Positions 1 through 64,000 of a stretch of DNA of 64,000 nt are shown here, in pieces. Origin of the DNA: Cyanobacteria bacterium P01_E01_bin.6 (GTDB lineage: Bacteria; Cyanobacteriota; Cyanobacteriia; CAKZMO01); contig JBCCWF010000001.1 in the NCBI GenBank assembly GCA_039194035.1, positions 3,970 to 67,969 of the forward strand. The letters are read 5' to 3'. Below the pieces are notes generated by a model. That model ran no database searches. It was not told the origin of the DNA and was given only the letters and a program-made list of their open reading frames with translations. Both the position numbers and the translations under genes were made by a program. Numbering within the stretch: the first letter of the stretch is position 1; each line of letters begins with the position of its first letter.

Positions 1-119
1 ACTTTCTTTCAAGGCGATGAACGAAAAATCTCTTCTATCGATTGGTTTGCTGAAAGGAAAATACATTCAATCGATAGCTCAGGAGCAATGAGTATTCCAT
101 TGCTAAAACTTCCTTTGAG

Positions 120-527
120 ATGCTTTTACTTCATCGGAGTTGCACGATGATTCCAGGCCTTGACTCCTATTTTGATGGCAGTGAGTGGATCGAGCACGAC
201 CACTACAAGAGGGAGAAGGCGCGGCGTGCTGAAATTCAGAAATCAAAGTCAACACGATCTAAAAAACTCTTCACAAAGTCGTCATCTCTAAAGAAAAAAA
301 AGAAGGTTCTAAAAACTCTATTTTTAGATTACGAAGATGGTCTTTTATTTGAAGAATTAATGGCTCTAATTATGGGTGAAAACCCCAACGAAGTAGGACA
401 AAGCGACCTGGAATGGGGCGCTGTGATGGTTAACGAAATGGTCAAAAAAGGGATTTTATCTACTCGAAATAATCTGTTGATTTGGCGAGTTCAAGAACTA
501 GAGCTATTTAGTAGCGAAGCAGCATGA
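120..527 (+). CDS. hypothetical protein (prophage-borne), Lys-rich
   Basis: ORF track only. Lies in the phage-like block. No recognisable motif. Confidence 0.3.
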   Translation: MLLLHRSCTMIPGLDSYFDGSEWIEHDHYKREKARRAEIQKSKSTRSKKLFTKSSSLKKKKKVLKTLFLDYEDGLLFEELMALIMGENPNEVGQSDLEWGAVMVNEMVKKGILSTRNNLLIWRVQELELFSSEAA

Positions 528-764
528 TGATTTACCTTTCCATTCTTTTAGTAGGCATTTTGAGTTTTAGTCAAGGCCAGCAATGTCACGACAATAATCC
601 CGTTTGTACTGGGCCGAGACCAGAGAAAAGCTTGATTGTGGGAGGAAATTTATGACCACAGTTTTAGCGTTCTTCGTGTTGTTATTTCTGGGCGCGGTTG
701 TTGGTGTTTGCGCCATTGTCAGGGTTTCTGGTGTGGAAGATTTTGACGAAAGGGAGGGCGATCG

Positions 765-1844
765 ATGAGCGCCTACTACAACGAGAATGATCCAAACGCC
801 GCTGAATGGCTGCGGCAGCTAATTAAGTTAGGGGCGATCGCCCCTGGAGATGTAGACGAAAGGAGTATTGTAGATGTCCCTTCAATTGAGCTTAGGTCTT
901 ACACTCAGCACCACTTCTTCGCAGGCATTGGAGCCTGGTCATATGCCCTCCGATGCGCAGGATGGCCAGACGACAAACCCGTTGTCACCGGATCGTGCCC
1001 ATGTCAACCTTTCTCCAGCGCAGGCAAAAGAAAAGGGGCTGACGATGAGCGGGATCTCTGGTGGGCAATGTTTTGGCACATCCAGCAGTTGCAACCTCAA
1101 ACAATTATTGGTGAACAAGTTGCATCAAAGGATGGGCTCTCATGGTGGGACGTTGTTCAGTCTGATTTGGAAGGAGAGAACTACGCCGCAACTGCGTTCG
1201 ATCTATGCGCTGCGGGCATCAGCGCGCCGCACATCCGACAAAGATTGTTTTGGGTGGCAAACGCCAACGGTTCAAGACAGCAATGGGCGCGATCGCCACA
1301 ACCAAAGAAATGGTTCGGTGATTCCGTCTCTACTAGGGCAAGCAAGGCTAGCACATTGGCCTACCCCGACTGCGAACGAAGACAACAGGACTCCGGAGGC
1401 TCACCTAGAGATGAAGAGGCAGATGGGAGTCCGAGACGGCAGCCAAGCAAACCGAAAAGCAATAACAAGTCTTGCTGTGATGTCAAAGATTGCTTATGCA
1501 GGGGAACAGACAACGATTCAGTTGAGCGGATGGGCAACGCCAAAGGTTCAGAATGCGAATGGACCAGGGGAGCACGGCAATGGAGGTCAGGATCTGCAAA
1601 CTCAGGCATCTGGAGTGACGCGATCTGGATCACCTGCCAAGACGGCAAGCAAAGGCCAATTAAATCCGGCATTTTCCCGCTGGTTGATGGGATTGCCCCC
1701 GATCTGGTGCGAGGCGGCAATCCTTGCATTCAGACAGAAGCGACGGCGGAAGCCCGCACGATGCGAATCAAAGGATACGGAAACGCAATCGTAGCGCCGC
1801 TGGCGATCGCCTTTATTCAATCCGTGATGGAGGTTGAACAGTGA
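765..1844 (+). CDS. DNA (cytosine-5)-methyltransferase
   Basis: N-terminal FAGIGAW resembles C5-MTase motif I (FxGxG). PCQPFSSAGKRKG matches the catalytic PCQ motif IV. Stop overlaps the next gene start by 4 nt. Confidence 0.7.
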   Translation: MSAYYNENDPNAAEWLRQLIKLGAIAPGDVDERSIVDVPSIELRSYTQHHFFAGIGAWSYALRCAGWPDDKPVVTGSCPCQPFSSAGKRKGADDERDLWWAMFWHIQQLQPQTIIGEQVASKDGLSWWDVVQSDLEGENYAATAFDLCAAGISAPHIRQRLFWVANANGSRQQWARSPQPKKWFGDSVSTRASKASTLAYPDCERRQQDSGGSPRDEEADGSPRRQPSKPKSNNKSCCDVKDCLCRGTDNDSVERMGNAKGSECEWTRGARQWRSGSANSGIWSDAIWITCQDGKQRPIKSGIFPLVDGIAPDLVRGGNPCIQTEATAEARTMRIKGYGNAIVAPLAIAFIQSVMEVEQ

Positions 1845-2389
1845 CTCATCCCTTCCCAAATGACAAGTACAACATCATCTACGCCGATCCTCCCTGGACG
1901 TATCGAGACAAAGCAAGCGCCGGTAAGCGCGGTGCATCTCACAAATACAAAGTGATGGCATTAGAGGAGATCTGCGCATTGCCAGTGCAGGCGATCGCCG
2001 CTGACAACTGCCTGTTGGCGATGTGGTGGGTTCCGCCGATGCCAAAGGAAGCGCTACAGGTTGTAGAAGCTTGGGGTTTTGCCTTCAAAACGATGAAGGG
2101 GTTCACCTGGGAAAAGGTGAGTAAGAACGGTAAGCACCTCATAGCAATGGGCAACTACACCCGTGCCAATACAGAGGATTGTTTGATTGCCGTTAAGGGT
2201 AAGCCAAAGCGAATAGACGCAGGGGTGCGGCAATTTATTCAGTCGGAACGCAGGGCGCATTCACAGAAGCCTGATGAAGTGCGCGATCGCCTTGTTCAGC
2301 TCATGGGCAATGTTCCGAGGATTGAGCTTTTTGCACGCAGTACAGCTCCAGGGTGGCACGCCTGGGGAAATGAATTAGCACCGTTTTAG
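1841..2389 (+). CDS. MT-A70 family N6-adenine DNA methyltransferase
   Basis: YADPPW catalytic motif (DPPW) near the N-terminus. Size ~180 aa is typical of phage MT-A70-type methylases. Confidence 0.7.
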   Translation: MTHPFPNDKYNIIYADPPWTYRDKASAGKRGASHKYKVMALEEICALPVQAIAADNCLLAMWWVPPMPKEALQVVEAWGFAFKTMKGFTWEKVSKNGKHLIAMGNYTRANTEDCLIAVKGKPKRIDAGVRQFIQSERRAHSQKPDEVRDRLVQLMGNVPRIELFARSTAPGWHAWGNELAPF

Positions 2390-2400
2390 GAGAGCGTGAG

Positions 2401-2703
2401 ATGAGTCAAGAAGATTTATTAGAAAGACTTGCCAGCGCCTTTGAGCGCAATAACCAACTACTTGAGCAGCTTATTGTAGATCGTCAACCTAAGCCCAAGT
2501 GCATGCCTTTGGCAGATGCATGGAAGGAACTGGGGTACAAGAACTACAAGGCTTGCTACCGAAAGGTGATCAATGGCCATTATCGAGTAGGTCATGAGGT
2601 TGAGGATCGGCGATCGCCCGGTGCCTACAATCCAGAGTACTGGCTCGACATAGAAGCATGTCGAGAGAGAAACAAAGTTATTCCGGCAAAAAGGAGTGTA
2701 TAG
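2401..2703 (+). CDS. hypothetical small phage protein
   Basis: ORF immediately after the methylase. No motif. Confidence 0.35.
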   Translation: MSQEDLLERLASAFERNNQLLEQLIVDRQPKPKCMPLADAWKELGYKNYKACYRKVINGHYRVGHEVEDRRSPGAYNPEYWLDIEACRERNKVIPAKRSV

Positions 2704-2715
2704 GACTTGCGAATA

Positions 2716-3813
2716 TTATTCAATCTTCTCTAAAAATGCTTCAGTCGCTTGAGCTTCGCTAATGTGTTTCTGGTACGTACTGAGATAAACACTTGGATCA
2801 TGCCCCAACCATTTGGCCGATACTGCTGTAGGGAAACCATATTTCAAGGCCGCTCGGATTGCGAATGCATGGCGATAGCTATATGGTTTATGTGGGTTCT
2901 TCTGACGAGTAAACGCTCTGGCAGTGCGATCGCCATACTCTTTATTGGTTCTGACTTTTAGATTAGGTGGACTGCCTTCGGCTAACTCCCACCGTTCAGC
3001 CCATTCTGGTGGCAATGGTGGAATCGATTTCCTGGCTCCGGTTTTGCCATCTGTGATTTCACACATCATCACCGTGCGATCGCCCGTATCAAGACTCACA
3101 ACTTTCGCAAACCAAACTTCATGATCTCTGAGTCCATATGTTGCCATCATTGCGGCGACATGTTTCCACTCAGGATTTTTCATTGAGTCGATCGCTTTCT
3201 CGATTTCTTCATCACTTGGAATATCACGATCGACATTTCTAGGATTGTAGTTTCCTTGATACGGCTTGAGATCGATTTTAATTCCAGCGAACTCGGCAAG
3301 TTTATTCATTCGCTGGCAGCATACTTGCCGACTACGGCTATCAACCTTGGTTTTTTGAACTGCCAAAATAATTGCATCAGCAGTGAGATCGGATTTTGGG
3401 TTTAGTTTTGTAAAGGCTGGATACCAGAATCGCTCTTTCCAATCAATTTCCGCTTGTTCTCCAGTGGTCTTGATGAGGTTTTGCAGAGCATATTTTTTGA
3501 ATGCTTCTATCCATGCTTGGCAGCTATCGGCGTTATGGCGATCGCCCTGCACTTCCAGCCAGCTAAATCGCTTCTGTGCAATCAGTGCCCCAAGCTCCAT
3601 GGCTTTAGACTCGGCGTACTCCAGTCCCGCTGGATTAGCATAGATTTTGAGGCTAATCTCTTGCTGATGTGCCTTCAATTTCCCGCTTCCTGGCTTCGGC
3701 GGCAACGTTCCCCTAAGATAGAGTCGCTCCCCTCGCTGCATCACCACCAACCCAGCAGCGGACGCTCTAAGCCGTTGATTGACAGCCTCCAGAGTTAGCT
3801 TGCGCTTCACCAT
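2716..3813 (-). CDS. int: tyrosine-type site-specific integrase/recombinase
   Basis: The C-terminal catalytic region carries R...HxxR...Y-type residues (YSYRHAFAIRA ... LGHDPSVYLSTYQKHI). Length 365 aa. Adjacent to a tRNA. Confidence 0.85.
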   Translation of the reverse strand: MVKRKLTLEAVNQRLRASAAGLVVMQRGERLYLRGTLPPKPGSGKLKAHQQEISLKIYANPAGLEYAESKAMELGALIAQKRFSWLEVQGDRHNADSCQAWIEAFKKYALQNLIKTTGEQAEIDWKERFWYPAFTKLNPKSDLTADAIILAVQKTKVDSRSRQVCCQRMNKLAEFAGIKIDLKPYQGNYNPRNVDRDIPSDEEIEKAIDSMKNPEWKHVAAMMATYGLRDHEVWFAKVVSLDTGDRTVMMCEITDGKTGARKSIPPLPPEWAERWELAEGSPPNLKVRTNKEYGDRTARAFTRQKNPHKPYSYRHAFAIRAALKYGFPTAVSAKWLGHDPSVYLSTYQKHISEAQATEAFLEKIE

Positions 3814-3930
3814 TTTTCACTAATCCTTCACTAGAAAAGGCGGCATCGTGCGACATCGTATGCCATCAGAAGGAAGCCACTAACCAAAAGAATAATGGCT
3901 GGGAAAGGCTTTGGCAACGGATTTACTGAA

Positions 3931-4003
<73 letters not shown>

Positions 4004-4119
4004 AAATATGCTAACAGCATGCCGTTAACACCTAATGGGAAATGCGCGATTTTCACGCGCGAGTAATGATTATAGCAGACTAATTTGTCACATCCACCTC
4101 AACGTTCAAAAGTTAAGCT

Positions 4120-4827
4120 ATGGTCTTAGGGCTATGCCCATCACTCATCAAGCCAACGTTAAGCCTCAAGCCAGCGTCGCCATCACATATTTTTATGCCA
4201 TCAGGTCGCACTCACGATCGTGTTACGCTTTGGAGCCTTCCTGTCGTTGCCGTCTTAAGCCTTCTACGAACCCGAAGCAGCAGCTTCACGTTGCTATTGC
4301 TTGCAGGTTTTTTGTTTGGTGCTTTGATGCTAGGGCCAGATTTAGATACGCGATCAATTCATTACAAGCGGTGGGGAGTTCTTCGGTGGATTTGGATTCC
4401 CTATCGGGGCAGCATGCGTCATCGATCGCCCATCTCTCACTGGCCGATTGTAGGGACGGTCTTACGGGTTATCTACGTGTTGATCTGGGCTTTTTTGCTG
4501 TGCTTAGGCAGCATGGCTCTGGTCAATGAGGTTTTTCAGATTGGCTGGACATGGAATGATATCGCAACCATCATTGGGCGATCGCTCCATACTCATCAAT
4601 CTGGTTGGGTTGCCGTGGGTATTGGTCTTGAAGCGGGAGCACTAAGCCACTATTTGGCAGATTGGGGGGTGTCAACGAGTAAGCGTGTGCGTCGCCATTA
4701 TCCAACTGAAGGGATTTGGGCGCTAAGACGAATTCTTAACCCCACTCCCAAGAAACGGACGACTAGAAAAAGGCAAAAAAGGCGATCGCCAGCGGCACCA
4801 TCCTCCTCGAGAAACCGGAATCAGTGA
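4120..4827 (+). CDS. hypothetical polytopic membrane protein (possible metal-dependent hydrolase-like, DUF2227-like); true start probably internal (MPSGRTHDR)
   Basis: Several hydrophobic segments and a basic C-terminal tail. Weak family resemblance only. Confidence 0.35.
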   Translation: MVLGLCPSLIKPTLSLKPASPSHIFMPSGRTHDRVTLWSLPVVAVLSLLRTRSSSFTLLLLAGFLFGALMLGPDLDTRSIHYKRWGVLRWIWIPYRGSMRHRSPISHWPIVGTVLRVIYVLIWAFLLCLGSMALVNEVFQIGWTWNDIATIIGRSLHTHQSGWVAVGIGLEAGALSHYLADWGVSTSKRVRRHYPTEGIWALRRILNPTPKKRTTRKRQKRRSPAAPSSSRNRNQ

Positions 4828-5002
4828 GCACGCGTATGACGTCGCGATCGCCTATCATCGCTTTTATTCAGTATTTTCAAAAGAATAAAAATTTAAACTA
4901 CAAAAAAACTCGATAGATTCAAGTAAATTTGAATCTATCGAGTCTATTAATCATGACTTCCGCTATAGCAATAACTTACGATGTCGAGATTGTATTTTAA
5001 GC

Positions 5003-5037
5003 CGGGATTGTGGAGGGCGGAGCACCTCACAATCCCG
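5003..5037. terminator. stem-loop between convergent genes (CGGGATTGTG...CACAATCCCG)
   Basis: 10-bp inverted repeat seen in the sequence, located in the convergent intergenic region. Confidence 0.3.
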
Positions 5038-5061
5038 TTAAAATTTTCTCGACTTACGTGA

Positions 5062-5166
5062 TAAGTAGATAGACATAATTAAACGTATCCTTCCAAATCC
5101 TGTGCCGTCCGCGCAGCGGGCGGCACAGGATTTGGGGTTTTGGTTTTAATGACGTCCAGGTACTTA
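5062..5166. repeat. MITE-like dispersed repeat, family A copy 1 (TAAGTAGATAG...hairpin...GGTTTTAATGACGTCCAGGTACTTA)
   Basis: Shares termini (TAAGTA / TACTTA TIRs), the internal block CATAATTAAACGT, and a GC-rich hairpin AATCCTGTGCCG-CCGCGCAGCGGGCGGCACAGGATT with the other family A copies listed below. Confidence 0.7.
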
Positions 5167-5260
5167 AGCCTTACTTCGAACATTTTATGAGAGTAGAACA
5201 TCCTCATAAAAATGCATCAATTTGAATTAATGTGACAACCTGTATCCATCAATTTAGTGA

Positions 5261-5656
5261 TTAGAAAGGGCAAACAGGAGTGCTATTTGCATTGAGGTTG
5301 ATTGTACGAGTTGCATCACTCACGATGAATGGCTGGTCACCACCACGAGTTTCGCGAACCATCTCAGGAGATAGGCTCATGCAGCCTGCAACGGCTTCTC
5401 CCCATGCTGCAACATCCTCAGACATCGCATCGGTAATGGGGGTATCGGTCGTAACTGAAGCATCTTGAACAATGCTGATTTCCATTGGAAGCGCATATCT
5501 CCAAGGGGTGACAGGAATAGATGGAAGAGAGACGTCACGGCCTCCAACAATTGTCTCCTCATCAGGAGAATAGGTTTCTGCCAACTCTGCATTTGCAGGA
5601 AGAGCAAAACCAATCGCAGCTGCTGCGACGCCTAAGATGGCAATTTTTCTTAACAT
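5261..5656 (-). CDS. small secreted hypothetical protein (signal peptide MLRKIAILGVAAAAIGFALPANA)
   Basis: Start set at the internal Met that gives a canonical signal peptide. No family match. Confidence 0.4.
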   Translation of the reverse strand: MLRKIAILGVAAAAIGFALPANAELAETYSPDEETIVGGRDVSLPSIPVTPWRYALPMEISIVQDASVTTDTPITDAMSEDVAAWGEAVAGCMSLSPEMVRETRGGDQPFIVSDATRTINLNANSTPVCPF

Positions 5657-5913
5657 TTTTTGTACTCCTAGTGATTGGGAAAATGTTCGTCTACAACGAG
5701 GTATCGCCATCGCTAATGAGATATTCAATAATAGAAGCCCTGCCAAAGAAATTACTTCGATAGGATCTTAAGGCTATCTCAATATTCATGGCGACTGTTT
5801 CAATATTCCCAAAAAATATTGCGTGTGTAGCAAAAGGTATTGAAACTGATTTGTGATTTTTCTTCTTCAGAAAAACACGTATATATGAGGTTGTCAAAGA
5901 ATTTGGGGAAATG

Positions 5914-7542
5914 TTAATTACCCCTCTCGGTATGGTTTAAATTTTCTTCAATTTCTATTAGTAAAGAATATGTGAGTGAATGGTCTGGGTTGATCCGAAT
6001 GGCTGTTTCAAGAGCTTCTAATGCATCGTTTGTTTGACCGAGCGCATATAGGGCATGGCCTTGTCCAGCTAGGATGTCGGGGTGATTTGGGGCTTTCGTA
6101 AGCGCTTCATTGTAGGCAATTAACGCATCTTGAAAATGCCCGAGGCTCGCCAATGCAGTGCCTCGGTTATACCAGCCGATATATGAATCCGGCTGACGGG
6201 CGATCGCCTCATCTGCCGAATCGATCGCTTCCTCATACCGTTGGAGATACCAGAGAATAACGCTGCGGTTTGCCCACGCATTTTCTTGTTGGGGAGCTAA
6301 GGCAACCACCTCATCATAGGCTTGGAGCGCAGGTTCATAATCGCCTTGACTTCGGTATGCAATGGCTTGGTTGAACCAGGCGGTCACCAGGCTTCGATCA
6401 ATCGTGAGTGCCTGATTGGATGCAGCGATCGCCTGCTCATACTGTTCAAGATGCCAATGAATGGCGGCCTGATGGGCCCAAGCGGGGGCATAAGTGGGCA
6501 AAAAGCCCACCGCTCGATTTGATAGTGCGAGGGCTGTGTCAAAATTGCCAAGATGAGCATGGCTGATGCTTTGTTGATCCCATACCTGACCGATACCCAG
6601 AGGCCCCCACGTGCCGTCTCCGGCGATCGCCAGTTCACATGCCTCTAGAGCTTCGCTGTGGCGTTCCAATCGATTGAGCACATCACAGCGAAAAACGTGA
6701 GCCTTGCTGGAGCTGGGATTGAGTCGAACGGCTTGCTCAAGGGCATGGAGGCTATCGTCATTGTGGTTTTGAGCAGCAAGCAAGAGTCCCTGTTCTAGCC
6801 ATCTGTCAAAACTGGTGTCGTCAGCGCTGAGGGTGAGGTCGTAGGCGGCGATCGCCCGGTCTGGATCACCAATCTGAGCAAGAGCAATCGCCCGATGATA
6901 GAGCGCCATCTCTGGAGACGTGTTGCCCCAATCTTGGTTGTACCCGAGAGCCGCATCGCAGTTGATCAGGGCTTCACGAGGTTTTCCTAGGTAGTTGAGT
7001 GCTTCACAGCGGCGAGTGCGGAAACCGGAGCGGTCTGGATCGAGATGGATAACGTGGTTGTAACTGGCGATCGCCCCTTCCCAATCCTCCATTCCCGCGA
7101 GGGCGAGTCCTCGATATTCCCAAGCATCATCGGGACTATTTGTTCCCCAATGGCGATCGTGGGCAAGGGCATCGTCACAGGATGCAAGTGCCTCATCATA
7201 CTGTTCTAGAGTGACCTGAATTTGGCACTGGGCTAGGTAACTGGGCGAATCGTCAGCGCCTTCGTTGATGGCGGTATAAATGGCAACGAGTGCTTCCGCA
7301 GGTTCGTCGAGCTGTTGGAGGAGTGCGGTGTAGGTTAGCCAGAGATCGTCATCGTTGGGTTCTATCCCGAGGGCTTGTTCGCAGGCGATGCGGGCGGTTT
7401 CTAGAGCATTGGCGCCGATGAGGATATGACAGCGATCGCGCCAATAGTCCTCGTCATCAATGCCGTAGAGTCTAGCCGGAGTCTGGGCGAGGGCAGGGGT
7501 GGTGAGGAGGAGTGTCAGTGGGAGTGCGATGAGAAGGCGCAT
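5914..7542 (-). CDS. TPR-repeat protein with N-terminal signal peptide
   Basis: Signal peptide MRLLIALPLTLLLTTPALAQ. Many 34-residue repeats with the W-LG-Y / A-Y--A-P signature (e.g. AIAAYDLTLSADDTSFDRWLEQG). Confidence 0.7.
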   Translation of the reverse strand: MRLLIALPLTLLLTTPALAQTPARLYGIDDEDYWRDRCHILIGANALETARIACEQALGIEPNDDDLWLTYTALLQQLDEPAEALVAIYTAINEGADDSPSYLAQCQIQVTLEQYDEALASCDDALAHDRHWGTNSPDDAWEYRGLALAGMEDWEGAIASYNHVIHLDPDRSGFRTRRCEALNYLGKPREALINCDAALGYNQDWGNTSPEMALYHRAIALAQIGDPDRAIAAYDLTLSADDTSFDRWLEQGLLLAAQNHNDDSLHALEQAVRLNPSSSKAHVFRCDVLNRLERHSEALEACELAIAGDGTWGPLGIGQVWDQQSISHAHLGNFDTALALSNRAVGFLPTYAPAWAHQAAIHWHLEQYEQAIAASNQALTIDRSLVTAWFNQAIAYRSQGDYEPALQAYDEVVALAPQQENAWANRSVILWYLQRYEEAIDSADEAIARQPDSYIGWYNRGTALASLGHFQDALIAYNEALTKAPNHPDILAGQGHALYALGQTNDALEALETAIRINPDHSLTYSLLIEIEENLNHTERGN

Positions 7543-7621
7543 GGGAAGGGGGGGATGGGTGAGGGAATGGATGGGCGAGGGAATGGAGGAGTGAGGGAGT
7601 GGGGGAGTAGGGAGGTCGTCG

Positions 7622-10196
7622 CTAGTGGATGAATTGAGGTGGGATTTCGGTGGGGGTTAAGCGATCGGGTTCAGTGGGTCGGGGGGTATGGATGGAGTCG
7701 GGGGTGTTGGTGGCTGCTCCGTCTTGACGAGGGGTGGGCGATCGCCTATTGAGGTCAACCCGTTCTTGAGCACTTGCTTCTGTCACGGGGGGCAGTGGGG
7801 GAATTGTTTCGAGGGTAACGGATCGACTGATGCTTTCTCCCGCTTGATTGGTGACGCGCAGCGTCAGGGTTTCAATGCCGCCTTGGGGACTGAGTGGGTA
7901 GGCGATCGCCCCTTGTCGGGAGACGGTTCCAGGAGCAGGCAATAACTCTACGGTGACTTCTGGATCTCCGTCCACGCTCCACGTGATGGGAATGACTGGA
8001 GCTGGATCCTCCAGGTTTAGGGGAATGACGTACTTGGGTTGAGACGATTCACCATTCACAGCAAAGGATGTAATGGCAAAGGACAGACTGGGACGCTCGA
8101 TTTTGATGGGGTCGGTGATGTGGGTGTCTAGGGCGTCTTCAGTTCTTTCGATGTCAGCACCATCTGGTCGGGTGAAGAGCTGGAGTTCAAAGGTGTAGTG
8201 ACCCACGTTGCGGGCAGGAGTCGGCACGTTCCAACAGGAGAGCGTCCCATCTAGTTGGCAATAGTCTTCTAGTTCTGCTGGAACCCCTCGACTAAAGTCA
8301 AACTCGATGGGGGAAATGAGCGGCGATTGATCCGCGTCTCGGCCAATTAGAACAAGTCGATGCAGTGCTTCGGGATGGGCGATCGCCCAATTTAGGCGAA
8401 TGGGGGGAGTGAGAGTTGACGGAGTCTGAAGGGTGCGGTTGATAGAGTCCGATGACTCGGGGGCGATCGCCGCCACGTATCGAGCCTGAGTCGGCTCGAA
8501 GGTTGTGATGTCTGGCAGGGGAGTAGGGAGGATGGTGATGGGAGCCGTTTGACGGTTGAGCGTCTGGGTGTTCTGCTGATGGCGACGCCCTCGTCTGGTG
8601 TTGACTTCTAGATCAAAGCGATACAGTCCTGCTCGATAGGCATCGGTGGGAACGTTGTGACAAACCAACTGCGCACCCGAAATACAAAAGGGTTTGAGCT
8701 GGGCAGGGATGCCGTCTGAAAAATCAAAGGTGACAGACGGGCTCACGATGGCATCATCCGTGGGCGATCGCCCTACCAGTTCAACAATTTGTACTTGCTT
8801 GGGCTGACTAATATGCCAGTTCAACCGAATGGGCATTCCGTCCATTTCTTGATAGGACACCTCTGCAGAGGAAAATTCCAGAATTTCCGCTGGAGCGGGA
8901 GGGCGCAGCAAGAGCCAGAGCGGAAATCCAACGAGCGTCAGCATCCCAGCTCCTAATAACAGCAATAACATCAGATGCCACCAAGGTCTTGGCTGCCAAA
9001 CCACTCCTCCTTGCAAGGCGTCTTGAGTCAGAGGCAGTGCTTGCTCATCATCCAGTTCCACCATGAAGTTGAACACTTGACCGCCGCCTCGGAAGGGGCG
9101 TTTTCGAGCTGGATAGGGCTGGATGCCCAAGCTCATCGTGATGGATTCGTTGGGCAATACCTGAATAACTGGAGATACAGCGGTGTCTGGTGTTGGAGTT
9201 GCGTAGGATTCGATACGAGCCACCTTTTCTCCCTGGGTGACTTCAGCCCAATGGAACCGACAGATATCCGTGGCTTCATCCAAAACCCTGGCTCGGAGAC
9301 GGACTCGTCGAGCTGTATTTCCCCCATTGTTGAGCCGAATCCAATACAGTCCAGCTTGATGCTTGACAGTGCTTACCAGCGTCTTTAGCTCTGTGGTCAA
9401 CAGATAATGGGGGGCAACTTCCAGATACAGAATGTCTAACAGCACCAGGTCAGGATTGTTGGCTGAATGGAGGCGCAAGGTCGGTGCATGTTGTCCAGCA
9501 AGGGCATGAATCGGCAGGGTGATGGTCAGGCGGATTTCTCCCGTGCTGCGAGGATTTAACTCCAAGCTATCCGCGTCACGCACAAGGCCAACGGTCTCAA
9601 ATCCTTCTGGATAGCGAATGTGATACCAGTTGGGCGCTAAGTCAGGGCAGGTTAGTCGGAATCGATCGACGCGATCCGAGCGGTTGTAGACCATCAGTGC
9701 GACTTCAACTGACCCGCCCGGTTGCATCAGGAGAGGCTGATTTGATCGGGTAATCGGCTGCACTGTAAAGGTTGGGTCATTGACCTCGACAGTGGTTTGG
9801 TATTTCGGAATGACCTGGATGCGCTGGTCGTATTGAATGGGGGTGTCTTCGGGATAGTGATCAGGGGCATCGACGACGACTTGATAGGGATATACCTCTG
9901 GTGGTATTTGCAGAGGCACCTGAAGTTGAAACAGCACCTCACTACTTTGTCCAGCAATCAATGCCAATCGCTGAAACGGATTGCTGCACCACTGCATCAC
10001 TATCTGCGAGACATCGCTCAAATACACATCTATCAGAGCATTGTGTGCCCCTCGATTGTGAACGATGACGCTGAGTTCAACGGTGGAACCAGCCTCGATG
10101 GCGTGTTGTCCTGATGGACTGACAATGGTGGCAATCGGACAGGCGGCGATCGCCGCTGAGGCATCGCTTGATTTATCGCCATAGAAATCATCCATG
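7622..10196 (-). CDS. large membrane protein with multiple Ig-like (CARDB/DUF11-like) ~100-aa repeats and one central TM segment
   Basis: Start placed at MDDFYGDK. The upstream 100 codons of the ORF overlap the preceding gene and a G-rich tract. Repeats of the N-S-[DA]----F-L ... P--WY type; three C-terminal LNW-I--P / ITWSV repeats. TM segment WWHLMLLLLLGAGMLTLVGFPLWLLL. Confidence 0.5.
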
Positions 10197-10349
10197 GGAC
10201 GAGTGTTGGGGGGATGGGGGGAGATGGTCATGGTGGTGATGGAGTGGGGTGGAGTGGTGGAGAGAGTGAAGGGGTGAAGGGTTGGCGGGGTAAAGAGGTA
10301 GAAGTGGAAGGAGGAGGAGTAAATGGGGAGTAAATGAGGGATAGGGGAT

Positions 10350-12509
10350 TTAGGGGGCGTTGGAAAGGTCGCAGAGGGCGTCGTGGGTGCGATCGCGGCG
10401 ACGGACGCTGACTTGGGTGTTCTCGTTCCCGGAGGCGATGAGAAGGTCGTCATCCCAGATTTTGATATCAACGGTGTTGAATGGTGTTCGGACACGCTCG
10501 ACTTGAATACCGTCTCGATATTGGATGGAGCGTGTTCCGGCGGATGAGAGGGGCCACAACATCACGCGGCCATCTGCTCCAGCACTGGCGAGGTAGCACC
10601 CGTAGGGACTCAGAGCAATATCCCGTAACGGTTCACCACCATGTCCGTCATTCCATTCGTCGAGCACTTCGCACGGACGATTCGAAATGAGGCATGGTTT
10701 CAAATCCCATAGGGTGATGTAGCCTTGATTATCTGCTGTGGCCAATAAGTAGGGCTGCAAAAACACAGCCTCAACGCTGGTAATATACTGTGCTTGGCTT
10801 CCGGGGCGCGGGTAGGTGATGTCTAGCACGGTGTCTTGTTGCCAGTCCCAAATCGAAAGACGGTTGTAGCGCCCACCCGCAGCAAGGGTCGATTTTTCGT
10901 TTCCGACCATGGCAATGCCATAGACCGCAAAGTCAAACTGATGGAGCCGCACGGGAAGTTGAGCGATGTCATTGCGATCGCCCTGGGGATAGTCGAGCGC
11001 CCATTGCAGAACGGCACCGCTGCCATGACCACTGAGCAAGTGTCGAGAATCGTGAGTGAATTCCAAATCCATCACTCGATCATCTCGATCGAGGGCGAAG
11101 GTGGTCGTATGCCCCTGCCCGGTAAAAGAGCTGATTTGGATTTCGCCGTTTTCGAGTCCTGCGGCTAGCCAGTCGTTGTTGACTGGGCGATAGCGCACCA
11201 CTCGAATGGCTTTACCGGCGTCGGGCGATCGCCCCAGTTGTTGATTGATGATGGGGTTGAAAAATCCATTCACCCGCCATTGAATGGAGGTTTGGTCGCT
11301 AGACCCACTGATGACGTCATCTGTCGTACCGCTTAACTCAACGGAATTCACCGCTGCGCGATGACCAAAATAGGGATTCCCTGGATTCAGCCAGGAGAAC
11401 CACCAAATCAGATACAACACAATAAAACCCCCTAGCCCCTGGAGCCAAAGGGGAATGCGAGGCGGAATCCGAAGCGTCACCAATTGGGTGTCATCTTGGA
11501 CATCCACACGGGTATCGCTGACGGTGCCTTTCATGACAAACTGCATCTTTTTTGCGAACCCGACCCAGTGCCGCGAAATCAGCGCCCCAAGCTGAATCTC
11601 TGCTTGTTCGCCGGGATGTAAAAGCGTTTGATCGGGCACCACTTGGAGAGGGAGATGCACGCGATCATCTCCTTCGACGTCGAGAGACGCCTTCAGGGGA
11701 ATATTGCTCTCATTGTCAAAGGTCGCATCCCAGTAGACGCCATGACGTCCCCATTGATAATGGCGATCGCGCACCGGGAGCGTGTGCTCTTCGGGTGTGC
11801 AAGCAAAGTGCACCTCACCTTGAGCCAACACATCCAAATTGCCCAGAGCTTCTGACGTGGTTCCCTCAGGCTGGATGGCTCGGAGCGTAAACGGATAAGC
11901 TCCACAGATGGCATTGACATGGTCAGGCAGTCTGACTATCAGTAAGGTTTCAACGGTGCTATCAGCGGGAATATCGATCGCCTGCTCAACACCGCCAACG
12001 ATCCATTCCGGTGGAATTCCGTCTATCCAGAGCGTCGTTTCACTCTTTTCATGGGACGAGTTTTCCAGAAAAACCGGAATCTGAACCTGGTCAAGCGGAT
12101 TTGCCTGAAACTGGCGCACGGGCATCTTGATGCCAATGGGTAGCTCGCCACCCGGATCAACCTGTAGACGGAGAATGCGCCTCTCTTCCCCAAGTTCTAA
12201 GGATGTGACACGTACCGTGAGATTCACAAGCCCAGCAAAGCCTGGAATCGGAGATCCCAAAATGGAGACGTGAAATTCGGTGCGATCGCCCGGTGGTTTT
12301 TTGCTGGCGATTTCTGGCGTGAGGTCGTACCAAGCGTTGGCGCTGTCTTCATTTCCAGGTGCAAAGAGATCCAATTGAAACGTCGCAAAACGATCGCTCT
12401 GATTCACCACCACCACTACGAACTGGGTCGGTTCACTGCCAGGGGTGTAGTGGAGGGTTCGGGGTGGAACCGCAATTCCAATGCGTGTATCGGTTGTTGT
12501 AAGAGTCAT
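10350..12509 (-). CDS. membrane protein: N-terminal Ig-like repeats, TM helix, C-terminal WD40 beta-propeller
   Basis: Three N-terminal ~110-aa repeats (NQSDRFATFQLDLFAPG...WYDL; NSSHEKSET...; NESNIP...). TM segment IPLWLQGLGGFIVLYLIWWFSWL. WD40-like repeats (GHRAAVNSVELS...SGSSDQTSIQW; LLSGHGSGAVLQWAL; WDW, LWDL motifs). Confidence 0.6.
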   Translation of the reverse strand: MTLTTTDTRIGIAVPPRTLHYTPGSEPTQFVVVVVNQSDRFATFQLDLFAPGNEDSANAWYDLTPEIASKKPPGDRTEFHVSILGSPIPGFAGLVNLTVRVTSLELGEERRILRLQVDPGGELPIGIKMPVRQFQANPLDQVQIPVFLENSSHEKSETTLWIDGIPPEWIVGGVEQAIDIPADSTVETLLIVRLPDHVNAICGAYPFTLRAIQPEGTTSEALGNLDVLAQGEVHFACTPEEHTLPVRDRHYQWGRHGVYWDATFDNESNIPLKASLDVEGDDRVHLPLQVVPDQTLLHPGEQAEIQLGALISRHWVGFAKKMQFVMKGTVSDTRVDVQDDTQLVTLRIPPRIPLWLQGLGGFIVLYLIWWFSWLNPGNPYFGHRAAVNSVELSGTTDDVISGSSDQTSIQWRVNGFFNPIINQQLGRSPDAGKAIRVVRYRPVNNDWLAAGLENGEIQISSFTGQGHTTTFALDRDDRVMDLEFTHDSRHLLSGHGSGAVLQWALDYPQGDRNDIAQLPVRLHQFDFAVYGIAMVGNEKSTLAAGGRYNRLSIWDWQQDTVLDITYPRPGSQAQYITSVEAVFLQPYLLATADNQGYITLWDLKPCLISNRPCEVLDEWNDGHGGEPLRDIALSPYGCYLASAGADGRVMLWPLSSAGTRSIQYRDGIQVERVRTPFNTVDIKIWDDDLLIASGNENTQVSVRRRDRTHDALCDLSNAP

Positions 12510-12565
12510 CGCGTTTTAGTTCCTGGTTCAATTCCCTGAGTCAATCGCCTGGGTTATTCCCAGCC

Positions 12566-14485
12566 TCAATCGCCTGCAATCAGTCTTCTTAAGCGGTTTT
12601 GTACCCAGTTCAGATAATTGTGTTGACCCTCTGATTCGGGCATTTGAAGAGTGGTCAAATTGTTTGATAACTCTTGGCTGGATGCTTGGCGCTGCTTCAG
12701 CGTATTGAGGATCCGATCTTCCAACTCTGGATACTCGGTCAGCACCTGACGTAATCCATTGCGATTCAACACAAATAGGGCTATTGGTGTGACCGCTCTG
12801 ACACTGGCAACCCTCGGCACATCTAGGAACAACGAAAACTCTCCCACCACTTCACCCGCTTGAATTGATGTCAAATAACGGGGCGAATCTTCATCCGTTA
12901 AGACCTCTGCTGTGCCATCTAACAAAAAATAGAGTTCATTCCCCTGATCACCCGCACGACAAATAGTCGTACCTGCTGGCACATGCTGCTCTTCCCCAAA
13001 TTCCAATAGGCGATATCGTTCTTCCAACGTAAAGTTTTGGAAGTAAGAAACGATTTGGAGGCGCTCCGCTAGGTTTGGAGCCTGTGCAAGGGCGATCGCA
13101 CTGCGAATTGACTGAGATTGGTGAATTAATTTTTGCCAGGCCGTGACATTCCCCAACTGCGTCAATTGAGCATGCCGGAGAGATTGTTGGGCATGTTCTT
13201 GCTGCAACTGTTGGAGCTGTTGTTGGAGTCCTTGCTGACGGCTATAGACAACCTTTGCCATATCTTGAAAGATGCGGGCTAAGCGCCCCAGTTCATCTTG
13301 TCGTCGGAGGACTGGAGTCAGCAAGTCTGGGTCATGCTTTTCTTCTTCAATTAGACATGCAGCTCGTGTTAATCGGATGATGGGCTGAGTAATCCAGCGT
13401 GCAACAAAAATGCCCATTAAGCTTGCACCAACGGCAACCAACAGTCCCACTTGAATGGTGGAACGTAAACTCGCAAGGGTGATTTCCTTGAAATCAGTGG
13501 ATGGCACCATCACCACGACAATCCAATCGATTCCCGCAGGATCAAAGATCGTGTCAACGCCGATGTATTGCTCAATGCCGGATATCTTTAGAACAAATTC
13601 TTCAGATGTCGTCAGGGTGGAAAACTGTCCCATTTCATCCAAGAGTTGAGTCGTAATATCTCGAATCAATGGGTTGTTGCTCTCGGTCGCGATAATGCGG
13701 TGCTTTTCTTGATCAATTACATCAATTACCTTAAAAAGCTCCGCATGCATGGACGTTGCAATGAGTTCTCCTGAGCGCTCCATCACAAAGGCATGACCCG
13801 CAGGGCTAATTTCCAGTTCTTCAAGGAAATGCCCCAGACTTGCCAGAGAAAGGTCAAGTCCAAAAACGCCCTGCACCTCTCCATCTGCTGTATATATCGG
13901 TTGGGCAGCAGTGACACCCAGAGTTGTTTCTGTGGCAAAGGCATAGACCGGACTCCAAGCAAACTCACCAGATTTGATTGCTTGCTCATACCAGACGCGA
14001 CTCCGTGGATCGTAGATCTGCGACTGAAGCAATTCGGTCGGTTCTCGCTGCTCATTTAGACGATAGGTTAGGCGATTTGGTACCGTGTCTTGATTGCGGA
14101 GCTGAATCGTCCAGCTTCCATCTCCGGCCTCGCTGAATCCCAAGTAATTCCCTTTGGCATTGCCAAAGAAAATGCGTTTGGGCAGATCGGGTTGCTGAAC
14201 CAAATTCCAGAGTGTATCTGCCAAATCCTCATGAGACGAGTAATCGACATCAGATGCACTGCCCTCTAAGGTGGCCAGCATGGTTTGATACAACACCTTG
14301 GAATCGGCGAGATGGTTTTTCACATGGCGCTCAATTGACCCAGTGGCTTTACGACTAATTTCCTCAGCGAGTTCATGCACCACTTCTTGTTCGCTGAGAT
14401 AGGAGAGCCAACTACCCAACCCGACGGCGGCAAAGATGGGCATGACGATGAGAATAGGGAGGGTGACACGGATGGGGAGGCGCAT
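12566..14485 (-). CDS. signal-transduction protein: N-terminal TM + periplasmic Cache-like sensor, HAMP domain, Gln-rich coiled coil, C-terminal cyclic-nucleotide-binding (cNMP) domain; no output enzyme or DNA-binding domain
   Basis: N-terminal TM. Second TM followed by a HAMP-like segment (VARWITQPIIRLTRAACLIEEE). QQLQQLQQE coiled coil. C-terminal cNMP-binding signature (GDQGNELYFLLDGTAEVL ... AGEVVGEFSLF ... RVASVRAVTP). Confidence 0.6.
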   Translation of the reverse strand: MRLPIRVTLPILIVMPIFAAVGLGSWLSYLSEQEVVHELAEEISRKATGSIERHVKNHLADSKVLYQTMLATLEGSASDVDYSSHEDLADTLWNLVQQPDLPKRIFFGNAKGNYLGFSEAGDGSWTIQLRNQDTVPNRLTYRLNEQREPTELLQSQIYDPRSRVWYEQAIKSGEFAWSPVYAFATETTLGVTAAQPIYTADGEVQGVFGLDLSLASLGHFLEELEISPAGHAFVMERSGELIATSMHAELFKVIDVIDQEKHRIIATESNNPLIRDITTQLLDEMGQFSTLTTSEEFVLKISGIEQYIGVDTIFDPAGIDWIVVVMVPSTDFKEITLASLRSTIQVGLLVAVGASLMGIFVARWITQPIIRLTRAACLIEEEKHDPDLLTPVLRRQDELGRLARIFQDMAKVVYSRQQGLQQQLQQLQQEHAQQSLRHAQLTQLGNVTAWQKLIHQSQSIRSAIALAQAPNLAERLQIVSYFQNFTLEERYRLLEFGEEQHVPAGTTICRAGDQGNELYFLLDGTAEVLTDEDSPRYLTSIQAGEVVGEFSLFLDVPRVASVRAVTPIALFVLNRNGLRQVLTEYPELEDRILNTLKQRQASSQELSNNLTTLQMPESEGQHNYLNWVQNRLRRLIAGD

Positions 14486-14560
14486 GGTGGTGGGTAGGGA
14501 AGGAGTAGGGGAGTAGGGGAAGGGGAGTAGGAGTGTGGGAATAAAGGTTTTAGAGGGCTT

Positions 14561-14631
14561 GGGTCGGGGCGCAGGGCATGTGCCTTTGGTCGGATGTTGA
14601 AGATACGGAAATCTTGATGAAAATGAAGGGC
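14561..14631 (-). promoter_or_regulatory. conserved ~70-nt intergenic element, copy 1 (between the 543-aa gene stop and the cNMP-sensor gene start)
   Basis: ~80% identical to 16181-16250. Shared blocks GGGGCGCA..CATG.GCC, TCGG.T.T.GAA.ATACG.GAAT.TTGATGAAAA.GAAGGGC. Contains an imperfect palindrome GGCGCAGGGCATGTGCC. Confidence 0.45.
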
Positions 14632-14646
14632 AAAGAGTTACAGGAG

Positions 14647-16146
14647 TTAGGGTGTTGGGGGTGGAGGGGAGGATGGTGACGGGGCCTGAAGTTGGGTGAG
14701 TCGATGACGTTGCCAGGTGGTGTAGAGGGCATTGATGCCTAGTTCTTCGGCGGCACGAAGATCACCCCGTGACAAAGGTTCACCTAGATAACCTTGGAGC
14801 GCGGAGGTAACGTTGCCTAAAATGACGCTGAATCCTCGTCCTACCAAGATTTTGTGGAGTTGCTGGGCAAAGGTCGGTAGGGTTGAAAAATGGAAGGGTT
14901 GGCATCGGAGGGGATGGAGAGGAGGCAGGTCTTCCCAAGGGGTCAGCGTAATATCGAGGGGTTGGAGAAATGGCTCATAGTGGATGCTGATGGTGGCTAA
15001 TTTTTCGCCAATGAGCACCGAAATTTCGTCGAGTTCTTGAGTCAGTTCACTGTGCATGCGATCCATGTCTGAGTTGGCAGGAGGGGCGTTGGACGAAAAA
15101 GCTTGTTGATTGGGCGATCGCCCCAGTCGAGCATCAGTGACATCCTGCACCGAACTGAGTTGCTTGATGGCATCACTGAGTCGCTGATGCACCATGAGCA
15201 ATTCACCGAGATCATCCTCTTGCATCGGGTGTTCGACGATAATGCTGCCTCCAGATTGAATGTAGTGCTGGAACGCGGCAGCACTATGTTGAATCATCTG
15301 TTGAAAGGAGATGTGGCTGATGAACAGAACCGCACAATCCAATAGTTCGGCTTGCACTGTCGGAGTCATTTCTGTGAAGATGAGTGGCGACAGTGGTTGA
15401 AGTTTGGGATAGAGTCCAGGGAGCGATCGCAACAATGACTCAATGCCCTCCACGAGTGGGGACTCATGACGAATGGCCACGCGAATCGAGGCCGTTGAGC
15501 GGGGACAAACCTGTGGGCGATAGCGCAAATCCAAACGACCTGGCGTCGGATTTAGAACATCTCGCACTGGCTCAAGGGCAACAAAATCTGCTTGTAGCTG
15601 AATTCGGCACAGCTCAATTTCATTGGCTTGAGGTGGACAGTCTTTCTCGTCAATCCGATAGGTCTCGCGCATGATTTGGTTGCGACCATCCCCTTCTAGG
15701 GTTTCGGGGTCGACATAGCGCAACACGATGTAAACAACCTGGCTACCAATTTCACCATTGGATAAAACGCGGCCAGCCTCGTTGCGGGGTTGTCCCCGGT
15801 GGTCGGGTTTGCTTTCGACCTGACTTCCTGGAACGGATGCAATGCGAAAGTCTACAGACTCTGGTACCACGATGGGGTTGCCATTCACATCAATGGCCAA
15901 ACCGGGCTGAATCTGGAGCCAGCGCTGATCGCGAAACTGACTCGCGACCGTAGACGGTGGTGGAATAATGCAAACGCCTAGCCCATCAACGATGCCAGGT
16001 TGGTTGACCGATTGAAAATGCAGGTTTTGGCGCTGTCGGTGATAGGCATGAGCCAATTGCCATCGCTCTGCATTAATCAGCAAGCCATCGGATACTCGCA
16101 ACCGTTCGAAGGGATCAAGTTTTGGAGGGGGGAGAGGATTGGGCAT
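14647..16146 (-). CDS. hypothetical protein in the baseplate-gene string (possible additional baseplate/tail component)
   Basis: Start placed at MPNPLPPPKLDPFERL, downstream of the overlap with the preceding gene. No confident family match. Co-directional and tightly spaced with the GpI-like gene. Confidence 0.45.
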   Translation of the reverse strand: MPNPLPPPKLDPFERLRVSDGLLINAERWQLAHAYHRQRQNLHFQSVNQPGIVDGLGVCIIPPPSTVASQFRDQRWLQIQPGLAIDVNGNPIVVPESVDFRIASVPGSQVESKPDHRGQPRNEAGRVLSNGEIGSQVVYIVLRYVDPETLEGDGRNQIMRETYRIDEKDCPPQANEIELCRIQLQADFVALEPVRDVLNPTPGRLDLRYRPQVCPRSTASIRVAIRHESPLVEGIESLLRSLPGLYPKLQPLSPLIFTEMTPTVQAELLDCAVLFISHISFQQMIQHSAAAFQHYIQSGGSIIVEHPMQEDDLGELLMVHQRLSDAIKQLSSVQDVTDARLGRSPNQQAFSSNAPPANSDMDRMHSELTQELDEISVLIGEKLATISIHYEPFLQPLDITLTPWEDLPPLHPLRCQPFHFSTLPTFAQQLHKILVGRGFSVILGNVTSALQGYLGEPLSRGDLRAAEELGINALYTTWQRHRLTQLQAPSPSSPPPPTP

Positions 16147-16180
16147 GGGGTTTGGGGGAGTGAAGGATTTAGATGACTGG

Positions 16181-16250
16181 GGGAGGGGCGCATCGCATGC
16201 GCCCTTAATCGGGTATGGAAAATACGAGAATGTTGATGAAAACGAAGGGC
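16181..16250 (-). promoter_or_regulatory. conserved ~70-nt intergenic element, copy 2 (between the GpI-like gene stop and the 543-aa gene start)
   Basis: Paralogous to 14561-14631. Contains the perfect 8-bp-stem hairpin GGGCGCAT-CGC-ATGCGCCC. Confidence 0.45.
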
Positions 16251-16258
16251 GATCGCCG

Positions 16259-17338
16259 TTAAGTTGGCCGAGGCTCAATATGTAGGTCGTATGTGCAGTG
16301 GGCTGGTTTTTCTTGGGTGATAATGCGGTGAATTAAAGGGGGATGAATGGTGTCGGTCGTGTCGGGGCGGAGGGTGACGATGAAATGATAGGGACGGCCT
16401 CTGCCGAGGGTGGCGTTGGGGCCAAGATGAACATCCCCAAGGGTGAAGGCTTGGTTGGATGATTCTTGAATGGAAATGGCGCGATCGCCCTCTGACAACT
16501 GGTCATCGAGGGGAAGTCCGGTGGCATAGTGCAAAAACAACCTCAGTCCCCGACGAGTTCCGCGCCATTGGTAGATTTCCATGGCATGACGCATCAGTCG
16601 TCGCTGCTGATTGGGTAACAGCGGCAGCTCATCCATCGGCCAAGCGACCCAATGAGCCAAGAACGGCAGGAGGGCTTCTGGGGCAGTGAGAGGATCGAGG
16701 TAGCGTGTCAGCGCCTCGGTTGTTTCGATAATGGGGCGGAGTGCTTGCTCAAACACCTGCAAATAGCGATGCATGAAATCGACTTCTCGGTATACCGCGG
16801 GTAGCAGTTCCGAGAGTCTTGTGCGGGGACGCACAAACAGATTCAGACCCATGTATTCGAGCCGCCGCTGTTGCCTAAGTTCTGTGTGATTGTCTGTGTT
16901 ATTTGCGGTGTTATGGGCGGTTAGCTGTGGATCGTTCAGCGGTACCTGGTGTTGATAGGCAACCACCACATCCATGCGGTAATCGAGGGTGAGGACTTGC
17001 CGAGGGCTGAGGGCATGATCATCTTCAAAAAAGGAGTCTGGAACCTGGAACCGCAGGACTCCTTCCATTCGCTTGTATGGAGCAATGTCGTGGGCTTCCA
17101 GCCGAATGTGATACCAGTGAGACGGGAAGTTTCCTTCCAGCCGGACTTCGATAGAAATTGGCTCAGCGCTGGTATTCTCAAACAGCATGAGCAGTTCGCT
17201 TGGTTCCCCAGGAAACAGCACCAGATTTAGGCCGCCGCGCCCCAATTCGTCCTCACTCGTCGTCGGGGCGATCGCCTCCGAGGTTTGCATGGGGGCAAAC
17301 CGGAGATTGAGCGCAGGAGCCGGACGAGTGTGAACCAT
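16259..17338 (-). CDS. phage tail protein, P2 GpI-like (TIGR02242-type) with an N-terminal Ig-like domain
   Basis: C-terminal region (LPFLAHWVAWPMDELPLLPNQQRRLMRHAMEIYQWRGTRRGLRLFL) matches the conserved tail-protein-I family signature (W-G--D--W-----R-L-----LY--RGT--GL). The N-terminus carries the same N-S...WYHI Ig-like motif as the neighbouring large proteins. Confidence 0.55.
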   Translation of the reverse strand: MVHTRPAPALNLRFAPMQTSEAIAPTTSEDELGRGGLNLVLFPGEPSELLMLFENTSAEPISIEVRLEGNFPSHWYHIRLEAHDIAPYKRMEGVLRFQVPDSFFEDDHALSPRQVLTLDYRMDVVVAYQHQVPLNDPQLTAHNTANNTDNHTELRQQRRLEYMGLNLFVRPRTRLSELLPAVYREVDFMHRYLQVFEQALRPIIETTEALTRYLDPLTAPEALLPFLAHWVAWPMDELPLLPNQQRRLMRHAMEIYQWRGTRRGLRLFLHYATGLPLDDQLSEGDRAISIQESSNQAFTLGDVHLGPNATLGRGRPYHFIVTLRPDTTDTIHPPLIHRIITQEKPAHCTYDLHIEPRPT

Positions 17339-17389
17339 AAAATCCTTAATCTAAAATCCTTCAATCACAAGAGCGCTGAACCATCGCCA

Positions 17390-19570
17390 TTACATCCTCA
17401 CAAATCGGATAAAATGGCCTGACCGCAAGTCTCGGTCATACCAAGAACAAATGAGGCCATTGGCTCCGGGGTAGACGGAGCCAGGAGAAATTTGCCGAAC
17501 CCATTGTCCCTGGTGATGACGTAGCTCAAACAACTGCACGGTGCCCAGATACTGAACGCCTGGAGCCTGTTGAATCAGAGCAATCACATCAGATGGGTAA
17601 ACCGGACGCCCAAACGACCAACCCGTGCCGTCTTCCCCGCCAGTAATGGGATTCAAAAAGCGGTAGAGGGTCGCCAGCAACGATTGCTGCACCGCATCCT
17701 GTGCCTGGGGAGATTGGTAGGCTGGGGCGAGACCAATTTCGGCTCGCACCGATACGCCGACATAGGTTGGCTGCTCCAACACCACCTGGGTTCCCAGGAG
17801 CTTTCGTTCATCGAGATAGGTTGTCAGGTGAGTTCGGAGGCTGGGGGTGAGGATGAACTGATCCGGTGCAATCCCCTGTCCTTGGGTGACGCCTGTGGTG
17901 GGAACCTGGGGAACCACCAAAACCTTGACAGTTCCAGCTTCCATAGCGGACTGGGCCGACAGGCATCGTGCCTGGGCGATCGCCCCTTCGCCGCCTCGCA
18001 TCACCAAGGCCTCAAAATCTTCGGGAGTGACGGCGCGATCGCGGCTCCGCAATAGCTTTGGCACCCGCATGACCGCTTGTTCGAGGGATTCTGCATCGAC
18101 TCCGTAGCGAGTTGGGTCATGGTTCACCACCTCAGCCACGTAGGGAATCGCGGTTTTCAGAACCCGCACGGTTCCCGCCTGAACATTGCCCCGCACACCA
18201 CCACCTGTCCGATAGCTCACCATCCGCAGCACCGATCCTCGGGGCGGAATCGCGCCATATTGATGTTCGGTTGATACGGCGGGTGCGGTTGCCGTTTGGC
18301 CATAGTCTTGAATTTGGAGACGCACCTGAGTCGCATTCGGCCCGTGAGATGGTTCTCGAATACGGGGGCCAAACTGCACCGTGCCTGCTTGTGAATCGAG
18401 TACGTAATGATGACTTTCTGGAGTGGAATCGGCAAAATCAGCAACTTCATGCCATTGCTGGGGCAATCCGTCAGGTGGCTGTACTTCTAGATACTCGCCA
18501 TCTCGGCGGGGCAACACAGGATGATTCAATAGCTGAAACGTCTGATTAGACGTACCATCGCTGATGCCTAACAATTCATCGCGAATCAGGGTGGCTTGGC
18601 TGGCGCGAACCGAGCCGCCAATGGCTCTCACGGAGAGTCCGACAATGCGAGGCGATCGGCTGTAGGCAGGTTGAGCAGGTGTTGACGGAATACACACACA
18701 CCGAATCCATCGCCCCCGATAGGTTGAAAACGCAGACACAGGCCAATGCTGCGGTAGATGGAGAACCACATCCCCTCCCTGGAGAGGATCCAGGCCTTCT
18801 TCGGTGATCGTGCTAAAGCTAAATCCTTGAGTTCCGTCATCCTCTTCTGTTCGCAGAATGGATGTCCAGGCTGTGCCATCCCATGCTTCCCATCGACGGG
18901 GAGGTGCACTTGGATTAATGCCAGTGGCCGTGGCAGCTTCTCCTTTGACCGTGAGAGAAAGAACGTTGCCATCTAATACTTCATCCGGTTCAAAGACCAA
19001 ATAAAACGCGTTGCCCGATGCGGGTTGATCATCAAAGAGGAGTTGTTCTGGCCCATCCCATCCCCCATCCGGATCTTGAATCCAGCGATTGGTGAGGCGA
19101 TCTCGCAGGGTTTGGGGCACCTCTTCAGTAAGGGAAGAGGTAAGAAAATGCTGGAGATGGGGCTTCCCGACCCGCAATGGACGATCGGTTGTAAATACCA
19201 CGGCCTCTTCTGTTTCCGTGCGCATGGTTGCGACCTCAATTCCGGCTGGAATCATGTAGGGTTCGGGCAGTACCGTATTGAGATAGAAGGTAAGATCGGC
19301 TTGGGCCGGAAGCGGAGGCTGTAGACGAATGCCTAAGAGTTCCAGAAATGAGACATATTGACGGCGTGGTACCTGGTTAAACCGTAGGAGCATTTGCTCC
19401 GTCATCCATCCAAACAGTTCAATCAGCGTCATGCCTGGATCGCTGGGATTGAAATTTGTCCACTCTGGGCAATAGCGAGGAATCCGTAACCGAGATTCGA
19501 CCATCAAGTCATCGAGCTTGCGGTCATCCAGATCCGATTTAGGCAGATTGGGCAAAAAATTGAATTCCAT
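17390..19570 (-). CDS. baseplate J-like protein (gp6-like; TIGR02243 putative baseplate assembly protein)
   Basis: The N-terminus (DLDDRKLDDLMVESRLRIPRYCPEWTNFNPSDPGMTLIELFGWMTEQMLLRFNQVPRRQYVSFLELLGIRLQPP) is a near-textbook match to the TIGR02243/baseplate_J N-terminal signature. Length 726 aa. Confidence 0.75.
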   Translation of the reverse strand: MEFNFLPNLPKSDLDDRKLDDLMVESRLRIPRYCPEWTNFNPSDPGMTLIELFGWMTEQMLLRFNQVPRRQYVSFLELLGIRLQPPLPAQADLTFYLNTVLPEPYMIPAGIEVATMRTETEEAVVFTTDRPLRVGKPHLQHFLTSSLTEEVPQTLRDRLTNRWIQDPDGGWDGPEQLLFDDQPASGNAFYLVFEPDEVLDGNVLSLTVKGEAATATGINPSAPPRRWEAWDGTAWTSILRTEEDDGTQGFSFSTITEEGLDPLQGGDVVLHLPQHWPVSAFSTYRGRWIRCVCIPSTPAQPAYSRSPRIVGLSVRAIGGSVRASQATLIRDELLGISDGTSNQTFQLLNHPVLPRRDGEYLEVQPPDGLPQQWHEVADFADSTPESHHYVLDSQAGTVQFGPRIREPSHGPNATQVRLQIQDYGQTATAPAVSTEHQYGAIPPRGSVLRMVSYRTGGGVRGNVQAGTVRVLKTAIPYVAEVVNHDPTRYGVDAESLEQAVMRVPKLLRSRDRAVTPEDFEALVMRGGEGAIAQARCLSAQSAMEAGTVKVLVVPQVPTTGVTQGQGIAPDQFILTPSLRTHLTTYLDERKLLGTQVVLEQPTYVGVSVRAEIGLAPAYQSPQAQDAVQQSLLATLYRFLNPITGGEDGTGWSFGRPVYPSDVIALIQQAPGVQYLGTVQLFELRHHQGQWVRQISPGSVYPGANGLICSWYDRDLRSGHFIRFVRM

Positions 19571-19658
19571 AGCGCTTCTCAGAGTATGGGGCCGAGAGGT
19601 GAAGCCAGATCATGAGGTGAGTAAGATGCCCGATAGCGCGGCTTATGACACTGCTGCA

Positions 19659-20195
19659 TCACGCCATTACCTCTAGGCTTGTGAATTCGGGTGCGTCAGA
19701 TAACTGATCCGTTGCCAGCTCGGGCGATCGCCCGAGCTGTTTGTCCACGTCTCCTTCTGGTCTGAGATAGAAGGGATAGACCAAACTACGAGCGTTGTAT
19801 TGATCGATCAAGCGATATTGAATGACTAAGTCAATGCGGCCTCGAACCGGATCTGGATCAGCCCGTACATCTTCCAACACAATGCGTGGCTCCCATCGCA
19901 CAAGGGCATCTTCTACCGCGATGCAAAGCTGCACGAGGGTGTCGGTGTTCATCGGCGCAAAGGCAAAATCTGTGAGGACTGACCCAAATTCGGGTTCCCC
20001 CACGCGTTCGCCTACATCGGTGCGAAGAATTAGCCAAATGGATTCCTCGACACTGCGTTCGGCTGAGCTGAACTGGAGACTTCCTTGGGTGCTAATCCGT
20101 AGCGGAAACGCCCACCCAGTTCCCAGCAACATCGATGTGTTTATTGGGGCGATCGCCCCATCCTGTCCATTGGCCATACAGACTCTCCATTCCAA
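19659..20195 (-). CDS. GPW/gp25 family baseplate wedge protein
   Basis: GWAFPL..., VEESIWLILRTDVGERVGEPEFGSVL and VRWEPRI match the PF04965 gp25 signature (I-QSI--IL-T--GER---P-FG ... EPRI). True start may be the internal MANGQDG. Confidence 0.75.
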   Translation of the reverse strand: MEWRVCMANGQDGAIAPINTSMLLGTGWAFPLRISTQGSLQFSSAERSVEESIWLILRTDVGERVGEPEFGSVLTDFAFAPMNTDTLVQLCIAVEDALVRWEPRIVLEDVRADPDPVRGRIDLVIQYRLIDQYNARSLVYPFYLRPEGDVDKQLGRSPELATDQLSDAPEFTSLEVMA

Positions 20196-20259
20196 CGATT
20201 GCCGTCACGATATCGCAGGGATGCGGAGGTCAGTATTCGCCAAAAGTCGAATAACGAAA

Positions 20260-20301
20260 CCTTGTCTAGTCAGAGCAACAACTGTTCCCAACTAGACAAG
20301 G
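20260..20301. promoter_or_regulatory. 11-bp perfect inverted repeat CCTTGTCTAGT-N20-ACTAGACAAGG, 65-105 nt upstream of the gp25-like gene (candidate operator)
   Basis: Seen directly in the sequence. The half-site 13-mer AAACCTTGTCTAG recurs at 24802-24814, and CTAGACAAGG at 34595-34605. Confidence 0.35.
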
Positions 20302-20444
20302 GTTGAGTTTATTGATCCAAATGTGCGAGTACTAGCTGTAATGCTTGTGGGCATACTTAACGTAGGGGTTAATCTCATTGACATCGTTTCTTTGTTATTG
20401 GCCTTTGGCATACTAAACGAATAAGCCCCCTGAGGAGATAGTGC

Positions 20445-21029
20445 ATGCCCACCAAGAGTGCTCTTCAAGAGATCCTGAAAACTAAGTATGGGATTAACAA
20501 AAACATTACTCAATCCCTGTCAGTAGAGGATTGTGAATCGCTATTGCTTCTGTTGCAGAAGCAACCGATTACGACGAAACTGGTAAATTCCTTCGTTGCG
20601 AAAAATATAGAACTGAGCCGCAATAATCGTCAGTATGGTCAGCAACGAAGCCAGGCCGAGCGAAAACTTCAAGTACTTCAGGTTGAGCATGCTCAGTTAG
20701 CAAAAGAGATCGCAGAACTAGAGCGTTCAAATGGAGGTCTTGATAAACGAAGAGGTAAGCTTTCCGAAGAACAGAAAGCTTTAGAAGAGAAGATTCGGCA
20801 ACTGTCTTCTAGTAATGAAGCCTTGGCGAATCAGATTCAGCAGTTGTCGAATCAAAATAATGAATTAACGGATGCCAACGAAAAGCTCAAGAAAGACAAT
20901 AAAGATTTGAAGAATATTGTCGATCAGATTCGGCTAAGGCTAGCTCGAGACACCAAGATGCTGTTGGAATACGAGGATAGTGAGATTCGTAAAGCATTGA
21001 TTAGACTATTTCGCTGGACGTTGGGATAG
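20445..21029 (+). CDS. coiled-coil protein (hypothetical)
   Basis: Long heptad-like Q/E/K/L-rich stretch (KLQVLQVEHAQLAKEIAELERS...). No enzyme motif. Confidence 0.4.
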   Translation: MPTKSALQEILKTKYGINKNITQSLSVEDCESLLLLLQKQPITTKLVNSFVAKNIELSRNNRQYGQQRSQAERKLQVLQVEHAQLAKEIAELERSNGGLDKRRGKLSEEQKALEEKIRQLSSSNEALANQIQQLSNQNNELTDANEKLKKDNKDLKNIVDQIRLRLARDTKMLLEYEDSEIRKALIRLFRWTLG

Positions 21030-21041
21030 GGCGTAAATATT

Positions 21042-21467
21042 ATGACAAGCCGAAAGCCTCAACGACGTAATTTTAGTGGTATGAGTTATCGCGAAGTTCA
21101 GCGATCAAACTCACGACGTAGAGAACAGTTACCTAAACAACGTCGAGTCTGGTTGAAGAAGAATGGTTACAAAAATGTGGGTTGGGAGAATGTTATTCAC
21201 CTCTATCAAAAAATCAATGAACTAATTGCTGAATCTGATGATGAACCCACATTAGAAGAGCTGTTCTTACAAGCCGATCGTATTGGGAAGAAGTATCAGA
21301 CATCGGAGGAACTAGAATCATTCAAACAACAAATGACGGCAGAGGTGAATGCAATATCAACAATCATTGATCAGCAATTTCCTGAGACTGACGTTGAAGT
21401 TATTGATTATCGTCAGTCATCGAACGCTCGTATGAAAAATAAATTTTCTCGGGAAAAATACAACTAA
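21042..21467 (+). CDS. hypothetical basic protein; shares the ELF--AD(R/K)IGKK motif with the N-terminus of the following HNH protein
   Basis: LFLQADRIGKKYQTSEELE here versus LFKRADKIGKKRYHRLTQKDFE in the next ORF. Confidence 0.35.
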   Translation: MTSRKPQRRNFSGMSYREVQRSNSRRREQLPKQRRVWLKKNGYKNVGWENVIHLYQKINELIAESDDEPTLEELFLQADRIGKKYQTSEELESFKQQMTAEVNAISTIIDQQFPETDVEVIDYRQSSNARMKNKFSREKYN

Positions 21468-21516
21468 GCCCAACATGGTTTGGGTTTAAGTAGATAGGCA
21501 TAAATAGACTCACTTT

Positions 21517-21567
21517 AAAAGCCTGGGGAGTGCCCCGGATGGGCGCTCCCCAGGCTTTTGTTTTTTT
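21517..21567 (+). terminator. rho-independent terminator (AAAAGCCTGGGGAG...CTCCCCAGGCTTTTGTTTTTTT)
   Basis: 14-bp perfect stem followed by a T-run, directly after the 21042-21467 ORF. Confidence 0.75.
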
Positions 21568-21612
21568 AGTTTAATAACGCCAAGCTACTTAGATTACAGT
21601 CAAATAGAGAAT

Positions 21613-22071
21613 GTGATGGATTTTGAAGATAAAAACCTAAAAGAGCTCTTTAAACGTGCTGATAAGATTGGGAAGAAGCGCTATCACAGGCTGACACAAA
21701 AAGATTTTGAGGATTATCGAAAGTTTGAACATTGGCGCTATGTTGATGGAAAGGCTGAATGTGGCACAACCCAAGCAAGCAAGGACTGGGCGAGAGATAA
21801 TTCTGAGCCATTTTGTCCAGTGTGTGGTGTCCGATTTGCTGATGTCGGAGGTAGGACAATTGACCATAAACTGCCCCGAGCCCAATACCCTTGGCTATCG
21901 CTAGACTTTCGAAACTTGTGGGTTATATGCCGTGATTGCAACTTAGAAAAAGGAGAGCGCCACTGGTACGAATACGAGCATTACATGTTGATTCGCCATC
22001 CTGAGCGTTATGAAAACATACAGCTATTTAGGCCTAGACAGTTGCTACAGTCGCTCAGGCAAAATAGCTAA
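21613..22071 (+). CDS. HNH endonuclease-domain protein
   Basis: CPVCG...IDHKLP...WVICRDCNLEKG is an HNH motif (Cys pairs flanking DH...N). Confidence 0.6.
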   Translation: MMDFEDKNLKELFKRADKIGKKRYHRLTQKDFEDYRKFEHWRYVDGKAECGTTQASKDWARDNSEPFCPVCGVRFADVGGRTIDHKLPRAQYPWLSLDFRNLWVICRDCNLEKGERHWYEYEHYMLIRHPERYENIQLFRPRQLLQSLRQNS

Positions 22072-22088
22072 AATGTCATTCAGAGCGA

Positions 22089-22742
22089 CTAAATGTTTTC
22101 TTGAGGCCAAACCCGCCCACTTCGCTGAGTATCGATCCGGAAGTCAGAATACTTGCGCTCAAAAATTTCTCGGCCAAGCTGTTCAGCCGCTAGAATGGGC
22201 TCCCCAGGATCGCGCGTCACTTCGCTGCGACTATTGCCTACACCACGAACAACTCCCACAAACTCGGAATGGGTGTAACGGGAATACTCCTGAATCTGGT
22301 GAACAAGACCAAGAGAGGCTCCTGGATAGGTTTCTTCGGAGGAGAGCACCAGTCCGATGCGTTTGTGAGACATTCGCTCAATGACTTGCGCAGAATCGGG
22401 ATGAGACGCAGCGTAGTAGCAGAAAGTCCGATCGAAAAATGCTTTCGTCTGAGCGGACAAGCCATACCAATAAACCGGTGAGCAAAAAACGACGCCATCT
22501 GCAGGAAGGAAGTCGTCGAAGAACAATGTGCGAAAACTATCGGCAATGGCACATTCACCGTTGGGCAGCCGACATGTGCGGCAATCACGAAGGAAGCTTG
22601 AAATTGAGTCGTCGATAAAACGCAGCGCTACTCGCGATCCGACCTGTTCTGCGCCTCGCTGAACGGCAGCAGCGAGTGTGGCTGAATTGCCAGTTCGACG
22701 GGGGCTTCCGACCAGAATCAATAGGTTTAGTGAATCACTCAT
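22089..22742 (-). CDS. NAD(P)H-dependent FMN reductase / flavodoxin-like fold protein (iron-sulfur flavoprotein-like)
   Basis: N-terminal LILVGSPRRTGNS (FMN_red signature) and VFCSPVYWYG. Confidence 0.55.
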   Translation of the reverse strand: MSDSLNLLILVGSPRRTGNSATLAAAVQRGAEQVGSRVALRFIDDSISSFLRDCRTCRLPNGECAIADSFRTLFFDDFLPADGVVFCSPVYWYGLSAQTKAFFDRTFCYYAASHPDSAQVIERMSHKRIGLVLSSEETYPGASLGLVHQIQEYSRYTHSEFVGVVRGVGNSRSEVTRDPGEPILAAEQLGREIFERKYSDFRIDTQRSGRVWPQENI

Positions 22743-22857
22743 GCCGAAGAGTTATGGTTGCTGAAAAAGTTATGGTTACTGAAGTATATAGCAGGAATCA
22801 GTAGAGACGGCTGTACCGCAGAATTCGAGCTATGCCGGAGCTTGTGAACGGCAAACG

Positions 22858-23253
22858 CTATTGATTGCGTTTGCTGTATAACATCCGATTCTCTTCGATC
22901 TGATGCAGATTTTCTTCTGCCCATAATTTGGCAGCTTGAACGATAGGCAATAGACTTTTGCCGAGTACAGTCAATTGGTACTCAACTTTTATTGGAAGTA
23001 CCTCTGTGTAAAGGGTTCGCGTTACTAGTCCATCCCGCTCTAGCTTGCGCAACGTCTGGGTCAGCATTTTTTGTGAAATTCCTTCGCAGAATCTTTTGAG
23101 TTCACCAAAACGCATGATTTCACCGTCTAGCGCTCCAATGATCAACGAAACCCACTTTTCTCCAATCAATGCCAACACCTCTCTAGAAGGGCAGATTGCC
23201 GCATAGACATTAGGTTTGAGTTCTAGATCATGATGTTCAACCATGGTAGTCAC
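22858..23253 (-). CDS. HxlR-family winged-helix transcriptional regulator
   Basis: CPSREVLALIGEKWVSLIIGALDGEIMRFGELKR...ISQKMLTQTLRKLERDGLV matches the HxlR/MarR-like DUF24 signature. Confidence 0.75.
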   Translation of the reverse strand: MTTMVEHHDLELKPNVYAAICPSREVLALIGEKWVSLIIGALDGEIMRFGELKRFCEGISQKMLTQTLRKLERDGLVTRTLYTEVLPIKVEYQLTVLGKSLLPIVQAAKLWAEENLHQIEENRMLYSKRNQ

Positions 23254-23343
23254 CTCCAGGTACCTAGTTTACATCAAATACGACGATGCTTATAGTTCTG
23301 CTATCCCCCTCTTGAAGCACCTAAACCTTTTTGGAGATTATTC

Positions 23344-23961
23344 ATGAAGATTGCCATCTTAGGGTTTGGTAATGTTGGCAAGCAGTTCGCTAATCTATTC
23401 AGCAAAGCCGGACATGAAATTATTATTGGTTTACGCTCGGTCTCAAGCCAAGAATTACCTTATCTCTCTGCAACGTTCAAAGACTCTGCCGAAGCTGCCG
23501 AAGTTATCGCGATCGCCATTCCGTTTGCTGCCTGTGCCACTGTATTGCCAGAACTGGCGGAAGTAACAAAAGGAAAGATTGTTATTGATAGTACTAATCC
23601 ACTCAATGCTGACTGGTCACCGACGTTGCTTGGACAAGAAAACTCCGCATCTGAAGAAATCAGTCGTCTGCTGCCAGAAAGCTATGTTGTCAAAGCGTTC
23701 AATACTATTTTTGCTGATGTCATGAATGAACCGATGAAAGGCGGGCAAGCCATCACCGCATTTATTGCCGGAGATAATTATGAGGCAAAACAACAGGTCA
23801 TGGCTTTAGCCAAGGATATTGGTTATGCGCCCATCGACACTGGCCCTCTTTATACGGCTCGCTATCTTGAAAGTTTGGCTCACCTCAATATCCAAATTGC
23901 CGTTGGTCAAGGTGGTGGGACAAACGCAGCCTTTATTTATCTCCAATTGAAAGGAGCTTGA
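23344..23961 (+). CDS. NADP-dependent oxidoreductase, F420-dependent NADP reductase (NpdG)-like Rossmann protein
   Basis: N-terminal MKIAILGFGNVGKQFA (GxGxxG). ~205 aa. Divergent from the HxlR gene, suggesting a regulated pair. Confidence 0.55.
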   Translation: MKIAILGFGNVGKQFANLFSKAGHEIIIGLRSVSSQELPYLSATFKDSAEAAEVIAIAIPFAACATVLPELAEVTKGKIVIDSTNPLNADWSPTLLGQENSASEEISRLLPESYVVKAFNTIFADVMNEPMKGGQAITAFIAGDNYEAKQQVMALAKDIGYAPIDTGPLYTARYLESLAHLNIQIAVGQGGGTNAAFIYLQLKGA

Positions 23962-23981
23962 GCAATTCAGTGTAAGTTCCC

Positions 23982-24030
23982 AAAAAACTAGGGAGAACCC
24001 CTGAGAGGCTCTCCCTAGTTTTTTGGGTTT
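23982..24030 (+). terminator. rho-independent terminator (AAAAAACTAGGGAGAACCCCTGAGAGGCTCTCCCTAGTTTTTTGGGTTTT)
   Basis: Perfect long stem plus T-run after the reductase gene. Confidence 0.75.
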
Positions 24031-24065
24031 TCAGTTTAATGAATGATTATCTACTTAGTCTGATC

Positions 24066-24168
24066 AGTACCTGGACGCAATTAAAACCAAAACCTCAAAC
24101 CCTGTGCAGCCTGCGCAGCGGGCGGCACAGGGTTTGAAAGTTACCTTTACTTATGTCTAGCTACTTAC
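24066..24168. repeat. MITE-like repeat family A copy 2 (inverted orientation)
   Basis: TAAGTACCTGGACGCAATTAAAACCAAAACC ... CCTGTGCAGCCTGCGCAGCGGGCGGCACAGGG ... TAGCTACTTA. Confidence 0.65.
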
Positions 24169-24173
24169 AACCT

Positions 24174-24641
24174 TTATCGTTGACCAACTTTGAGTGCGTC
24201 AATAAAGAGTGAAAGATAATGATTGACTAACGCCGCTTCTCCAGGAATCATTTGCTCAGTGACAACAGTCTTCATCGCAATATAAAATGCAACCGACTGC
24301 TCTTCCTTGTGCAAAGAAAATAGTATGTTTTGCATCCAAAGGATAAGTTCTTCAATAAATCCATTCTCATCATCTTTAAGAATAGAGAGCGCCACATAGC
24401 GAAGAACATGACTCATGTCACGTTTACAGATATCGCTGTGTTGCTGGATAACCTGCCGATTAGACGGCATCAAGCTCCGGAGAGTCTTTATAATGAGCGT
24501 GTCTTTGTTCTCCTGCAAATAGCGATAGGTGCTGATTCGTTGTGTATAACTGTTAACAAAATTTTGAACAGTAGATAATTCCGAATCTTGTAGATACCGA
24601 CCCTCAGCATTGCTAAGTTCCTTAAAGATTATATTGCTCAT
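24174..24641 (-). CDS. phycobiliprotein-family (allophycocyanin-like) protein, orphan
   Basis: Pattern AEGRYLQDSELSTVQNFV ... DICKRDMSHVLRYVALSIL parallels phycocyanin (AADSQGRFLSSTELQ ... KCARDIGYYLRIVTYCLV), including the bilin-attachment Cys context. ~155 aa. Confidence 0.45.
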   Translation of the reverse strand: MSNIIFKELSNAEGRYLQDSELSTVQNFVNSYTQRISTYRYLQENKDTLIIKTLRSLMPSNRQVIQQHSDICKRDMSHVLRYVALSILKDDENGFIEELILWMQNILFSLHKEEQSVAFYIAMKTVVTEQMIPGEAALVNHYLSLFIDALKVGQR

Positions 24642-25043
24642 AGGTATTGTGAGATGAACATTCCGGTGATACGAATAGAAGTCGATATGCGTAGAGTTCC
24701 CGGTCTCACCCTAGGGTCAACAGCACGCTGCAAAACGTCATTTAGCGACATACGAAGCTGAAGTATTCTCTTCAAAAGGGAACCATGTAAATTCGAGAGC
24801 TAAACCTTGTCTAGCTTGGGCGAAGCAGGTTTGTGGGATTGTGCTCTGCTCGCTAACATGGCCGATCAGCATAGGCTCCACTCATCTTGAATCCAGTAAC
24901 ATGTCGCACAATGGCAGAGAAAGACGATTCAAACTCTATGAGTGATTTACACGCAGTGGATATCAAATGTTCAGGGTTAGCTGATCATGGATCGCAACGA
25001 AACCGGGCATCAGACGATGCCTCTCTTAGAGGTAAGGGCTTAA

Positions 25044-26296
25044 TTGTCATGACGGGGATTGTGCTGATGGCAGCAGGCTGCGGCGATCGCCCCTCCACCA
25101 CTCAAGAACCAGATGGTGACACGGTCACGATCCTGGGTTCCATCACAGGTGATGGACAAGAAAAGCTTGAGCAAATCTTTGAACCGTTTACAGAGGCGAC
25201 TGGCATCCAGGTTGTGTATGAAGGAACCGACGCCTTTGCGACGGTCCTTCCTGTTCGGGTCGATGGTGGTAATGCCCCAGACTTAGCCCTTTTTCCTCAA
25301 CCTGGGCTGATGGCAGATTTGGCTCGTTCTGGAGACTTAATTCCCCTCGACTCGTTTCTAGACAGCACGCAACTCAGCGCCGCCTATGGAGAAGAGTGGC
25401 TCCAGTTAGGGCTGGTCGATGATGGACTCTATGGTCTGTGGGCAAGAGCAGACGTGAAGAGTTTGGTTTGGTATCGTCCAGATGTCTTTGCTGAACAGGG
25501 CTATGAGATTCCCTCGACGTGGGATGCCATGATGGCACTGTCAGACCAAATGGTTGCAGATGGCACCACGCCTTGGTGCATCGGCATTGAAAGTGGTTCG
25601 GCAACTGGATGGGTTGGCACAGATTGGATTGAAGACATCATGCTGCGAACGGCAGGTGCGGATGTATATGACCAGTGGGTGCGGCATGAGATTCCATTTA
25701 CGGCTCCAGAGATTGCCAACGCCTTTGCACAGTTTGGGGCGATCGCCCTCAATCCTGATTATGTCTATGGCGGCACAGTGGGAGTGATTAGCACGCCATT
25801 TGGAGACGCCCCCCAGCCGTTGTTCACCAACCCACCTGGTTGCTATCTCCATCGACAAACTAATTTCATCGCATCATTTTTTCCAGATGATGTCGTTGTG
25901 GGTGAGGATGTGGATGTGTTCTTGCTGCCGTCGATTGAGCCAGAGTGGGGAACTCCTGTATTGGTTGCAGGGACAGCCTTTGCCATGCTCAACGACCGAG
26001 ACAATGTGCGTGCCGTTATGAACTACCTGCTCACTCCAGAACCGCACGAAATTTGGGTGGGTCTCGAAAACTATATTTCGCCCCATCAACAGGTGTCGCT
26101 CGATGCCTATGCTGACCCATTCATGCGCACCCAAGCAGAACTTCTTGCGGAAGCCGTTACGATTCGGTTTGATGGCTCGGATTTGATGCCGGGTGCCGTT
26201 GGCACCGGAACGTTTTGGACTGGTGTGGTGGATTATGTCGGAGGAACAGACGTGGACAGGGTTTTGGAAACCATCGATGACAGTTGGCCTGAATGA
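25044..26296 (+). CDS. ABC transporter substrate-binding lipoprotein (family 1, carbohydrate-type)
   Basis: Start set at the internal Met giving lipoprotein signal MTGIVLMAAGC. Periplasmic SBP-like composition with W-rich sugar-binding segments. The ORF track extends to 24887. Confidence 0.6.
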
Positions 26297-26352
26297 TTTG
26301 GCCTGAATGATTTGGCCTGAATGATTTGGCCTGAATGATTTGGCCTGAATGA
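26287..26352. repeat. 15-bp tandem repeat (TTGGCCTGAATGATT) x ~4.5 overlapping the SBP stop codon
   Basis: Direct reading: tgatttggcctgaatgatttggcctgaatgatttggcctgaatgatttggcctgaatgataatga. Confidence 0.8.
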
Positions 26353-26430
26353 TAATGATAAGGTTTGGCGATCGCGTCCTTTGCCTCAGAGACAACCTCT
26401 CTCAGCACCGTTTACATGATTGGAAAAGTT

Positions 26431-26467
26431 GAGCGATTGAGGCACGCTCAGCGTGCCTCAATCGCTC
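26431..26467. terminator. perfect 17-bp-stem hairpin GAGCGATTGAGGCACGC-TCA-GCGTGCCTCAATCGCTC
   Basis: Seen in the sequence downstream of the SBP gene. No T-run, so it may be a structural or processing element rather than a classical terminator. Confidence 0.4.
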
Positions 26468-26816
26468 ATTTCTTCGTAATGAGACAGTCTTCTATGCAAA
26501 AACAAGATGCTGCAACAAGATGCTGCGTTGTGGCATAGTCCTTCAACACAATGTTGTGTCTCTATGCGCATCGCGAATTGTTTTTATGATTTAACTGCAT
26601 AACCACCCTGCAAATGAAATGGATGATACAAATTTTGCAAGGTAAAAGGCGAAAATCTCTTAACCAATTAAGAAAGCCTACGCCTTATCTATCAACGCTA
26701 AAAATACTGATTGGCTTGCTTTTGAGGGCATCGTTAGCGATCGCCTCTCGACAATAAGCACAAGCTACGTTCACAAGACTGACTAACGTTCTGAGATCTT
26801 TCCAAATACCTGCTCT

Positions 26817-28634
26817 ATGGTTTCGTCTGCCTATCGCTTTCTCGGCTCAATTAAGCTTGCTGTGCCTCTCTTGGCTGCCATCGTTGGCATTCTGATTTGG
26901 GCAACACTTTATGAGTCAACTGTTGGGTCTGCCCTCGTCCAGCAAGAGGTTTACAAAAGCCCTTGGTTTGGAGCGTTGATGTTTATGCTGGCCATGAACT
27001 TGGGCGTGTCAGCCATTAGTCGATACCCCTGGAAAGGCACTCGAAAGGTCGGCTTTGCCCTAGCGCATTTGGGACTCATTGTTCTGATTGCAGGCTCAGC
27101 AGCGGTCATTCACCTGAGTGTAGAAGGCATGATGCTGCTTCGAACCGACCAAGGCGCAAATAGCCTAGTCCGTGTGGACGGGGATTTATTAGACGTGGTC
27201 ACTCCTGATGGGCAGTCTGTCCAGACAGATCTGATGATCAAGCCTGACAACTCAATCATTCCGTCTCGCGTTGCAGGGTTGACTATTCTAGGCTACGAGG
27301 AAAATACGATTCGCACGGTCAGTTTTGAGGAAGGAGAAACGGTCGAAAATCCCGCCGTACGCATCAGTCTCAAGAGCGATCGCATGGGGCAGCTGACGGA
27401 GCGCTGGCTGGCGGCATCTCCCTCCATGTATCAGCAAGAAAATCTTGGCCCCGTGCGGCTTGAATTGTTACGGGTCAGTTCTGACGACGTTCTCCAGCAC
27501 TATTTGGCTGCGCCTGATGCACCCACTGCTGCAGGGCGATTTGGGACGCTGACCGTGACGGTTGATGGGAATGGGCGATCGCTCGACATTGAATCGTTTT
27601 TACAGACGCCTGTGGAGGTCACGCCAGACATCACCCTCACGGTGATGGAGTTTTGGCCAGACTTCCGGTTAGATGCTCAAAATCAACCTGCTACAGCATC
27701 ACAGCAGTTGCGGAACCCCGCTGTACAGCTTGATGTTTCCCGTGGAGAGAATCAAGAGCGTTGGTTTGTTTTTGCCAGTAGTGAGTTCGATCCTGTTCGC
27801 ACGGTCGTATCCGGATCAAGCCTGGAAAATATCGATATTCAATATGCGGCACAACCTCAGCGCCAGCAAAATCTCTTCCAGGTCATTGCTGCGCCTAACG
27901 AAAAGTTCTTCTATACAGCCCAATCATCGAAAGCGTTTACGTCTGGATCGTTGGACGTAGGTCAACCCATCTCCCCTGGCTGGGTTGATTTTCAGATCAC
28001 CCTGGAGGACGTGGTGTCCCATGCCGTGCCCAATCGTCAGGTGATTCCCGTAGACGCCAATGAAATCCAGGGTTCTCCATCGCTCCAGGTCGCCACACCC
28101 GATGGCGAAACGCATTGGTTGACCTGGGCAGAACCGACCACTCTGTCTACTCCGTCTGGGGATTACTTCGCGGCGTTTAGCCCCAAAATGCTGCAGTTGC
28201 CCTTTGCAGTCGCGCTTGATGATTTCATCGTGGAACGCAATGAGGGAAGTGAGTCTGTGGCCATGTGGACGAGTCAGATTCAGATCCAAGATGCTCACCG
28301 AGGAGAACTGAGTGAGCGACGAGTATGGATGAATCACCCAACCTGGTATCAGGGATGGAAAATGGCTCAGGCCTCCTGGAATCCTGGGGATTTACGCCAA
28401 TCAACCTTACAGGTGAAACGGGAACCATGGTGGGTCACCGCCCTGACGTGGAGCGGTTCTTTACTGGTTGTGATGGGTATTGTGGTGATGTTCTATGGCG
28501 CTTCTGTGGTGAAAGCGGTGAATAAGGTCCTGCCAACGACTTCTACTGATCCATCGATGAACGAAAAGACTCAGGGAAATGCAGAGGGCGATCGCCCTCC
28601 AGTTCCCGCTCCAGCATTGATTACCCAAGACTAG
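26817..28634 (+). CDS. ccsB: cytochrome c biogenesis protein CcsB/Ccs1 (ResB family)
   Basis: N-terminus YRFLGSIKLAVPLLAAIVGILIWATLYES is the ResB/Ccs1 signature. Large soluble central domain, C-terminal TM. 605 aa. Confidence 0.8.
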   Translation: MVSSAYRFLGSIKLAVPLLAAIVGILIWATLYESTVGSALVQQEVYKSPWFGALMFMLAMNLGVSAISRYPWKGTRKVGFALAHLGLIVLIAGSAAVIHLSVEGMMLLRTDQGANSLVRVDGDLLDVVTPDGQSVQTDLMIKPDNSIIPSRVAGLTILGYEENTIRTVSFEEGETVENPAVRISLKSDRMGQLTERWLAASPSMYQQENLGPVRLELLRVSSDDVLQHYLAAPDAPTAAGRFGTLTVTVDGNGRSLDIESFLQTPVEVTPDITLTVMEFWPDFRLDAQNQPATASQQLRNPAVQLDVSRGENQERWFVFASSEFDPVRTVVSGSSLENIDIQYAAQPQRQQNLFQVIAAPNEKFFYTAQSSKAFTSGSLDVGQPISPGWVDFQITLEDVVSHAVPNRQVIPVDANEIQGSPSLQVATPDGETHWLTWAEPTTLSTPSGDYFAAFSPKMLQLPFAVALDDFIVERNEGSESVAMWTSQIQIQDAHRGELSERRVWMNHPTWYQGWKMAQASWNPGDLRQSTLQVKREPWWVTALTWSGSLLVVMGIVVMFYGASVVKAVNKVLPTTSTDPSMNEKTQGNAEGDRPPVPAPALITQD

Positions 28635-28761
28635 ATTCTGTCGCTTTCGAAGGAATCACGATGCTTCCGACTCTCTGTACTTCGTAATGAGTAAGATACT
28701 GAACCAGACGATTCTGGTGCTATCGAGATAGAATCCGCCCATTTGATTACCTCTTTTAAAC

Positions 28762-30507
28762 ATGAAACCTTGGAAATTTCTGATCGGTCTGCTCCTCGGA
28801 GCGCTCATTCTCATTCTCCCGTTGAGCCAATTTCAGCCCGATCCGCTGGATTCGCTCAAAACACTGACTGTTCAGCTTGACGGACGAAAGAAGCCACTGG
28901 ATACCGTGGCACTCGAAACCGTTGAAAAACTCCATGGGTCTACCCACTACAAACAGGCAGATGGAGAGACTCTGAACTATCTGCAAACGTATCTTTCAAT
29001 GGAAGTGAATGATCGGGATTGGAATCAAGAACCGTTCATTTTGTTTAGCTATCGCCCTCTCAAAGAAGAGATTGGCCTCGAACCAGAGCGTAAATACTTT
29101 AGCTTCCGTGAATTATTAAATTCTGAGCCACTGGCTCGGGTCGTCAATGATGCACACCGCAGGCAACTTTCCGATGAGGATCTAACCCGCAATGAGCGCG
29201 AAGCGCTCACGATTGAGGACCGCGTTACGCTCTTGTTCAGAACCGTGGGCACAAGTAGCTTGCCGCTGGTGCCCCATCCAGATGATGTGAAAGGAGCCTG
29301 GGCAACCATCCCCGATGCTCCCAAGCTCTATGAACCTGACCAGGTTGCTCCAGTGATGGCTCAGTTTGAGCTACTCAAACGAGCCTATCGAATGAGCCGC
29401 GATCATTCGGATGCGGTTGGTATGATGGCCTCAGAACTTCATCAAGGGTTAGCCGCTCTGAGTCCAGCCGTATATCCAGGCGATCGCACCATGGCTCGGG
29501 AAGTGTATTACAACGGTTTCCACCCCTTTGCAAAAGCTTGGATGCTTTATGGCGCAGCTTTTCTCGTGATGTTAGGTGCGCTTTGGGTCAAATCATTGGA
29601 ACGTTTTGGGCTTTATTGGACATCCCTCGGTTTATTTGTGGCAGGTATTGGCCTCCAAACCTACGGCTTTTTCTTACGGATGCAAATTGCGGGACGCCCT
29701 CCGGTCACCAACATGTATGAGTCGGTGGTCTGGGTCGGACTTGGCGTGGCGGCGATCGCCCTTCTGTTTGAACTGACCTCGCGCGCGAAGTACTACCTAC
29801 TGGCGGCGGCTCCTCTATCGGTGCTCTGTCTGGTGCTTGCCGATCGGTTGCCAGCGGTTCTCGACCCGAGCATTTCTCCATTAGTTCCAGTGCTGCGCGA
29901 TAACTTCTGGCTTAGTATCCATGTCCCGACCATTACTCTCGGATATGCAAGCTTCGCCCTCGCCATGGGGCTGGGGCATGTCGCCCTTGGTCATTATTTG
30001 TTTGCACCAGCGGCAAAAGAGCGCATTCGCACCATTGCCCAATTCAACTATCGCGTTCTCCAAGTTGGCGTGCTGTTGCTGACCACTGGCATCATCCTCG
30101 GGGGTATCTGGGCTCACTTCTCGTGGGGACGCTTTTGGGGCTGGGATCCAAAAGAGACCTGGGCACTCATTGCCCTGATGTGTTATCTCGTTCCCTTGCA
30201 TGGACGATTGGTCGGGTGGATTAGCAACTTTGGTATTACCGTCACCAGTGTGGTGTCATTTAATGCCGTGCTGATGGCATGGTACGGCGTCAACTTTGTG
30301 TTGGGAACAGGCCTACACAGCTATGGATTTAGCACGGGTGGATCAGAGCTGATCGTTGGTGCATTTGTCGGCCTCGACTTGTTATTTGTCTTGGTTGCAG
30401 CCATCCGTCATAAGCAATGGTGGCCTCAGTTCGCGTCATCCCAAGGTAATGCGGTAGAGCCATCTCTAACTGCTGAGTCTATTCCGAGTGCGTCAGAATC
30501 TGCTTAA
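28762..30507 (+). CDS. ccsA: cytochrome c-type biogenesis protein CcsA (heme lyase subunit) with ~250-aa N-terminal periplasmic extension
   Basis: WWD domain [29 protein letters not shown]. Multiple TM helices with conserved His. N-terminal signal/TM plus extra domain. 581 aa. Confidence 0.8.
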   Translation: MKPWKFLIGLLLGALILILPLSQFQPDPLDSLKTLTVQLDGRKKPLDTVALETVEKLHGSTHYKQADGETLNYLQTYLSMEVNDRDWNQEPFILFSYRPLKEEIGLEPERKYFSFRELLNSEPLARVVNDAHRRQLSDEDLTRNEREALTIEDRVTLLFRTVGTSSLPLVPHPDDVKGAWATIPDAPKLYEPDQVAPVMAQFELLKRAYRMSRDHSDAVGMMASELHQGLAALSPAVYPGDRTMAREVYYNGFHPFAKAWMLYGAAFLVMLGALWVKSLERFGLYWTSLGLFVAGIGLQTYGFFLRMQIAGRPPVTNMYESVVWVGLGVAAIALLFELTSRAKYYLLAAAPLSVLCLVLADRLPAVLDPSISPLVPVLRDNFWLSIHVPTITLGYASFALAMGLGHVALGHYLFAPAAKERIRTIAQFNYRVLQVGVLLLTTGIILGGIWAHFSWGRFWGWDPKETWALIALMCYLVPLHGRLVGWISNFGITVTSVVSFNAVLMAWYGVNFVLGTGLHSYGFSTGGSELIVGAFVGLDLLFVLVAAIRHKQWWPQFASSQGNAVEPSLTAESIPSASESA

Positions 30508-30518
30508 GGAGGAAACCG

Positions 30519-31001
30519 ATGGATCGTCGTAAATTTTTGAACTGGGTGGGTTTGGGAGCCTTGGCAACATCGCTTCCGGTGGCGATCGCCGCTTGCCAAT
30601 CCGAGTCATCATCCCCAGCCGATACAGCATCAGATTCTCCAGAATCATCTGCTGCGTCATCTGAGGTGGGGACGGTTCGACCCGACGGCTCATTTGTTGT
30701 GGGTACTGTTGCCGATTTAGATGAAAATGGAGTCCTCAAAGGCCGACCAGCGTTTTCCTCTGGAGCTGTTCTTGTGATTCGTGCTCCCGACGCTGCAGAT
30801 ACCCTTTATGTCGTGGACTCCCTTTGTACCCATCAGGGTTGCTCTGTTGATTGGGAATCATCAGCTTCTGAATTTGCTTGTCCGTGTCATGGCTCAACTT
30901 TTTCAGCGGATGGCAGCGTGACGACTGGTCCGGCAACGGATCCTCTGGCTACATTCCAAGCCACGATTGATGGTGAGCTTGTCTTGGTTCAACCAAGCTA
31001 G
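30519..31001 (+). CDS. Rieske [2Fe-2S] protein with Tat signal and probable lipobox (periplasmic lipoprotein)
   Basis: MDRRKFLNWVGLGALATSLPVAIAAC (twin-Arg plus lipobox-like IAAC). Ser-rich linker. Rieske boxes CTHQGC ... CPCHGS. Confidence 0.8.
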   Translation: MDRRKFLNWVGLGALATSLPVAIAACQSESSSPADTASDSPESSAASSEVGTVRPDGSFVVGTVADLDENGVLKGRPAFSSGAVLVIRAPDAADTLYVVDSLCTHQGCSVDWESSASEFACPCHGSTFSADGSVTTGPATDPLATFQATIDGELVLVQPS

Positions 31002-31011
31002 TCAGTAAATG

Positions 31012-31104
31012 GCCATTATTAAACGTGCTGTTCCAACCCCTATGCCGCCTTCGCAGTGGGCGGCATAGGGGTTGGGGATTTGGTTTCATTCTGTCCAGGT
31101 ACGT
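31012..31104. repeat. MITE-like repeat family A copy 3 (hairpin variant CCCCTATGCCGCC / GGCGGCATAGGGG)
   Basis: TTAAACGTGCTGTTCCAA...GGTTTCATTCTGTCCAGGTAC. Confidence 0.6.
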
Positions 31105-31189
31105 AGTGTGTTGTCTCGTATTGTGTCTCTTATCGAGCAGCCTATTTTCCATTCGTTGTCTCATTCAGCTCATTTATTAGCCGTTCATC

Positions 31190-31522
31190 ATGGATGATAA
31201 AAAACAGCTTTTAGCTCAAACAATGGCGTTGTTAATGTCAACAACACCTGAAACAACACTGGGTCGATTTTTGAATTTTTGCCTTGCTACGAAAGTTGAA
31301 ACGGCGATCGCCCACAAGACTCCCTTTGAAATAGCTGAAGAATTAATGGAGCATCCTGAAAAACTCTCCCAATGGATCTCTGAAACAATTGATGGCGATG
31401 ATGATTATACAGTTGATGAAATGGTTGCCCTTTCAGATATGCACATCCAAAATCCTCATACTTTCATGGCTCAATTAATAGAAGAATTGAATCAAATTCA
31501 GTTGGACGACGTAAATCCTTAA
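31190..31522 (+). CDS. hypothetical acidic protein
   Basis: ORF only. Confidence 0.3.
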   Translation: MDDKKQLLAQTMALLMSTTPETTLGRFLNFCLATKVETAIAHKTPFEIAEELMEHPEKLSQWISETIDGDDDYTVDEMVALSDMHIQNPHTFMAQLIEELNQIQLDDVNP

Positions 31523-31650
31523 ATCACTGTTCAATTACTTAGGTAATGAGAGCTTTCTACTTGCTCCCCATCAATCATGCGGCGATGCCAGGATGCTTTC
31601 CTAAAGCGACCTTGTAGATGCGTATTCTTTTTACTTGTGATTTTTCATTG

Positions 31651-31690
31651 AGCGATCGCCATAAACAATTAAATGTTTGTGGCGATCGCT
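31651..31690. promoter_or_regulatory. near-perfect palindrome built around two HIP1 sites (AGCGATCGCCATAAACAATTAAATGTTTGTGGCGATCGCT), ~300 nt upstream of the globin gene
   Basis: Seen in the sequence. Candidate operator. Confidence 0.3.
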
Positions 31691-31979
31691 TTCTTCCTAT
31701 TGGTTAAAGGGAAAGGCATGTTATGTCAAAAAGGTGAGAAATGATTAAAGATCTGACATCGATTCGCATCGATGCGGTTTATGCAACTCGTGCAAGCAAG
31801 TTCTGCATGACCTGCTGGTATTTGTATCAGAAAATGCAAAACAGCTCATTTTTTTTTCGTAATCTCTCATCTTGATAGCAGTGTTTTTCATCCATACACT
31901 TGCCAGAAAAGCATCTTTTATTTGCGTGAAATTTGCCTCAAAAAAGTGCTTCTCTATGTGTCGCCAAGGAGTCTAGGTC

Positions 31980-33014
31980 ATGTCTCTTCAAGTTGAACTT
32001 CTCGAAACAAGTTTCGAGAAAGTTAAGCCCCATGCTAATGAATTCGTTACGAGTTTTTATGACAATTTGTTCGCTGACTACCCTGCAGCAAAACCCCTGT
32101 TTGAGCACACCGATATGCCCAAACAAATACAGCAGCTTAAGGGGGGGCTCGTCATGGTGGTGGAGAATCTGCGCAACCCTGAAGTGCTCACCAAAGCGCT
32201 TGGTGGACTCGGCGCTCGCCATGTCAAGTATGGTGCGCTGCCTGACCATTACCCCCTAGTCGGCAACAGTCTGCTCAAAACCTTTGATCAGTACCTCAAG
32301 GAAGACTGGACGCCCGAGGTTAAGCAGGCTTGGGTTGACGCCTACGGCGCGATCACCGCGCTGATGCTCGAAGGCGCTGATTACTCTGAGGAACAGGTGG
32401 ATCTCTCTGCGGCTCCCCCTGCGACAGCCGCAGCGGCTGTCGACGAACCTGCCGAAGAGTCAGGCGGGTTGAAGGTTGAACTGTTAGAAGAAAGTTTTGG
32501 CAAGGTTGCGCCCCAGGCCGACGAATTTGTGGCAAGCTTCTACGACAATCTGTTCACCGACTATCCGGCATCCAAGCCACTGTTTGAGCATACCGATATG
32601 CCCAAGCAAATGCAGCAGCTCAAGGGTGGTTTGGTCATGGTGATTCAAAATCTGCGCAAGCCTGAGGTGCTCAGCAAGGCTCTGGGAGGGCTGGGTGCAC
32701 GACACGTAAAATATGGTGCGTTGCCAGAGCACTATCCACTCGTTGGGAACAGCCTGCTCAAGACATTTGGTCAGTATCTCAAAGAAGATTGGACCCCTGA
32801 GGTGAAGGGCGCGTGGGTCGATGCCTATGGTGCCATTACTGCGCTCATGTTGGAAGGAGCTGATTATTCCAAGGAAGACGTTCAGCTTGAGACTCCAGTT
32901 GCTGCGGTTGCCACTGCTGCTCCGCAGGAAGATGACGGGTCCAATGTTGCGCCTATTGTCGGTGGTCTTGTGGGTGGCGGCATTCTAATTGCTCTTTTGC
33001 TTATTCTTCTTTAA
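31980..33014 (+). CDS. tandem two-domain globin (bacterial haemoglobin-like) with C-terminal hydrophobic membrane anchor
   Basis: Two ~150-aa repeats ~80% identical to each other. Each resembles Vitreoscilla Hb (FYDNLFADYPAAKPLFEHTDM ... LGARHVKYGALPDHYPLVGNSLLKTF ... AWVDAYGAITALML). C-terminal tail PIVGGLVGGGILIALLLILL. Confidence 0.7.
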   Translation: MSLQVELLETSFEKVKPHANEFVTSFYDNLFADYPAAKPLFEHTDMPKQIQQLKGGLVMVVENLRNPEVLTKALGGLGARHVKYGALPDHYPLVGNSLLKTFDQYLKEDWTPEVKQAWVDAYGAITALMLEGADYSEEQVDLSAAPPATAAAAVDEPAEESGGLKVELLEESFGKVAPQADEFVASFYDNLFTDYPASKPLFEHTDMPKQMQQLKGGLVMVIQNLRKPEVLSKALGGLGARHVKYGALPEHYPLVGNSLLKTFGQYLKEDWTPEVKGAWVDAYGAITALMLEGADYSKEDVQLETPVAAVATAAPQEDDGSNVAPIVGGLVGGGILIALLLILL

Positions 33015-33031
33015 GACAACAGTGATAAGTT

Positions 33032-33685
33032 ATGGCGTTCAATTTTGGAAGAATGCTTAGACGAAAATCGTTCTTCAGTCTTCAAACGGCCATTATTGCT
33101 GCTGGCATTATTTTACTGGTTGGGCTTGTTGGGGTCTTCGCGCTGGAAACGGATCAGCAGACGATCTTCTTACCTGGTGAAACATCTGAAGGCCATTTTT
33201 TGTTTGAAGCATCCTGTGCATCCTGTCATGAGGGGTTTAAGCCGGTGACGAACGAGACATGCATGCGTTGTCATGAAGCCGAAATGGCGGACGACAAGCA
33301 TGGCCCCAAGAAGTTTCGTGATCCTCGTTGGGCTGCTGACCTCGAAAAGCTTGAAGTGTTGACCTGTACAACTTGCCACAACGAACATGTGCATATGTTT
33401 GGGCGGGGTGTTCATCTTCAGCCAGATTTATGTATGGCTTGTCATCAGGGCATCATTGAGGGCGATATGCAGAGCCATGACGGATTTACTCCTGATGGCT
33501 GCTGGACAGCAGGGTGCCATAACTTCCACGATCACCGTTCGATTTCCACTGGGTTCCTCGCTGACACGCTCGATCAGCCTCCGATGTTGCCTGTTCAGGA
33601 GCTGCCAATCCTGGACGTGATAACAACACTGGACTCAGCACCCGACGCTGATTTGTGGGATGAGTTTTTAGGAGGTGAATCATGA
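33032..33685 (+). CDS. membrane-anchored pentaheme c-type cytochrome (four CxxCH + one CX4CH)
   Basis: N-terminal TM IIAAGIILLVGLVGVFAL. Heme motifs CASCHE, CMRCHE, CTTCHN, CMACHQ and CWTAGCH. Confidence 0.7.
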   Translation: MAFNFGRMLRRKSFFSLQTAIIAAGIILLVGLVGVFALETDQQTIFLPGETSEGHFLFEASCASCHEGFKPVTNETCMRCHEAEMADDKHGPKKFRDPRWAADLEKLEVLTCTTCHNEHVHMFGRGVHLQPDLCMACHQGIIEGDMQSHDGFTPDGCWTAGCHNFHDHRSISTGFLADTLDQPPMLPVQELPILDVITTLDSAPDADLWDEFLGGES

Positions 33686-34485
33686 GGCGATCGCTCGTTC
33701 TCTTGGTTGCCATCCTGATGGGATTGGTCGGATATATGCTGGGACATCCACAGCCAGTCTTCGCTCATGCGTCTGAGGCTGACCTTCAGGAGATTCAAAC
33801 ACTCTGGGAAGGCAGTGTTCATGCTCTGGCTGATGTGAATTGCTCAAGTTGTCATCAGCAGGATGAGACGAATGCATTTATTGCTCATCCTGATCATGAA
33901 AGCTGTCAATCCTGTCATGACGCACAGGTCGATACTTTCTTACTCGGGAAACACGGGATCCGGTTGTTCGAAGGGATGAGTCCACTGACTCCTGCCATGG
34001 CTCGATTGCCGATGAAGGCTGACGCGCACAATCGCCAAATGACCTGCAATACTTGCCATGATGTTCATTCGGTCAATACCGTGCAAGCCTCTGTTGACTC
34101 GTGTCTGACCTGCCATAACGATACACACTCGTTGAACTATGAAAATTCCAGACACGCTGAGCTGTTTATGGCGGATCAAGGCTTGCCTCGCCCGTCAAGC
34201 CAGGCCGTCAGTTGTTCGACCTGCCATATGCCCCGCCAAGATTTGGGTAGCCCGAGCAGCCCCCAAGTTGTGGTAAATCACAACAACACGTTTACCCTAT
34301 TACCGCGCGATCGCATGGTCATTGAAGTCTGTATGAACTGCCATGGCGTTGAGTATAGCTACAACAGTATTTTTGACGATGATTTGGTAGAGGCAAATTT
34401 CGACAAGCCTCCTAGCCTATCGCTAGAGACCTTTGACTTGGTGCGTACCTTTGAAAAACAGCGTACCAGCCAGGATAGCGAATAA
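33682..34485 (+). CDS. periplasmic hexaheme c-type cytochrome
   Basis: Signal peptide. CSSCH, CQSCH, CNTCH, CLTCH, CSTCH, CMNCH. Start overlaps the upstream stop (ATGA), indicating translational coupling. Confidence 0.75.
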   Translation: MRRSLVLLVAILMGLVGYMLGHPQPVFAHASEADLQEIQTLWEGSVHALADVNCSSCHQQDETNAFIAHPDHESCQSCHDAQVDTFLLGKHGIRLFEGMSPLTPAMARLPMKADAHNRQMTCNTCHDVHSVNTVQASVDSCLTCHNDTHSLNYENSRHAELFMADQGLPRPSSQAVSCSTCHMPRQDLGSPSSPQVVVNHNNTFTLLPRDRMVIEVCMNCHGVEYSYNSIFDDDLVEANFDKPPSLSLETFDLVRTFEKQRTSQDSE

Positions 34486-34610
34486 CGGCAGTCGTCAATT
34501 CCAGTGTTCGCATCAACGAACTTTCTCACACGTTCACGCCCTCAAATCCTGTTATGTCAGGTACGTGATTATCACCGATACAACAGTCTTACTCTCTAGA
34601 CAAGGAGTTC

Positions 34611-35276
34611 ATGTTTATGAAAACTATCAATCAATGGATGGATGCGATTCGCACCCGGACAGTCGCATTCATTGCGATTATCCTAGCGGTTGCAGTTACT
34701 GCAATTTCTTGTAGTGGTAGTCCTGCTCCCGACGCAGGAGAAACCGTTAGCGGCATCTCTCCCGAAATCGTTGTGGATTATATTCATACGGTTGCTGCAT
34801 CCGATCGGACGGCTTACACCAAGCATGTTGTGGCTCGTCTGAAAACATTGGAAGGCAACGATAAGCCAGATGGTGTTGTTCCAGCTGAAGCCACCGAAGC
34901 TTGGCAGCAAACCGACGGTATTCCACTCCCCGCTCAGATGTTCCGACTCGGAGCAGAGCTAGCGTCAGAAGGTGGCGATTTTACCATTGGTCTCATTTCC
35001 CCTTGGAATATTAATGACAGCCAGGCTCCGAAGGGAGAATTTGAAGAAGTTGGGATGCAGGAAGTGATTGACACTGGTGAACCCTACAAAGGGTATCAAG
35101 AAATTGGTGGTCAACAATACTATTCTGCAATTTACCCCGACCCTGCGGTTGCCGATGCCTGTGTCAGCTGTCACAACAATCATCCGACCCATCAGGAACG
35201 GTATCCAGACAAAGTGTTCGAACTGAATGATGTGATGGGTGGCGTTGTCATCAACCTTCCTCTAGAGGGTGCTTAA
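34611..35276 (+). CDS. c-type monoheme protein, Tll0287/DUF3365-like PAS-type heme sensor domain; N-terminal anchor or lipoprotein signal
   Basis: Single CVSCHNNH motif near the C-terminus, as in Tll0287-like proteins. ~220 aa. N-terminal hydrophobic segment ending ISCSG. Confidence 0.5.
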   Translation: MFMKTINQWMDAIRTRTVAFIAIILAVAVTAISCSGSPAPDAGETVSGISPEIVVDYIHTVAASDRTAYTKHVVARLKTLEGNDKPDGVVPAEATEAWQQTDGIPLPAQMFRLGAELASEGGDFTIGLISPWNINDSQAPKGEFEEVGMQEVIDTGEPYKGYQEIGGQQYYSAIYPDPAVADACVSCHNNHPTHQERYPDKVFELNDVMGGVVINLPLEGA

Positions 35277-35451
35277 GCGAGGTACGGGGTTCTAGTTTCT
35301 CGCTGGGGTCGTGAAGTGTTCATGTCGAACATTTCACGACCCCAAGTCGCTAGACACTAGGTAAATGATTAATTTTGATGTCTGCCTGTAACGTGCCCTT
35401 AACGTTATTAAGCATCGACCGAGTTCTTCTTTTGCTCGATTTCTCACTTGT

Positions 35452-36279
35452 TTGTTCCGACACGCTTATCATCCAAGACCCATGAAACCCAGGTTTTCAA
35501 CGCTCATTCTCCTAACTCTTTTAACGGCCATTATTTTGGTTCCGTTTGCCCTAAGCAGCACCTATCTGCCGCTGTTGCGCGATCGCGCATTTACGCTATA
35601 CGAGCTGTTTCGGACTGACCTGTATAAGCAAATTACGGGGTTTGTACTGTTGGCGCTTGTGCTCGCAGAAATGGGCTTAGCGCTCAGGAAGCGAGGCCGG
35701 AAGTGGAAGGTTAAATTGCCAGGAACGATGATGCTTTGGAGAAGTGTTCACATTTTCTTGGGCGTCTTCTTAATTGCAGCCGTTTTGGTTCATACCATCG
35801 GCTCAACTGGGTTGAATTTCAATGCGGTTTTTTTATGGGTGTTTTTTGGTGTGGCGCTGACTGCTCTGATTGGCGTGGTGGCAGAGACCGGTATTTTGGA
35901 AACCGATGTTGTTCAGGTGTTACGACTCCGGTTCTTGCGCCGCGATGGATTCGTTAAGCCAGCACCTGCTGGTTCCGTCGCCAAGCTGACTGGAGAGATG
36001 GCGGCGGCCCATTCACCTGACCAGTTCGTCGGCAGCGTATCGGCCTCTCCTGCAACCGTGTCCATTGGGCAACCTAGTATGGTGGCTGGCAACCCTGAAC
36101 CCGAGCCGATTTTCACCCCCGAAGGAGCCGCAAAACTTCCGTGGGTCATTGCAGCGATGTCAAAAGGCCCTATTATTCGAGGGCTTCGGGCGATTTGGCT
36201 GTCGTCTCATATTTTCCTTGTGAGTGTGTTTACAATCATGCTCGGCTTCCATATTTTCCTCGCGTTTTATTATCAATAG
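35452..36279 (+). CDS. polytopic membrane protein with conserved His in TM helices (possible b-type heme or ferric-reductase-like membrane subunit)
   Basis: TM helices containing WRSVHIFLGV ... LVHTIG and SSHIFLVS ... FHIFLAFY. Confidence 0.35.
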   Translation: MFRHAYHPRPMKPRFSTLILLTLLTAIILVPFALSSTYLPLLRDRAFTLYELFRTDLYKQITGFVLLALVLAEMGLALRKRGRKWKVKLPGTMMLWRSVHIFLGVFLIAAVLVHTIGSTGLNFNAVFLWVFFGVALTALIGVVAETGILETDVVQVLRLRFLRRDGFVKPAPAGSVAKLTGEMAAAHSPDQFVGSVSASPATVSIGQPSMVAGNPEPEPIFTPEGAAKLPWVIAAMSKGPIIRGLRAIWLSSHIFLVSVFTIMLGFHIFLAFYYQ

Positions 36280-36297
36280 GGTAAGAGGCTTCAACCT

Positions 36298-36774
36298 ATG
36301 GCTTCTGGACGTAGTGAACCGCCAGCAATGCGACGCATTGGTGTCACGTTTATTGTTCTGATTGGGTTTGCAATTGCAACCTTTTTTCTAACCCGCCCAG
36401 TCACAGCCTCGTCAAGCATGTCCCCTGTCTCTGGCCTGGTGATGCTGAAAGCCATGGCACAGGCATCCGTTCCCTATGAAGAGGCGATCGCCAGCGGTAA
36501 ACCCACCTTCATGGAGTTCTACGCAGACTGGTGCACGACTTGTCAGTCCATGGCATTAACGGTTGCGGAGCTGCACACTCACTATGGGGCAGATCTGAAT
36601 TTTGTCATGCTGAATATTGACGACCCCAAATGGCGATCGCAAGTTGAACAATTTCATGTCGGTGGAGTCCCTGAGTATTTCTTACTGGACAACGACCAAT
36701 CAATACATCGCTCGTTTATTGGTCGGGTTCCTTACGGGATTATGGCTCAATCCGTAAATAATCTAATAAATTAA
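36298..36774 (+). CDS. thioredoxin-like thiol:disulfide oxidoreductase (CcsX/ResA/TlpA-like, membrane-anchored)
   Basis: N-terminal TM then the thioredoxin fold with WCTTCQ (CxxC) active site. Confidence 0.65.
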   Translation: MASGRSEPPAMRRIGVTFIVLIGFAIATFFLTRPVTASSSMSPVSGLVMLKAMAQASVPYEEAIASGKPTFMEFYADWCTTCQSMALTVAELHTHYGADLNFVMLNIDDPKWRSQVEQFHVGGVPEYFLLDNDQSIHRSFIGRVPYGIMAQSVNNLIN

Positions 36775-37380
36775 TGCGTGTGATTGCGGCTTGCAGTATT
36801 GTTTTTTACAGCAATTATGAATGTAAGAGAGCACTACTGAGTCATCGCATTTTGGATATACTCCATGACCATATCAAATGAGCAACCCGGCGATCGCCCT
36901 TGTTTAAGCAACGAAGAGCAAGCGCTGAAAAGTTACATGGCCTATCTTCAACTCTGTGAATCGATATGGCCAGAGGTTTCAATCGAGCTGATGACGAAAG
37001 CATTTCAGGGCAATTCTTCCCTATCTGAGTCGATCATCCAAAGTAATTAATGATGCAATTTGTTACAGTCACAGATAGTAAGCTGCAAAGATAATCTGTT
37101 TGCACTTGGTGTTTAGATATCAGCAACTCACCGTTGTCCTGACCTGTATTCGTTATGCGCTCTCACCCAGATGGTTTTACTGTCTATTATTAGGTGCTAT
37201 GACTAAAGTTTCTAAGGGGTTACTCCTGAGTGTGACAATGCTTCTAGATGCATTAGAGTTTTTAAGCGATCCGTTTGTGCTTGCCTCAGGCATTGTTCTC
37301 AGTACCTACTATTTCGGACTACACATACTAAACATTAGTTCGTCTAGTGGGTAAGTTGTTAGCTATTGAATTAGTTATTG

Positions 37381-37494
37381 AAATGGCGTGGTTGTCCTCC
37401 GACGGAGGCGGGAGACAACCAACAAAATACGCAAGATAAATGGCGTAGTTGCCCTCCGACGAAGGCGGGAGACAACCAACAAAATACGCAAAAT
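37381..37494. repeat. two tandem copies of a 57-bp unit, each with a nested GC hairpin (GTTGTCCTCCGACGGAGGCGGGAGACAAC)
   Basis: Direct reading. The units differ at 5 positions. Confidence 0.8.
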
Positions 37495-37529
37495 AGGTGA
37501 GTTTTAGCTTATGAAGCAACTCGCTATAA

Positions 37530-37618
37530 TTGAACGTACCCTCCCAAATCCTGCGCTGCCTGCGCAGCGGACAGCACAGGATTTGAGTTTTTGTTTCTAA
37601 TTACGCCCAGTTACTGAA
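37530..37618. repeat. MITE-like repeat family A copy 4 (hairpin variant CCTGCGCTGCC / GGACAGCACAGG)
   Basis: ATAATTGAACGTACCCTCCCAAATCCTG...GGATTTGAGTTTTTGTTTCTAATTACGCCCAGTTACTGAAC. Confidence 0.6.
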
Positions 37619-37634
37619 CTAACGTGGTGTCCTA

Positions 37635-38552
37635 TTGACTGTTATGCAACCGATGACTTCGAAAGCACTCATCCGCCTTGTGGGAGTGTTGCTCATGACA
37701 CTCCTCCCGTATGGATGTAGCACTGTTGGCAAAATGGCATCACTTCCAAGCGTGGTTGCTCAACGGTCAGATACCGTTGATGTCAGCGATCGCATTCAAC
37801 CCTTTGCCCAGGTAGATGTGGTGTATCTCGGGGAGACCCATGACAGCACTGCTGATCATGATGCTCAGCTACAGATTGTTCAGGCACTCTACGCCCAAAA
37901 TCCAGAGATGGCGATCGCTCTGGAAATGTTTCAACACCCTTTCCAGGAAAGTCTGGATAACTATATCAGTGGCACTATCGACGAAGAAACGCTTCGCGAA
38001 CAAACTCAATATGACTTGCGATGGGGATTTCCATGGGAATACTACGCTCCGATACTGCGTTTTGCGAGAGAGCATCAAATTCCGTTGCTTGCTCTCAATG
38101 CTCCATCCGAAGTTGTGAGTAAGATTGCCCGCGAAGGACTCGACAGTTTAAGCGAATCAGAGCAACAGGTCATTCCTCCCCGGTCAGAAATCCGAACTGA
38201 CAACGAGGGCTACCGTGAATACGTTGGGGCCGTGTTTGGACATGCGCACCACAGTGGCCATTCTGGCATGAGTTTTGAGAATTTTTTCTCGGCTCAAGTG
38301 GTTTGGGATGAAACGATGGCTGAACAGATTACTGCGTTTCTTACCCGTGAGCCTGGCCATCAAGTGGTGGTGCTGGCGGGTCAAGGCCATGTGATTTACG
38401 GCTATGGCATTCCAGATCGAGTGGCTCGTCGGTTGGGTGACTCCATCGAGCAATATACGATCTTGCTCAATCCCATCGGGGAGTTCCTTGATGAAGGAGA
38501 AGGGGCGATCGCTGATTCCTTTTGGTTCAGTGAAAATGGACAGAAGCCATAA
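37635..38552 (+). CDS. ChaN-family (Tiki/haem-binding uptake, PF04187-like) lipoprotein
   Basis: Lipobox LLPYGCST. Conserved VVYLGETHDSTADHDAQLQIVQAL ... ALEMF and GHAHHSG motifs typical of ChaN/DUF399. Confidence 0.6.
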   Translation: MTVMQPMTSKALIRLVGVLLMTLLPYGCSTVGKMASLPSVVAQRSDTVDVSDRIQPFAQVDVVYLGETHDSTADHDAQLQIVQALYAQNPEMAIALEMFQHPFQESLDNYISGTIDEETLREQTQYDLRWGFPWEYYAPILRFAREHQIPLLALNAPSEVVSKIAREGLDSLSESEQQVIPPRSEIRTDNEGYREYVGAVFGHAHHSGHSGMSFENFFSAQVVWDETMAEQITAFLTREPGHQVVVLAGQGHVIYGYGIPDRVARRLGDSIEQYTILLNPIGEFLDEGEGAIADSFWFSENGQKP

Positions 38553-38560
38553 CCGCTATT

Positions 38561-38611
38561 GTCTGTTGCGACTCTCTGTTGCGACTCTCTGTTGCGAACC
38601 TCTGTTGAGAA
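38561..38611. repeat. 13-bp tandem repeat (TCTGTTGCGACTC) x ~4, directly after the ChaN stop
   Basis: Direct reading. Confidence 0.75.
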
Positions 38612-38735
38612 CTAATGTCCATTTAATGTAAGCCATGTTCTATCGAATTCTCTGATGGAAGCGATAGACCCAATCGTTTGTTGATGATGCACAGAGTCTT
38701 TTACAGTAAGCCATATTCTTGTTATCGAGGGTTTT

Positions 38736-39614
38736 ATGGTTGCTGTATCTCTGACCGTTGCTCAAAAGAAAGTTCATCGCAACGGGATACTCCTTTTGCT
38801 GTTGACGACTATCATTTTTGGCACGTCGTTTCCTGTCCTTAAGAACACGATTAGCAGCTTATCTCCCTCTGTATTGATTGCTGTGCGCTACAGCATTGCG
38901 GCGATCGCCCTGCTGCCATGGCTGCGAAATCTGAATCGTCGCCTCCTGCGAGATGGGGCGCTGCTTGGTTTTGTGCTGTTTTTGGAAACAGCCTGCGCGC
39001 TCACAGGACTAGAAACTATTTCTGCCAATCGGTCGGCATTTATCATTGGGTTAAACGTGATTTTGGTGCCCTTGTTAGGGGTACTGCTTGGTCACCACGT
39101 GCCAAAGAAGGTGTTGTTTGCGGCAGGGCTGGCGGTCGTGGGCGTTAGCATCATGTCTGGCGATGGCGGTGGCATTAGTTCCGGAGACGTGCTCTCGCTG
39201 GCATCGGCGCTCGGCATTGCTATCTATATTATGTTGCTAGAAGCGATCGCCCCTCGACATCCATCGCTGCCCCTAGCGTCTGTGCAAATTTGGGTCATGT
39301 TGATGTTGGGTGTCGCGTGGGCTCTTCCAGATTTACTGAGTCAAATGGCGATGATTGGCGATCGCCTTCCTGCTTTGGTGTACTTAGGTATCGTTGTTAC
39401 TATCGGTCCTCTATGGGGGCAGGCCATGGGGCAACGCTCGGTTCCAGCCCATGAAGCCGCATTGGTTTATACCCTGGAACCTGTATTTGCTACGGTCTTC
39501 TCGTTTTGGCTCTTGGGAGAAGGACTAGGAATAAAAGGTGCACTGGGAGCTGTCTGTATTTTGACTGCAACAGTCGTGAGTCAGTATCAACGCCGCTCAA
39601 AGCCAGTGCCGTAG
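38736..39614 (+). CDS. EamA/DMT-superfamily transporter
   Basis: Ten predicted TM helices in two duplicated EamA-like halves. 292 aa. Confidence 0.65.
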   Translation: MVAVSLTVAQKKVHRNGILLLLLTTIIFGTSFPVLKNTISSLSPSVLIAVRYSIAAIALLPWLRNLNRRLLRDGALLGFVLFLETACALTGLETISANRSAFIIGLNVILVPLLGVLLGHHVPKKVLFAAGLAVVGVSIMSGDGGGISSGDVLSLASALGIAIYIMLLEAIAPRHPSLPLASVQIWVMLMLGVAWALPDLLSQMAMIGDRLPALVYLGIVVTIGPLWGQAMGQRSVPAHEAALVYTLEPVFATVFSFWLLGEGLGIKGALGAVCILTATVVSQYQRRSKPVP

Positions 39615-39637
39615 CCAGTGCCGTAACCAGTGCTGTA
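39602..39637. repeat. 12-bp tandem repeat (GCCAGTGCCGTA) x 3 spanning the EamA stop codon
   Basis: Direct reading. Confidence 0.7.
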
Positions 39638-39916
39638 GATTCATGGATCGGTCATGATCCGATGATGAGCAAAAAGGGCGATCGCCCTTTTTGCTCATCA
39701 TCTTAATTTCTTCTTTTACTGTCGTCACTCCCTTCGTCCTCCCCACCCCTTCACTCAGTATCGTGAGAGCGTATTTTGCAATCGTGATAAACAATCTGCA
39801 AAAGGCTCATGTCCTCGGTAGGATAGTAAGCATAGTTACAGAATTTTAGATGTTGTATTGACGCTGCGGGATGATCGTCAGTGAGCTGTCTAAGTTGTCT
39901 GTTTTGAATCGATTGT

Positions 39917-41014
39917 TTGGGAGAGATACGAATGGATCTGGTCACACTTCAAGGTTGGCTTGACAATGCGTCCTTTGCCGTCATGTTCGCAACGATGTTG
40001 ATCTACTGGGTTAGCGCTGCATTTCCTGGTCTGTCTGTGCTGAGCAGCTTGGGAACAACTGGGATGGCGATCGCCAACTTGTTGATAGCAGCCCTCCTCA
40101 CCGCTCGCTGGATAGAAGGCGGATACTTCCCATTGAGCAATTTGTATGAGTCCCTATTTTTTGTGGCCTGGGGCATCACGGCGGTTCATTTGCTGGCAGA
40201 GCGCATGAGCCAGAGCCGTTTGGTTGGGACGGTTACAGCGCCTGTTGTCATGGGAATTACAGCATTTGCAGCGCTCTCGTTGCCCGACACAATGCAGACA
40301 TCAGAGCCACTGGTGCCTGCTCTCAAGTCCAATTGGTTGATGATGCATGTCAGCGTGATGCTCATCAGCTATGCGGCTCTGATGGTTGGGTCTCTGATGG
40401 CGATCGCCTTTTTGGTGATCACACGAGGCCAAGCGGTTGAGCTAAAAGGGAGTTCGGTGGGAACAGGAAGCTTCCGAACTAGACGGGAAAAGTTGAAACC
40501 GATTCAATTACCAGAAGATGGAGAGATGTCGTCATCCATTCCCAGTGAGTCCTTGCTGTCGTCCCCGGCCCAAGCTTTTTCTCCCTCTTCAGGGGCCACA
40601 GCTGTCTTAGCGACATCTCCCGTGGCAACTGCTGCGAGCAAGCAGACCTCCATTCCTTCCCCTATAGCGGCTGCACCCCTATCTCCCCAGCGATTGACCT
40701 TGGCAGATACCTTGGACAACATTAGCTATCGCATCATTGGATTAGGATTTCCACTCCTCACCATCGGCATTATTGCCGGAGCGGTTTGGGCCAATGAAGC
40801 GTGGGGGTCTTACTGGAGCTGGGATCCAAAGGAAACATGGGCGCTCATTACGTGGTTAGTGTTTGCGGCCTATCTCCATGCTCGCATTACCCGAGGATGG
40901 CAGGGACGTCGTCCTGCGATCCTTGCCGCGTCAGGATTTTTTGTGGTGTGGATTTGCTATCTCGGCGTCAATATTCTGGGCAAGGGACTGCACAGCTATG
41001 GCTGGTTTTTCTAG
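39917..41014 (+). CDS. ccsA: CcsA-family cytochrome c biogenesis protein, second paralogue, with Ser/Pro/Ala-rich insertion
   Basis: WWD domain [29 protein letters not shown]. Internal low-complexity insert [36 protein letters not shown]. Confidence 0.7.
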
Positions 41015-41127
41015 CTGGTAAGTACCTGGACGTCATTAAAACCCAAAATCCAAATCCTGTACCGCCCGCGCAGCGGGCGGTACAGGATTTGGAAGAATAC
41101 GTTTAATTATGGCTATCTACTTATTGT
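41015..41127. repeat. MITE-like repeat family A copy 5 (inverted; hairpin variant CCTGTACCGCC / GGCGGTACAGG)
   Basis: GTAAGTACCTGGACGTCATTAAAACCCAAAATCC...ACGTTTAATTATGGCTATCTACTTA. Confidence 0.7.
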
Positions 41128-41139
41128 TTTACTTTTCGT

Positions 41140-41544
41140 TCAAATCACTGGGAGATGCTTCTGTTCTAGTGCTGCTTTTAATTCTTTTGGATTGAAGAGA
41201 ATTGGCAAAAAATGAATGCTGTTTACTTCTTTGAAATAGAACAGCACGGGGACAGGTTGCGAGAAGATGCGCCAGTTTTGCCATTCTGCATAGGGAAACT
41301 GGCGTATCAGGCTTTCTCCGCGATGGATATCTAGCGCTGTTGAGGTGAACGTTAGACGTAGCGTCACGGCTTGATAGAGCAAAAATAGGCCAAACAATGC
41401 AAGGACTGCACTTGCCCAAACCTGAATGAGCAGAAGCGGCATGGAAAAAAGAACAAGAGCAATTGGGATGCTATAGCTGGGAGCTAAGGTCGTTGATGCC
41501 TCGCCGGAGGGGGCGGATACAGAGACAGATGCAGATTCAGACAC
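41140..41544 (-). CDS. small membrane protein (cyanobacterial DUF-type)
   Basis: Two TM helices. No motif. Confidence 0.35.
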   Translation of the reverse strand: MSESASVSVSAPSGEASTTLAPSYSIPIALVLFSMPLLLIQVWASAVLALFGLFLLYQAVTLRLTFTSTALDIHRGESLIRQFPYAEWQNWRIFSQPVPVLFYFKEVNSIHFLPILFNPKELKAALEQKHLPVI

Positions 41545-41673
41545 GGGTCACATTCTCCTGAGCGAACAGCTAATGGATAAACATGAAATCTTCAGGCTTA
41601 TCTATCTAGCTTTCACCCTAGCGAATTCTCAAGCGAATGGGAAGTTTGGCCTCACGTGTGCCGTCATTGGCGA

Positions 41674-41756
41674 TAAGTAACTAGCCATCATTAAACGTAA
41701 CCTTCCAAATCCTGCCAGGATTTGGATTTTTGGTTTTAATGATGTCCAGGTACTTA
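41674..41756. repeat. MITE-like repeat family A copy 6 (hairpin truncated)
   Basis: GATAAGTAACTAGCCATCATTAAACGTAACCTTCCAAATCCTGCCAGGATTTGGATTTTTGGTTTTAATGATGTCCAGGTACTTA. Confidence 0.65.
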
Positions 41757-41800
41757 TATGATGCCTCTACAGATATGATGCTTTTTTCATCAAGCGCAGC

Positions 41801-42187
41801 ATGACAGATATACGCGACGTTCAAACAGCAAATGAAGCTTTTTACCGTGCCTTCGAGAAAAAGAATATCGACGATATGGAACAGCGGTGGTCAAAAGGGT
41901 CAGGATGTCTCTGTATTCATCCTGGGCGATCGCCCTTGAAAGGTTGGGACGATATTCGTGGTTCGTGGGAGCAGATTTTCAAAAACACGCAGTATCTGGA
42001 AATTGATATTGACGTGATTGCCACAGAGGTCAATGGAATAATTGCTTATGTGGTGCTAACGGAGACAGTTCGTCAGGTGGTTCGTGGACGCCAGCTATCC
42101 GCACAGTCTGTTGCAACCAATATTTTTGAGAAAATGGGCGATCGCTGGTACATGATTCACCATCACGGCAGTCCCATCGCAAACTGA
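41801..42187 (+). CDS. SnoaL-like / NTF2-fold protein (DUF4440-like)
   Basis: ~128 aa with a W-rich NTF2-like pattern. Weak. Confidence 0.4.
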   Translation: MTDIRDVQTANEAFYRAFEKKNIDDMEQRWSKGSGCLCIHPGRSPLKGWDDIRGSWEQIFKNTQYLEIDIDVIATEVNGIIAYVVLTETVRQVVRGRQLSAQSVATNIFEKMGDRWYMIHHHGSPIAN

Positions 42188-42235
42188 CAATTCACCGCCA
42201 GCACTATAGCAGTCCGCACGTCGGTTAGGACATAT

Positions 42236-42276
42236 ATTTTTGTGGAAAGCCGCGCGGAGCGCGGCTTTCCACAAAA
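42236..42276. terminator. perfect ~19-bp-stem hairpin (TTTTTGTGGAAAGCCGCGC-GGA-GCGCGGCTTTCCACAAAAA) flanked by T and A runs; candidate bidirectional terminator
   Basis: Seen in the sequence between convergent genes. Confidence 0.6.
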
Positions 42277-42307
42277 ATATTGGTTCAACTTAAGCGCGGA
42301 GCGCTAT

Positions 42308-42405
42308 AGAGGTACAAGACTTGGCAACGTTTACAGAACAATGAGAGTTTGGGGTGCGCAACGCACACCCCAAACTCTCATTTCTTCATTTCAATTTTGA
42401 GACGT
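42308..42405. repeat. MITE-like repeat family B copy 1 (GACTTGGCAACGTTTACAGA ... TTGAGACGTTTGCCAAGTC)
   Basis: ~19-bp terminal inverted repeats plus an internal GC hairpin. Confidence 0.7.
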
Positions 42406-42503
42406 TTGCCAAGTCGTGCAGAAATGAGACGTCCCCTTGTGGATGAGCTTCCAGTTTCTCGCGATGGGCTGAACGTGAATGGATTAGGGCATGTCAGCCA
42501 TTA

Positions 42504-43133
42504 CTAGGGCACAGAAATCATAACCGTTGAACCAACAATTTCCCCTTGATTGATGAATTCCTCATGGCCATTTGCGTTGAGCGTCACAGTAATGGTATTC
42601 ATCCCCGGCTCTAGGGAGGGCACATGGTGCCAATGACTGTAGATACGCATAATTTTTTCACCATTAATGTAGAGATGCGCGTGACCCTCATTCATTGAGC
42701 TTTGCCCATTCACCTGTTCAGGAGCAAAGGCAAAGTTTTCTGTTACCAGATGAAGATTCCAGCCATTGATGGGGTCGTCATTTGCAATCAGTTGTACAGA
42801 CGGGATGGCTGATGCACTAGAGACATCAATGGAACCATGATGGTGCCCACCACCATGATCAGCCGCATTCCCATGGGAATCTCCGTGAGAATCGCTATGA
42901 GGAACTTCCTGCTCTGCGTGTTGCTCATGGTGATGCCCCTCTCCTTCCGCAATCATCTCTGCTCGATTAGTCTGGACATGAGGCTCGACGTTACTCTCCG
43001 ACGGCAGTGACGAATCTATGGTTGGCTGGATGGCCACAGCGGAGGTCACGGCGCTGATTGAGAGCCCAACAAAAATTTGGATGAACAGCAGAGTCGGCCT
43101 GACGTATTTAGAATTCATGGTATTTCTTTTCAA
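42504..43133 (-). CDS. His-rich secreted or periplasmic metal-binding protein
   Basis: Signal peptide. HGDSHGNAADHGGGHHHGS tract. C-terminal beta-rich domain. Confidence 0.4.
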   Translation of the reverse strand: MKRNTMNSKYVRPTLLFIQIFVGLSISAVTSAVAIQPTIDSSLPSESNVEPHVQTNRAEMIAEGEGHHHEQHAEQEVPHSDSHGDSHGNAADHGGGHHHGSIDVSSASAIPSVQLIANDDPINGWNLHLVTENFAFAPEQVNGQSSMNEGHAHLYINGEKIMRIYSHWHHVPSLEPGMNTITVTLNANGHEEFINQGEIVGSTVMISVP

Positions 43134-43171
43134 ATCTTCCTCAAAAAACTAGCAATCAGATTCAGTAACAC

Positions 43172-43269
43172 GACGTGGCAACGTTTACAAAGAAATAAGG
43201 GATTGGGTCGCGCCACGCGCGACCCAATCCCTTATTTCTTCGTTGCAATTTTGAGACGTTTGCCAAGTC
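43172..43269. repeat. MITE-like repeat family B copy 2
   Basis: GACGTGGCAACGTTTACAAAGAAATAAGGGATTGGGTCGCGCCACGCGCGACCCAATCCCTTATTTCTTCGTTGCAATTTTGAGACGTTTGCCAAGTC. Confidence 0.7.
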
Positions 43270-43424
43270 ATGTCAGTAAGTCTGGTTTCTGTCGATATGC
43301 GACAACGCTAAAACGGGTTCCCATCGTCTTAGGAATAGGCATGCAATAGAACCAAAACGTCGTTTGGTGGTAGCGGCGCAACCATCACCACTAAATTATC
43401 TCGGAGTCTTTTGATGTTTATTCC

Positions 43425-44519
43425 TTAGCCAATCGCAGACAGATGGGTATGCAATTGGCGAATTAGCTTGATTGTGTTGTGCTGAGCGATGGATGCGCCC
43501 TGTTCTTCGAATCGATGAGCCGCCGCTTTCAGATCGGCGATCGCCCTTTCTGACTGGCCGAGCTGACGATAGAGCATGCCTCGATTGAAGTAGGCTTGGG
43601 CAAATCCAGGATCACGTGCTAGGGCAGCAGTGAAATCTTGCCGCGCTTGCCACAAGTGCCCCTCAAGATGATAGGCACAAGCGCGATTATAGTAAATCTG
43701 GGCTGTTTCATCATTAAATCGAAGCGCCATACTTAAATCGGCGATCGCCCCTACTGCATTGCCTTGCTGCAGTCGAGTAATTCCCCTATCGCTATAGATA
43801 TTGGCAAGGGTCAGATCATTCGCATGATTGGCATGACGAAGGGCCTGGTTGAAATCTTCAATGGCTTGGGCATGCTGTCCTTGAATAGCCTCGGCTAGCC
43901 CCCGGTTGTAACGGGCTTGGACATCATACGGACGTTGATTGAGAACCGCCGTAAAATCTCGAACAGCTTTCAATTGGTTGCCCTGACGATAGAGTGCGAG
44001 TCCTCGATTCAGCCGTGCGTTCATATGATCAGGCTGTAGCACAATGGCTTTGTCGCAGTCGGCGATCGCCTCGTGATAATGACTCATCTGAAGAAAGATT
44101 AGGCATCGATTCGCATAGGCATCAGTTAATTTCGCATCGGACTGAATTGCCTTTGAAAAAGCAATCAGAGCCGCAGGATAGTCTCCTTCCTGAGCGAATC
44201 GGATGCCTGTTTGAAACGATGATGGTAAGGCTGGCAACTCATGCTTAATGGGGGCGTTATCGATTGTCGTCACCCTCGCCATTGGCGATGCAACACTTTC
44301 CCCTGAATTTACCCCCACAAGCATCAATATCAGGAGGCTAATGATCACGTTGTATGCCATGGAGCACAGCCGACGTCGCCCAGGATTGTTGGCGAGTCCA
44401 AATTGGGACTCGCCAAACCCAAACACCGAGCTAATACGACTCAGGCACGTCATGCCTTCCGAGGTCAAGAATTTACAGGAGCCAAGCAATTTGTCTGCAA
44501 TCTTATCGTTAACCCTCAT
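43425..44519 (-). CDS. TPR-repeat protein (membrane-anchored or secreted)
   Basis: Repeated 34-aa TPR units (AYANRCLIFLQMSHYHEAIADCDKAIVLQPDH ..., YFNRGMLYRQLGQSERAIADLKAA). An internal Met followed by a hydrophobic segment is the likely start. Confidence 0.6.
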   Translation of the reverse strand: MRVNDKIADKLLGSCKFLTSEGMTCLSRISSVFGFGESQFGLANNPGRRRLCSMAYNVIISLLILMLVGVNSGESVASPMARVTTIDNAPIKHELPALPSSFQTGIRFAQEGDYPAALIAFSKAIQSDAKLTDAYANRCLIFLQMSHYHEAIADCDKAIVLQPDHMNARLNRGLALYRQGNQLKAVRDFTAVLNQRPYDVQARYNRGLAEAIQGQHAQAIEDFNQALRHANHANDLTLANIYSDRGITRLQQGNAVGAIADLSMALRFNDETAQIYYNRACAYHLEGHLWQARQDFTAALARDPGFAQAYFNRGMLYRQLGQSERAIADLKAAAHRFEEQGASIAQHNTIKLIRQLHTHLSAIG

Positions 44520-44596
44520 ACATATCCTAGAGACGTTGACTCAGCAAACCTGAACACCAATTCCGAACACCAGTAGGAATCAAAGCAACGAGTGAG

Positions 44597-44943
44597 TTAC
44601 CAGCCTTTCTCCGCTTGATCGAGAACATAAGCCGCAACATCTTCAATATCTTGATCGGATAGCTTACTGCCAAACGCTGGCATTGCCATTTTTCCGTTGA
44701 TCACCTGAGTTTTGATAGCCTCAAGAGATGCCATCTCGTATTTTTCCAAGTCACCTTTGCTCAACGTCTTAGCTGCATTGACGTAATTATTTCCACCTGC
44801 ATGGCATGCATTACAGTTGGCCGTGAAGACTCTGGCACCATTGGCTAAATCAGCTGCAAACGCAGGTGCCGCGCCAAGACTGCTGACCACCATGACCATG
44901 GCTAATGCAAATCCAATAACAAGACGACCCATAGATTTCATAG
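44597..44943 (-). CDS. petJ: cytochrome c6
   Basis: Signal peptide [29 protein letters not shown], then [23 protein letters not shown] ... [11 protein letters not shown], the canonical cyt c6 sequence with CxxCH and Met ligand. Confidence 0.8.
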
Positions 44944-45030
44944 ATACTCCTTCACAAAAAAATGCTAGACCATCACACGTCCCCTGCATGCCCATACTGA
45001 AGAAGACCACGCGTCTCGTCAAAAGACAGC

Positions 45031-45570
45031 GTGTCAATTATTACGACATATAACGAGGCTTCTGTGGGTAGTGCAGTGAGGTCAAATCTGCACGTTAGAC
45101 TACACTCAACCATTATTGCTTTTACCCATTATTTGCTTTTATTTTGTATGGTTCCTTTGCCAGACCATCGCCCCAACCAACTCTCTTTAGGGCCGCTAGA
45201 ATCAGAAGTTTTAGCCATTATTTGGGAACAGGCACCGATTACTGCGACGTTAATTCACGATCACCTCACGCGTGATCCGAATCGTGAGTTGACCTACCCG
45301 TCGGTGATGACGGTGCTTCGCCGCATTGAGAAGAAAGGCTGGGTCACCTGTGAACGAAAAGACCGATCGCTCTGGTGGAAGGCGCGGATGTCTCGCCACG
45401 AAGCAGACATGGTTTTGGCCCATCAACAGCTCCAGAATTTTCTCTCCGTTGGAAATCCCGATATTGTGGCAGCCTTTGCCGATAGCCTCGATTATGCAAG
45501 CCTGGAACAAATTGAGGCGATCGCCCAACGATTGCGAGACGTTCGCCAAGCTCAGCAGCAGGAGGAGTGA
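45031..45570 (+). CDS. petR: BlaI/MecI/CopY-family transcriptional repressor (PetR-like)
   Basis: [27 protein letters not shown] ... [17 protein letters not shown] is the penicillinase-repressor winged-helix signature. The true start is probably an internal Met. Confidence 0.65.
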
Positions 45571-45573
45571 GCC

Positions 45574-46452
45574 ATGCATGTATGGATAATTCTAGTCAGT
45601 CTCATGCTTGCTGTAGGGATACGATGGTTGCTATCGCTGCCCAATGAGGCCCAATCAACGGCCCCCCTGTCACACAACGCCTATGCTCAACAATGGCGTC
45701 GTGTATTAGGTGCTTTTTTGATTCCTCCGGTGCTGCTGCTGCTTACTGCTGTCACCATGCTTCAAATGGGGCCAACGGGAGTCATGCTCGGTGTGCCAGT
45801 CGGACACATCGGTTTCATTGTTGGCCTTGGATTTATCAGCAGTGCAGCAATCATTGCTGCCTATTTGGGAATCCAAGGATGGCGATCGCTCCGCCAGATT
45901 CGCACCCATTCCAATGTTGCGATTTACGGTTACTCAGGTCGAGTCTTGAATACGGAGATGCCTTTTGCCGGACAAGTTGGGTTCTGGAACCCAGAACTGG
46001 TCGTCAGTCAGGGCTTATTAGATGTCCTTACACCGGAACAAATGGCCACCGTCTTGACCCACGAAGACGCTCATCAGCACTATCACGACACCTTTTGGTT
46101 CTTCTGGTTGGGATGGTTGCGAACACTCACCTGCTGGCTTCCCCAGACTCGTGCATTGTGGCAAGAATTGCTATTGCTTCGAGAAATTCGCGCAGATTGG
46201 TGGGCAACTCAGGTTCAGGGTATCGATCCGATTCTGCTGGCGGAATCATTGCTACAGGTTGTTCGACTCTCGGCCCAGTCTCCACTTCCCAACTGCGCTA
46301 CGTTCAATCTCCTCTCATCCACTCATCGCCTAGATGTCCGCATTAATGCTCTTCTCGCATCAGGTGATTGGGCTGAGTCAACACCGACGATTATGTCATG
46401 GCAGTTTGGTATTGCCCTTTTACCCCTAGTGGCGATCGCCCTTCACCACTAA
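45574..46452 (+). CDS. petP: BlaR1-like M56-family membrane metalloprotease (PetP-like)
   Basis: Polytopic N-terminus. HExxH-type motif VLTHEDAHQHYHD. 4-nt gap from the repressor gene. Confidence 0.65.
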   Translation: MHVWIILVSLMLAVGIRWLLSLPNEAQSTAPLSHNAYAQQWRRVLGAFLIPPVLLLLTAVTMLQMGPTGVMLGVPVGHIGFIVGLGFISSAAIIAAYLGIQGWRSLRQIRTHSNVAIYGYSGRVLNTEMPFAGQVGFWNPELVVSQGLLDVLTPEQMATVLTHEDAHQHYHDTFWFFWLGWLRTLTCWLPQTRALWQELLLLREIRADWWATQVQGIDPILLAESLLQVVRLSAQSPLPNCATFNLLSSTHRLDVRINALLASGDWAESTPTIMSWQFGIALLPLVAIALHH

Positions 46453-46492
46453 CTCAAAGGCATCAGATCAAAATTGCAATGAAGAAATGAGA

Positions 46493-46536
46493 ATTTAGGG
46501 TTTTGGTTTTAATGACGCCCAGGTATTGAGTAAGCC
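46493..46536. repeat. MITE family A fragment (3' half only: GGGTTTTGGTTTTAATGACGCCCAGGTATTGAGTAAG)
   Basis: Matches the conserved right arm of family A. Confidence 0.5.
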
Positions 46537-47517
46537 TCTTTAAAACAATAAATGCATTATCTAAACCGTAACTTTATCTATTCAATGCCTTGCCTGGAAA
46601 TGGTTTTGTGGTTGCTCTAGTTTAAGGCAACGTTCTTCCATGAACTTTCCATGAAGTAGGCAACCTATTTGATTCTTCAATGGTCATACTGATAAAGTGA
46701 GGGAGCAAGAACACTCGGGTATTTTTGTTAGGTCGTTACTTTGATTTGACAATTCTTGGGTGATAATTATGTCTCTCATTCATCAGAAGTCGAGAGGATT
46801 TGGTCTACCGAATATAAGGTGTTAACGGTCATTGCGTGGCATCAAATTAGTCAATGGTTAGTTGATTGATTTAACGATTCATTTAGATTCATCAGTTATT
46901 GAGTGTACTGCCATCAACGAATATTTCTATTGATAGTCACTATCCTTGCAAGGGCGATCGCGTTAGTAGAAGAAGATGGCAATACGTTCCGATTCATCAG
47001 TAGCTGAGATAGTTTGTTGATTTAGACGATTCTTTTGGATGGAGAAAAATTTCTTCCATCTAGGGAAACATTCATGAATGATTAGCGACCGTTGACGCGA
47101 CTCATCAACAGAGATTCGCCGCCATCGGTACTCGATTTTGCTGCTTCTTTTGGCAACCAATAGCTATTGAAATGCTGTTGATAGAGTGTTCTAGAAACTC
47201 TTGTGACCTGTCTATCATACTGATTGAATAGATAAGCCAGTCTGCCTTGAGAAACATGGCTTTACCTGTCAATGAATTAACGCCTTAATGTCACGAAGTA
47301 GACGTGTTCTGTTCGGCTTATTACGTTCGTCCAAGAGTATTGTGTTTCCTTTCCCCTTCTAAATGGGAGAGTGTTCTGTATTTATTCATGACCTAAACAA
47401 TGTTATCCACTGCATGACTGAATGCAGTAGGTAAGACTAGTTCACTCACTGTGATTTTCGAGGCTTTTATTGATTAGAAGCCACAGATTCTAGTACAAAG
47501 TATTTTGGAGAAATATC

Positions 47518-49683
47518 ATGTTTGAAGCGCAATCAAGCAGTCAGTTTGAACAAGAGCTAGAGATTAAGAATAATGTTCTGTTCGGAGCTTTCGATGACGA
47601 CGACGACGATGACGATGATGATGATGACGACGACGATAACTCAACGGTAATCATTGAACGAGATAAGAATATCTTTGGATTCACCAGTGTCTTTATAGAA
47701 GGTCGCAGTAGTGTTGTCAGCAAAGAATTTACAACCTTCGGTGGATTAACGACCTCTGCGAATCTCTTTGTAGCCAAGCAATATGATTCCTCTGTGACCA
47801 TTTCAATGACGAGTGCCTCTGGAATTACTGACTCAATTGGCTATGTAGATGACGATGGCAATCTGATGCCAACGAAGGAAAATCCACTTGCTGGCAAGAA
47901 ATCAGGTGATATCTCTCAGCTTGATATTGAGAAATCGCTTAAGTTCAACCATGAATTAGTTCTCGTGAGCCTTACCCGACAACACATTGTTCAACTGCTT
48001 GAATATGCGCTGTCGACTGGTGATGCTAATCGTGCAGAGTCGTTGTTTCCTCAGGTGACTGGGCTGTCCTTCAGCTATGACCTTACGATGCCAGTAGGTA
48101 AGCGCGTGCGATCGCTTTCTGTGACCGATGAAGCAGGAAAAATACTCGACATTATTGTCAAGAAAGGTACCTTCCAGGGAAAGCAAAACAAGTCTTACCG
48201 GGTTGTAACCACCAATTTCTTGGCAAATGGTGGGGATGGATATTTGTTTCCGCAGCTTGCCTCGAATCGCATTAACCTCACAGAAGTCAATATCCAAAAT
48301 CAAACCAACATTGTAAAGTTCGCAAAATTTGGAACTGAGCAAAATGCATTGGCTGAATATTTAGCTCGTACGTATCGCACAACCCCATTCAAGACTCGAG
48401 AAACTACGATTGATCAAGACATTCGTATCCAAAATCTGAGCTTCCGATCAGATACGGTCATCGATATCAATGTGAACCAGTTTTTCCTCGTGGGCGGGAA
48501 GAAGAAAGATAAGATATTGGGTGGTAATCTAGACGATATCTTGAAAGGACAGGGAGGCGATGATCGGGTCGTGGGTCGTGGTGGTCACGACGATCTCTAT
48601 GGCAATAACGGGAACGACAAAGTCAAAGGAGGCTCCGGAAATGACAACATTTATGGAGGAAAAGGCAACGATAGACTCGTTGGTAGTAAAGGGGATGACA
48701 TCATCGATGGAGGTAAGGGCAATGACGTCATCATTGGCTCAAAAGGTGATGATACTTTGTTTGGGGGAGATGGGGATGACAGGATTTTAGGCGGTTCAGG
48801 TGACGATGATATGGATGGTGGCAAAGGCGATGATCGTCTCTCAGGAGGGCGTGGCAATGACGTGATCGCTGGCGGTGATGGAGATGATTTGCTTGTAGGA
48901 GGCCAGGGGGATGATGTTCTGCGAGGCGGCAAGGGAGATGACATCTTACTTGCTACTGGCGGTAATACGCTCTTAGATGGCGGAACAGGTGATGATTTAC
49001 TGGTTGGAGGGAAAGGGAACGATACGTTTGTGATTGCTGGTGCCGGAACTAAAACCATCCGTGAGTTTGGCTCAAATGGAAGCGATCGCCTCTTCTTTCA
49101 GGATTATTCGTTTGATGAACTATCCATTGAGCAATCGGGTAATGACACCGTCATTCAATTTGAGGACAACATTCTGGCGGTGCTTCTGAATGTTCAAGTT
49201 GAGACGATTGACGATTCACTCATTAACTCCCCTGACTCTAATACGGATCTATCTGAGCGTTTAGGAAAACCAAAATCTCTGACATTTGAGTATGTCGGGG
49301 GGACTGACCTTGTGACCGGGCAAGATTCTAAAAAAGCAACCGTTAATGGAGATGGCGATGAAGATGATGATTTAGCTTACTTTGTTGTTTCCGATCGGAA
49401 TAAAGTGTCTGATGTTCTAGACAACAAAGGCTCTACTTATTTCGAGGGTGAAGTCAACCTCGGGGATGAGTTTACGGCTGATATTGACATTGCAGGAACT
49501 AAAAAGTTCAAATCCAAGACGTTCATCTATCTTTTTGAGGATGCCAACGCATTCCAAGATGGAAAGCAACCTCTTCAATCTTTGCAATATCATACCTCCG
49601 GCTCAGAACCCATGAAGCTTGGGGACATCATCGGCGGTGTTGAATTGACCGCATATACCGGAGACTTAGGCAGCGCGAGTTAA
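47518..49683 (+). CDS. secreted RTX-type calcium-binding protein with N-terminal poly-Asp tract, 5'-nucleotidase C-terminal-like domain and haemolysin-type Ca-binding nonapeptide repeats
   Basis: D15 run (47596-47640). NFLANGGDGYLFPQ (5_nucleotid_C-like). More than 15 GGxGxDxLxG repeats (GGKGNDRLVGSKGDDIIDGGKGNDVIIG...). No N-terminal signal peptide, consistent with type I secretion. Confidence 0.7.
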   Translation: MFEAQSSSQFEQELEIKNNVLFGAFDDDDDDDDDDDDDDDNSTVIIERDKNIFGFTSVFIEGRSSVVSKEFTTFGGLTTSANLFVAKQYDSSVTISMTSASGITDSIGYVDDDGNLMPTKENPLAGKKSGDISQLDIEKSLKFNHELVLVSLTRQHIVQLLEYALSTGDANRAESLFPQVTGLSFSYDLTMPVGKRVRSLSVTDEAGKILDIIVKKGTFQGKQNKSYRVVTTNFLANGGDGYLFPQLASNRINLTEVNIQNQTNIVKFAKFGTEQNALAEYLARTYRTTPFKTRETTIDQDIRIQNLSFRSDTVIDINVNQFFLVGGKKKDKILGGNLDDILKGQGGDDRVVGRGGHDDLYGNNGNDKVKGGSGNDNIYGGKGNDRLVGSKGDDIIDGGKGNDVIIGSKGDDTLFGGDGDDRILGGSGDDDMDGGKGDDRLSGGRGNDVIAGGDGDDLLVGGQGDDVLRGGKGDDILLATGGNTLLDGGTGDDLLVGGKGNDTFVIAGAGTKTIREFGSNGSDRLFFQDYSFDELSIEQSGNDTVIQFEDNILAVLLNVQVETIDDSLINSPDSNTDLSERLGKPKSLTFEYVGGTDLVTGQDSKKATVNGDGDEDDDLAYFVVSDRNKVSDVLDNKGSTYFEGEVNLGDEFTADIDIAGTKKFKSKTFIYLFEDANAFQDGKQPLQSLQYHTSGSEPMKLGDIIGGVELTAYTGDLGSAS

Positions 49684-49860
49684 CTTAAAATTGATAAAGG
49701 CTCGTTACATTGCAATGGGCTTTTATCAATATCTTACCCGTGTCTTATTCATGCTTCTCGTGGTCATAGTCTGAAGAGAGAGATGTTTATGGGGATATTA
49801 CGTGTCCTCGTGAACATGTCTCTTGTGTCAACTAACGGATCTACTGACAGCTAAGTAAGT

Positions 49861-49945
49861 GGCCACAAAACCCATAAAACCCTTCGCCGTCCACTGCTCG
49901 GGTGGCGAAGGGTTGTGAATGTGGATCCTAATTGTGCCGAGGTAC
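49861..49945. repeat. divergent MITE family A-like copy (hairpin CCCTTCGCCGTCCACTGCTCGGGTGGCGAAGGG)
   Basis: Flanks resemble AAAACCCATAAAACC and GAGGTACTTATAG of family A. Lower confidence. Confidence 0.35.
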
Positions 49946-50168
49946 TTATAGCGTTTACCCTATGTCACGAACGCCTATATCACGAACGAGAGATGGCAGC
50001 GCCTTTTCTCCAGACTGCTGTGCATACACATCGTGTTTCATATACGCAAGATCGAAGAACCCTTTCTTAGTTCTCTTTGATGACTTCTTTCACCATTTCT
50101 GGGGATGGATGACGGGTTCTTTGCGTCAAAGAATGAATTAAAAATTTATGGCTATGGTTATTAAAGCT

Positions 50169-50265
50169 GACTTGGCAACGTTTGCAGAGGACTAGGGTTT
50201 GGAGCGCGCAACGCACGCCCCAAACCCTTAATTCTTCGTTGCCATTGTGAGAGGTTTGCCAAGTC
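50169..50265. repeat. MITE-like repeat family B copy 3
   Basis: GACTTGGCAACGTTTGCAGAGGACTAGGGTTTGGAGCGCGCAACGCACGCCCCAAACCCTTAATTCTTCGTTGCCATTGTGAGAGGTTTGCCAAGTC. Confidence 0.7.
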
Positions 50266-50422
50266 ATGTATTACCCCCGCGACTTGCTATGGAGAAATGA
50301 GAGGAGGGCTAGCTTCCTTTGACTAGGGTAATAAGCTGTTAGCGATTCAATTGCATGGCTGTACCCCTAATCCGGCAGGGTACAGCTACCAAAATACTCA
50401 AAACACGTGAATTTTAAGCTTA

Positions 50423-51526
50423 TCAAGCTGGGCAACGATGCTGATAAGCCTGCCAGGTTAAGCCTAAGAGGCAGATGGTGGCGATCGCCAATGTAATGAC
50501 ACCTATCGGACGATTGATCAACAACAGTGCAAAACTACTTGCCCAAGCGGTTAACGCATAAATGAGCAACACCGTTAGGCGGTGGGGAATGCCTGCAGAA
50601 AGTAGCCGATGGTGGAGGTGGCGCTGATCGGCTCTAAAGGGGGATTGTCCGTGTAAAAGGCGAGTTGCAATGACCGCGGACATGTCGACCAGCGGAACCG
50701 CTAACACAAGTGCAGGGAGGGCGATCGCCGTTACGGTTGCTGTTTTTGCTAGCCCCAGAATGCTAACACTCGCTAGTAAAAAGCCAATCAGATAAGACCC
50801 ACCATCTCCCATGAAAATAGTGGCTGGGTTGAAGTTGTAATAGAGAAATCCAATGAGGCTACCAATGAGTGGTAGTAATATGATGACCATAAATGGCTGA
50901 TGGGTTTGGATGCCAATGATGAGCATGACGGTGGCCGCGATGCCAGACACCCCAGCGGCAAGACCATCTAATCCATCTGTCCAATTAATTGCATTGACCA
51001 CTCCAGTGAGCCACAGAATCGTAATTGGCAAACTCAACCACTCTAATTGCACGATGCCGATGTTGGGAATCGATACAAAGTCAATGCGGACTCCCAATCC
51101 CCAAACCATGATGGCGATCGCACTTTGCATCCACAGGCGATGAAATGCCGAGAGATTGATCAAATCATCGGACAGGCCAATCAAAAAAAAGCTTGTGCTT
51201 CCGAGTAAAATACCCCACATGGGTGTCGGTAACTCAGTGAGCAACAGAGACTGACTCCACGCTGCCATTCCAAATCCAGCCAGCGTTCCAACTGCGATGG
51301 CAATGCCTCCGAGGCGCACGATGGGGCGCTGATGTACTTTTCGGGTGGACGGCCGATCAACTTGATTATAGCGTTGAGCAGTTCGATTAATGGCCGGAAT
51401 CGTCAGCAGGACAATCCCGAGGGAGCAGAGTGGAGCCAGCAAAATCCACAGGGAGATGGACGGACGCGATTCAAACAGAGGGGAAGACGAAAGCAGACTG
51501 AAACCAATGTCTGGAAGGAGTGGCAT
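50423..51526 (-). CDS. UDP-HexNAc:undecaprenyl-phosphate HexNAc-1-phosphate transferase (MraY/WecA/WbpL GT4 family), initiating glycosyltransferase
   Basis: 10-11 TM helices with conserved DD and NxxNxxDGxDGL motifs (NAINWTDGLDGLAAG). Confidence 0.7.
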   Translation of the reverse strand: MPLLPDIGFSLLSSSPLFESRPSISLWILLAPLCSLGIVLLTIPAINRTAQRYNQVDRPSTRKVHQRPIVRLGGIAIAVGTLAGFGMAAWSQSLLLTELPTPMWGILLGSTSFFLIGLSDDLINLSAFHRLWMQSAIAIMVWGLGVRIDFVSIPNIGIVQLEWLSLPITILWLTGVVNAINWTDGLDGLAAGVSGIAATVMLIIGIQTHQPFMVIILLPLIGSLIGFLYYNFNPATIFMGDGGSYLIGFLLASVSILGLAKTATVTAIALPALVLAVPLVDMSAVIATRLLHGQSPFRADQRHLHHRLLSAGIPHRLTVLLIYALTAWASSFALLLINRPIGVITLAIATICLLGLTWQAYQHRCPA

Positions 51527-51650
51527 GGTTCAAATGCATAGGTTGAGAGAACTGATGAATCGAGTCGGTTTAAAGGATGGGCACGCTTCATTCTTGTTGC
51601 AGAAGGCTTTGGAGACGGGTGATTATGTGACTGGCCTGCAACTATCGACA

Positions 51651-53192
51651 TCACGGTCGATTGGCTAATGTAAGCGTGTTGGCATACGACGTAAGTCGTT
51701 CCGACTGAACAACACCCTCAAACAAAACACTGTGATACTGACGAGCAATATGGTCAGGAGTGAAATGGTGCTGAAGATAGAGTCGTCCACTTTGCCCCAT
51801 TTGTTGTGCAATCGCTGGGGTTGAATGGAGCAGTCGAATAAAATCTGCCAGTCCTTGACTATCTCCACTCGTGAAGGTTGCTCCACATTCTGCATCGTGG
51901 ATCAGAGACGTCAGATAAGACTGGCGATCGCAAATGGCTGCAATCGGTCGTTGGGAGGCAAGTGCAGAATACAACTTACTGGGAGCGACAAGACCTTCTG
52001 CTTCTGGGGTGACACTGACCAGAGAGAGGTCGCAAGCCGTTAACGAAAAGGGCAGGTCAGCCTTATCTTGGTAGGGTAAAAAGAGGCCATTTTTCAATCC
52101 CAGAGCGTCGGCCTGCTCAATGAGATGCGTGCGCTTTGCTCCCCCTCCAATGAACACAAATTGGATGGGGTCATCCTTGAGCAATTGCATGGTCTCCAAA
52201 ATGGTTTGGGCATCATGGCACCGCCCCATATTCCCGGAATACATGACAGTAAATGGCGTGACTAAATTATGCTTGTGAGCGAACCAGTTTTCGTCCTTCT
52301 TCCGAGGAACAATGACCTCAGGATTTGCCCAACTGTGGATGATCGAAATTTTATCTGAGACCTCTGGGCAGTGGGCGATCACTCGTTCTTTCATCGATGA
52401 ACTAAGCACAATGATACTATCGGCCCGATTCCAGACTTGGCGATTGATCCAGCGCCAGAGTCGAGACACCCAATGGTCCTCATGAATGACGCTCAACTGA
52501 ATGGCAACATCAGGATACAGATCGTAGATAAGACAAACGTAAGACATGCCCAGAAACATCTTGGCGAGATATCCCAATACGGGGAGAAATGGGGGGGCCG
52601 TCGTAATTAAAATCTGATCCGTATGATGAGCGTTTCGAATCAGGTGGAGTGCTGCTCGGAGGCAATAAAATAGTCCATTTACCGCTTTACCCCGAATTCG
52701 GGAGGGCCAGAGACTCGCAAGGCGCGATCGCCGAATACTCACATGGCCATGGGTTTCTCGACTGGGTGCATCGGTGGATTGAAAGGCATAGGCAGGTTGT
52801 CCTGCAAAGACACGAATCCTGACCCCTTGCTGGCTAAGGTTCGTTACCAATTCGCTGAGCAATTGACCGGTGGGTGCATAGTCAGGCGTGAAGAACTGAT
52901 TGAGAATAATGAGCCTCGGAGAAACAGTACGTGAGGTGGTGTTGGCGTCTTCTGACTGAGGAGTAGATCGCTGGCCAAACAACGCACTGTGCTGTTTGTT
53001 GAAGTGGAGTCTTGGAGCTGATCGCACGAGGAATAGACCTCCAGAATAAGTGAGCACAGAGGCCATCGGATCAACAAGAGCACGAGCAACAATAATGCAC
53101 ATGTCTGCTAGTCCTGGACTCAAGGTTCTGGAGATGCACCGAGGTAGCCATGATGATTGAGCCAGATAGGGCATTGCCCTAGTGCTCAACAA
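51651..53192 (-). CDS. glycosyltransferase family 4 (GT-B, group 1); N-terminal start uncertain
   Basis: PRLIILNQFFTPDYAPTG (GT4 N-terminal domain). C-terminal E-x7-E region. Confidence 0.6.
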   Translation of the reverse strand: MLSTRAMPYLAQSSWLPRCISRTLSPGLADMCIIVARALVDPMASVLTYSGGLFLVRSAPRLHFNKQHSALFGQRSTPQSEDANTTSRTVSPRLIILNQFFTPDYAPTGQLLSELVTNLSQQGVRIRVFAGQPAYAFQSTDAPSRETHGHVSIRRSRLASLWPSRIRGKAVNGLFYCLRAALHLIRNAHHTDQILITTAPPFLPVLGYLAKMFLGMSYVCLIYDLYPDVAIQLSVIHEDHWVSRLWRWINRQVWNRADSIIVLSSSMKERVIAHCPEVSDKISIIHSWANPEVIVPRKKDENWFAHKHNLVTPFTVMYSGNMGRCHDAQTILETMQLLKDDPIQFVFIGGGAKRTHLIEQADALGLKNGLFLPYQDKADLPFSLTACDLSLVSVTPEAEGLVAPSKLYSALASQRPIAAICDRQSYLTSLIHDAECGATFTSGDSQGLADFIRLLHSTPAIAQQMGQSGRLYLQHHFTPDHIARQYHSVLFEGVVQSERLTSYANTLTLANRP

Positions 53193-53652
53193 TCTATTGG
53201 AAAGTGAAAGATAACGTTGCCTGGAGAAGAAATGTGACCCGATGGTGTTTGCGTTCAGGGAACCTAGATCTCAGTGCTTTTACACCTGCTTTCTATACAC
53301 GTTTCACACGCTAAGAGTGTTATACAAGCCTTTTACTTAGTGTCAGAACAAAATAGTGTCAGAACAAAATAAATTTATTTGCTCATATGGCAGGGATAAC
53401 GTTGGTACATAAAAGCCAATCAGAATCAGGCTGACTCATCGTTGATTAGTTCGCAATGGCCTATTGGAATCAGCACACGTTGAGCATACATTTATACTTT
53501 CAATGATCCGCAAGGTAGTCAGAAGAAAACGGGGTCAAACAATATAAATTTGCTGTAAAAAAAAAGAACGTCCTTGTGGAATTTACGTATAGTTATCCGG
53601 AATCAGAAACCCCACGTTCGATCAGCTGATGTGGAAAATGTTGCTGCTGTGA

Positions 53653-54261
53653 CTACATTCGTAATTGAGGATGGAGGCTAGCTCCAGTGTGACCTGTCAC
53701 TATCCAAAGAATCGATCGCCCAATATCCCGTGCAACCTTAATGAGAGATTCATTGGGTTGCTGGGAGGGGATGATGACGGGGGTAGTGGTGATTCCCCGA
53801 CTGCCGAAGACGAAAAAGGCGATCGCCCGTGCGCGGCGCATATGGAAATCTGAGGTGATGAGGTAAAGGTGGTGAATGTCGCGATCGCGAAAGTCTTTGA
53901 CGAGGGAGGTGAAGTTGGTGACGGTGTCGATAGCTCGGCGATCGATGTTGATGCGGTTATCGGCGATCGCGGCGCGTCGAAAAATGTCTTTGGCCTGTTG
54001 GGTCGATGCGCCAGAGGACACCCAAATATCTAAAGTTGGATGTTGTTGGGCAAAGAGTGCAGTGAATTCTTCCCGACCGGAGCCTCCTCCAAGGGTAAAG
54101 ATGACTTGAGGAATTGGAGATCGCATCTGAGCAAGGACTAAGCGAATTGGAATGAAACTAATGAGAAGGACGAGGATACTTGTGGTAAAAGCAACCCACA
54201 TAGTGCGATAGTTTTTTGAGCGGAGATACATCGAGATTCGGCTGATAAAGATTTTCAGCAT
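53653..54261 (-). CDS. DUF218 / YdcF-ElyC-SanA-like envelope biogenesis protein
   Basis: N-terminal TM. Conserved LGGGSGREEF...WVSSGAS pattern of DUF218. Confidence 0.5.
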   Translation of the reverse strand: MLKIFISRISMYLRSKNYRTMWVAFTTSILVLLISFIPIRLVLAQMRSPIPQVIFTLGGGSGREEFTALFAQQHPTLDIWVSSGASTQQAKDIFRRAAIADNRINIDRRAIDTVTNFTSLVKDFRDRDIHHLYLITSDFHMRRARAIAFFVFGSRGITTTPVIIPSQQPNESLIKVARDIGRSILWIVTGHTGASLHPQLRM

Positions 54262-54361
54262 TCCGCTCCAGTCTATCTATAAGAAGTGATTATCATCTAG
54301 TATTTGAGCCAAGCAGTTAGTATTTGAGCCAAGCAGTAGATGATTCTCGTGATTGTCTTTA

Positions 54362-55579
54362 TCAATGAGTACTTGTCACATCAGCCTTTATGGGTGTTTC
54401 CAAAATTCGGGAATATTCCAATTTCAGCTTACTGGCAATTTGATCCCATGAGTAATTTTCAAAAATGAATTGACGAGCGCGCTCGCCCATATCCTTTGCT
54501 TCAGAAGGATGATGGAGACAAGTCATTAACGCTGTTTCAATAGCATTTGGATTTGGATTAACAACATGGGCAACTCCATGCTTTGCTGCCTCAGGGAAAT
54601 TACATTCAGTTGTAATAATGCAGGGTAACCCTGATGCCATACCTTCCAAAATCGACATGCTACATCCTTCTGAGTAGGAAGGGGAGACGTAGAGATTAGC
54701 TGCTGCCAAAGCAGCATATTTCAGAGATCCTGACAGCATACCTGTAAAGGTTACAGCATCCAAACAATTTCTATCAGCAAAGTAACTTTGGACTGTGGGT
54801 GTAAAATTGATGCTATCTGGGCCTGCAACAATTAAGTGAATGTTATGAAACGTGGTACGAACGTTAGCAAATGCAGGAGCTAAAAGATCTAGCCCTTTTT
54901 TAGGATCAATGCGCCCTAAAAAAAGAATAAGTATCTTTCCCTTGAGCTCAGGAAAGTGTTGATAAAACAATTCCACGCTTGGCAATCGTTCAAATTCTTG
55001 TGGATGAATCCCATTGGGGATGAATGTTGTTTGAAGATGTCCTAATTGATTAACTTGTTCAGTTTCAGATAGAGAGAGAACCTGAATGGATTTGGCACAT
55101 TCAAGGGCACTTTTTTCAAAGCACGCGTAATAGACGCGTTTTTTCCATGCTTTGTAAGCGAGTGCCCAAGAATCAAGCATGCCGTGAGGGGTCATGATGT
55201 AAGGGCGTTGATGAATACGACAAATTGCATGAGTTAGTGTAACGATCGGCGCAAAAAGAGTATGAGTGTGAACAATGTCGTAATGTTGGATATTCTCTAC
55301 AAGCCATTGAATCAATGATGGACTGAATACTAGATCGCTACGATGCCAACTGGAAAAATAGCGTACTCGATAATGGTGCTCGCTAATCCACTGATTAATC
55401 GGAACAGATAATGTTTGAGAATCTTCTGCGTTGGTCGTCACAACGTCAACATTGATGTTGAGCTGTCCTAAAGTATTGGCTAAAGACTGAACGACCTGCG
55501 ATGTTCCTCCATAGGCAGACGCTAAGTACGGAATAACCATTAAAATTTTCATAAAATCAATTAGAGAAAGAAGGCTCAC
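54362..55579 (-). CDS. glycosyltransferase family 1 (GT4-type GT-B)
   Basis: MKILMVIPYLASAYGG N-terminus. C-terminal EGCSMSILEGMASGLPCI (E-x7-E). Confidence 0.7.
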   Translation of the reverse strand: MSLLSLIDFMKILMVIPYLASAYGGTSQVVQSLANTLGQLNINVDVVTTNAEDSQTLSVPINQWISEHHYRVRYFSSWHRSDLVFSPSLIQWLVENIQHYDIVHTHTLFAPIVTLTHAICRIHQRPYIMTPHGMLDSWALAYKAWKKRVYYACFEKSALECAKSIQVLSLSETEQVNQLGHLQTTFIPNGIHPQEFERLPSVELFYQHFPELKGKILILFLGRIDPKKGLDLLAPAFANVRTTFHNIHLIVAGPDSINFTPTVQSYFADRNCLDAVTFTGMLSGSLKYAALAAANLYVSPSYSEGCSMSILEGMASGLPCIITTECNFPEAAKHGVAHVVNPNPNAIETALMTCLHHPSEAKDMGERARQFIFENYSWDQIASKLKLEYSRILETPIKADVTSTH

Positions 55580-56757
55580 ATTGCTTCTAAAGCGTAGTCA
55601 ATGGCTTGTTCTAGACCATTACCAAAGGAAGCTGGAGAGAATTTCTGAACATGGGTCAGCGCTGCCTGTCCCATTTGTACTAAATCTAGATCCTTACGAC
55701 TGCTTAGTTTTTGCATCAACGCTGCCAATTGCATTACATTTTCAGGATCAAATCCAAAACCATTGCTCCCTTCAATAATCAACTCTGAATAGCAACCGCA
55801 TCGATTTGATACGAGAGCAGGCAGCCCAGCTGCTAATGCTTCGTTAACGACCAACCCCCACTGCTCACTTAATGCGGGGTGAATAAATCCACTCGCTAGA
55901 CCGAACCAATATGGAATCGCTTTGTAAGGCTGAAATCCAGGTAAATGTACACTTTGCTCGAGCTGACGATTTTGGATATGTGTCCTAATGCGATCGCTCT
56001 CTTGTCCACTCCCACAAATGACTAAATCCCATGCATTTTCTAAACCCACGGTTTTGCGATATTGGTCAAATGCTTCTATCAACCGTAGAACATTTTTACG
56101 GGGAATAAATCTAGTCACTGTAATAAAATAAGGGCGTATTGGAATCTGAGGATGATATTGGCGAATCGTGCAAGGATTATGCCGTGCTTGAGCAGCCTTC
56201 TCTGTGAAGTAATCATTATCAACGATATCGTACCCGTAAAAAATTCCTTGCGTTGAAAACCCTAGTTTCACTAAATACTCTTTATGTAATGCTCCACCGA
56301 CTAAGGCAGATTGAAACTTGCGCGTATATAAAAGCGATTTAAGTAATTCTTTCCACCTCGATCGGGGCGCGTCATCCCATTTACTTTCACTCATGAGGAT
56401 GGCCGGTCGTCGATGATGTTGTGCCCACTTCAGGGCCACTCGCGACATGGGATAGCCCCACCCTGGAATGACCAGAATATCTGGGTTCAGGTGTCGTAAG
56501 CAATTCGGTAATCGTTTTGCCGCGAGAGTGGATTGGGGATGGCGATGTCTAACATTGGGAACCTCTTTGGCAGGCAACAAAGTGACGAGAGGAAAACTAA
56601 TCTCTTTCTCTAAGTCTCCCCAAGGATGTTCGTCGGCATTATCTGTTTCCTGAATCGCTGTCAGCCGCCACCCTCGCTGTCTGAAAACAGCCTCGGCTGC
56701 ACGCAATCGAGCTGCATGATAGCCCCCAATATTATGAAATAAAACAACAATATGCAT
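55576..56757 (-). CDS. glycosyltransferase family 1
   Basis: MHIVVLFHNIGGYHAARL. C-terminal EQWGLVVNEALAAGLPALVS motif. Stop overlaps the downstream gene start by 4 nt. Confidence 0.7.
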   Translation of the reverse strand: MHIVVLFHNIGGYHAARLRAAEAVFRQRGWRLTAIQETDNADEHPWGDLEKEISFPLVTLLPAKEVPNVRHRHPQSTLAAKRLPNCLRHLNPDILVIPGWGYPMSRVALKWAQHHRRPAILMSESKWDDAPRSRWKELLKSLLYTRKFQSALVGGALHKEYLVKLGFSTQGIFYGYDIVDNDYFTEKAAQARHNPCTIRQYHPQIPIRPYFITVTRFIPRKNVLRLIEAFDQYRKTVGLENAWDLVICGSGQESDRIRTHIQNRQLEQSVHLPGFQPYKAIPYWFGLASGFIHPALSEQWGLVVNEALAAGLPALVSNRCGCYSELIIEGSNGFGFDPENVMQLAALMQKLSSRKDLDLVQMGQAALTHVQKFSPASFGNGLEQAIDYALEAM

Positions 56758-56822
56758 AAATGGAAGAAAGCATAACTCCTAGTAAGCCATCAGCCAGTAA
56801 TCACTATATGTATTTAGAGACC

Positions 56823-58193
56823 TCATTCAGAGGCATTTTCATGGTTTTTAGAAATATTGCTCCCAACTGAATGGGCTGAACCTCCATATGATTGCTGATA
56901 CCACTCCTGGTATAGGCGCTTTAAATCAAACTCTTTGCGCTTAATCCACAGCACTAGGAAACAGGGCCAAAACGCCATGCCTAACCAAGCTACTATCCCT
57001 GCCATGTCTCCTCCTCGTAAAACAGGCACCAGTGAAGCACATATCATTGCTCGTACCAATACACCTGCAAAGGGATGAAGCCACACCGTCCAGCGAACAA
57101 GTCGAGCCAGAACAATGCCGTAACCAATTGCCAGAGCTACCATGGCAATCATGCCGCCTTCGCTGTAGAAATCGCCAAATAAGGTTGGCGAAATACCAAT
57201 GGTGAATCCTCCATGTGCACTGGACAGTCCGGCTTGAGCCATATAACCTCCTCCCACTGGCTTATATGGCCAAATGGCCCTTGGGATTGGTCGAAGTAAT
57301 ATCTCCAAATGGGTCATTCCGAGGCGAAAGGGTACGCGATTAGGCATAAAGCGCCTGAGGATTACAAAACCATCCAGCATGTTGGCATCCTCTGCGCCGA
57401 TGAAACGTTCAAGAGCAACAGCCTGCAACGTTCCATCAGCGCCGTGACTGCGCAGCGCACCAGCAATCGCAAATACACTGGCGGCTAAAACAAGAAATCC
57501 ACCCAAAAAACACAACCGATATTTTGGCTTGAAAGAAGATGAGAAGATAATACCTGTAGTTGCGAGCCAACCAATAAGTTGAAAGCGACCGCTTACTTTG
57601 AAGGTTAAATTCGCAACACCCACCAAAATAATGATGGCTGCGACTTTATGCCACCGGCGCGGCATTCCTCCAAATTTCCACATACACATAATCAGCGTAG
57701 CAATTCCGACCAAGACGAAAGGAAACTGATACAGATATCCACTGACCTGAAAAGCTAAGGATCGTCCTGCTCGGAGTTGTCCCACAACACTGCCACGAGT
57801 AATGAGCACCAACGGCAGACAGAATAAGCCAAATGTGATTACCTTGGGTCGAAGCCACACCAGAAATGGGCTGAGAGTCATTGATTCGACGATTGGCATT
57901 CGCCGCTTTTGGTTCCAGAGATATGCAATTAAAAAGCAGCTTTGAGCCAATACTAAGTAAGCTAGTGCCTCAAGCGATTCAGAGGTTGTAACGCGAGGAA
58001 TACCAAATTGGGACAAATTGACCCAATTGTTTAACCCGATGGAAACCACCCAGTACCGATAGCCCGTTACGTACAGAAGGAAAAAGCTAACTAGCAAGGG
58101 AATTTCATCATTGCGGCGCAATAACCAAAAACAACCAATAGCTAGCCAGCCAAGCTGTATTCCAATCAGTTCTGGGTAGTTAAGCAGAGGCAT
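56823..58193 (-). CDS. O-antigen ligase / Wzy-like polysaccharide polymerase membrane protein
   Basis: ~12 TM helices with a large periplasmic loop. Sits in the glycosyltransferase cluster. Confidence 0.5.
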   Translation of the reverse strand: MPLLNYPELIGIQLGWLAIGCFWLLRRNDEIPLLVSFFLLYVTGYRYWVVSIGLNNWVNLSQFGIPRVTTSESLEALAYLVLAQSCFLIAYLWNQKRRMPIVESMTLSPFLVWLRPKVITFGLFCLPLVLITRGSVVGQLRAGRSLAFQVSGYLYQFPFVLVGIATLIMCMWKFGGMPRRWHKVAAIIILVGVANLTFKVSGRFQLIGWLATTGIIFSSSFKPKYRLCFLGGFLVLAASVFAIAGALRSHGADGTLQAVALERFIGAEDANMLDGFVILRRFMPNRVPFRLGMTHLEILLRPIPRAIWPYKPVGGGYMAQAGLSSAHGGFTIGISPTLFGDFYSEGGMIAMVALAIGYGIVLARLVRWTVWLHPFAGVLVRAMICASLVPVLRGGDMAGIVAWLGMAFWPCFLVLWIKRKEFDLKRLYQEWYQQSYGGSAHSVGSNISKNHENASE

Positions 58194-59433
58194 TGACTAA
58201 ATTTTGTAGAGTGCAGGCTAACTGATTCAAGCTGTAGCAACTCATCGCATGCCGCGAATGAATTTGGTTTGCCCAGTACTGTAGATATTCAGGGTGTCGA
58301 CAGCAGCTTAATAGGGCATCTGCTATTGCTTTACCAGATATCTCAGGCAGGATCAGGCCATTTTGTTGATGATTCACAACTGCTCCGCAGTGACGCGACG
58401 CAATCACTGGCAGTTTCCATGTCTGGGCTTCAAGTTGAGTCAGCCCAAATCCATCTGAATGAGTCGGAAGTAAAAAGACATCGGCCTGCTGATAATAGTT
58501 TTGAACATGACTTCTGGGAACTCGTTCCACCCATTTGAGTTGTGGGTGTTTCATTAATGCTGATGGGAGAGTTAAGTCTGATGGTCCTACCAGCCAAATT
58601 TCGACGGGGTTTTGGTGGAGATAGGGAAGTGATTCCATTAACGCGGCAATGCCTTTTCGGAGAATAATTTGCCCTAAGAACAAAACGCGTAAGGGACGAA
58701 CGGATGTGAATTGGGTTGGGTAGGTTCGGGAAAACGTTGTGGCTTCTATCGGAGCTTGATGTGCCAGGGGGGCGATCGCTATTTTTTTCTTAGGAATACT
58801 CGCCTGAACTAGTGCTGTTTCGGACCAGGTGGAATTCACAATAATATGGTCGGCTAGCTCACATTCCTGCTGCCATTTCTGCCAATACAATTCAGGTGCA
58901 GGTGTCCAAGAAGATTGGTAGTGCGAACCGTAGCAAGCATGTAGTGTTGCGACTTGCTGTTCCTCGACAATGCCAGGATCAATCTGCCCAAGAACGTTAC
59001 ACCAACCCTGTTGCTTGGCATAGCGAAAGAGCTCTAACGCTGCGTAGCTGTAGCTGAAGAGAATGGGGCGATCGCCCGGTTTCAACTTAGCAGATAATGC
59101 TTTCAAAGATATTAGTGCATGGTGCTGAAACCATTGATTGCGGGCCAAAATCCTTGACCACCCAGTGGTTTGTGAAACAGTTTGCCTCAGTTCAAATGGA
59201 ATCAGTGAAGCGGTAAAGGATTGAACATGAGCTGTCTTTAGATCTGTGTGGTAGCGTTCGGCCAGTGATTGAGAAACGCTACCAGGTAAGTGATGAATCG
59301 GAGAGCGAGGGGGAACCCATGCATCAGTAATGAGGTATTGTAATTGCCCCGCCTGATGTAGTGCGCGAGGAATAGAGTAGTGTTCTCGTGCCCCAATTTG
59401 GCAACAAATCCAGGAATAGGTAGGCATTCTCAA
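58180..59433 (-). CDS. glycosyltransferase family 1
   Basis: C-terminal GT1 motif (DVFLLPTHSDGFGLTQLEAQTWKLPVIAS). Confidence 0.65.
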   Translation of the reverse strand: MRMPTYSWICCQIGAREHYSIPRALHQAGQLQYLITDAWVPPRSPIHHLPGSVSQSLAERYHTDLKTAHVQSFTASLIPFELRQTVSQTTGWSRILARNQWFQHHALISLKALSAKLKPGDRPILFSYSYAALELFRYAKQQGWCNVLGQIDPGIVEEQQVATLHACYGSHYQSSWTPAPELYWQKWQQECELADHIIVNSTWSETALVQASIPKKKIAIAPLAHQAPIEATTFSRTYPTQFTSVRPLRVLFLGQIILRKGIAALMESLPYLHQNPVEIWLVGPSDLTLPSALMKHPQLKWVERVPRSHVQNYYQQADVFLLPTHSDGFGLTQLEAQTWKLPVIASRHCGAVVNHQQNGLILPEISGKAIADALLSCCRHPEYLQYWANQIHSRHAMSCYSLNQLACTLQNLVNASA

Positions 59434-59439
59434 ATGTCT

Positions 59440-60279
59440 CTATTTAGGTTGAAACACAGTGTTGTTTACCCATGTGTCATCCGTGAGATAGCCAAGTTTG
59501 AGCAGCAAATCCCCTGCTTCTTGGTGGAAAAAAACGCGATCGCTCTCCTTAAACGCCTCTTGCCATTGTTGGGTCTTTTGACCATTGTAGTAACCAATGA
59601 TGGCACTACTTTCCGGTTGCCATTGGGTCAACCGAGCCCAGCGCCCTTGCCAAATATTCTGAGGTGATTGAGGCAATAATGGTTCTACGTAACGTGGCAT
59701 CAACTCTAAACTTTCAGCGAGGCTAGCAATAGTCTGACGAGGTTTTTTGATAAGGTCTTCAAATTTCAGTACATAAATATCTGGCAAATCGGCCCAGGCT
59801 TTTACGTGCTCAGCCCATGCGCGAACTCTACTTTTTCCGTTTACCTGTTGTTGGAGAAATTCACTCAAGGAACATCGAGTTTCTGGCGAAAAGCTTTGCA
59901 TAAATACGTGCAATGAGCACAATACTGAACGACCATCCCTTACGACATAAATCTTGTGGGCTTTTTGATGAATCCATTCCTGCAATCCACCGTGCTCAGA
60001 TGTCAGATGTGCAAGTGCTGGATACGCATGGGTTTTAATCAAAGGACGTGGCGATCGCCCTAGGATGGTTATCGCTGTTTGTAGAGGAATACCCTTGCGT
60101 TTAGCTATTAATCCTTCAAGAGGAACATAAAGACGATCGAGCGGTTCGCCAGGGTATTTCCAGGACGCACAGGCTAAAAACTGTTTCCGGAGGGTATCAA
60201 TAGTGAGGTGAGTTCCTGAGCGGGGATGGCTGGCTACCAAAACTGGATTGGCCAAAGACCCTAGACAATTAGGCATCAA
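59440..60279 (-). CDS. sulfotransferase (PAPS-dependent)
   Basis: N-terminal 5'-PSB-like VLVASHPRSGTHLT. KIYVVRDGRSVLCSL (3'-PB-like RDxR). Confidence 0.6.
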   Translation of the reverse strand: MMPNCLGSLANPVLVASHPRSGTHLTIDTLRKQFLACASWKYPGEPLDRLYVPLEGLIAKRKGIPLQTAITILGRSPRPLIKTHAYPALAHLTSEHGGLQEWIHQKAHKIYVVRDGRSVLCSLHVFMQSFSPETRCSLSEFLQQQVNGKSRVRAWAEHVKAWADLPDIYVLKFEDLIKKPRQTIASLAESLELMPRYVEPLLPQSPQNIWQGRWARLTQWQPESSAIIGYYNGQKTQQWQEAFKESDRVFFHQEAGDLLLKLGYLTDDTWVNNTVFQPK

Positions 60280-60304
60280 GTGATGGTCTCTTTAATTAGG
60301 ATGG

Positions 60305-60844
60305 CTACAGAAGAAATGGAGCATAATTTAGGGAATACATAAGTTTAGATGTGCGATCGCCAATCTTCCGAGCTGGGTTGCCAGCTACAATTGTGTAAGG
60401 TTCTACATCCCTCGTGACCACAGCACCTGCACCGACAACGGCTCCGTCACCGATGGTGACACCAGGGAGAATAATGGCTCGATAAGCAATCCAAGCGCGA
60501 TCGCCAATCACCACATCCCCTCCCTTATCACTGAAGCTAGGACACTGAGGATCATGGCCTAACGTCAGAATTGTCGCTTCTGGACCAATCGATACATCAT
60601 TTCCTGTTTTGATAGTGTAGCGGCGACCATCAAATAAACAGCCAAAGTTAATGATGTTGCGATCGCCCAAATAAACTTTGCGACCATTTAGAAACCGACA
60701 TCCTATTTGGACAGAAGATTGTTTTCCTAGCAGAGCTAGATAGTGCCTTAGATAGAAATGACGAAGGCTACTAATGGGAAGATTACCAAATATAGAACTG
60801 TAAGAAAAGCTGAGGATAGAGCCGATAATAACTTTGTAGCTCAT
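60305..60844 (-). CDS. hexapeptide-repeat (LbH) acetyltransferase, WcaF/colanic-acid-type
   Basis: Repeated [LIV]GxxxxI hexapeptides (VVIGDRAWIAYRAIILPGVTIGDGAVVGAGAVV). Confidence 0.65.
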   Translation of the reverse strand: MSYKVIIGSILSFSYSSIFGNLPISSLRHFYLRHYLALLGKQSSVQIGCRFLNGRKVYLGDRNIINFGCLFDGRRYTIKTGNDVSIGPEATILTLGHDPQCPSFSDKGGDVVIGDRAWIAYRAIILPGVTIGDGAVVGAGAVVTRDVEPYTIVAGNPARKIGDRTSKLMYSLNYAPFLL

Positions 60845-60855
60845 AGAGAATCAAA

Positions 60856-61674
60856 TTATTTTTGAGCTTGGTAAGCTAATATAACTTCACAAGGTGAAGC
60901 TTCATTCTCCCCACCTTCAACAATATAGTTATGAACTTTGAGTAAATCGACAATAGATCTACCTTTAGTGTCAAAGTCATGAATTTCCATGCTAATCCAA
61001 CGAGGATATTGTTTTTGTTCAAGAAGAGTAGGGAGTACTTCATATTCAGCCCCTTCTATATCCAACTTCAACCAGCAATTCTCGCGAATTTGAGGCAAAA
61101 TACAGCGAATGGGAACTCCAGGTGGGTTTTCATTCACAAAGCCAGTTTCAGAAGACTTTGTATGATAGTAGAGCGTAGTATCTTTTGACCAAAGTCCAAG
61201 TTTATGGGTCTTAACCTGAAAGTTGTTCCGCTTGAGATTGTTGCAGAGTAGTTGGAAGTTGTCTGGATCGGGTTCATAGCAAACTATAGTTGCATTAGGA
61301 AATTGATGCGCAGCTTGTATTGCAAACATTCCGATGTTGGCTCCGCCATCGATAATCATCTCTGGTTCAAAATTAGGAACTTGATATCCCCCTCTTACAA
61401 ACTCTCCTGCCATCAAATAGTCGCCTTCATTGCCACGACGCATCAGAAATTTTACTTGCTTATTTTTATTCTTATTCCTAATTTCCAGTTTAACTTCGAT
61501 TAAGTTGTCAACGGTAACTGCATCGATTTGTTGGCGAAACCAAGATCTTATTTTAGGACGATGATGACCAATTACCCCCAATCCTGCAATTAGGAAGGCA
61601 ACTTTCTTATCTCGGAGAGAAATGCCTTGATTTGCATGACCTGAAAGTTGGAAAAGAGTTGAAAGAGTAGACAT
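60856..61674 (-). CDS. FkbM-family SAM-dependent methyltransferase
   Basis: IIDGGANIGMFAIQAAHQFPNATIVCYEPDPDNF matches the FkbM domain signature. Confidence 0.65.
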   Translation of the reverse strand: MSTLSTLFQLSGHANQGISLRDKKVAFLIAGLGVIGHHRPKIRSWFRQQIDAVTVDNLIEVKLEIRNKNKNKQVKFLMRRGNEGDYLMAGEFVRGGYQVPNFEPEMIIDGGANIGMFAIQAAHQFPNATIVCYEPDPDNFQLLCNNLKRNNFQVKTHKLGLWSKDTTLYYHTKSSETGFVNENPPGVPIRCILPQIRENCWLKLDIEGAEYEVLPTLLEQKQYPRWISMEIHDFDTKGRSIVDLLKVHNYIVEGGENEASPCEVILAYQAQK

Positions 61675-61724
61675 TTGTAAAGACTATAGACAGCTAGTTT
61701 AGAACTTCAGGAAAAGCTAATTCA

Positions 61725-62873
61725 TCAGTGCTCTAATGCTTTTAAGGTAAGATGAGCATTGCTTTCCCAAGAGTTCTCTTTAATGTAGGTATTCCAGTTC
61801 GCGGACGATGTTGCGGAACCTGAAAGCCATTGACTCAGTCCTAGTGCAATTGCTTTTGAGTTATCCGGCTCTACCCAAATTCCTAAGTTGTGACGATGGA
61901 TGACTGAAGTAAGACAACCCTCTCCTCCAGAAGCAAGACAAAGCTTATGGCACTGAACTGCCGTATTAAGAACACCACTAGCCGAACGAAAATTGCGGCT
62001 GTAAGTTAGCAAAATCAGATCTGTTGCCATAAAAAAGTCGGCAACCTCGCCATCTGGAATAAATCGAATCTGCCAACGAATGCGATCGCCCACTCCCAGT
62101 TCTTTCGCGAGTTCCTGGTAACCACGGGCTAATGGCCGACTAGATGATGATTCTTCACCTGCAATTACCAGGTAAACATCTGAAACTTCAGCCATAGCGC
62201 GAATTACCAAATCTAGATTCTTATTGGGTCGCAGGTGTCCAAATGCAAGCATGACTTTAGCTTCAATAGGTAAGTTGAGGCGCGATCGAATTTCCTCTCT
62301 CGATAGACTTGACTCTGGAAAACGATAAGGTCCGTGAGGAATAACTGTTGTTCGCAGTTGGGACATGGAGCGCACGGTATCTAGCTCAATGGCCTCATGG
62401 ACAAACGCTTCTCTCAGAAATGAGTAGCCACTGGCGATTGACCAACGGTGCCACCAGAGTGGCCCCAACACAAAGTCACGTACTGGGTCATGTACAACAG
62501 CCCCAAAAACAACTCCTTGGTGAGCCAAACGCCTTAGCGGACCAGTCCACAGGGGGGCAATATACTCTGAGTAGCTGCCGAATAAGACATGGCGAATCTG
62601 CTGCTGCCGAATCACCTGGACCAGGGTTTTGATATTGGCAATCGTGATAATAGTGTAGCGGCTGACCTTCAATATTGTGTTGTTGATAGGAGTATTGGGC
62701 TTCAGCTCTTGCAGCGTAGGGAGAATTTTATATTTCTCTCCCCGTCCAGTTGGGTAGTGGGGTGTGGTGAGCAGCGTGACATCAGCTCCAAGGTCAACTA
62801 ATGCGTTAGCTTGCTCATGGGCATAGTCAGCAATACCCCCATGGCTAACGGGAGAGTAATAAATTAGTTTCAT
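61725..62873 (-). CDS. glycosyltransferase family 1
   Basis: MKLIYYSPVSHGGIADYAHEQ. GT-B C-terminal domain. Confidence 0.6.
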   Translation of the reverse strand: MKLIYYSPVSHGGIADYAHEQANALVDLGADVTLLTTPHYPTGRGEKYKILPTLQELKPNTPINNTILKVSRYTIITIANIKTLVQVIRQQQIRHVLFGSYSEYIAPLWTGPLRRLAHQGVVFGAVVHDPVRDFVLGPLWWHRWSIASGYSFLREAFVHEAIELDTVRSMSQLRTTVIPHGPYRFPESSLSREEIRSRLNLPIEAKVMLAFGHLRPNKNLDLVIRAMAEVSDVYLVIAGEESSSSRPLARGYQELAKELGVGDRIRWQIRFIPDGEVADFFMATDLILLTYSRNFRSASGVLNTAVQCHKLCLASGGEGCLTSVIHRHNLGIWVEPDNSKAIALGLSQWLSGSATSSANWNTYIKENSWESNAHLTLKALEH

Positions 62874-62881
62874 TAGCTAGC

Positions 62882-63670
62882 TTAATTAAGTTGATATGCA
62901 TATTCATAAATCTCATATTCAAGCTCATGCCGTTGCTTAAAAGTTATAATTGACTTCTGAGAAGGTCTATTATCCCTTTCTGTAACATTTGAAATGGGAA
63001 TTTCAATGGATTGAAATCCTAGTTTTGAAGCTAAAATGTCAATAGATTTTTGATATTTTTCAAGAATACAGATATGGATGAAATTCTTGTTGATTATTTC
63101 TTTAAAGTTTCTGCTTGAAACTTCCCAAGGTAAAAGCTTTAACAGGTAAAAATCTCTATTCAAAAGCCATTCATCAATATTAGGAAATTCAAAGTCATTT
63201 TGCAGCTCTCCCTCCCAGTATAAATTTCCAGATAAAATCATTTTTCTCATGTAGTGAAAAAGAGAAATATGCATCTCTAATGGATCACGTAAAGTCATTA
63301 TGAATTGACATGCATCAGGATAATGATCGAATACATTTTCATTTGAGATATAGGGTTGAAAATGTCCATGAACACATTCAGGTTGTTTTACGCGCCTAAT
63401 AAATCCATACGTTCTATCCAGAGAAACTATCCTTTTTTTGGCAACCTTCCGGTGATTTTTGTAATGTAAATAGAGACCACATCCTAGAACTTGTTGTAGC
63501 TTGAGATCAATACCTTTGAATGTTAATAGACTAGCTAATCTAGGATGATCATTAAGATTTGGAAACGTAGTCTTATTAAACCACTTACTTAGAGCATATT
63601 CCAAACTGGAGCCACCTGTCTTAGGGATATGAAGAGAAAACAAAGGCTTACTTGGATCATATACTCTCAT
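62882..63670 (-). CDS. sulfotransferase family protein (Sulfotransfer_2/3-like)
   Basis: N-terminal LHIPKTGGSSLEY PAPS-binding motif typical of carbohydrate sulfotransferases. Confidence 0.55.
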   Translation of the reverse strand: MRVYDPSKPLFSLHIPKTGGSSLEYALSKWFNKTTFPNLNDHPRLASLLTFKGIDLKLQQVLGCGLYLHYKNHRKVAKKRIVSLDRTYGFIRRVKQPECVHGHFQPYISNENVFDHYPDACQFIMTLRDPLEMHISLFHYMRKMILSGNLYWEGELQNDFEFPNIDEWLLNRDFYLLKLLPWEVSSRNFKEIINKNFIHICILEKYQKSIDILASKLGFQSIEIPISNVTERDNRPSQKSIITFKQRHELEYEIYEYAYQLN

Positions 63671-63682
63671 AATTATGGCGTA

Positions 63683-63787
63683 ATAAGTACCTGAACGTAA
63701 TTAAAACTAAAAAAAAATCCTTTGCCACCCATGCAGCACGCAGGCGGCAAAGGATCTTGAAGGACACGTTTAAATTATGGCTATCTA
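63683..63787. repeat. MITE-like repeat family A copy 9 (inverted; hairpin variant CCTTTGCCACC / GGCGGCAAAGG)
   Basis: AAGTACCTGAACGTAATTAAAACTAAAAAAAAATCCTTTGCC...ACGTTTAAATTATGGCTATCTACTTA. Confidence 0.65.
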
Positions 63788-64000
63788 CTTACAATGTATC
63801 TACCAGTCTTCATTTCTGTAAAAATAGTGAGATATTTCTTCCACAGAGTTTCGAATTTTAGTAATTTCTTGAATATCGAGTTCTTTTTTCCATCGCATAA
63901 TATTTTCACGACTATTACGTTTTCTAAATGCCCAATCGCTTCCTGATGCTTTAGTAGGATTAGAAGTATTCGTGAAATCTTGAATGTAATTTTCAACAGG

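Follow-up and report, generated by a model that had tools for sequence, protein, structure and literature searches.

Small dispersed repeats of Nostoc were reportedly described by Elhai et al. in 2008 (Genome Res 18:1484). Among cyanobacterial MITEs, the Nezha, MaeMITE and Anabaena MITE families have been described (PMC3184786), and for Nezha a matching insertion sequence (ISNpu3), direct-repeat flanks and both filled and empty sites were demonstrated (PMC3184786). REPINs are doublets of REP sequences that form hairpins and are mobilised by RAYT transposases (Bertels & Rainey 2011, PMC3116915). Template switching in inverted repeats, which is a mutational process and not an element family, leads to compensated changes, arm homogenisation and spacer inversion (PMC8794818, PMC8604942).

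Here we describe a repeat family that is new but belongs to a well-known type of element, from a 64-kb window (the whole stretch of DNA that was analysed), on a contig that is part of the MAG 'Cyanobacteria bacterium P01_E01_bin.6'. With moderate confidence, we regard its members as ~105-bp non-autonomous, probably trans-mobilised, palindromic intergenic MITE-/REPIN-like elements of a marine Leptolyngbyaceae-like cyanobacterium. No similarity to the family was found in Rfam, the plasmid and phage collections or the literature searched. In the Rfam scan of the window, the sole match above the gathering threshold was a tRNA, and only chance-level matches (E >= 0.19) appeared near 41019 and 41674.

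A profile scan of the window with nhmmer, from which the copy coordinates are taken, gave nine full copies, one left-truncated member and one right-arm fragment (n = 11). The dispersed family of at least nine copies proposed by the first-pass annotation is hereby confirmed, with coordinates right to ~15 nt; the copies on its list are all real, while the members at 21487 and 23973 had been missed. Its statement that all copies are intergenic was also borne out (11 of 11), in a window that is ~86% coding and ~14% non-coding. The members are as follows:

5062..5166, plus strand: full type-1 copy of 105 nt with a 20-bp stem, one T·G pair and loop GCA; in a convergent spacer, 234 nt 3' of the plus-strand gene 4120-4827.
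21487..21591, plus strand: full member with type-1 ends (termini TAAGTAGATAGG...AAGCTACTTA) and another core, an unrelated hairpin AAAAGCCTGGGGAG.../...CTCCCCAGGCTTTT followed by a T7 run; 19 nt past the stop of gene 21042-21467.
23973..24057, plus strand: left-truncated member and weak nhmmer match, whose central hairpin (CCCAAAAAACTAGGGAGA...) is of a third kind and whose T-rich tail ends in ...TATCTACTTA; 11 nt 3' of the plus-strand gene 23344-23961, back-to-back with the 24064 copy.
24064..24167, minus strand: full type-1 copy with two stem mismatches and loop TGC (element orientation); 6 nt past the stop of the minus-strand phycobilisome-protein gene 24174-24641.
31002..31105, plus strand: full type-1 copy in which three pairs are compensated when compared with the consensus; immediately past the stop codon of the Rieske gene 30519-31001.
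37514..37617, plus strand: full type-1 copy with degenerate termini, its stem having three C·A pairs, one T·G pair and one compensated pair; 17 nt upstream of the longest ORF of a ChaN-like gene.
41019..41123, minus strand: best-preserved type-1 copy, with a flawless 21-bp stem; 16 nt past the stop of a minus-strand DUF3119 gene and 4 nt after the plus-strand gene 39917-41014.
41674..41756, plus strand: short derivative of 83 nt that has lost the GC-rich hairpin tip (CCTG|C|CAGG) and whose outer arms show more perfect complementarity; in a divergent (promoter-side) spacer, as is no other member.
46491..46527, plus strand: right-arm fragment covering model positions 67-103; 38 nt after gene 45574-46452 and adjoining a fragment of a second repeat family (46468-46508).
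49852..49948, plus strand: divergent type-1 copy of 97 nt with a shortened left arm and loop TGC, its stem having five compensated and six non-Watson-Crick pairs; 168 nt after gene 47518-49683.
63684..63791, minus strand: type-1 copy of 108 nt with an expanded loop; 8 nt past the stop of a minus-strand ORF that runs off the window end, and on its other side 13 nt upstream of gene 62882-63670.

The family is non-coding and dispersed, with stops in several frames and members of 83-108 nt, a typical full copy being ~105 nt long. In element orientation, an A-rich left arm and a T-rich right arm enclose a GC-rich central hairpin with a 20-21 bp stem and a 3-nt loop. The conserved ends are 11 nt long (TAAGTAGATAG on the left and CCAGGTACTTA on the right), and stop codons in all three frames are present in the left end of six of the nine copies. 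The terminal inverted repeats TAAGTA/TACTTA are perfect and the whole arms are ~79% complementary over 42 nt, while the sub-termini (left GATAG vs right CCTGG) are usually unlike each other. Within the window, the right-end 25-mer with up to three mismatches occurred six times (0.00 expected), and the ATAATTAAACGT block five times (0.21 expected). Folding Z-scores of the copies ranged from -3.6 to -9.5 as DNA and from -5.4 to -14 as RNA.

The same ends enclose unrelated central hairpins at 21487, at 23973 and in Ga0224723, a different cyanobacterial metagenome bin with three 103-nt copies that have identical 11-nt ends and a different core. At least four unrelated cores were observed between the same ends. 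Independent palindromic sub-repeats, which the first-pass annotation had named as an alternative to compensatory evolution, are in part what these unrelated palindromes represent.

Like REPINs, the elements are ~100 nt long, intergenic and high in copy number, and each folds as a whole into a long hairpin; conserved ends with a variable middle, in which pairing is kept by compensatory changes, resemble Figure 4 of the REPIN study (PMC3116915). Unlike REPINs, the conserved ends here span just 11 nt and the left one is usually no exact inverted copy of the right, the most conserved paired part is central and GC-rich instead of terminal, and no RAYT was found among the window ORFs tested. SPRITE-like elements are likewise small dispersed intergenic repeats with a terminator-like stem-loop core, and they can influence transcript 3' ends. 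They belong to another phylum and share no sequence similarity with this family, in which the stem-loops are putative terminators and separate conserved ends surround an exchangeable hairpin. The cyanobacterial MITEs and the small dispersed repeats of Nostoc have in common with it a cyanobacterial host, a length of at most ~100-200 nt, terminal inverted repeats, hairpins predicted to be stable and a position between genes, whereas Nezha also has the matching IS, the direct-repeat flanks and the filled and empty sites.

The compensated variation of the stems is statistically real. Among ten distinct sequences, 8 of the 20 stem pairs were changed on both sides, and 90.5% of the stem cells held standard pairs. 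Double-changed cells numbered 17, compared with 7.0±1.9 in shuffles (0 of 500 reached 17) and 1-6 in slid controls; only seven stems are comparable, and the shuffle statistics overstate independence because the copies share ancestry. Hence the correlated stem changes reported by the first-pass annotation are upheld, while its wording that the stems are perfectly paired was too strong. Watson-Crick pairing of the window-copy stems is ~85%, and 41019 alone is flawless, the other copies having 1-6 non-Watson-Crick pairs out of 20. The fourth stem given as an example, CCTTTGCCACC/GGCGGCAAAGG, holds a mismatch, and the 'consensus' pair, CCTGTGCCGCC/GGCGGCACAGG, is flawless in no window copy and only in the sister-strain ortholog of 41019.

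From this covariation, selection on structure had also been concluded, a claim that is unsupported as stated: the covariation is weak evidence for RNA-level selection. The case is weak because the mismatches show no strand bias (G·T 10 vs A·C 6, p=0.45), because the stems diverge as fast as the arms (14.2% and 13.5%), because the loop is present in both orientations (relative to the arms, GCA in three copies and TGC in three to four), and because some members have unrelated hairpins between the same ends. It is further weakened because the 41019 ortholog differs by a compensated pair from a sister strain with a 98.7%-identical MAG. This complementary A..T vs G..C pair was observed at ~1.3% divergence, with p ~0.02-0.06 for independent hits by our own estimate; ectopic gene conversion between copies could be a further cause of the double change. 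Six recent stem changes were seen in the copies shared by the two strains, and besides the compensated pair they include three disruptive changes and one that improves pairing.

These observations bear directly on the possibility that the repeats are a structured-RNA family, in which a hairpin serving as terminator, mRNA 3'-end stabiliser or small-RNA module is kept at each locus by purifying selection through two-step compensation. The significant covariation, the very stable RNA folds, the placement at gene 3' ends in co-orientation with genes and the slight excess of G·U over A·C would all agree with it, as would stems that are paired far better than 15-25% neutral divergence would leave. 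But the G·U excess is non-significant, stems and arms change at the same rate, about half of the copies carry an inverted loop, and the same ends hold unrelated hairpins. Three of the six recent stem changes are disruptive, no Rfam match was found, and copy 41674 has no GC tip and lies in a promoter-side spacer. We therefore consider a structured-RNA family unlikely, and purifying selection on RNA at each locus is the less likely cause of stem pairing.

Selection on an RNA is not needed for compensated stem changes, which can also come about in the DNA itself. The pattern of compensation is compatible with homogenisation of the palindrome at the DNA level, or with selection for hairpin formation while the element is being mobilised, as in REPINs. 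A related case is that of minute hairpin-loop inversions in chloroplast non-coding DNA. In the family described here, the halves of the stem change in concert. Homogenised outer arms are seen in copy 41674 and in a further copy on a Tara Oceans scaffold, and the loop variants GCA and TGC differ at all three bases with no intermediates among the copies. All three signatures of template-switch mutation in inverted repeats and quasipalindromes (PMC8794818, PMC8604942), namely one-step compensated changes, arm homogenisation and loop inversion, were thus found among the copies, the process being inferred here from patterns in seven to eight copies. Replication-linked template switching or hairpin-directed repair, by homogenising the arms and inverting the loop, would be the most likely causes of the concerted change of the stem halves. 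Alternatively or additionally, propagation may have been limited to hairpin-competent source copies.

It should be added that C-GCA-G is found on the plus strand of the window in 5-6 of seven copies, regardless of the orientation of the element. This GNA-type triloop is a very stable DNA triloop. One speculative and distinctly doubtful reading is that the 11-nt ends are a mobile 'carrier' that repeatedly acquires or exchanges different host terminator hairpins, with a core maintained by replication-coupled template switching and a loop orientation set by the chromosome strand. If this were true, strand-specific hairpin dynamics in a cyanobacterial chromosome would have a natural reporter in this family.

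Cyanobacteria rely on intrinsic termination. The top-ranked terminator-like sites of the window coincide with copies 5062, 21487, 31002, 41019 and 41674, and in the element orientation only. In these five copies a GC-rich stem-loop is directly followed by a T-rich tract, a layout also seen in 23973, while the remaining copies fail the terminator scan because of stem mismatches or interrupted T runs. All five members in tandem-gene spacers point the same way as the genes on either side. Convergent spacers are over-represented: they make up 20% of the spacer length yet hold 5 of the 11 elements, and in one of them each gene has its own co-oriented element (23973 and 24064). The terminator role suggested by the first-pass annotation is accordingly plausible as far as the sequence goes, and the elements probably mark or create transcript 3' ends. 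Against such a role stand the promoter-side position of copy 41674, the lack of co-orientation with upstream genes among the Ga0224723 relatives (one being anti-oriented and another in a divergent spacer), and stems and U-tracts that depart from those of typical intrinsic terminators, the former by greater length and the latter by more interruptions. Read from its left end, the element would present stops, then a strong hairpin and then a U-rich tract, and may act as a portable stop-plus-intrinsic-terminator cassette. Such a cassette would account for the survival of copies mostly in places directly downstream of co-oriented genes.

The MITE label of the first-pass annotation suits the anatomy, as the elements are small (<~500 bp), non-coding, multi-copy and dispersed, with terminal inverted repeats. 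Neither a transposase among the tested window ORFs and related loci nor an autonomous IS with matching ends in the window and the related loci examined was found. The window copies have no target-site duplication beyond the palindromic TA that belongs to the ends. Flanking repeats of 4-7 bp were present at three young Ga0224723 copies, where they vary in length and lie in C/T-rich low-complexity DNA. Comparison of the two strains gave no empty site, since all eight elements that the sister MAG covers lie at identical sites. 'MITE' therefore stays a resemblance, because a transposase, a clear target duplication and an empty site were all not found. The conserved ends would presumably be transposase recognition sites.

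In a REPIN-type element, a RAYT (an IS200/IS605-like Y1 transposase) would recognise the hairpin and move the element in the form of single-stranded DNA, and the covariation would then be due to element-level selection on the structure of the DNA. Two inverted conserved ends and a hairpin-forming variable spacer with compensatory changes in ~100 nt agree with this architecture (PMC3116915), as do the lack of an evident target duplication and the mismatches without strand bias. In copy 31002 the arms have diverged (24%) far more than the stem has decayed (2 of 20 pairs), which would be expected if divergence had mostly preceded insertion. In tagged REPs, the tetranucleotide GTAG abuts the stem; the left end here contains GTAG, but not abutting the stem. 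Moreover, the tested ORFs of the window yielded no RAYT or TnpA-like gene, and the left flanks have no conserved target tetranucleotide. The REPIN-type explanation is therefore possible, if on the unlikely side. An IS200/IS605-derived palindrome-associated element was rejected as a candidate: the conserved 4-5 nt target expected 5' of the left end is absent (flanks GTGA, GGTT, GTTG, ACAA, GCGA, CAGC, ATTG and others), and there is a single central hairpin and no distinct subterminal hairpins.

The repeats might also not be mobile at all, being host regulatory or terminator modules or protein-binding palindromes that were duplicated with their surroundings or arose by convergence. No transposase, target duplication or insertion polymorphism was found, and all sites are common to the two strains, in keeping with this view. 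However, the flanks of the window copies are mutually unrelated, and the copies stand in both orientations beside unrelated genes. In another cyanobacterium, three nearly identical copies have the same 11-nt ends around another core, and the element is missing next to the DUF3119 ortholog of two relatives (73-77% protein identity; the spacers are not alignable). A Logan contig of the same sample also breaks inside copy 5062, as assemblies do at repeats. Immobile host modules are thus very improbable, and we keep to probably trans-mobilised elements whose presence is lineage-specific.

As a compact worked example, this family indicates that covariation among repeat copies is by itself no proof of a selected RNA structure, since a single step in palindromic DNA can bring about compensated changes, homogenised arms and an inverted loop. 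Covariation screens on dispersed repeats should therefore check strand asymmetry, loop orientation and stem-versus-flank substitution rates. For annotation, the elements explain many long hairpins and assembly breaks in the lineage. Their design is modular, with conserved ends around interchangeable terminator-like hairpins.

Family A is an intergenic palindromic repeat of about 105 nt with the ends TAAGTAGATAG (left) and CCAGGTACTTA (right), and its members are named here by their start in the window. An nhmmer profile built from the copies found nine full-length members (5062, 21487, 24064, 31002, which is the element also called 31003, 37514, 41019, 41674, 49852 and 63684) and a right-arm fragment at 46491. 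A left-truncated member at 23973-24057 was recognised by reading the spacer adjoining 24064, and a search for paired ends under relaxed match criteria, filtered by folding, revealed no more members in the window. The copy list of the first-pass annotation is correct but omits 21487 and 23973, which have different central hairpins. Chance similarity between copies was ruled out by two counts in the window: the right-end 25-mer has 6 matches at no more than 3 mismatches against 0.00 expected, and an internal 12-mer has 5 matches where 0.21 are expected. All family-A statistics rest on 7-11 related copies.

The consensus reads TAAGTAGATAGCCATAATTAAACGTA..CTT-CCAAATCCTGTGCCGCCCGC-(loop)-GCGGGCGGCACAGGATTTGG-..TTTTGGTTTTAAT.ACGTCCAGGTACTTA. 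Every copy forms one long hairpin, and both its DNA fold and its RNA fold are far stronger than those of shuffled sequence. The left end provides stop codons in all three frames (TAA, TAG, TAG), which is true in 6 of 9 copies and includes two substituted left ends, TAAGTAGCTAG and TAAGTAACTAG; the right end in reverse gives a stop in one frame only. The left and right sub-termini differ in most copies. In members 21487 and 23973 the two ends are both of the left type; in a copy from a Tara Oceans scaffold both are of the right type, and its arms pair correspondingly better. The ends of 21487 and 23973 are the same as those of the other members, and the palindromes that they enclose are wholly unrelated.

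As the first-pass annotation had stated, all copies are intergenic: 11 of 11 members lie outside coding sequence, though about 86% of the window is coding. Tandem, convergent and divergent spacers make up 68%, 20% and 12% of the spacer length and hold 5, 5 and 1 members, respectively. Each of the five members in tandem spacers has the orientation of the genes on either side, and seven members begin 0-38 nt downstream of a stop codon. The convergent spacer 23962-24173 holds one co-oriented member behind each of its two genes, 23973(+) and 24064(-). Only 41674 sits in a promoter-side spacer, and its GC-rich hairpin tip is lost. In a consensus scan, 5062, 21487, 31003, 41019 and 41674 belonged to the window's strongest terminator-like sites; their stems of 10-20 bp lead into GGTTTTGGTT or TTTTTTTAG, and only the strand in element orientation gives a score. 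The earlier proposal that copies at gene 3' ends may be terminators agrees with placement, orientation and scan, but relatives in the cyanobacterial metagenome bin Ga0224723 break the rule: one lies anti-oriented after moaC, another in a divergent spacer upstream of psaL, though their cores are nearly symmetric. The pattern in the window supports, only suggestively, reading a family-A member as a stop-plus-terminator cassette (5/5 co-oriented, one-sided p=0.03).

The window has a G+C content of 48% and contains the cyanobacterial HIP1 octamer GCGATCGC 96 times; one of its proteins has its closest named relatives in Leptolyngbyaceae at about 73% identity. The following genes and gene clusters were located.

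765-1844: ORF with a C-5 cytosine DNA methylase domain
3931-4003, - strand: tRNA gene, adjoining a 365-aa ORF (2716-3813) without Pfam match
about 7600-20200, - strand: phage tail or contractile injection system-like gene cluster
16259-17338, within this cluster: Tail_P2_I domain protein
17390-19570, within this cluster: 'putative baseplate assembly protein'
19659-20195, within this cluster: gp25-like baseplate wedge protein

The sister metagenome-assembled genome P01_A01_bin.37 (GCA_039033975.1) is 98.7-99.3% identical to the window in three contigs spanning about 21.7-50.1 kb. The sole large indel is a 1.33-kb segment (20366-21697) missing from sister contig L010, and its junction is not at family-A ends. 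The segment contains a coiled-coil ORF, another ORF that matches no family, member 21487 and the 5' portion of a gene for an HNH endonuclease; in the sister genome this gene is truncated. A perfect tandem array of about five 14-nt units TTGGCCTGAATGAT occupies 26284-26353, at the 3' end of ORF 24887-26296; its alignment to L010 is offset, which suggests a difference in unit number.

Covariation was evaluated for the 20-bp central stem in ten distinct sequences, namely the seven window copies with a related stem (type-1 copies) and three differing sister orthologs. Standard pairs account for 90.5% of the stem cells, and both-sided changes occur at eight stem pairs. There are 17 double-change cells compared with 7.0±1.9 after shuffling, and 17 was reached in 0 of 500 shuffles. 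When the partner was slid by 1-3 columns, pairing fell to 32-45% and double changes to 1-6. By our count at least nine double changes are independent, some being common to several copies. Hence the correlated stem variation between copies noticed earlier is real, and only the description of the pairing as perfect was overstated, since 41019 alone is flawless and the others have 1-6 non-Watson-Crick pairs. Neutral decay at 15-25% divergence would leave about 55-70% of pairs intact; because the observed pairing exceeds this expectation, the stems are clearly kept paired by some force.

The first-pass annotation concluded from this covariation that structure is under selection, but the data do not place the maintaining force on RNA. 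Five observations indicate that compensated variation alone is no proof of selection on an RNA. In element orientation, G·T pairs number 10 and A·C pairs 6 (p=0.45), and in an RNA made from a single strand G·U should be tolerated and A·C should not. Differences from the consensus are found at 34 of 240 stem and 51 of 378 arm positions, whereas classical two-step compensation should slow the stems. The loop, 3 nt long, reads GCA in three copies and the reverse complement TGC in three or four; with every base different and no intermediate form, it has been inverted relative to the arms. In the sister strain (about 1.3% divergence), the ortholog of 41019 has one pair changed on both sides, A..T versus G..C, and two adjacent loop bases also differ. 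We estimate a chance of about 0.02-0.06 that two among six stem substitutions strike partners and stay complementary; of the remaining recent stem changes in copies common to both strains, three are disruptive and one improves the pairing. Finally, the unrelated central palindromes of 21487, 23973 and the Ga0224723 elements also argue against inferring RNA selection from compensation alone.

Template switching by DNA polymerase within inverted repeats is known to produce one-step compensated changes, arm homogenisation and spacer inversion (PMC8794818; PMC8604942). In REPINs, conserved ends surround a spacer, and compensatory changes keep the hairpin capacity since the element moves as a hairpin (PMC3116915). 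A REPIN-like reading, in which most divergence would have arisen between source copies and each copy's 0-6 mismatches would reflect post-insertion decay, is equally compatible with the data. Copy 31003 fits this reading, with an arm divergence of 24% against 2 of 20 unpaired stem positions.

The loop was also inspected relative to the chromosome. C-GCA-G stands on the window + strand in 5062, 24064, 31003, 37514 and 41019 regardless of element orientation; 63684 is GCA-like, and among the seven type-1 copies only 49852 has TGC. Agreement of loop orientation is closer with the chromosome strand (5-6 of 7) than with the orientation of the element (3 versus 4), with too few copies for significance. 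GC skew is positive over the entire window.

The earlier classification as a MITE family agrees with size, non-coding content, copy number, inverted ends and dispersal, but no transposase, target duplication or empty site was found. No transposase emerged from Pfam scans that covered 20 ORFs of the window and 10 of the related loci L011 and L015, and in the window copies no target duplication was found beyond the TA inside the ends. No empty site was found between the two strains: the sister contigs L006, L008 and L010 carry every covered element at the same place. An insertion origin of the copies is indirectly supported: their flanks are mutually unrelated, in two relatives the syntenic SnoaL-DUF3119 pair has no element next to it (the spacer is only 47 nt in one), a copy exists on the Tara Oceans scaffold, and a short-read contig from the same sample terminates within copy 5062. 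An IS200/IS605-type end structure was rejected, and a mechanism of that type is unlikely, given left flanks without a common target motif.

Searching metagenomes for both ends with a gap gave two true loci, both from the HIP1-rich Ga0224723, one doubtful locus (L014) and two chance AT-rich matches. Ga0224723 holds three nearly identical 103-nt elements with family-A ends and unrelated central palindromes. The L014 stretch (Ga0307377_10033912, 1731-1813, 34% G+C) has 83 nt, the ends TAAGTAGATAG...CAGGTACTTA and a canonical terminator hairpin AAAACCCCG...CGGGGTTTTTTT, and it comes from a low-GC organism that lacks HIP1. Either distant relationship or chance agreement with the 21-base search pattern could account for it. 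The Tara Oceans copy was the sole yield of a six-frame 'peptide' query for read-through ORFs. Among the matches listed for the right-end pattern in the genome collection were only a conserved rpsB coding stretch and one chance match, and a longer right-arm pattern had 0 matches in metagenomes. Viral contigs gave 0 matches to the ends and 7 to the stem pattern, all of them non-hairpin chance matches. BLASTN found nothing in plasmids with a type-1 copy and a Ga0224723 element, or in phages with another type-1 copy and its flanks. Rfam returned nothing relevant at gathering and E-value thresholds, and the terminal 11-mers had only irrelevant matches in full-text literature.

Other repeats and hairpins in the window are as follows.

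42314-42418, 43168-43272, 50164-50268: second repeat family, 105 nt
46468-46508: fragment of the second family, abutting the family-A fragment 46491
37381-37494: two tandem 57-nt units directly upstream of member 37514, each with the hairpin GGTTGTCCTCC.GACGGAGGCGGGAGACAACC
50348-50404: third copy of the 57-nt unit, 65% similar
42234-42280, 26430-26468, 39661-39702, 5003-5040: long intergenic hairpins outside family A

In the second family the ends GACTTGGCAACGTTT...AACGTTTGCCAAGTC are truly inverted, the central GC-rich hairpin varies and has a loop of 3 nt, and the tail is ATTTCTTCGT; this design, conserved ends and a variable hairpin, is that of family A. Of the long hairpins, one pairs flawlessly over 22 bp and has a GGA loop, another has an 18-bp stem that leads into TTTCTTCGTAATGAG, a third is a 19-bp palindrome with HIP1 at its centre, and the fourth lies a short way upstream of copy 5062.

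Family A resembles REPINs (PMC3116915), SPRITE and Correia elements, and cyanobacterial MITEs such as Nezha, which are a well-known kind (PMC10969869, PMC3184786). Searches of Rfam and of the plasmid, phage and viral collections, and the literature search with its termini, gave nothing resembling it. Its most interesting details are the modular ends combined with an exchangeable hairpin, and the flip-flop of the loop.

Follow-up and report, generated by a model that had tools for sequence, protein, structure and literature searches.

A conserved cyanobacterial baseplate gene string as the probable distal operon of a contractile injection system encoded at split loci

Cis9/gp25, Cis11 and Cis12, which are encoded within a string of eight genes in the window (the whole 64 kb stretch of DNA that was analysed), are bona fide wedge proteins of a contractile injection system (CIS) baseplate. 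We consider it likely, with a probability of about three in four, that this locus is the distal operon, with baseplate wedge and accessory genes, of a multi-operon CIS, and that it lies apart from the proximal part in this genome. Sheath, tubes, tube initiator, VgrG spike, PAAR tip, AAA ATPase and terminator are most likely encoded elsewhere in the genome. The string belongs to a lineage that is widespread in cyanobacteria. It is probably not an orphan, because the strings of relatives adjoin tube-spike genes and the three checkable relatives in which gp25 comes first keep the other half. The locus is probably an instance of the split loci already described, rather than an orphan baseplate that stands by itself; of its genes, the conserved accessory ones for the membrane and cNMP proteins are uncharacterised and of moderate interest.

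Results

The gene string and its wedge proteins

The string consists of eight co-directional minus-strand ORFs which run from 20195/20177 down to 5914, all of them intact and with gaps of about 50-160 nt (Table 1). An earlier note, made from the sequence alone, had described a tight co-directional string of baseplate genes, and these genes are real (minus strand, 20177-5914). The ORF of the Ig-repeat protein can be extended to 10495, but the extra part overlaps the WD40 gene. The region 20196..20444 is occupied by PAAR or VgrG in contiguous relatives, and the window gene beyond it is a divergent coiled-coil protein; no convincing match to a sigma-70 promoter was found in this region. The neighbours are unrelated, as had been stated for the upstream side; the coiled-coil protein and an HNH endonuclease are encoded there, and the opposite flank has genes for a DUF2227 protein and tRNA-Val.

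Table 1. Coordinates of the gene string and of the adjacent intergenic region in the window.
Feature	Position	Strand	Evidence or remark
gp25-like sheath-initiator and wedge protein (Cis9)	19659..20177	-	ATG at 20177; ORF extendable to TTG at 20195; PF04965
Baseplate J / Cis11 wedge protein, 726 aa	17390..19570	-	TIGR02243
Cis12 / GpI-like wedge protein, 343 aa, extra N-terminal Ig-like domain	16259..17290	-	TIGR02242, PF09684
499-aa protein in tail-fibre position: Cis13-like N-terminal part and DUF4159 part	14647..16146	-	
Membrane sensor: TM, periplasmic dCache, TM, HAMP, coiled coil, cNMP-binding domain	12566..14485	-	Pfam
Bitopic WD40 protein with N-terminal Ig-like repeats	10350..12509	-	Pfam WD40/beta-propeller, TM scan
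Bitopic Ig-repeat protein, ~870 aa, single mid-protein TM helix	7622..10234	-	TM scan, orthologue Pfam matches
TPR protein, signal-peptide-like N-terminus; last conserved gene in string	5914..7542	-	TPR Pfam matches
Divergent intergenic region 5' of gp25, presumed promoter region	20196..20444	.	break point versus contiguous relatives

The gp25 protein scores 72.2 bits with PF04965 (cut-off 27.2) and its gene opens the string at every related locus but that of Kovacikia. Cis11 scores 628 bits with TIGR02243 (cut-off 155.8), covering model positions 1-659 of 659, and its best solved match in a PDB sequence search is Cis11 of the Streptomyces coelicolor CIS (9gtp_1K, E 2.5e-110). There are 1280 Cis11 homologues at E<=1e-10, and the named matches among the best 120 of these are all cyanobacterial (57-100% identical). 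Cis12 is matched by TIGR02242 (118 bits, cut-off 51.85) and by PF09684, and its C-terminal domain matches Cis12 of the Streptomyces system CIS-Sc (9gtp_E, E 1.3e-7). The extra N-terminal domain of Cis12 is beta-rich and Ig-like and is kept in 9 orthologues. The equivalog models for TssE (TIGR03357 on gp25, 19.3 bits, cut-off 53.2) and for P2 gpI (TIGR01634 on Cis12, 15.9 bits, cut-off 30.05) stay below their cut-offs. The HMM searches thus uphold the earlier family assignments (gp25, TIGR02243-type J, GpI-type) with scores well above the cut-offs.

The 64 kb window contains no gene for sheath, tube, spike, ATPase or terminator, which agrees with the earlier observation that sheath, tube, VgrG, PAAR and ATPase are lacking there. 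Pfam scans of essentially all larger ORFs revealed no further CIS genes in the window, and tblastn with sheath, tube, CIS_tube, VgrG, PAAR, AAA and DUF4255 queries taken from the lineage itself found none of these in the 64 kb, the sole match below E = 0.01 being a 33-bit alignment of part of the AAA query to the Cis12 gene. For this metagenome-assembled genome (MAG), the sequence covered is the 78-kb contig that includes the window.

Contiguous and split relatives

The order gp25, J, I, DUF4159-type protein was found at every related locus with enough sequence to show it. The earlier note had suggested a check of neighbourhood conservation: the eight-gene string that starts with gp25-J-I is conserved across cyanobacteria, and the longer form with WD40 and Ig genes occurs at about 20 independent loci. 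As the gene order recurs across loci, the string is not a product of chance. Window Cis11 is about 58-60% identical to the copies in Nostoc commune, Desertifilum and a Brasilonema plasmid. In Nostoc commune NIES-4072, genes for AAA, gp19 tube, CIS_tube, VgrG and PAAR are followed by gp25-J-I-DUF4159-WD40-Ig-TPR. Desertifilum FACHB-1129, which may not be the same genome as that surveyed by Geller et al., has gp19, CIS_tube, VgrG, PAAR and CHASE2 before the string in a contiguous cluster. On the Brasilonema plasmid pBOCT2, sheath, tubes, VgrG, gp25-J-I-DUF4159, AAA ATPase and DUF4255 terminator form a single cluster. In many genomes the string is continuous with tube-spike genes, and one genome adds the genes for sheath, ATPase and terminator. 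Genes for Ser/Thr kinase, FHA and PP2C proteins occur within or beside the cluster in relatives. The earlier description of the locus as an orphan, possibly exapted baseplate is not borne out, the strings of relatives being located directly downstream of tube, CIS_tube, VgrG and PAAR genes.

A metagenome survey provided 45 informative loci, each with at least 3.5 kb upstream of J. In two-thirds of them (30 of 45) CIS_tube, VgrG or PAAR genes are directly upstream on the same strand, three have other CIS genes nearby in a different orientation, and 12 have none. About one quarter of the 45 start at gp25, as in the window. This gp25-first arrangement is also found in MAG J06627_8. Three gp25-first relatives could be checked, and each of them has the tube-spike half in its genome as well. 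In Nostoc sp. CMAA1605 and in Trichormus sp. M33_DOE_039 the two halves are on two contigs, and on plasmid pA of Kovacikia minuta they are about 130 kb apart; the Kovacikia string begins at J, since gp25 was not found. The PAAR|gp25 junction is an insertion site in relatives: Desertifilum has CHASE2 there, and some metagenomic loci have additional genes. The earlier note had named an ordinary split eCIS as the finding that would overturn its own reading; such a split is indeed seen, in relatives only, the window MAG being covered by its 78-kb contig.

We compared the window string with that of MAG J06627_8, both being gp25-first; seven of the eight genes have a counterpart in the fetched sequence. 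pN is 0.11-0.19 against a saturated pS of 0.67-0.77. For six genes dN/dS is 0.03-0.11 (at most about 0.1, with saturated synonymous sites), with 0.04 for Cis11 and, against L003, 0.11 for gp25; dS of the sensor is too saturated for a ratio. Strong purifying selection acts on each of the seven genes. The G+C content of the string follows that of each host genome, from 0.41 to 0.64, which points to a long-resident string rather than to one acquired recently.

Accessory proteins

The N-terminus of the 499-aa protein matches the NCBIfam model CIS13_fam with 37 bits, which is below the cut-off. DUF4159 was matched in 43 of 51 members of its family, the window copy itself being without a match, so that the protein previously called a 500-aa unknown is not wholly unknown. 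The structure model is confident, and the DUF4159 part is GATase1/ThuA-like, bearing a long helical hairpin. A simple hydropathy scan of the window copy found no TM segment. Foldseek provided a lead to TssK, the similarity not being statistically significant, and a role analogous to that of TssK, the wedge-membrane connector of T6SS, is possible.

The sensor is matched by Pfam dCache_1, HAMP and cNMP_binding and has two hydrophobic segments (residues 1-30 and 342-366); no output domain was found with Pfam, just as the earlier note had described it. HAMP-cNMP sensors with other input domains are found in this slot in about 15 related loci, contiguous and gp25-first alike; in Kovacikia the input domain is Tll0287-like.

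The WD40 protein is matched by PF00400 and many beta-propeller models and is syntenic in many related loci. Its single TM helix (about residues 352-374) is kept in 8 orthologues, with K/R richer on the upstream side. The Ig-like repeats are thus predicted to be cytoplasmic and the C-terminal WD40 propeller to be extracytoplasmic; the earlier call of a TM protein with Ig-like repeats and a WD40 propeller was correct. A strong single TM helix is also present in the Ig-repeat protein and is kept in 6 orthologues. Orthologues match NPCBM_assoc/NEW3 above the cut-off (29 bits) and, more weakly, CARDB, Ig_VWA7 and PapD-like models, while the window copy has only a sub-threshold PapD-like match. The N-terminal regions of the WD40 and Ig-repeat proteins are clearly homologous (hhalign, probability 96%, E 5e-9, 307 columns). 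The earlier note had proposed an Ig motif common to both membrane proteins and the GpI-like protein; this stands for the membrane proteins, but the link to Cis12 is marginal, since hhalign of its N-terminus with either of them gives E 1e-4 to 5e-4 at a probability of 30-57% (control pairs: E 0.1-0.35). The WD40 and Ig genes are not universal parts of the system, as about half of the contiguous clusters lack them.

The TPR protein begins with MRLLIALPLTLLLTTPALA-QT, which is signal-peptide-like as read off the translation, and has orthologues at the same position in L006, L007, L021, L031 and L083. PADLOC defence-system models gave only generic matches in the string, to cNMP-binding domain and TPR.

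Discussion

Alternatives to a split locus

It is unlikely that the string is a true orphan, in which sheath, tube and spike were lost or never present and the wedge and DUF4159 proteins assemble with the membrane proteins into a ring or platform that has no sheath, is anchored to the membrane and serves a new function in signalling, adhesion or scaffolding under cyclic-nucleotide regulation. gp25 starts sheath polymerisation, and this known role argues against such a platform. The absence of the proximal genes from the 64 kb would fit it, as would the gp25-first state shared with MAG J06627_8 under strong purifying selection; however, the three checkable gp25-first relatives all hold the proximal half in the same genome, and Cis11, being 58-60% identical to the copies from complete clusters, shows no sign of a separate, faster-evolving clade. 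Among the best 120 of 2994 VgrG matches none is named for the window MAG, Gloeobacter kilaueensis or Leptolyngbya 'hensonii'. G. kilaueensis carries a gp25-first string, and Geller et al. found eCIS in 0 of 2 Gloeobacter genomes. This negative is weak, because their threshold is at least 10 clustered core genes and because Desertifilum was scored 0 of 1 despite the cluster in FACHB-1129.

That the string is the non-functional remnant of a decaying CIS cluster, its proximal half lost by deletion or rearrangement, is very unlikely. The position of the break, precisely at the PAAR|gp25 junction, coincides with an insertion site in relatives, but all eight ORFs are intact, the gp25-first arrangement is kept in distant cyanobacteria, and the dN/dS of 0.03-0.11 was obtained for six calculable genes between two genomes with the same break, synonymous sites being saturated. 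A piece of the tail of a P2-like or other myovirus prophage, or an R-type tailocin, is extremely improbable. The Pfam names GPW_gp25, Baseplate_J and Tail_P2_I do derive from phage proteins; nevertheless, the eCIS-type models TIGR02243 and TIGR02242 are far above cut-off and TIGR01634 is below it, no genes for capsid, terminase, integrase or lysis turned up in Pfam scans of the window, the complete relatives bear the eCIS hallmarks AAA ATPase and DUF4255 terminator, and the best solved match is a bacterial CIS.

Proposed mechanism

In a split CIS, wedges of two Cis11 and one Cis12 would form a hexameric baseplate, as in CIS-Sc of Streptomyces. Cis9 would join the wedge to the first sheath ring, with the hub encoded elsewhere. 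The 499-aa protein may stand where a tail fibre or TssK would be, with the Cis13-like N-terminal part docked on the wedge and the DUF4159 head pointing outward. The two paralogous bitopic proteins could offer their cytoplasmic Ig-like repeats to the baseplate periphery, and their outer parts, a WD40 propeller or more Ig repeats, would lie beyond the membrane. Jointly with the exported TPR protein, this pair might dock the loaded particle on the membrane, and the dCache-HAMP-cNMP sensor might gate docking or firing by an external ligand and intracellular cyclic nucleotide.

It is plausible that the baseplate is held at the membrane, or regulated via cyclic nucleotide, by the Ig, WD40 and sensor proteins. 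The idea of a membrane tie survives because of conserved synteny, predicted bitopic topology and the CisA precedent in Streptomyces (PMC12237407), and we infer the docking and cNMP-gating roles from domain content, topology rules and synteny. The membrane platform and cNMP regulation suggested in the earlier note are thus plausible as accessory parts of a complete injection system.

Relation to characterized systems

The wedge logic of gp25/TssE and J/TssF type is shared with T6SS, and the Ser/Thr kinase, FHA and PP2C genes of relatives recall its control by threonine phosphorylation. However, gp25 is below the TssE cut-off, and no TssJLM, ClpV or Hcp-type genes are present at the locus.

In the thylakoid-anchored CIS (tCIS) of Anabaena PCC 7120, Cis12 and Cis13 at the rim of the baseplate are adapted to attach it to the membrane (PMC8894136). 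The host is likewise a cyanobacterium, and there is a weak match between the Cis13 family and the N-terminus of the 499-aa protein. The window string is nevertheless of a different lineage (CIS12_fam NF053768, 53.8 bits versus 860; CIS13_fam NF053767, 37 versus 370). Its Cis12 has only 343 aa and no C-terminal extension, the Cis13-like protein has no predicted TM helix and a DUF4159-like C-terminal part instead, and the Anabaena cluster is contiguous. tCIS chains were not among the PDB sequence matches of window proteins. The comparison with extended Cis11/Cis12 anchors made in the earlier note is thus an analogy only, the tCIS models being far below cut-off and the Cis13 TM helix lacking.

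Split eCIS loci have been documented, including T6SS-iv of Amoebophilus asiaticus, and the machine still works; they were found in only 13 genomes (Chen et al. 2019, PMC6899500). Such genomes carry their baseplate genes (afp11) apart from their tube genes (afp1/5), and the same holds for three relatives of the window, the window MAG itself being seen at the baseplate locus only. In contrast to those loci, the gp25-first state is common in the window's lineage (about one quarter of informative loci) and the break recurs at one junction.

Judged by sequence, the nearest solved relative is the Streptomyces CIS. CIS-Sc of S. coelicolor is a cytoplasmic, type IId system with the membrane protein CisA (PDB 9GTP; PMC12237407). 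The window differs in the extra N-terminal Ig-like domain of Cis12, the additional Cis13-like/DUF4159 protein, HAMP-cNMP sensor and TPR protein, membrane proteins of Ig-repeat/WD40 rather than solute-binding-like (CisA) type, a split cluster and a Gram-negative phototrophic host. Both lack a conventional tail fibre, and in both the usual position of the fibre gene, directly downstream of the baseplate genes, is taken by bitopic membrane proteins with the N-terminus inside and the C-terminal domain outside. The Streptomyces system requires the membrane protein that is encoded at the position matching the membrane-protein genes of the window (PMC12237407).

Gene content of the string

The string comprises eight co-directional minus-strand ORFs, running from 20195 down to 5914 with intergenic gaps of only about 50-160 nt, and is shown to be the baseplate-wedge operon of a contractile injection system (CIS) with a conserved accessory set. 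Pfam and NCBIfam profile searches bore out the assignments made in an earlier note for gp25, the baseplate J protein (Cis11), the GpI-like protein (Cis12), the sensor, the WD40 protein and the TPR protein.

Genes of the string in the window, and signalling genes of the lineage at relatives' loci
Feature	Position	Strand	Profile matches and remarks
gp25/Cis9	19659-20177	-	PF04965, 72 bits
Cis11 / baseplate J	17390-19570	-	TIGR02243, 628 bits, full length
Cis12 / GpI-like	16259-17290	-	TIGR02242, 118 bits; PF09684
499-aa protein (the "500-aa unknown" of the earlier note)	14647-16146	-	sub-threshold match of the N-terminus to the NCBIfam Cis13 family
Sensor	12566-14485	-	dCache_1, HAMP and cNMP_binding; no output domain
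WD40 protein	10350-12509	-	WD40 and beta-propeller models
Large Ig-repeat protein	7622-10234	-	no significant Pfam match
TPR protein	5914-7542	-	TPR matches; signal-peptide-like N-terminus
Signalling genes, Brasilonema (L011)	6551-11618
Signalling genes, Gloeobacter (L004)	21131-22199
Signalling genes, Kovacikia (L014)	14457-17324

The proximal half of such a cluster consists of the sheath, tube, CIS_tube, VgrG, PAAR, AAA ATPase and DUF4255 genes. The claim that these are missing from the 64 kb stands, since both Pfam scans and tblastn came back empty. Pfam recognised no CIS components among the remaining genes of the window, and tblastn of the 64 kb with sheath, tube, CIS_tube, VgrG, PAAR, AAA and DUF4255 proteins of this lineage gave no hit apart from a 33-bit stretch of the AAA query within the Cis12 gene, the sole match at E < 0.01. 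PADLOC defence models gave no specific match to the string.

Promoter-like sites at 5-21 kb were rarer than in shuffled sequence, and the promoter/terminator scan of this region yielded no usable operon boundaries. Just past the 3′ end of the string, between convergent genes, a hairpin with a perfectly paired 20-bp stem and a T-rich run behind it (5091-5137) is probably a bidirectional terminator.

Outside the string, the window carries ordinary cyanobacterial genes, e.g. for a phycobilisome-like protein, cytochrome c biogenesis and glycosyltransferases. A dense haem-related cluster on the plus strand (26817-41014), unusual in a cyanobacterium, codes for a ResB-like and two CcsA-like cytochrome c biogenesis proteins, a Rieske protein, a tandem-globin protein, two multihaem c3/MtrC-like cytochromes, a Tll0287-like haem-PAS protein, a thioredoxin and a ChaN haem-binding protein. 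A C-5 cytosine DNA methylase lies beside an MT-A70-type adenine methylase (765-2389), with no recognised restriction enzyme adjoining. The 721-aa protein at 47518-49683 combines a 5′-nucleotidase C-terminal domain with RTX calcium-binding repeats and DUF7467, and a low-G+C island (0.40-0.46) of glycosyl-, sulfo-, methyl- and acetyl-transferase genes at 50423-63670 is probably an exopolysaccharide locus.

Gene order in relatives

At E<=1e-10, Cis11 matches 1280 homologues; among the best 120, identity is 57-100% and all named ones are cyanobacterial. A Cis11 scan of the genome collection gave two close relatives. The same string, starting with gp25 behind unrelated upstream genes (gp25-first), occurs in MAG J06627_8 (Cis11 81% identical), Gloeobacter kilaueensis and Leptolyngbya 'hensonii'. 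Gene by gene, tblastn confirmed that gp25, J, I and the 499-aa, WD40 and Ig proteins are orthologous, as is the TPR protein where covered.

In Nostoc commune NIES-4072, the string follows AAA, gp19 tube, CIS_tube, VgrG and PAAR genes on the same strand. Desertifilum FACHB-1129 (L008) has gp19, CIS_tube, VgrG and PAAR upstream, with a CHASE2 sensor gene (7275-9092) inserted between PAAR and gp25; Cis11 and Cis12 are separated by an inserted Avd-like (23S_rRNA_IVP/bAvd) gene (12408-12791). The cluster on Brasilonema plasmid pBOCT2 adds an annotated tail sheath, more tube and assembly genes, an AAA ATPase and a DUF4255 terminator. As proximal CIS genes directly precede the string in these three genomes, gene order identifies the string as the distal part of a complete CIS.

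A metagenome scan provided 80 further loci, of which 45, having 3.5 kb or more of sequence upstream of Cis11, were counted. CIS_tube/VgrG/PAAR genes lie directly upstream of the string in two-thirds of these (30 loci). A search of both strands revealed other CIS genes nearby in another orientation (sheath, AAA and DUF4255, or a tube gene) in three cases, among them Stenomitos, where about 9 kb separate the two divergently oriented halves. The remaining 12 loci are without nearby CIS genes, and the gp25-first state is thus a common and recurrent arrangement of the lineage. The gp25/PAAR junction is a recurrent break point. In Stenomitos rutilans (L095, 16855-20688), the PAAR-like gene is closely followed by a phage-type integrase and a VapE-like gene, which points to a mobile element at the junction where the clusters break.

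Retention of the proximal half in relatives

Both halves are kept within the same genome in all three gp25-first relatives that could be checked. Nostoc sp. CMAA1605 has the string on contig 65 behind unrelated genes, while contig 14 carries tube, a 2568-aa protein, CIS_tube, VgrG and PAAR, followed by unrelated genes. In Trichormus sp. M33_DOE_039 the halves are located on two contigs, one of 149 kb and the other of 454 kb. On plasmid pA of Kovacikia minuta, a single replicon of 1.2 Mb, they are about 130 kb apart. Here no gp25 was found beside Cis11 (L012, 19643-20001), so that the string begins at J, behind AddAB-like, GFA and DUF1349 genes, nor was one seen beside the remote tube-VgrG half.

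The gp19 tube and CIS_tube genes are separated by the gene for a protein of very variable length, 263 to 2568 aa, without Pfam match (L010, 1667-9373; L014, 2421-9371; L095, 3525-9206; L096, 3062-9352; L008, 90-4106; all loci of relatives). Conservation between relatives is limited to its last ~35 residues; a role as tape-measure-like or cargo protein is possible.

Selection and alternative readings

The window and MAG J06627_8, both gp25-first, differ by 0.11-0.19 non-synonymous substitutions per site; synonymous divergence (0.67-0.77) is saturated. In six of the seven genes compared dN/dS is at most ~0.1, with dS of the sensor gene too saturated for an estimate, and this contradicts the reading as the decaying remnant of a CIS cluster. 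Judged from such low values between two genomes that share the break, the string is functional and no remnant. The reading as a prophage tail is likewise contradicted, by the match to eCIS-type models, the lack of phage genes and the existence of complete relatives. G+C is elevated at 6-20 kb of the window; recent horizontal transfer or a genomic island was considered and rejected, as the string has the same G+C as housekeeping genes close by and, in every relative, follows the G+C of its host genome.

The earlier note had taken the genes for an orphan baseplate. In its strict form, this means that no sheath, tube or spike exists anywhere in this MAG (and in Gloeobacter kilaueensis), and that a wedge of gp25, Cis11, Cis12 and the DUF4159 protein forms, together with the two bitopic Ig/WD40 proteins, the TPR protein and the cNMP-binding sensor, a membrane-anchored ring with a role other than injection. 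This would make it the first case in which a contractile-tail baseplate by itself was exapted. Its main support comes from Gloeobacter, which has a gp25-first string and was scored 0/2 for eCIS in the supplement of Geller et al. However, their method required at least 10 clustered core genes, and Desertifilum FACHB-1129 has the cluster despite a score of 0/1 for its genus, so we do not treat the Gloeobacter score as proof of absence. In a VgrG profile search, this MAG, Gloeobacter and L. 'hensonii' were not named among the best 120 of 2994 matches. As the strings of relatives adjoin or coexist with proximal CIS genes, the orphan claim is probably wrong, and we give the sheath-less ring only a slim chance. 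The string probably represents one half of a split CIS, a known kind of locus; for this MAG the baseplate locus alone has been seen, for relatives both halves.

Accessory proteins and wedge

The WD40 and Ig proteins each have one conserved TM helix and lack a signal peptide. The WD40 protein is richer in K/R upstream of the helix and thus its N-terminus is predicted to be cytoplasmic. Orthologues of the large Ig-repeat protein give weak Ig-like matches, e.g. to NEW3, CARDB and PapD-like domains. An Ig-like motif had been proposed to link both membrane proteins with Cis12; the N-terminal regions of the two are indeed homologous (hhalign probability 96%, E 5e-9), but the link to Cis12 is marginal (E ~1e-4, probability 30-57%). 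Cis12 starts with an additional domain, beta-rich and well conserved, for which weak profile matches hint at an Ig fold; its single-sequence structure model (pLDDT 39.7) was unusable.

HAMP-cNMP sensors with varied input domains (dCache in the window, Tll0287-like in Kovacikia) are found at this position in about 15 loci, contiguous as well as gp25-first. Other signalling genes recur in or beside the clusters, namely those for CHASE2, a histidine kinase paired with a response regulator, a Ser/Thr kinase paired with FHA, a PP2C phosphatase and a cNMP-binding protein of 955 aa. The kinases, the phosphatase and the cNMP-binding protein recall the phosphorylation control of T6SS.

The family of the 499-aa protein matches DUF4159 in 43 of 51 members, but the window copy does not match. 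Carriers of the DUF4159-type protein include Nostoc sp. PCC 7107, Gloeothece PCC 7424 and Leptolyngbya NIES-3755. The model of the 499-aa protein is confident (pLDDT 88.7, pTM 0.87), with a beta-rich N-terminal region, an alpha/beta region and a long helical hairpin; a PDB sequence search with the family profile gave no meaningful match. WD40 and DUF4159 have already been catalogued as enriched in eCIS operons, but the literature searches yielded no functional study and no paper on this accessory set.

For Cis11 and Cis12, the PDB sequence search found the nearest solved relatives in the baseplate of the cytoplasmic CIS of Streptomyces coelicolor (9GTP), whose wedge contains two Cis11 and one Cis12, with the gp25-like Cis9 contacting the first sheath ring (PMC12237407). 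No chains of the thylakoid-anchored CIS of Anabaena (tCIS) were among the matches, and tCIS-type NCBIfam models scored far under cut-off.

Proposed function and comparison with known systems

The wedge would assemble around a hub encoded at another locus, with the Cis13-like/DUF4159 protein in the fibre or TssK position. The two bitopic proteins and the predicted-exported TPR protein would dock the particle on a membrane, and the sensor would couple an external ligand and cyclic nucleotide to docking or firing. The membrane association suggested by the earlier note is plausible, but within a complete injection system, not for a baseplate alone.

The string defines a large cyanobacterial CIS lineage that extends from Gloeobacter to Nostocales, and operon-based eCIS catalogues that demand many clustered core genes can overlook or miscount such genomes. 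The accessory set is conserved and unstudied: a Cis13-like/DUF4159 protein in fibre position, a pair of bitopic Ig-repeat paralogues (one with a putatively external WD40 propeller), the TPR protein, and HAMP-cNMP sensors whose input domains are interchangeable. The set offers concrete candidates for membrane docking and signal gating of intracellular CIS, both cytoplasmic and thylakoid-anchored.

Novelty is modest, consisting of one more split CIS plus an uncharacterised accessory module. An orphan baseplate would have been remarkable, whereas "split loci" have already been described for eCIS and T6SS-iv by Chen et al. (PMC6899500). In functional terms, the nearest precedent is CisA of Streptomyces, which is bitopic, occupies the same gene position as the membrane proteins of the string and is required for CIS firing (PMC12237407). 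The nearest solved relative of the lineage is the cell-death CIS of Streptomyces and not the thylakoid system of Anabaena.

Follow-up and report, generated by a model that had tools for sequence, protein, structure and literature searches.

Filamentous cyanobacteria carry short tandemly repeated repetitive (STRR) heptamers, for example CCCCAGT, for which roles in transcript stability or translational coupling have been proposed. The classical STRRs are crisp heptamers from heterocyst-forming strains, and some form hairpins. No function has yet been established for STRR repeats (PMC2670836). Quadruplex-forming G-rich heptamer repeats were described by Rehm et al. (2015, PMC4692102) as GGGGA(C/T)T in Nostoc PCC 7120 and as GGGAATC in Xanthomonas. 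These repeats lie preferentially between co-directional ORFs, no more than 50 bp upstream of an ORF and with the G-rich strand antisense, and their length differs among relatives; in Nostoc PCC 7120 the same class occurs genome-wide and is unrelated to gene function (PMC4692102). In vitro the repeats fold into quadruplexes, four units being the preferred number, and the complementary strands into i-motifs; no regulatory role was found for the class (PMC4692102). Leaders that work without a Shine-Dalgarno (SD) motif are a further related system. Non-SD genes show weaker structure around the start in 9/9 cyanobacteria. Ribosome-binding-site signals are weak in 71% of cyanobacterial genomes (PMC6028130), and in a reconstituted system translation from C-rich leaders that lack an SD can be fast (PMC3310771).

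The DNA analyzed here (the window) is a stretch of 64,000 nt from Cyanobacteria bacterium P01_E01_bin.6, in which a string of minus-strand genes makes up a baseplate-like (phage-tail-like) cluster of cyanobacterial type that includes accessory genes:
16259..20195, minus strand: head of the gene string, baseplate genes
19659-20195, minus strand: gp25-like gene
17390-19570, minus strand: Baseplate_J-like gene
16259-17338, minus strand: Tail_P2_I-like gene
14647..16146, minus strand: 499-aa protein, downstream of tract T4
12566..14485, minus strand: dCache-HAMP-cNMP-binding sensor protein, downstream of tract T3
10350..12509, minus strand: WD40 beta-propeller protein, preceded by a purine-rich leader that contains AGGA
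7622..10231, minus strand: 857/869-aa protein (the "Ig-repeat" gene of the sequence-only reading), downstream of tract T2
5914..7542, minus strand: TPR-repeat protein with an N-terminal signal peptide, downstream of tract T1

Neither the 857/869-aa protein, named 'COG1470 family protein' in public sources, nor the 499-aa protein had a Pfam match, and no intrinsic terminators were found between the cluster genes. The gp25-like, Baseplate_J-like and Tail_P2_I-like genes have no C-rich tract in this genome. Cluster neighbours of the four tract-bearing genes do carry AGGA/AAGG motifs, and the WD40 gene, with its purine-rich leader, is an internal control inside the same cluster. The tracts and the segments that border them are:
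7543..7621, minus strand: T1, the entire 79-nt spacer from the 857-aa gene stop (TAG, 7624-7622) to ATG 7542 of the TPR gene
10196..10231, minus strand: probably coding, the first 12 codons (MTISPHPPNTRP) of the 857-aa protein, which they would lengthen to 869 aa
10232..10349, minus strand: T2, the 118-nt spacer from the WD40 stop (TAA, 10352-10350) to the probable ATG 10231 of the 857-aa gene
14486..14560, minus strand: T3, the 75-nt C-rich portion of a 161-nt spacer ahead of ATG 14485 of the Cache-HAMP-cNMP sensor
14561..14646, minus strand: copy 1 of a spacer module of roughly 90 nt that is duplicated, between the 499-aa gene stop and T3
16100..16146, minus strand: coding, from ATG 16146 on, for the Pro-rich N-terminal residues MPNPLPPPKLDPFERL of the 499-aa protein
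16147..16180, minus strand: T4, the 34-nt C-rich end of a 112-nt spacer ahead of ATG 16146 of the 499-aa gene
16181..16258, minus strand: copy 2 of the duplicated spacer module, between the Tail_P2_I gene stop and T4

The G-run tracts are real and far above chance expectation. The four intervals singled out by the sequence-only reading are 7543-7621 (79 nt; G 49, C 3, nine G3+ runs), 10197-10349 (153 nt; G 84, C 3, nine runs), 14486-14560 (75 nt; G 40, C 1, seven runs) and 16100-16180 (81 nt; G 37, C 6, five runs), counted on the plus strand. The longest C-free plus-strand runs of the window measured 74 nt (14484-14557), 71 nt (10287-10357) and 56 nt (10230-10285), followed by runs of 40 and 35 nt that both lie inside 7541-7616. 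When the window was shuffled 200 times, the longest C-free run per shuffle averaged 38.8 nt and reached at most 63. The observation is thus borne out in part, with the corrections given below. The genes in question all lie on the minus strand, so the G-rich plus strand is the template strand, as had been said. Across the whole window, stretches of 60 nt with no more than 2 C and at least 27 G occur only at 7539-7619, 10194-10371, 14470-14569, 14614-14679 and 16108-16188, and none fits the mirror criterion. The Pro-rich C-terminus of the 499-aa protein (PSPSSPPPPTP) is the coding source of a plus-strand G-rich stretch at 14650-14690. Each tract reaches directly to a start codon, all of them in spacers of the one gene string, and leaders with C>=26 and G<=5 precede only these four genes among the 53 ORFs of the window.

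The claim that the intervals lie directly 5' of start codons holds for the tracts themselves, which abut the starts, and needs trimming at two places. In the fourth interval, 47 of the 81 nt (16100-16146) are coding, leaving only 16147-16180 as leader, and the N-terminus they encode is kept in the relative L003 as MSQPLPPPDLNPFDRL. In the second, the most likely start of the 857-aa gene is ATG 10231 and not ATG 10195, as suggested by an in-frame ATG-AC(C/T) located exactly 12 codons 5' of the second ATG in the window and in L002, L003 and L006. The gene caller for L001 picked the downstream ATG for this gene, so the 12-codon extension (10196-10231) is only probable coding sequence; with the start at ATG 10231, the non-coding tract would be 10232-10349.

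The tracts are degenerate tandem repeats with a period of 8 to 16, of the cyanobacterial STRR or heptamer-repeat kind. Tandem Repeats Finder (TRF) returned periods of 8, 16, 11 and 14 over all tracts: 16/8 for T1, 8, 10 and 11 for T2, and 8/14 for T3, where the plus-strand unit is GGAGTAGG. The common mRNA-strand unit approximates (T/C)ACTCCCC, which reads GGGGAGT on the opposite strand; the heptamer ACTCCCC is present in 4/4 tracts, which together hold five of its ten minus-strand copies in the window. Crisp arrays of similar units are found at the corresponding position in other cyanobacteria (ACTCCCC, CCCCAGT/CCCCAAT, CCCATTA, CCTTTCC and CCATCCAC), with genuine CCCCAGT/CCCCAAT arrays at equivalent cluster junctions in the Nostoc/Aliinostoc loci L039 and L042. 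Replication slippage would have made and resized the spacers, to judge from the degenerate tandem copies and the length differences among relatives.

The tracts thus belong to an already described kind of cyanobacterial simple repeat (Rehm et al. 2015). Like the repeats of that study (PMC4692102), they consist of short tandem units rich in G that lie in non-coding DNA, with a preference for spacers between co-directional ORFs, and at most 50 bp ahead of an ORF whose template strand is the G-rich one; their length and sequence vary at one junction among close relatives, and they follow no functional gene class. Unlike those repeats, the units here are degenerate, with a period of about 8/16 and a GGGGAGT core instead of GGGGAYT, T2-T4 lack four evenly spaced G-runs, and the host is a non-heterocystous, Leptolyngbyaceae-like cyanobacterium. 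With STRRs they share tandem repetition, a unit of about 7 bp and a location in the intergenic spacers of operons, but the tracts of the window are decayed, longer-period versions that are incapable of forming hairpins.

What appears as G-runs on the template strand is, in the mRNA of this co-directional gene string, a set of spacers rich in C/U and starved of G. On the mRNA strand, T1 has the composition C49 T17 A10 G3, T3 contains a single G, and both T2 and T3 have 0 G across their final 50 nt. The 60 nt 5' of ATGs 14485 (cNMP), 7542 (TPR) and 10195 (857-aa ORF) contain 0-2 G, and those 5' of ATG 16146 (499-aa ORF) contain nine. Having almost no G, tract RNA is free of AUG, GUG, UUG, SD motifs and folding: no SD-like motif was found 5' of the four genes in the window, and predicted folds reached only -2.1 kcal/mol over 109 nt for the T1 leader plus 30 nt of CDS and -1.0 kcal/mol over 105 nt for the T3 region. 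A signal peptide or transmembrane helix begins right at the ATG, and the start codons are conserved.

We propose that the tracts are slippage-born leaders, free of structure and of start codons, that permit SD-independent initiation, and that their role lies at the level of RNA and translation and not in a DNA quadruplex switch; we hold this to be somewhat better than an even proposition. Each tract would act as a structure-free, decoy-free runway ending at the true start codon, and the four genes would be translated without SD pairing. The 30S subunit, possibly via protein S1, may load on the single-stranded pyrimidine-rich RNA; alternatively, ribosomes might reach the first AUG by sliding on after they have finished the upstream gene. 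A role of S1 in cyanobacterial initiation has been questioned (PMC5397173). As C-rich leaders did poorly in E. coli cells (PMC3310771), the tracts may set low, not efficient, translation. The quadruplex potential of the template strand would be a by-product of composition. Like described non-SD initiation regions (Nakagawa et al. 2017, PMC5397173; Barendt et al. 2012, PMC3310771), the leaders have no SD, very weak folding at the start and C directly 5' of the AUG, and a similar bias continues past the start, with the TPR and cNMP genes also C-rich in their first codons. Typical non-SD leaders, in contrast, are A/U-rich and short, whereas these have 0-2 G in 60 nt, span 34-118 nt and are built from repeats.

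Related genomes were compared at the four genes (five genomes, 18 orthologous leaders, G counted per 50 nt). All 18 leaders were G-poor, at a mean of 3.8 G and a range of 0-7, and an SD motif was found in 0/18, whereas WD40 leaders with a confirmed ATG (n=4) had 12-17 G and three of the four carried SD-like motifs. Fourfold-degenerate sites were 31-38% identical between the window and L002-L004, and silent sites are therefore saturated. What is conserved in the leaders is G-poverty, pyrimidine richness and the absence of an SD, that is, composition rather than sequence; no conserved sequence motif beyond composition was found among the relatives. Because the same leader type is kept at the same junctions, the claim of a feature shared by the gene string has substance: an unusual leader type is common to the four genes, and the G-quadruplex/i-motif device that had been proposed for it is unsupported.

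Orientation was surveyed in 1.5 Mb of related cyanobacterial loci, counting stringent tracts that abut the start of a long ORF. Such tracts were C-rich on the sense strand 16-24 times and reversed twice. Among about 370 mapped cluster-gene leaders, 25 had G<=4 and C>=20; the mirror composition occurred in none save two with doubtful starts. A reversed tract would place GGAG/GAGG decoys, extra start codons and RNA quadruplexes ahead of the gene, which we propose as the reason that this orientation is rare at start codons.

The sequence-only reading held that template-strand G-quadruplexes or coding-strand i-motifs modulate transcription of the four genes at the DNA level. Canonically (four G3+ runs, loops <=7), the tracts are quadruplex-competent only at 7543-7581 in T1, on the plus strand; the others need 8-12 nt loops, those of T3 being 8 nt or more, or two-tetrad stacks. 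G4Hunter-type scores of 1.4-1.6 do cluster in this region, three-tetrad quadruplexes were predicted in T1 and T3, and the related Nostoc and Xanthomonas repeats form quadruplexes and i-motifs in vitro (PMC4692102). However, T2 yielded two-tetrad quadruplexes only and the non-coding part of T4 (16147-16180) none, and predicted stability was not above that of same-composition shuffles (T1, -24.8 vs -30.9 +/- 13.6; T2, -14.5 vs -20.7; T3, -7.1 vs -11.5). Motifs lay opposite only 1/18 (loops <=7) or 4/18 (loops <=12) of the orthologous leaders although every one is G-poor, the L002 cNMP leader having no C3+ run in its last 50 nt, and the strand bias at start codons has a simple RNA-level explanation. 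Similar tracts, whose commonness upstream of unrelated genes had been named as evidence against a device, are indeed common in that position in Nostoc PCC 7120, where the investigators of the repeat class saw no regulatory role (PMC4692102), and in related loci they also occur at other junctions and beside non-cluster genes. Control at the DNA level appears improbable. Translation of the tracts as Pro/Ser/Thr-rich N-terminal extensions, raised as the alternative, we find scarcely credible. C-rich coding sequence does exist at 10196-10231 (12 codons) and at 16100-16146, where the 499-aa gene has its first 15 codons, and the 857-aa frame stays open through T2 to GTG 10495, but that extension would overlap the WD40 gene by 146 nt, its upstream peptide is broken by stops in L002, L003 and L006 and is not conserved, and G-free tracts contain no start codons. 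Extensions of the TPR protein and the cNMP sensor were ruled out: the former has an in-frame stop upstream and a signal peptide from ATG 7542, and the start of the latter is conserved in L002-L004 (MRLP/MRLS/MRFP).

The tracts might instead be tolerated slippage repeats with no positive role, harmless with C on the sense strand and regenerated at the same spacers. The tract sequences are unalignable among relatives, and spacer lengths vary widely (79 nt in the window vs 50-52, 154 vs 84-235 and 161 vs 57-136). More distant loci have tracts at different junctions, before Baseplate_J, P2_I and WD40 genes, and only 24/82 loci have at least one, so that a possible function is not tied to particular genes; the absence of a gene-function link or regulatory role in Rehm et al. 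(PMC4692102) and the unknown function of STRRs (PMC2670836) point the same way. Against this, leaders stayed G-poor and SD-less in 18/18 cases despite saturated silent sites while the adjacent WD40 gene keeps an SD-type leader, and some, such as that of the L002 cNMP gene, are G-poor yet not repetitive, which regeneration of repeats alone explains poorly. Moreover, since no other ribosome-binding signal precedes the four genes, each tract effectively serves as the initiation region of its gene. We regard mere tolerance as possible, at perhaps a minority chance. There is only a slight chance that the RNA is a landing pad or attenuator for something that acts in trans and tunes operon polarity, for instance a small RNA rich in G, an RNA-binding protein that recognises pyrimidine tracts, or termination by a Rho-like or Mfd-linked pathway. 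The RNA here, pyrimidine-rich, C-rich, G-poor and unstructured over 70 nt or more, has the textbook Rho-utilisation (rut) signature (PMC12642595), known terminators leave most cyanobacterial transcript ends unexplained (PMC12642595), and the genes are not separated by an intrinsic terminator. But cyanobacteria lack Rho and non-canonical 3' ends in Synechococcus show no strong nucleotide bias (PMC12642595); moreover, the tracts precede conserved cluster genes, not operon ends, the relatives share composition only, an Rfam search of the tracts gave no match, and no candidate factor is known. A caveat to SD-independent initiation as the selected role is that continual slippage renewing the repeats could sustain G-poverty instead of selection.

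The duplicated spacer module was absent from the 87 loci in which it was sought. Copy 2 (16181-16258) contains an 8-bp hairpin, GGGCGCAU/AUGCGCCC, and copy 1 (14561-14646) gave no significant fold.

The statement that such tracts are not seen upstream of other genes in the window is correct for start-adjacent tracts; a weaker one lies elsewhere:
39694..39757, plus strand: weaker tract with matching polarity, many C and few G being present on the sense strand of the plus-strand gene downstream

A terminator-like hairpin precedes this tract, and the start codon of that gene is about 175 nt further on.

All genes from 20195 down to 5261 are encoded on the minus strand, and the gene content of 5914-20195 identifies the string as a baseplate-like (phage-tail-like) cluster with accessory genes. 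The genes are given here together with the non-coding extents of the four G-run tracts, T1 to T4:

19659-20195, minus strand, gp25-like gene
17390-19570, minus strand, Baseplate_J-like gene
16259-17338, minus strand, Tail_P2_I-like gene
16147-16180, tract T4
14647-16146, minus strand, 499-aa protein without a Pfam match
14486-14560, tract T3
12566-14485, minus strand, dCache-HAMP-cNMP sensor
10350-12509, minus strand, WD40 propeller
10232-10349, tract T2
7622-10195 or 10231, minus strand, 857-aa protein (public records: 'COG1470 family')
7543-7621, tract T1
5914-7542, minus strand, TPR protein with a signal peptide
5093-5135, hairpin with a 20-bp stem, flanked on each side by T-runs, closing the gene string

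The string gp25/Baseplate_J/Tail_P2_I, 499-aa, cNMP, WD40, COG1470-family 857-aa and TPR is syntenic from Leptolyngbyaceae to Nostocales, as seen in L002-L004, L085 and most of L005-L084 (loci of other sequences with a related cluster). No sheath or tube gene lies within the 64-kb window, and the string would seem to be a conserved baseplate-like module carrying accessory genes of a signalling type. The window itself has a cyanobacterial look, with 48% G+C and frequent GCGATCGC. The hairpin at 5093-5135 is probably a bidirectional terminator ending the cluster; an Rfam match there to an Actinobacillus sRNA (E = 0.79) was set aside as chance. A promoter/terminator scan found no intrinsic terminators between the cluster genes and, in the four spacers, neither a good sigma-70 promoter nor an intrinsic terminator, with promoter-like matches fewer than shuffles would predict.

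As the sequence-only reading held, the tracts lie directly 5' of start codons with G on the template side: each follows a minus-strand gene and abuts the start of the next, and the plus strand of all four intervals is strongly G-rich and almost C-free. The standout C-free runs (74, 71, 56, 40 and 35 nt) are all in these spacers, whereas the longest run in shuffles averaged 39 nt and never exceeded 63 nt. A stringent criterion (C<=2 and G>=27 within 60 nt) picks out the tract spacers and nothing else in the window, and its mirror image picks out nothing. Both T1 and T2 occupy their entire stop-to-start spacers. On the mRNA strand T1 is C49 T17 A10 G3, the 154-nt spacer containing T2 is C85 T39 A27 G3, and T3 holds one G. 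The claim that no other gene in the window is so preceded stands for leaders: one with C>=26 and G<=5 occurs at these four genes and at no other of 53 non-overlapping ORFs, and no such tract is present in the glycosyltransferase operon at 50-63 kb, a long co-directional string of genes on the same strand. The 64 kb do, however, hold one weaker tract besides the four in the cluster:

39694-39757, plus strand, weaker 64-nt tract, C-rich and G-poor on the sense strand, about 175 nt before the start codon of a plus-strand gene

Its polarity relative to the downstream gene is that of the four tracts. A terminator-like hairpin, GATGATGAGCAAAAAGGGCGATCGCCCTTTTTGCTCATCATC, directly precedes it (region 39656-39757).

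The originally proposed boundaries had to be redrawn. The 499-aa gene starts at ATG 16146, and therefore 16100-16146 is coding; it encodes MPNPLPPPKLDPFERL, which is kept in a relative. In the case of the 857-aa gene, the start is probably ATG 10231, 12 codons before its second ATG and kept in four genomes, and 10196-10231 is probably coding as well. Beyond these two stretches, translation of the tracts as Pro/Ser/Thr-rich N-terminal extensions, also suggested by the sequence-only reading, is highly improbable. RNA free of G can contain no AUG, GUG, UUG, UAG, UGA or GGAGG, and the G-free tracts hold no start codon; the TPR ORF has a stop upstream of it, the start of the cNMP gene is conserved, and an extended 857-aa ORF is not, being interrupted by stops in L002, L003 and L006 (three of the relatives compared junction by junction). 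As spacers, the tracts are untranslated and derived from repeats; they stand in the sense orientation, and each ends at a true start codon.

Pro-rich, low-complexity coding ends lie beside the tracts (14650-14690, 16100-16146, 10196-10231 and 7641-7709). The 499-aa protein begins MPNPLPPP... and ends ...PSPSSPPPPTP at its stop, and the 857-aa protein begins MTISPHPPNTRP... and has a Pro-rich C-terminus. C-rich composition thus crosses the start and stop codons next to the tracts, which suggests that gene ends may lengthen or shorten into repeats. Directly before the AUG, T2 (10232-10240) and T3 (14486-14494) carry CACCACC on the minus strand, which resembles a eukaryotic Kozak context; T1 and T4 have CCC/CCCC there, and a CCC-ATG ending is also common among tracts of other loci. 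The tracts mislead gene callers, with ORFs extended through a tract and spurious small ORFs on the G-rich strand: public calls place ORFs of 39 and 50 aa there (L001 2568-2687, minus, and L003 9850-10002, minus), and in the window the 857-aa frame is open through T2 up to GTG 10495.

No GGAG/GAGG/AGGA-type motif was found 4-20 nt upstream of the start in any of the four leaders, whereas a Shine-Dalgarno motif does precede the WD40, P2_I and 131-aa genes of the cluster. The tracts are also without structure. Predicted folds from -30 to +30 were 0.0 kcal/mol for the 499-aa gene, -1.0 for the cNMP gene and -2.1 for the TPR gene, against -5 to -12 for neighbouring genes; the fold at ATG 10195 of the 857-aa gene was -11.1 kcal/mol. 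Leaders taken with the first 30 nt of coding sequence (about 105 nt) gave only -1.0 and -2.1 kcal/mol. Folding this weak would suit an unstructured, non-Shine-Dalgarno initiation region.

Relatives keep this composition at the same junctions. Proteins of the window are 75-81% identical to those of L002-L004, while fourfold-degenerate sites are only 31-38% identical, so neutral sequence has been randomised. Nevertheless, G is scarce in every one of the 18 leaders that precede the 499-aa, cNMP, 857-aa and TPR genes across five genomes, with 0-7 in the last 50 nt (mean 3.8 versus about 12 expected), and none contains a Shine-Dalgarno-like motif. WD40 leaders with a confirmed ATG (n=4) have 12-17 G, and three of them carry AGGA/GAGG motifs. 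G-starved leaders persist gene-specifically through saturated divergence, which is the one mildly new result here, and this persistence argues for a constraint at the RNA level. L001, a Logan contig, is 100% identical to window 5139-12900 and therefore gives no polymorphism information; a metagenome scan with the WD40 protein for closer relatives and for variation in tract length returned only two unrelated matches, at 24% identity.

In the window and 1.5 Mb of cyanobacterial loci, orientation was counted for tracts that adjoin a long ORF at its start. A first test with 40-nt windows (G<=2, C>=16) gave 64 versus 28, and stricter thresholds were then used because these loose ones let in normal leaders and coding sequence rich in Pro. 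Among start-abutting, stringent, non-coding tracts the sense strand was C-rich 16-24 times, depending on threshold, and G-rich only twice. Selection would act against the inverse orientation, since the gene would then be preceded by Shine-Dalgarno decoys, additional start codons and stable RNA quadruplexes.

The sequence-only reading had taken the tracts to be G-quadruplex-competent and possibly a shared regulatory device. Competence in the canonical sense is borne out for T1 alone: motifs with four G3+ runs and loops of 1-7 nt are present at just two places, 7543-7581 (T1) and 14555-14576 (next to T3); T2 and T3 qualify only with loops of 8-12 nt or two-tetrad stacks, and T4 has no quadruplex motif. 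Three of the four tracts thus lack a canonical intramolecular G-quadruplex motif. With the quadruplex option of ViennaRNA, tract energies (model values) were no better than those of same-composition shuffles, so the arrangement of G-runs is not tuned for quadruplexes. Quadruplex potential is not conserved opposite the 18 leaders, where motifs occur at one (loops <=7) or four (loops <=12); the L002 cNMP leader, for example, is a C/U tract with one G and no three-C run in its last 50 nt. It is the avoidance of G and the richness in pyrimidines of the mRNA strand that persist, not the G-run architecture of the template, and with energies no better than shuffles a DNA-quadruplex device is improbable. 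H-DNA or triplex formation was set aside, as the plus strand is only 79-84% purine with scattered thymines and the tracts are not mirror repeats. A sponge of the CsrA type, formed by a GGA-rich antisense transcript, was dropped for want of promoter evidence; cyanobacteria are not known to use CsrA.

Short tandem repeats are a known phenomenon in filamentous cyanobacteria, and the tracts belong to it. The G-rich reading of such repeats was described for Nostoc PCC 7120 by Rehm et al. 2015; there they lie between aligned ORFs, vary among relatives and form quadruplexes in vitro (PMC4692102). For the related short tandemly repeated repetitive (STRR) heptamers, an effect on transcript stability or translational coupling has been proposed (PMC2670836). 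The window's tracts likewise have a short (6-9 nt) G-rich unit in tandem, lie between co-directional ORFs, no more than 50 bp ahead of one and with G on its antisense strand, and vary in length and sequence at equal junctions, where the spacers of L002, L003, L004 and L006 have other lengths and are unalignable while keeping their composition. TRF (a tandem-repeat scan) reported degenerate arrays of period 8, 16, 11 and 14 in T1-T3 (2-7 copies, 67-100% match); T4 was too short for scoring, and copies in the tracts are degenerate. The heptamer ACTCCCC (GGGGAGT on the other strand) is present in all four. The Rehm consensus GGGGA(C/T)T with its four-unit preference is not found in the tracts, which differ in their irregularly spaced core unit (GGGGAGT / GGAGTAGG / GAGGGAGT, period about 8) and lesser regularity. 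Because position, composition and variability fit, we regard them as a known repeat class, in decayed form, in a new host and a new gene cluster; taken alone, they are one more example of it.

The eight cluster proteins were mapped onto 80 orthologous loci (genome contigs) and four from other collections, consisting mostly of cluster sequence. At least one cluster gene had a G-poor, C-rich leader in 24 of 82 loci, with distant start codons set by tblastn extrapolation and uncertain for 857-aa homologues. Many of these leaders are crisp tandem heptamers or octamers, and ACTCCC(N) arrays in other loci are all on the sense strand:

Nostoc and Aliinostoc loci, CCCCAGT/CCCCAAT arrays
Anabaena and Nodularia loci, ACTCAGC arrays
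Planktothrix loci, CCCATTA/CCCATTG arrays
Oculatellaceae loci, CCTTTCC and CCATCCAC arrays
other loci, further array units CTCCCCAC and CCCCCTCT
L026, C-rich arrays at 60-140, 1731-1889, 3268-3476, 5682-5833 and 8699-8785

L026 (Oculatellaceae cyanobacterium Prado106) is a distant relative, with 40% identity in the 857-aa protein. Its arrays (CCTTTCC, CCATCCAC, ACTCCCC) are longer and crisper than the window's and precede at least four cluster genes; as a natural system for function tests, L026 would be preferable to the window.

We lean toward an RNA-level, Shine-Dalgarno-independent reading of the tracts, to which leader composition and its persistence point. The four genes would be initiated without Shine-Dalgarno pairing, either by 30S subunits loading onto single-stranded, pyrimidine-rich RNA or by ribosomes freed from the upstream gene travelling to the first AUG. 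Cyanobacterial genes without a Shine-Dalgarno sequence have less structure around the start and a C signal just upstream (PMC5397173), and ribosome-binding signals are weak in most cyanobacterial genomes (PMC6028130). C-rich non-Shine-Dalgarno leaders can be efficient in a reconstituted system but are weak inside E. coli (PMC3310771), and because of the latter the tracts may, by analogy, set low rather than high output. That these repeats, variable as they are, are merely tolerated products of slippage is possible but rather doubtful; the gene-specific persistence of their composition is the evidence for constraint. An RNA landing pad or attenuator draws on the resemblance of the tracts to a Rho-utilisation site, whose composition and folding (at least about 70 nt of unstructured RNA, rich in C and poor in G) they share, yet cyanobacteria have no Rho (PMC12642595), and we consider it quite unlikely.

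A bolder form of the RNA-level reading, which we put forward as speculation, is that G-starved pyrimidine leaders are selected for gene-specific initiation at the 'first AUG after a G-free runway' or for post-termination re-initiation, kept for the accessory genes through full primary-sequence turnover, with STRR-type repeats as the raw material to build and resize runways. If this were true, the long-unexplained heptamer repeats of cyanobacteria would gain a function, as would part of the initiation mechanism of most cyanobacterial genes. The locus is a compact natural test, with four genes whose only initiation region is a G-free repeat tract, a neighbouring gene with a normal Shine-Dalgarno leader, and orthologues that keep composition while sequence turns over.

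A spacer module of about 90 nt is duplicated in the cluster, with one copy before T3 and one before T4:

14545-14632 and 16165-16249, minus strand, module copies, about 75-80% identity

Each copy extends from the preceding gene's stop codon into T3 or T4, and an 8-bp GC hairpin distinguishes copy 2 from copy 1, which lacks it. The module was not found in 87 fetched loci. A structured RNA was rejected, since no fold was significant (z = 0.72 and -1.0) and the module is missing from all other loci; a permissive Rfam scan of 5000-21000 likewise assigned neither the tracts nor the module to an RNA family. The module may represent an internal promoter, or a leader, of which a copy passed between the 499-aa gene and the cNMP gene. 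TRF also reported tandem repeats elsewhere in the window: a perfect 14-nt x5 repeat at 26284-26353, a 57-nt x2 repeat at 37381-37495, (CGA)15 inside an ORF at 47592-47636 and a perfect 20-nt x2 repeat at 54298-54337.
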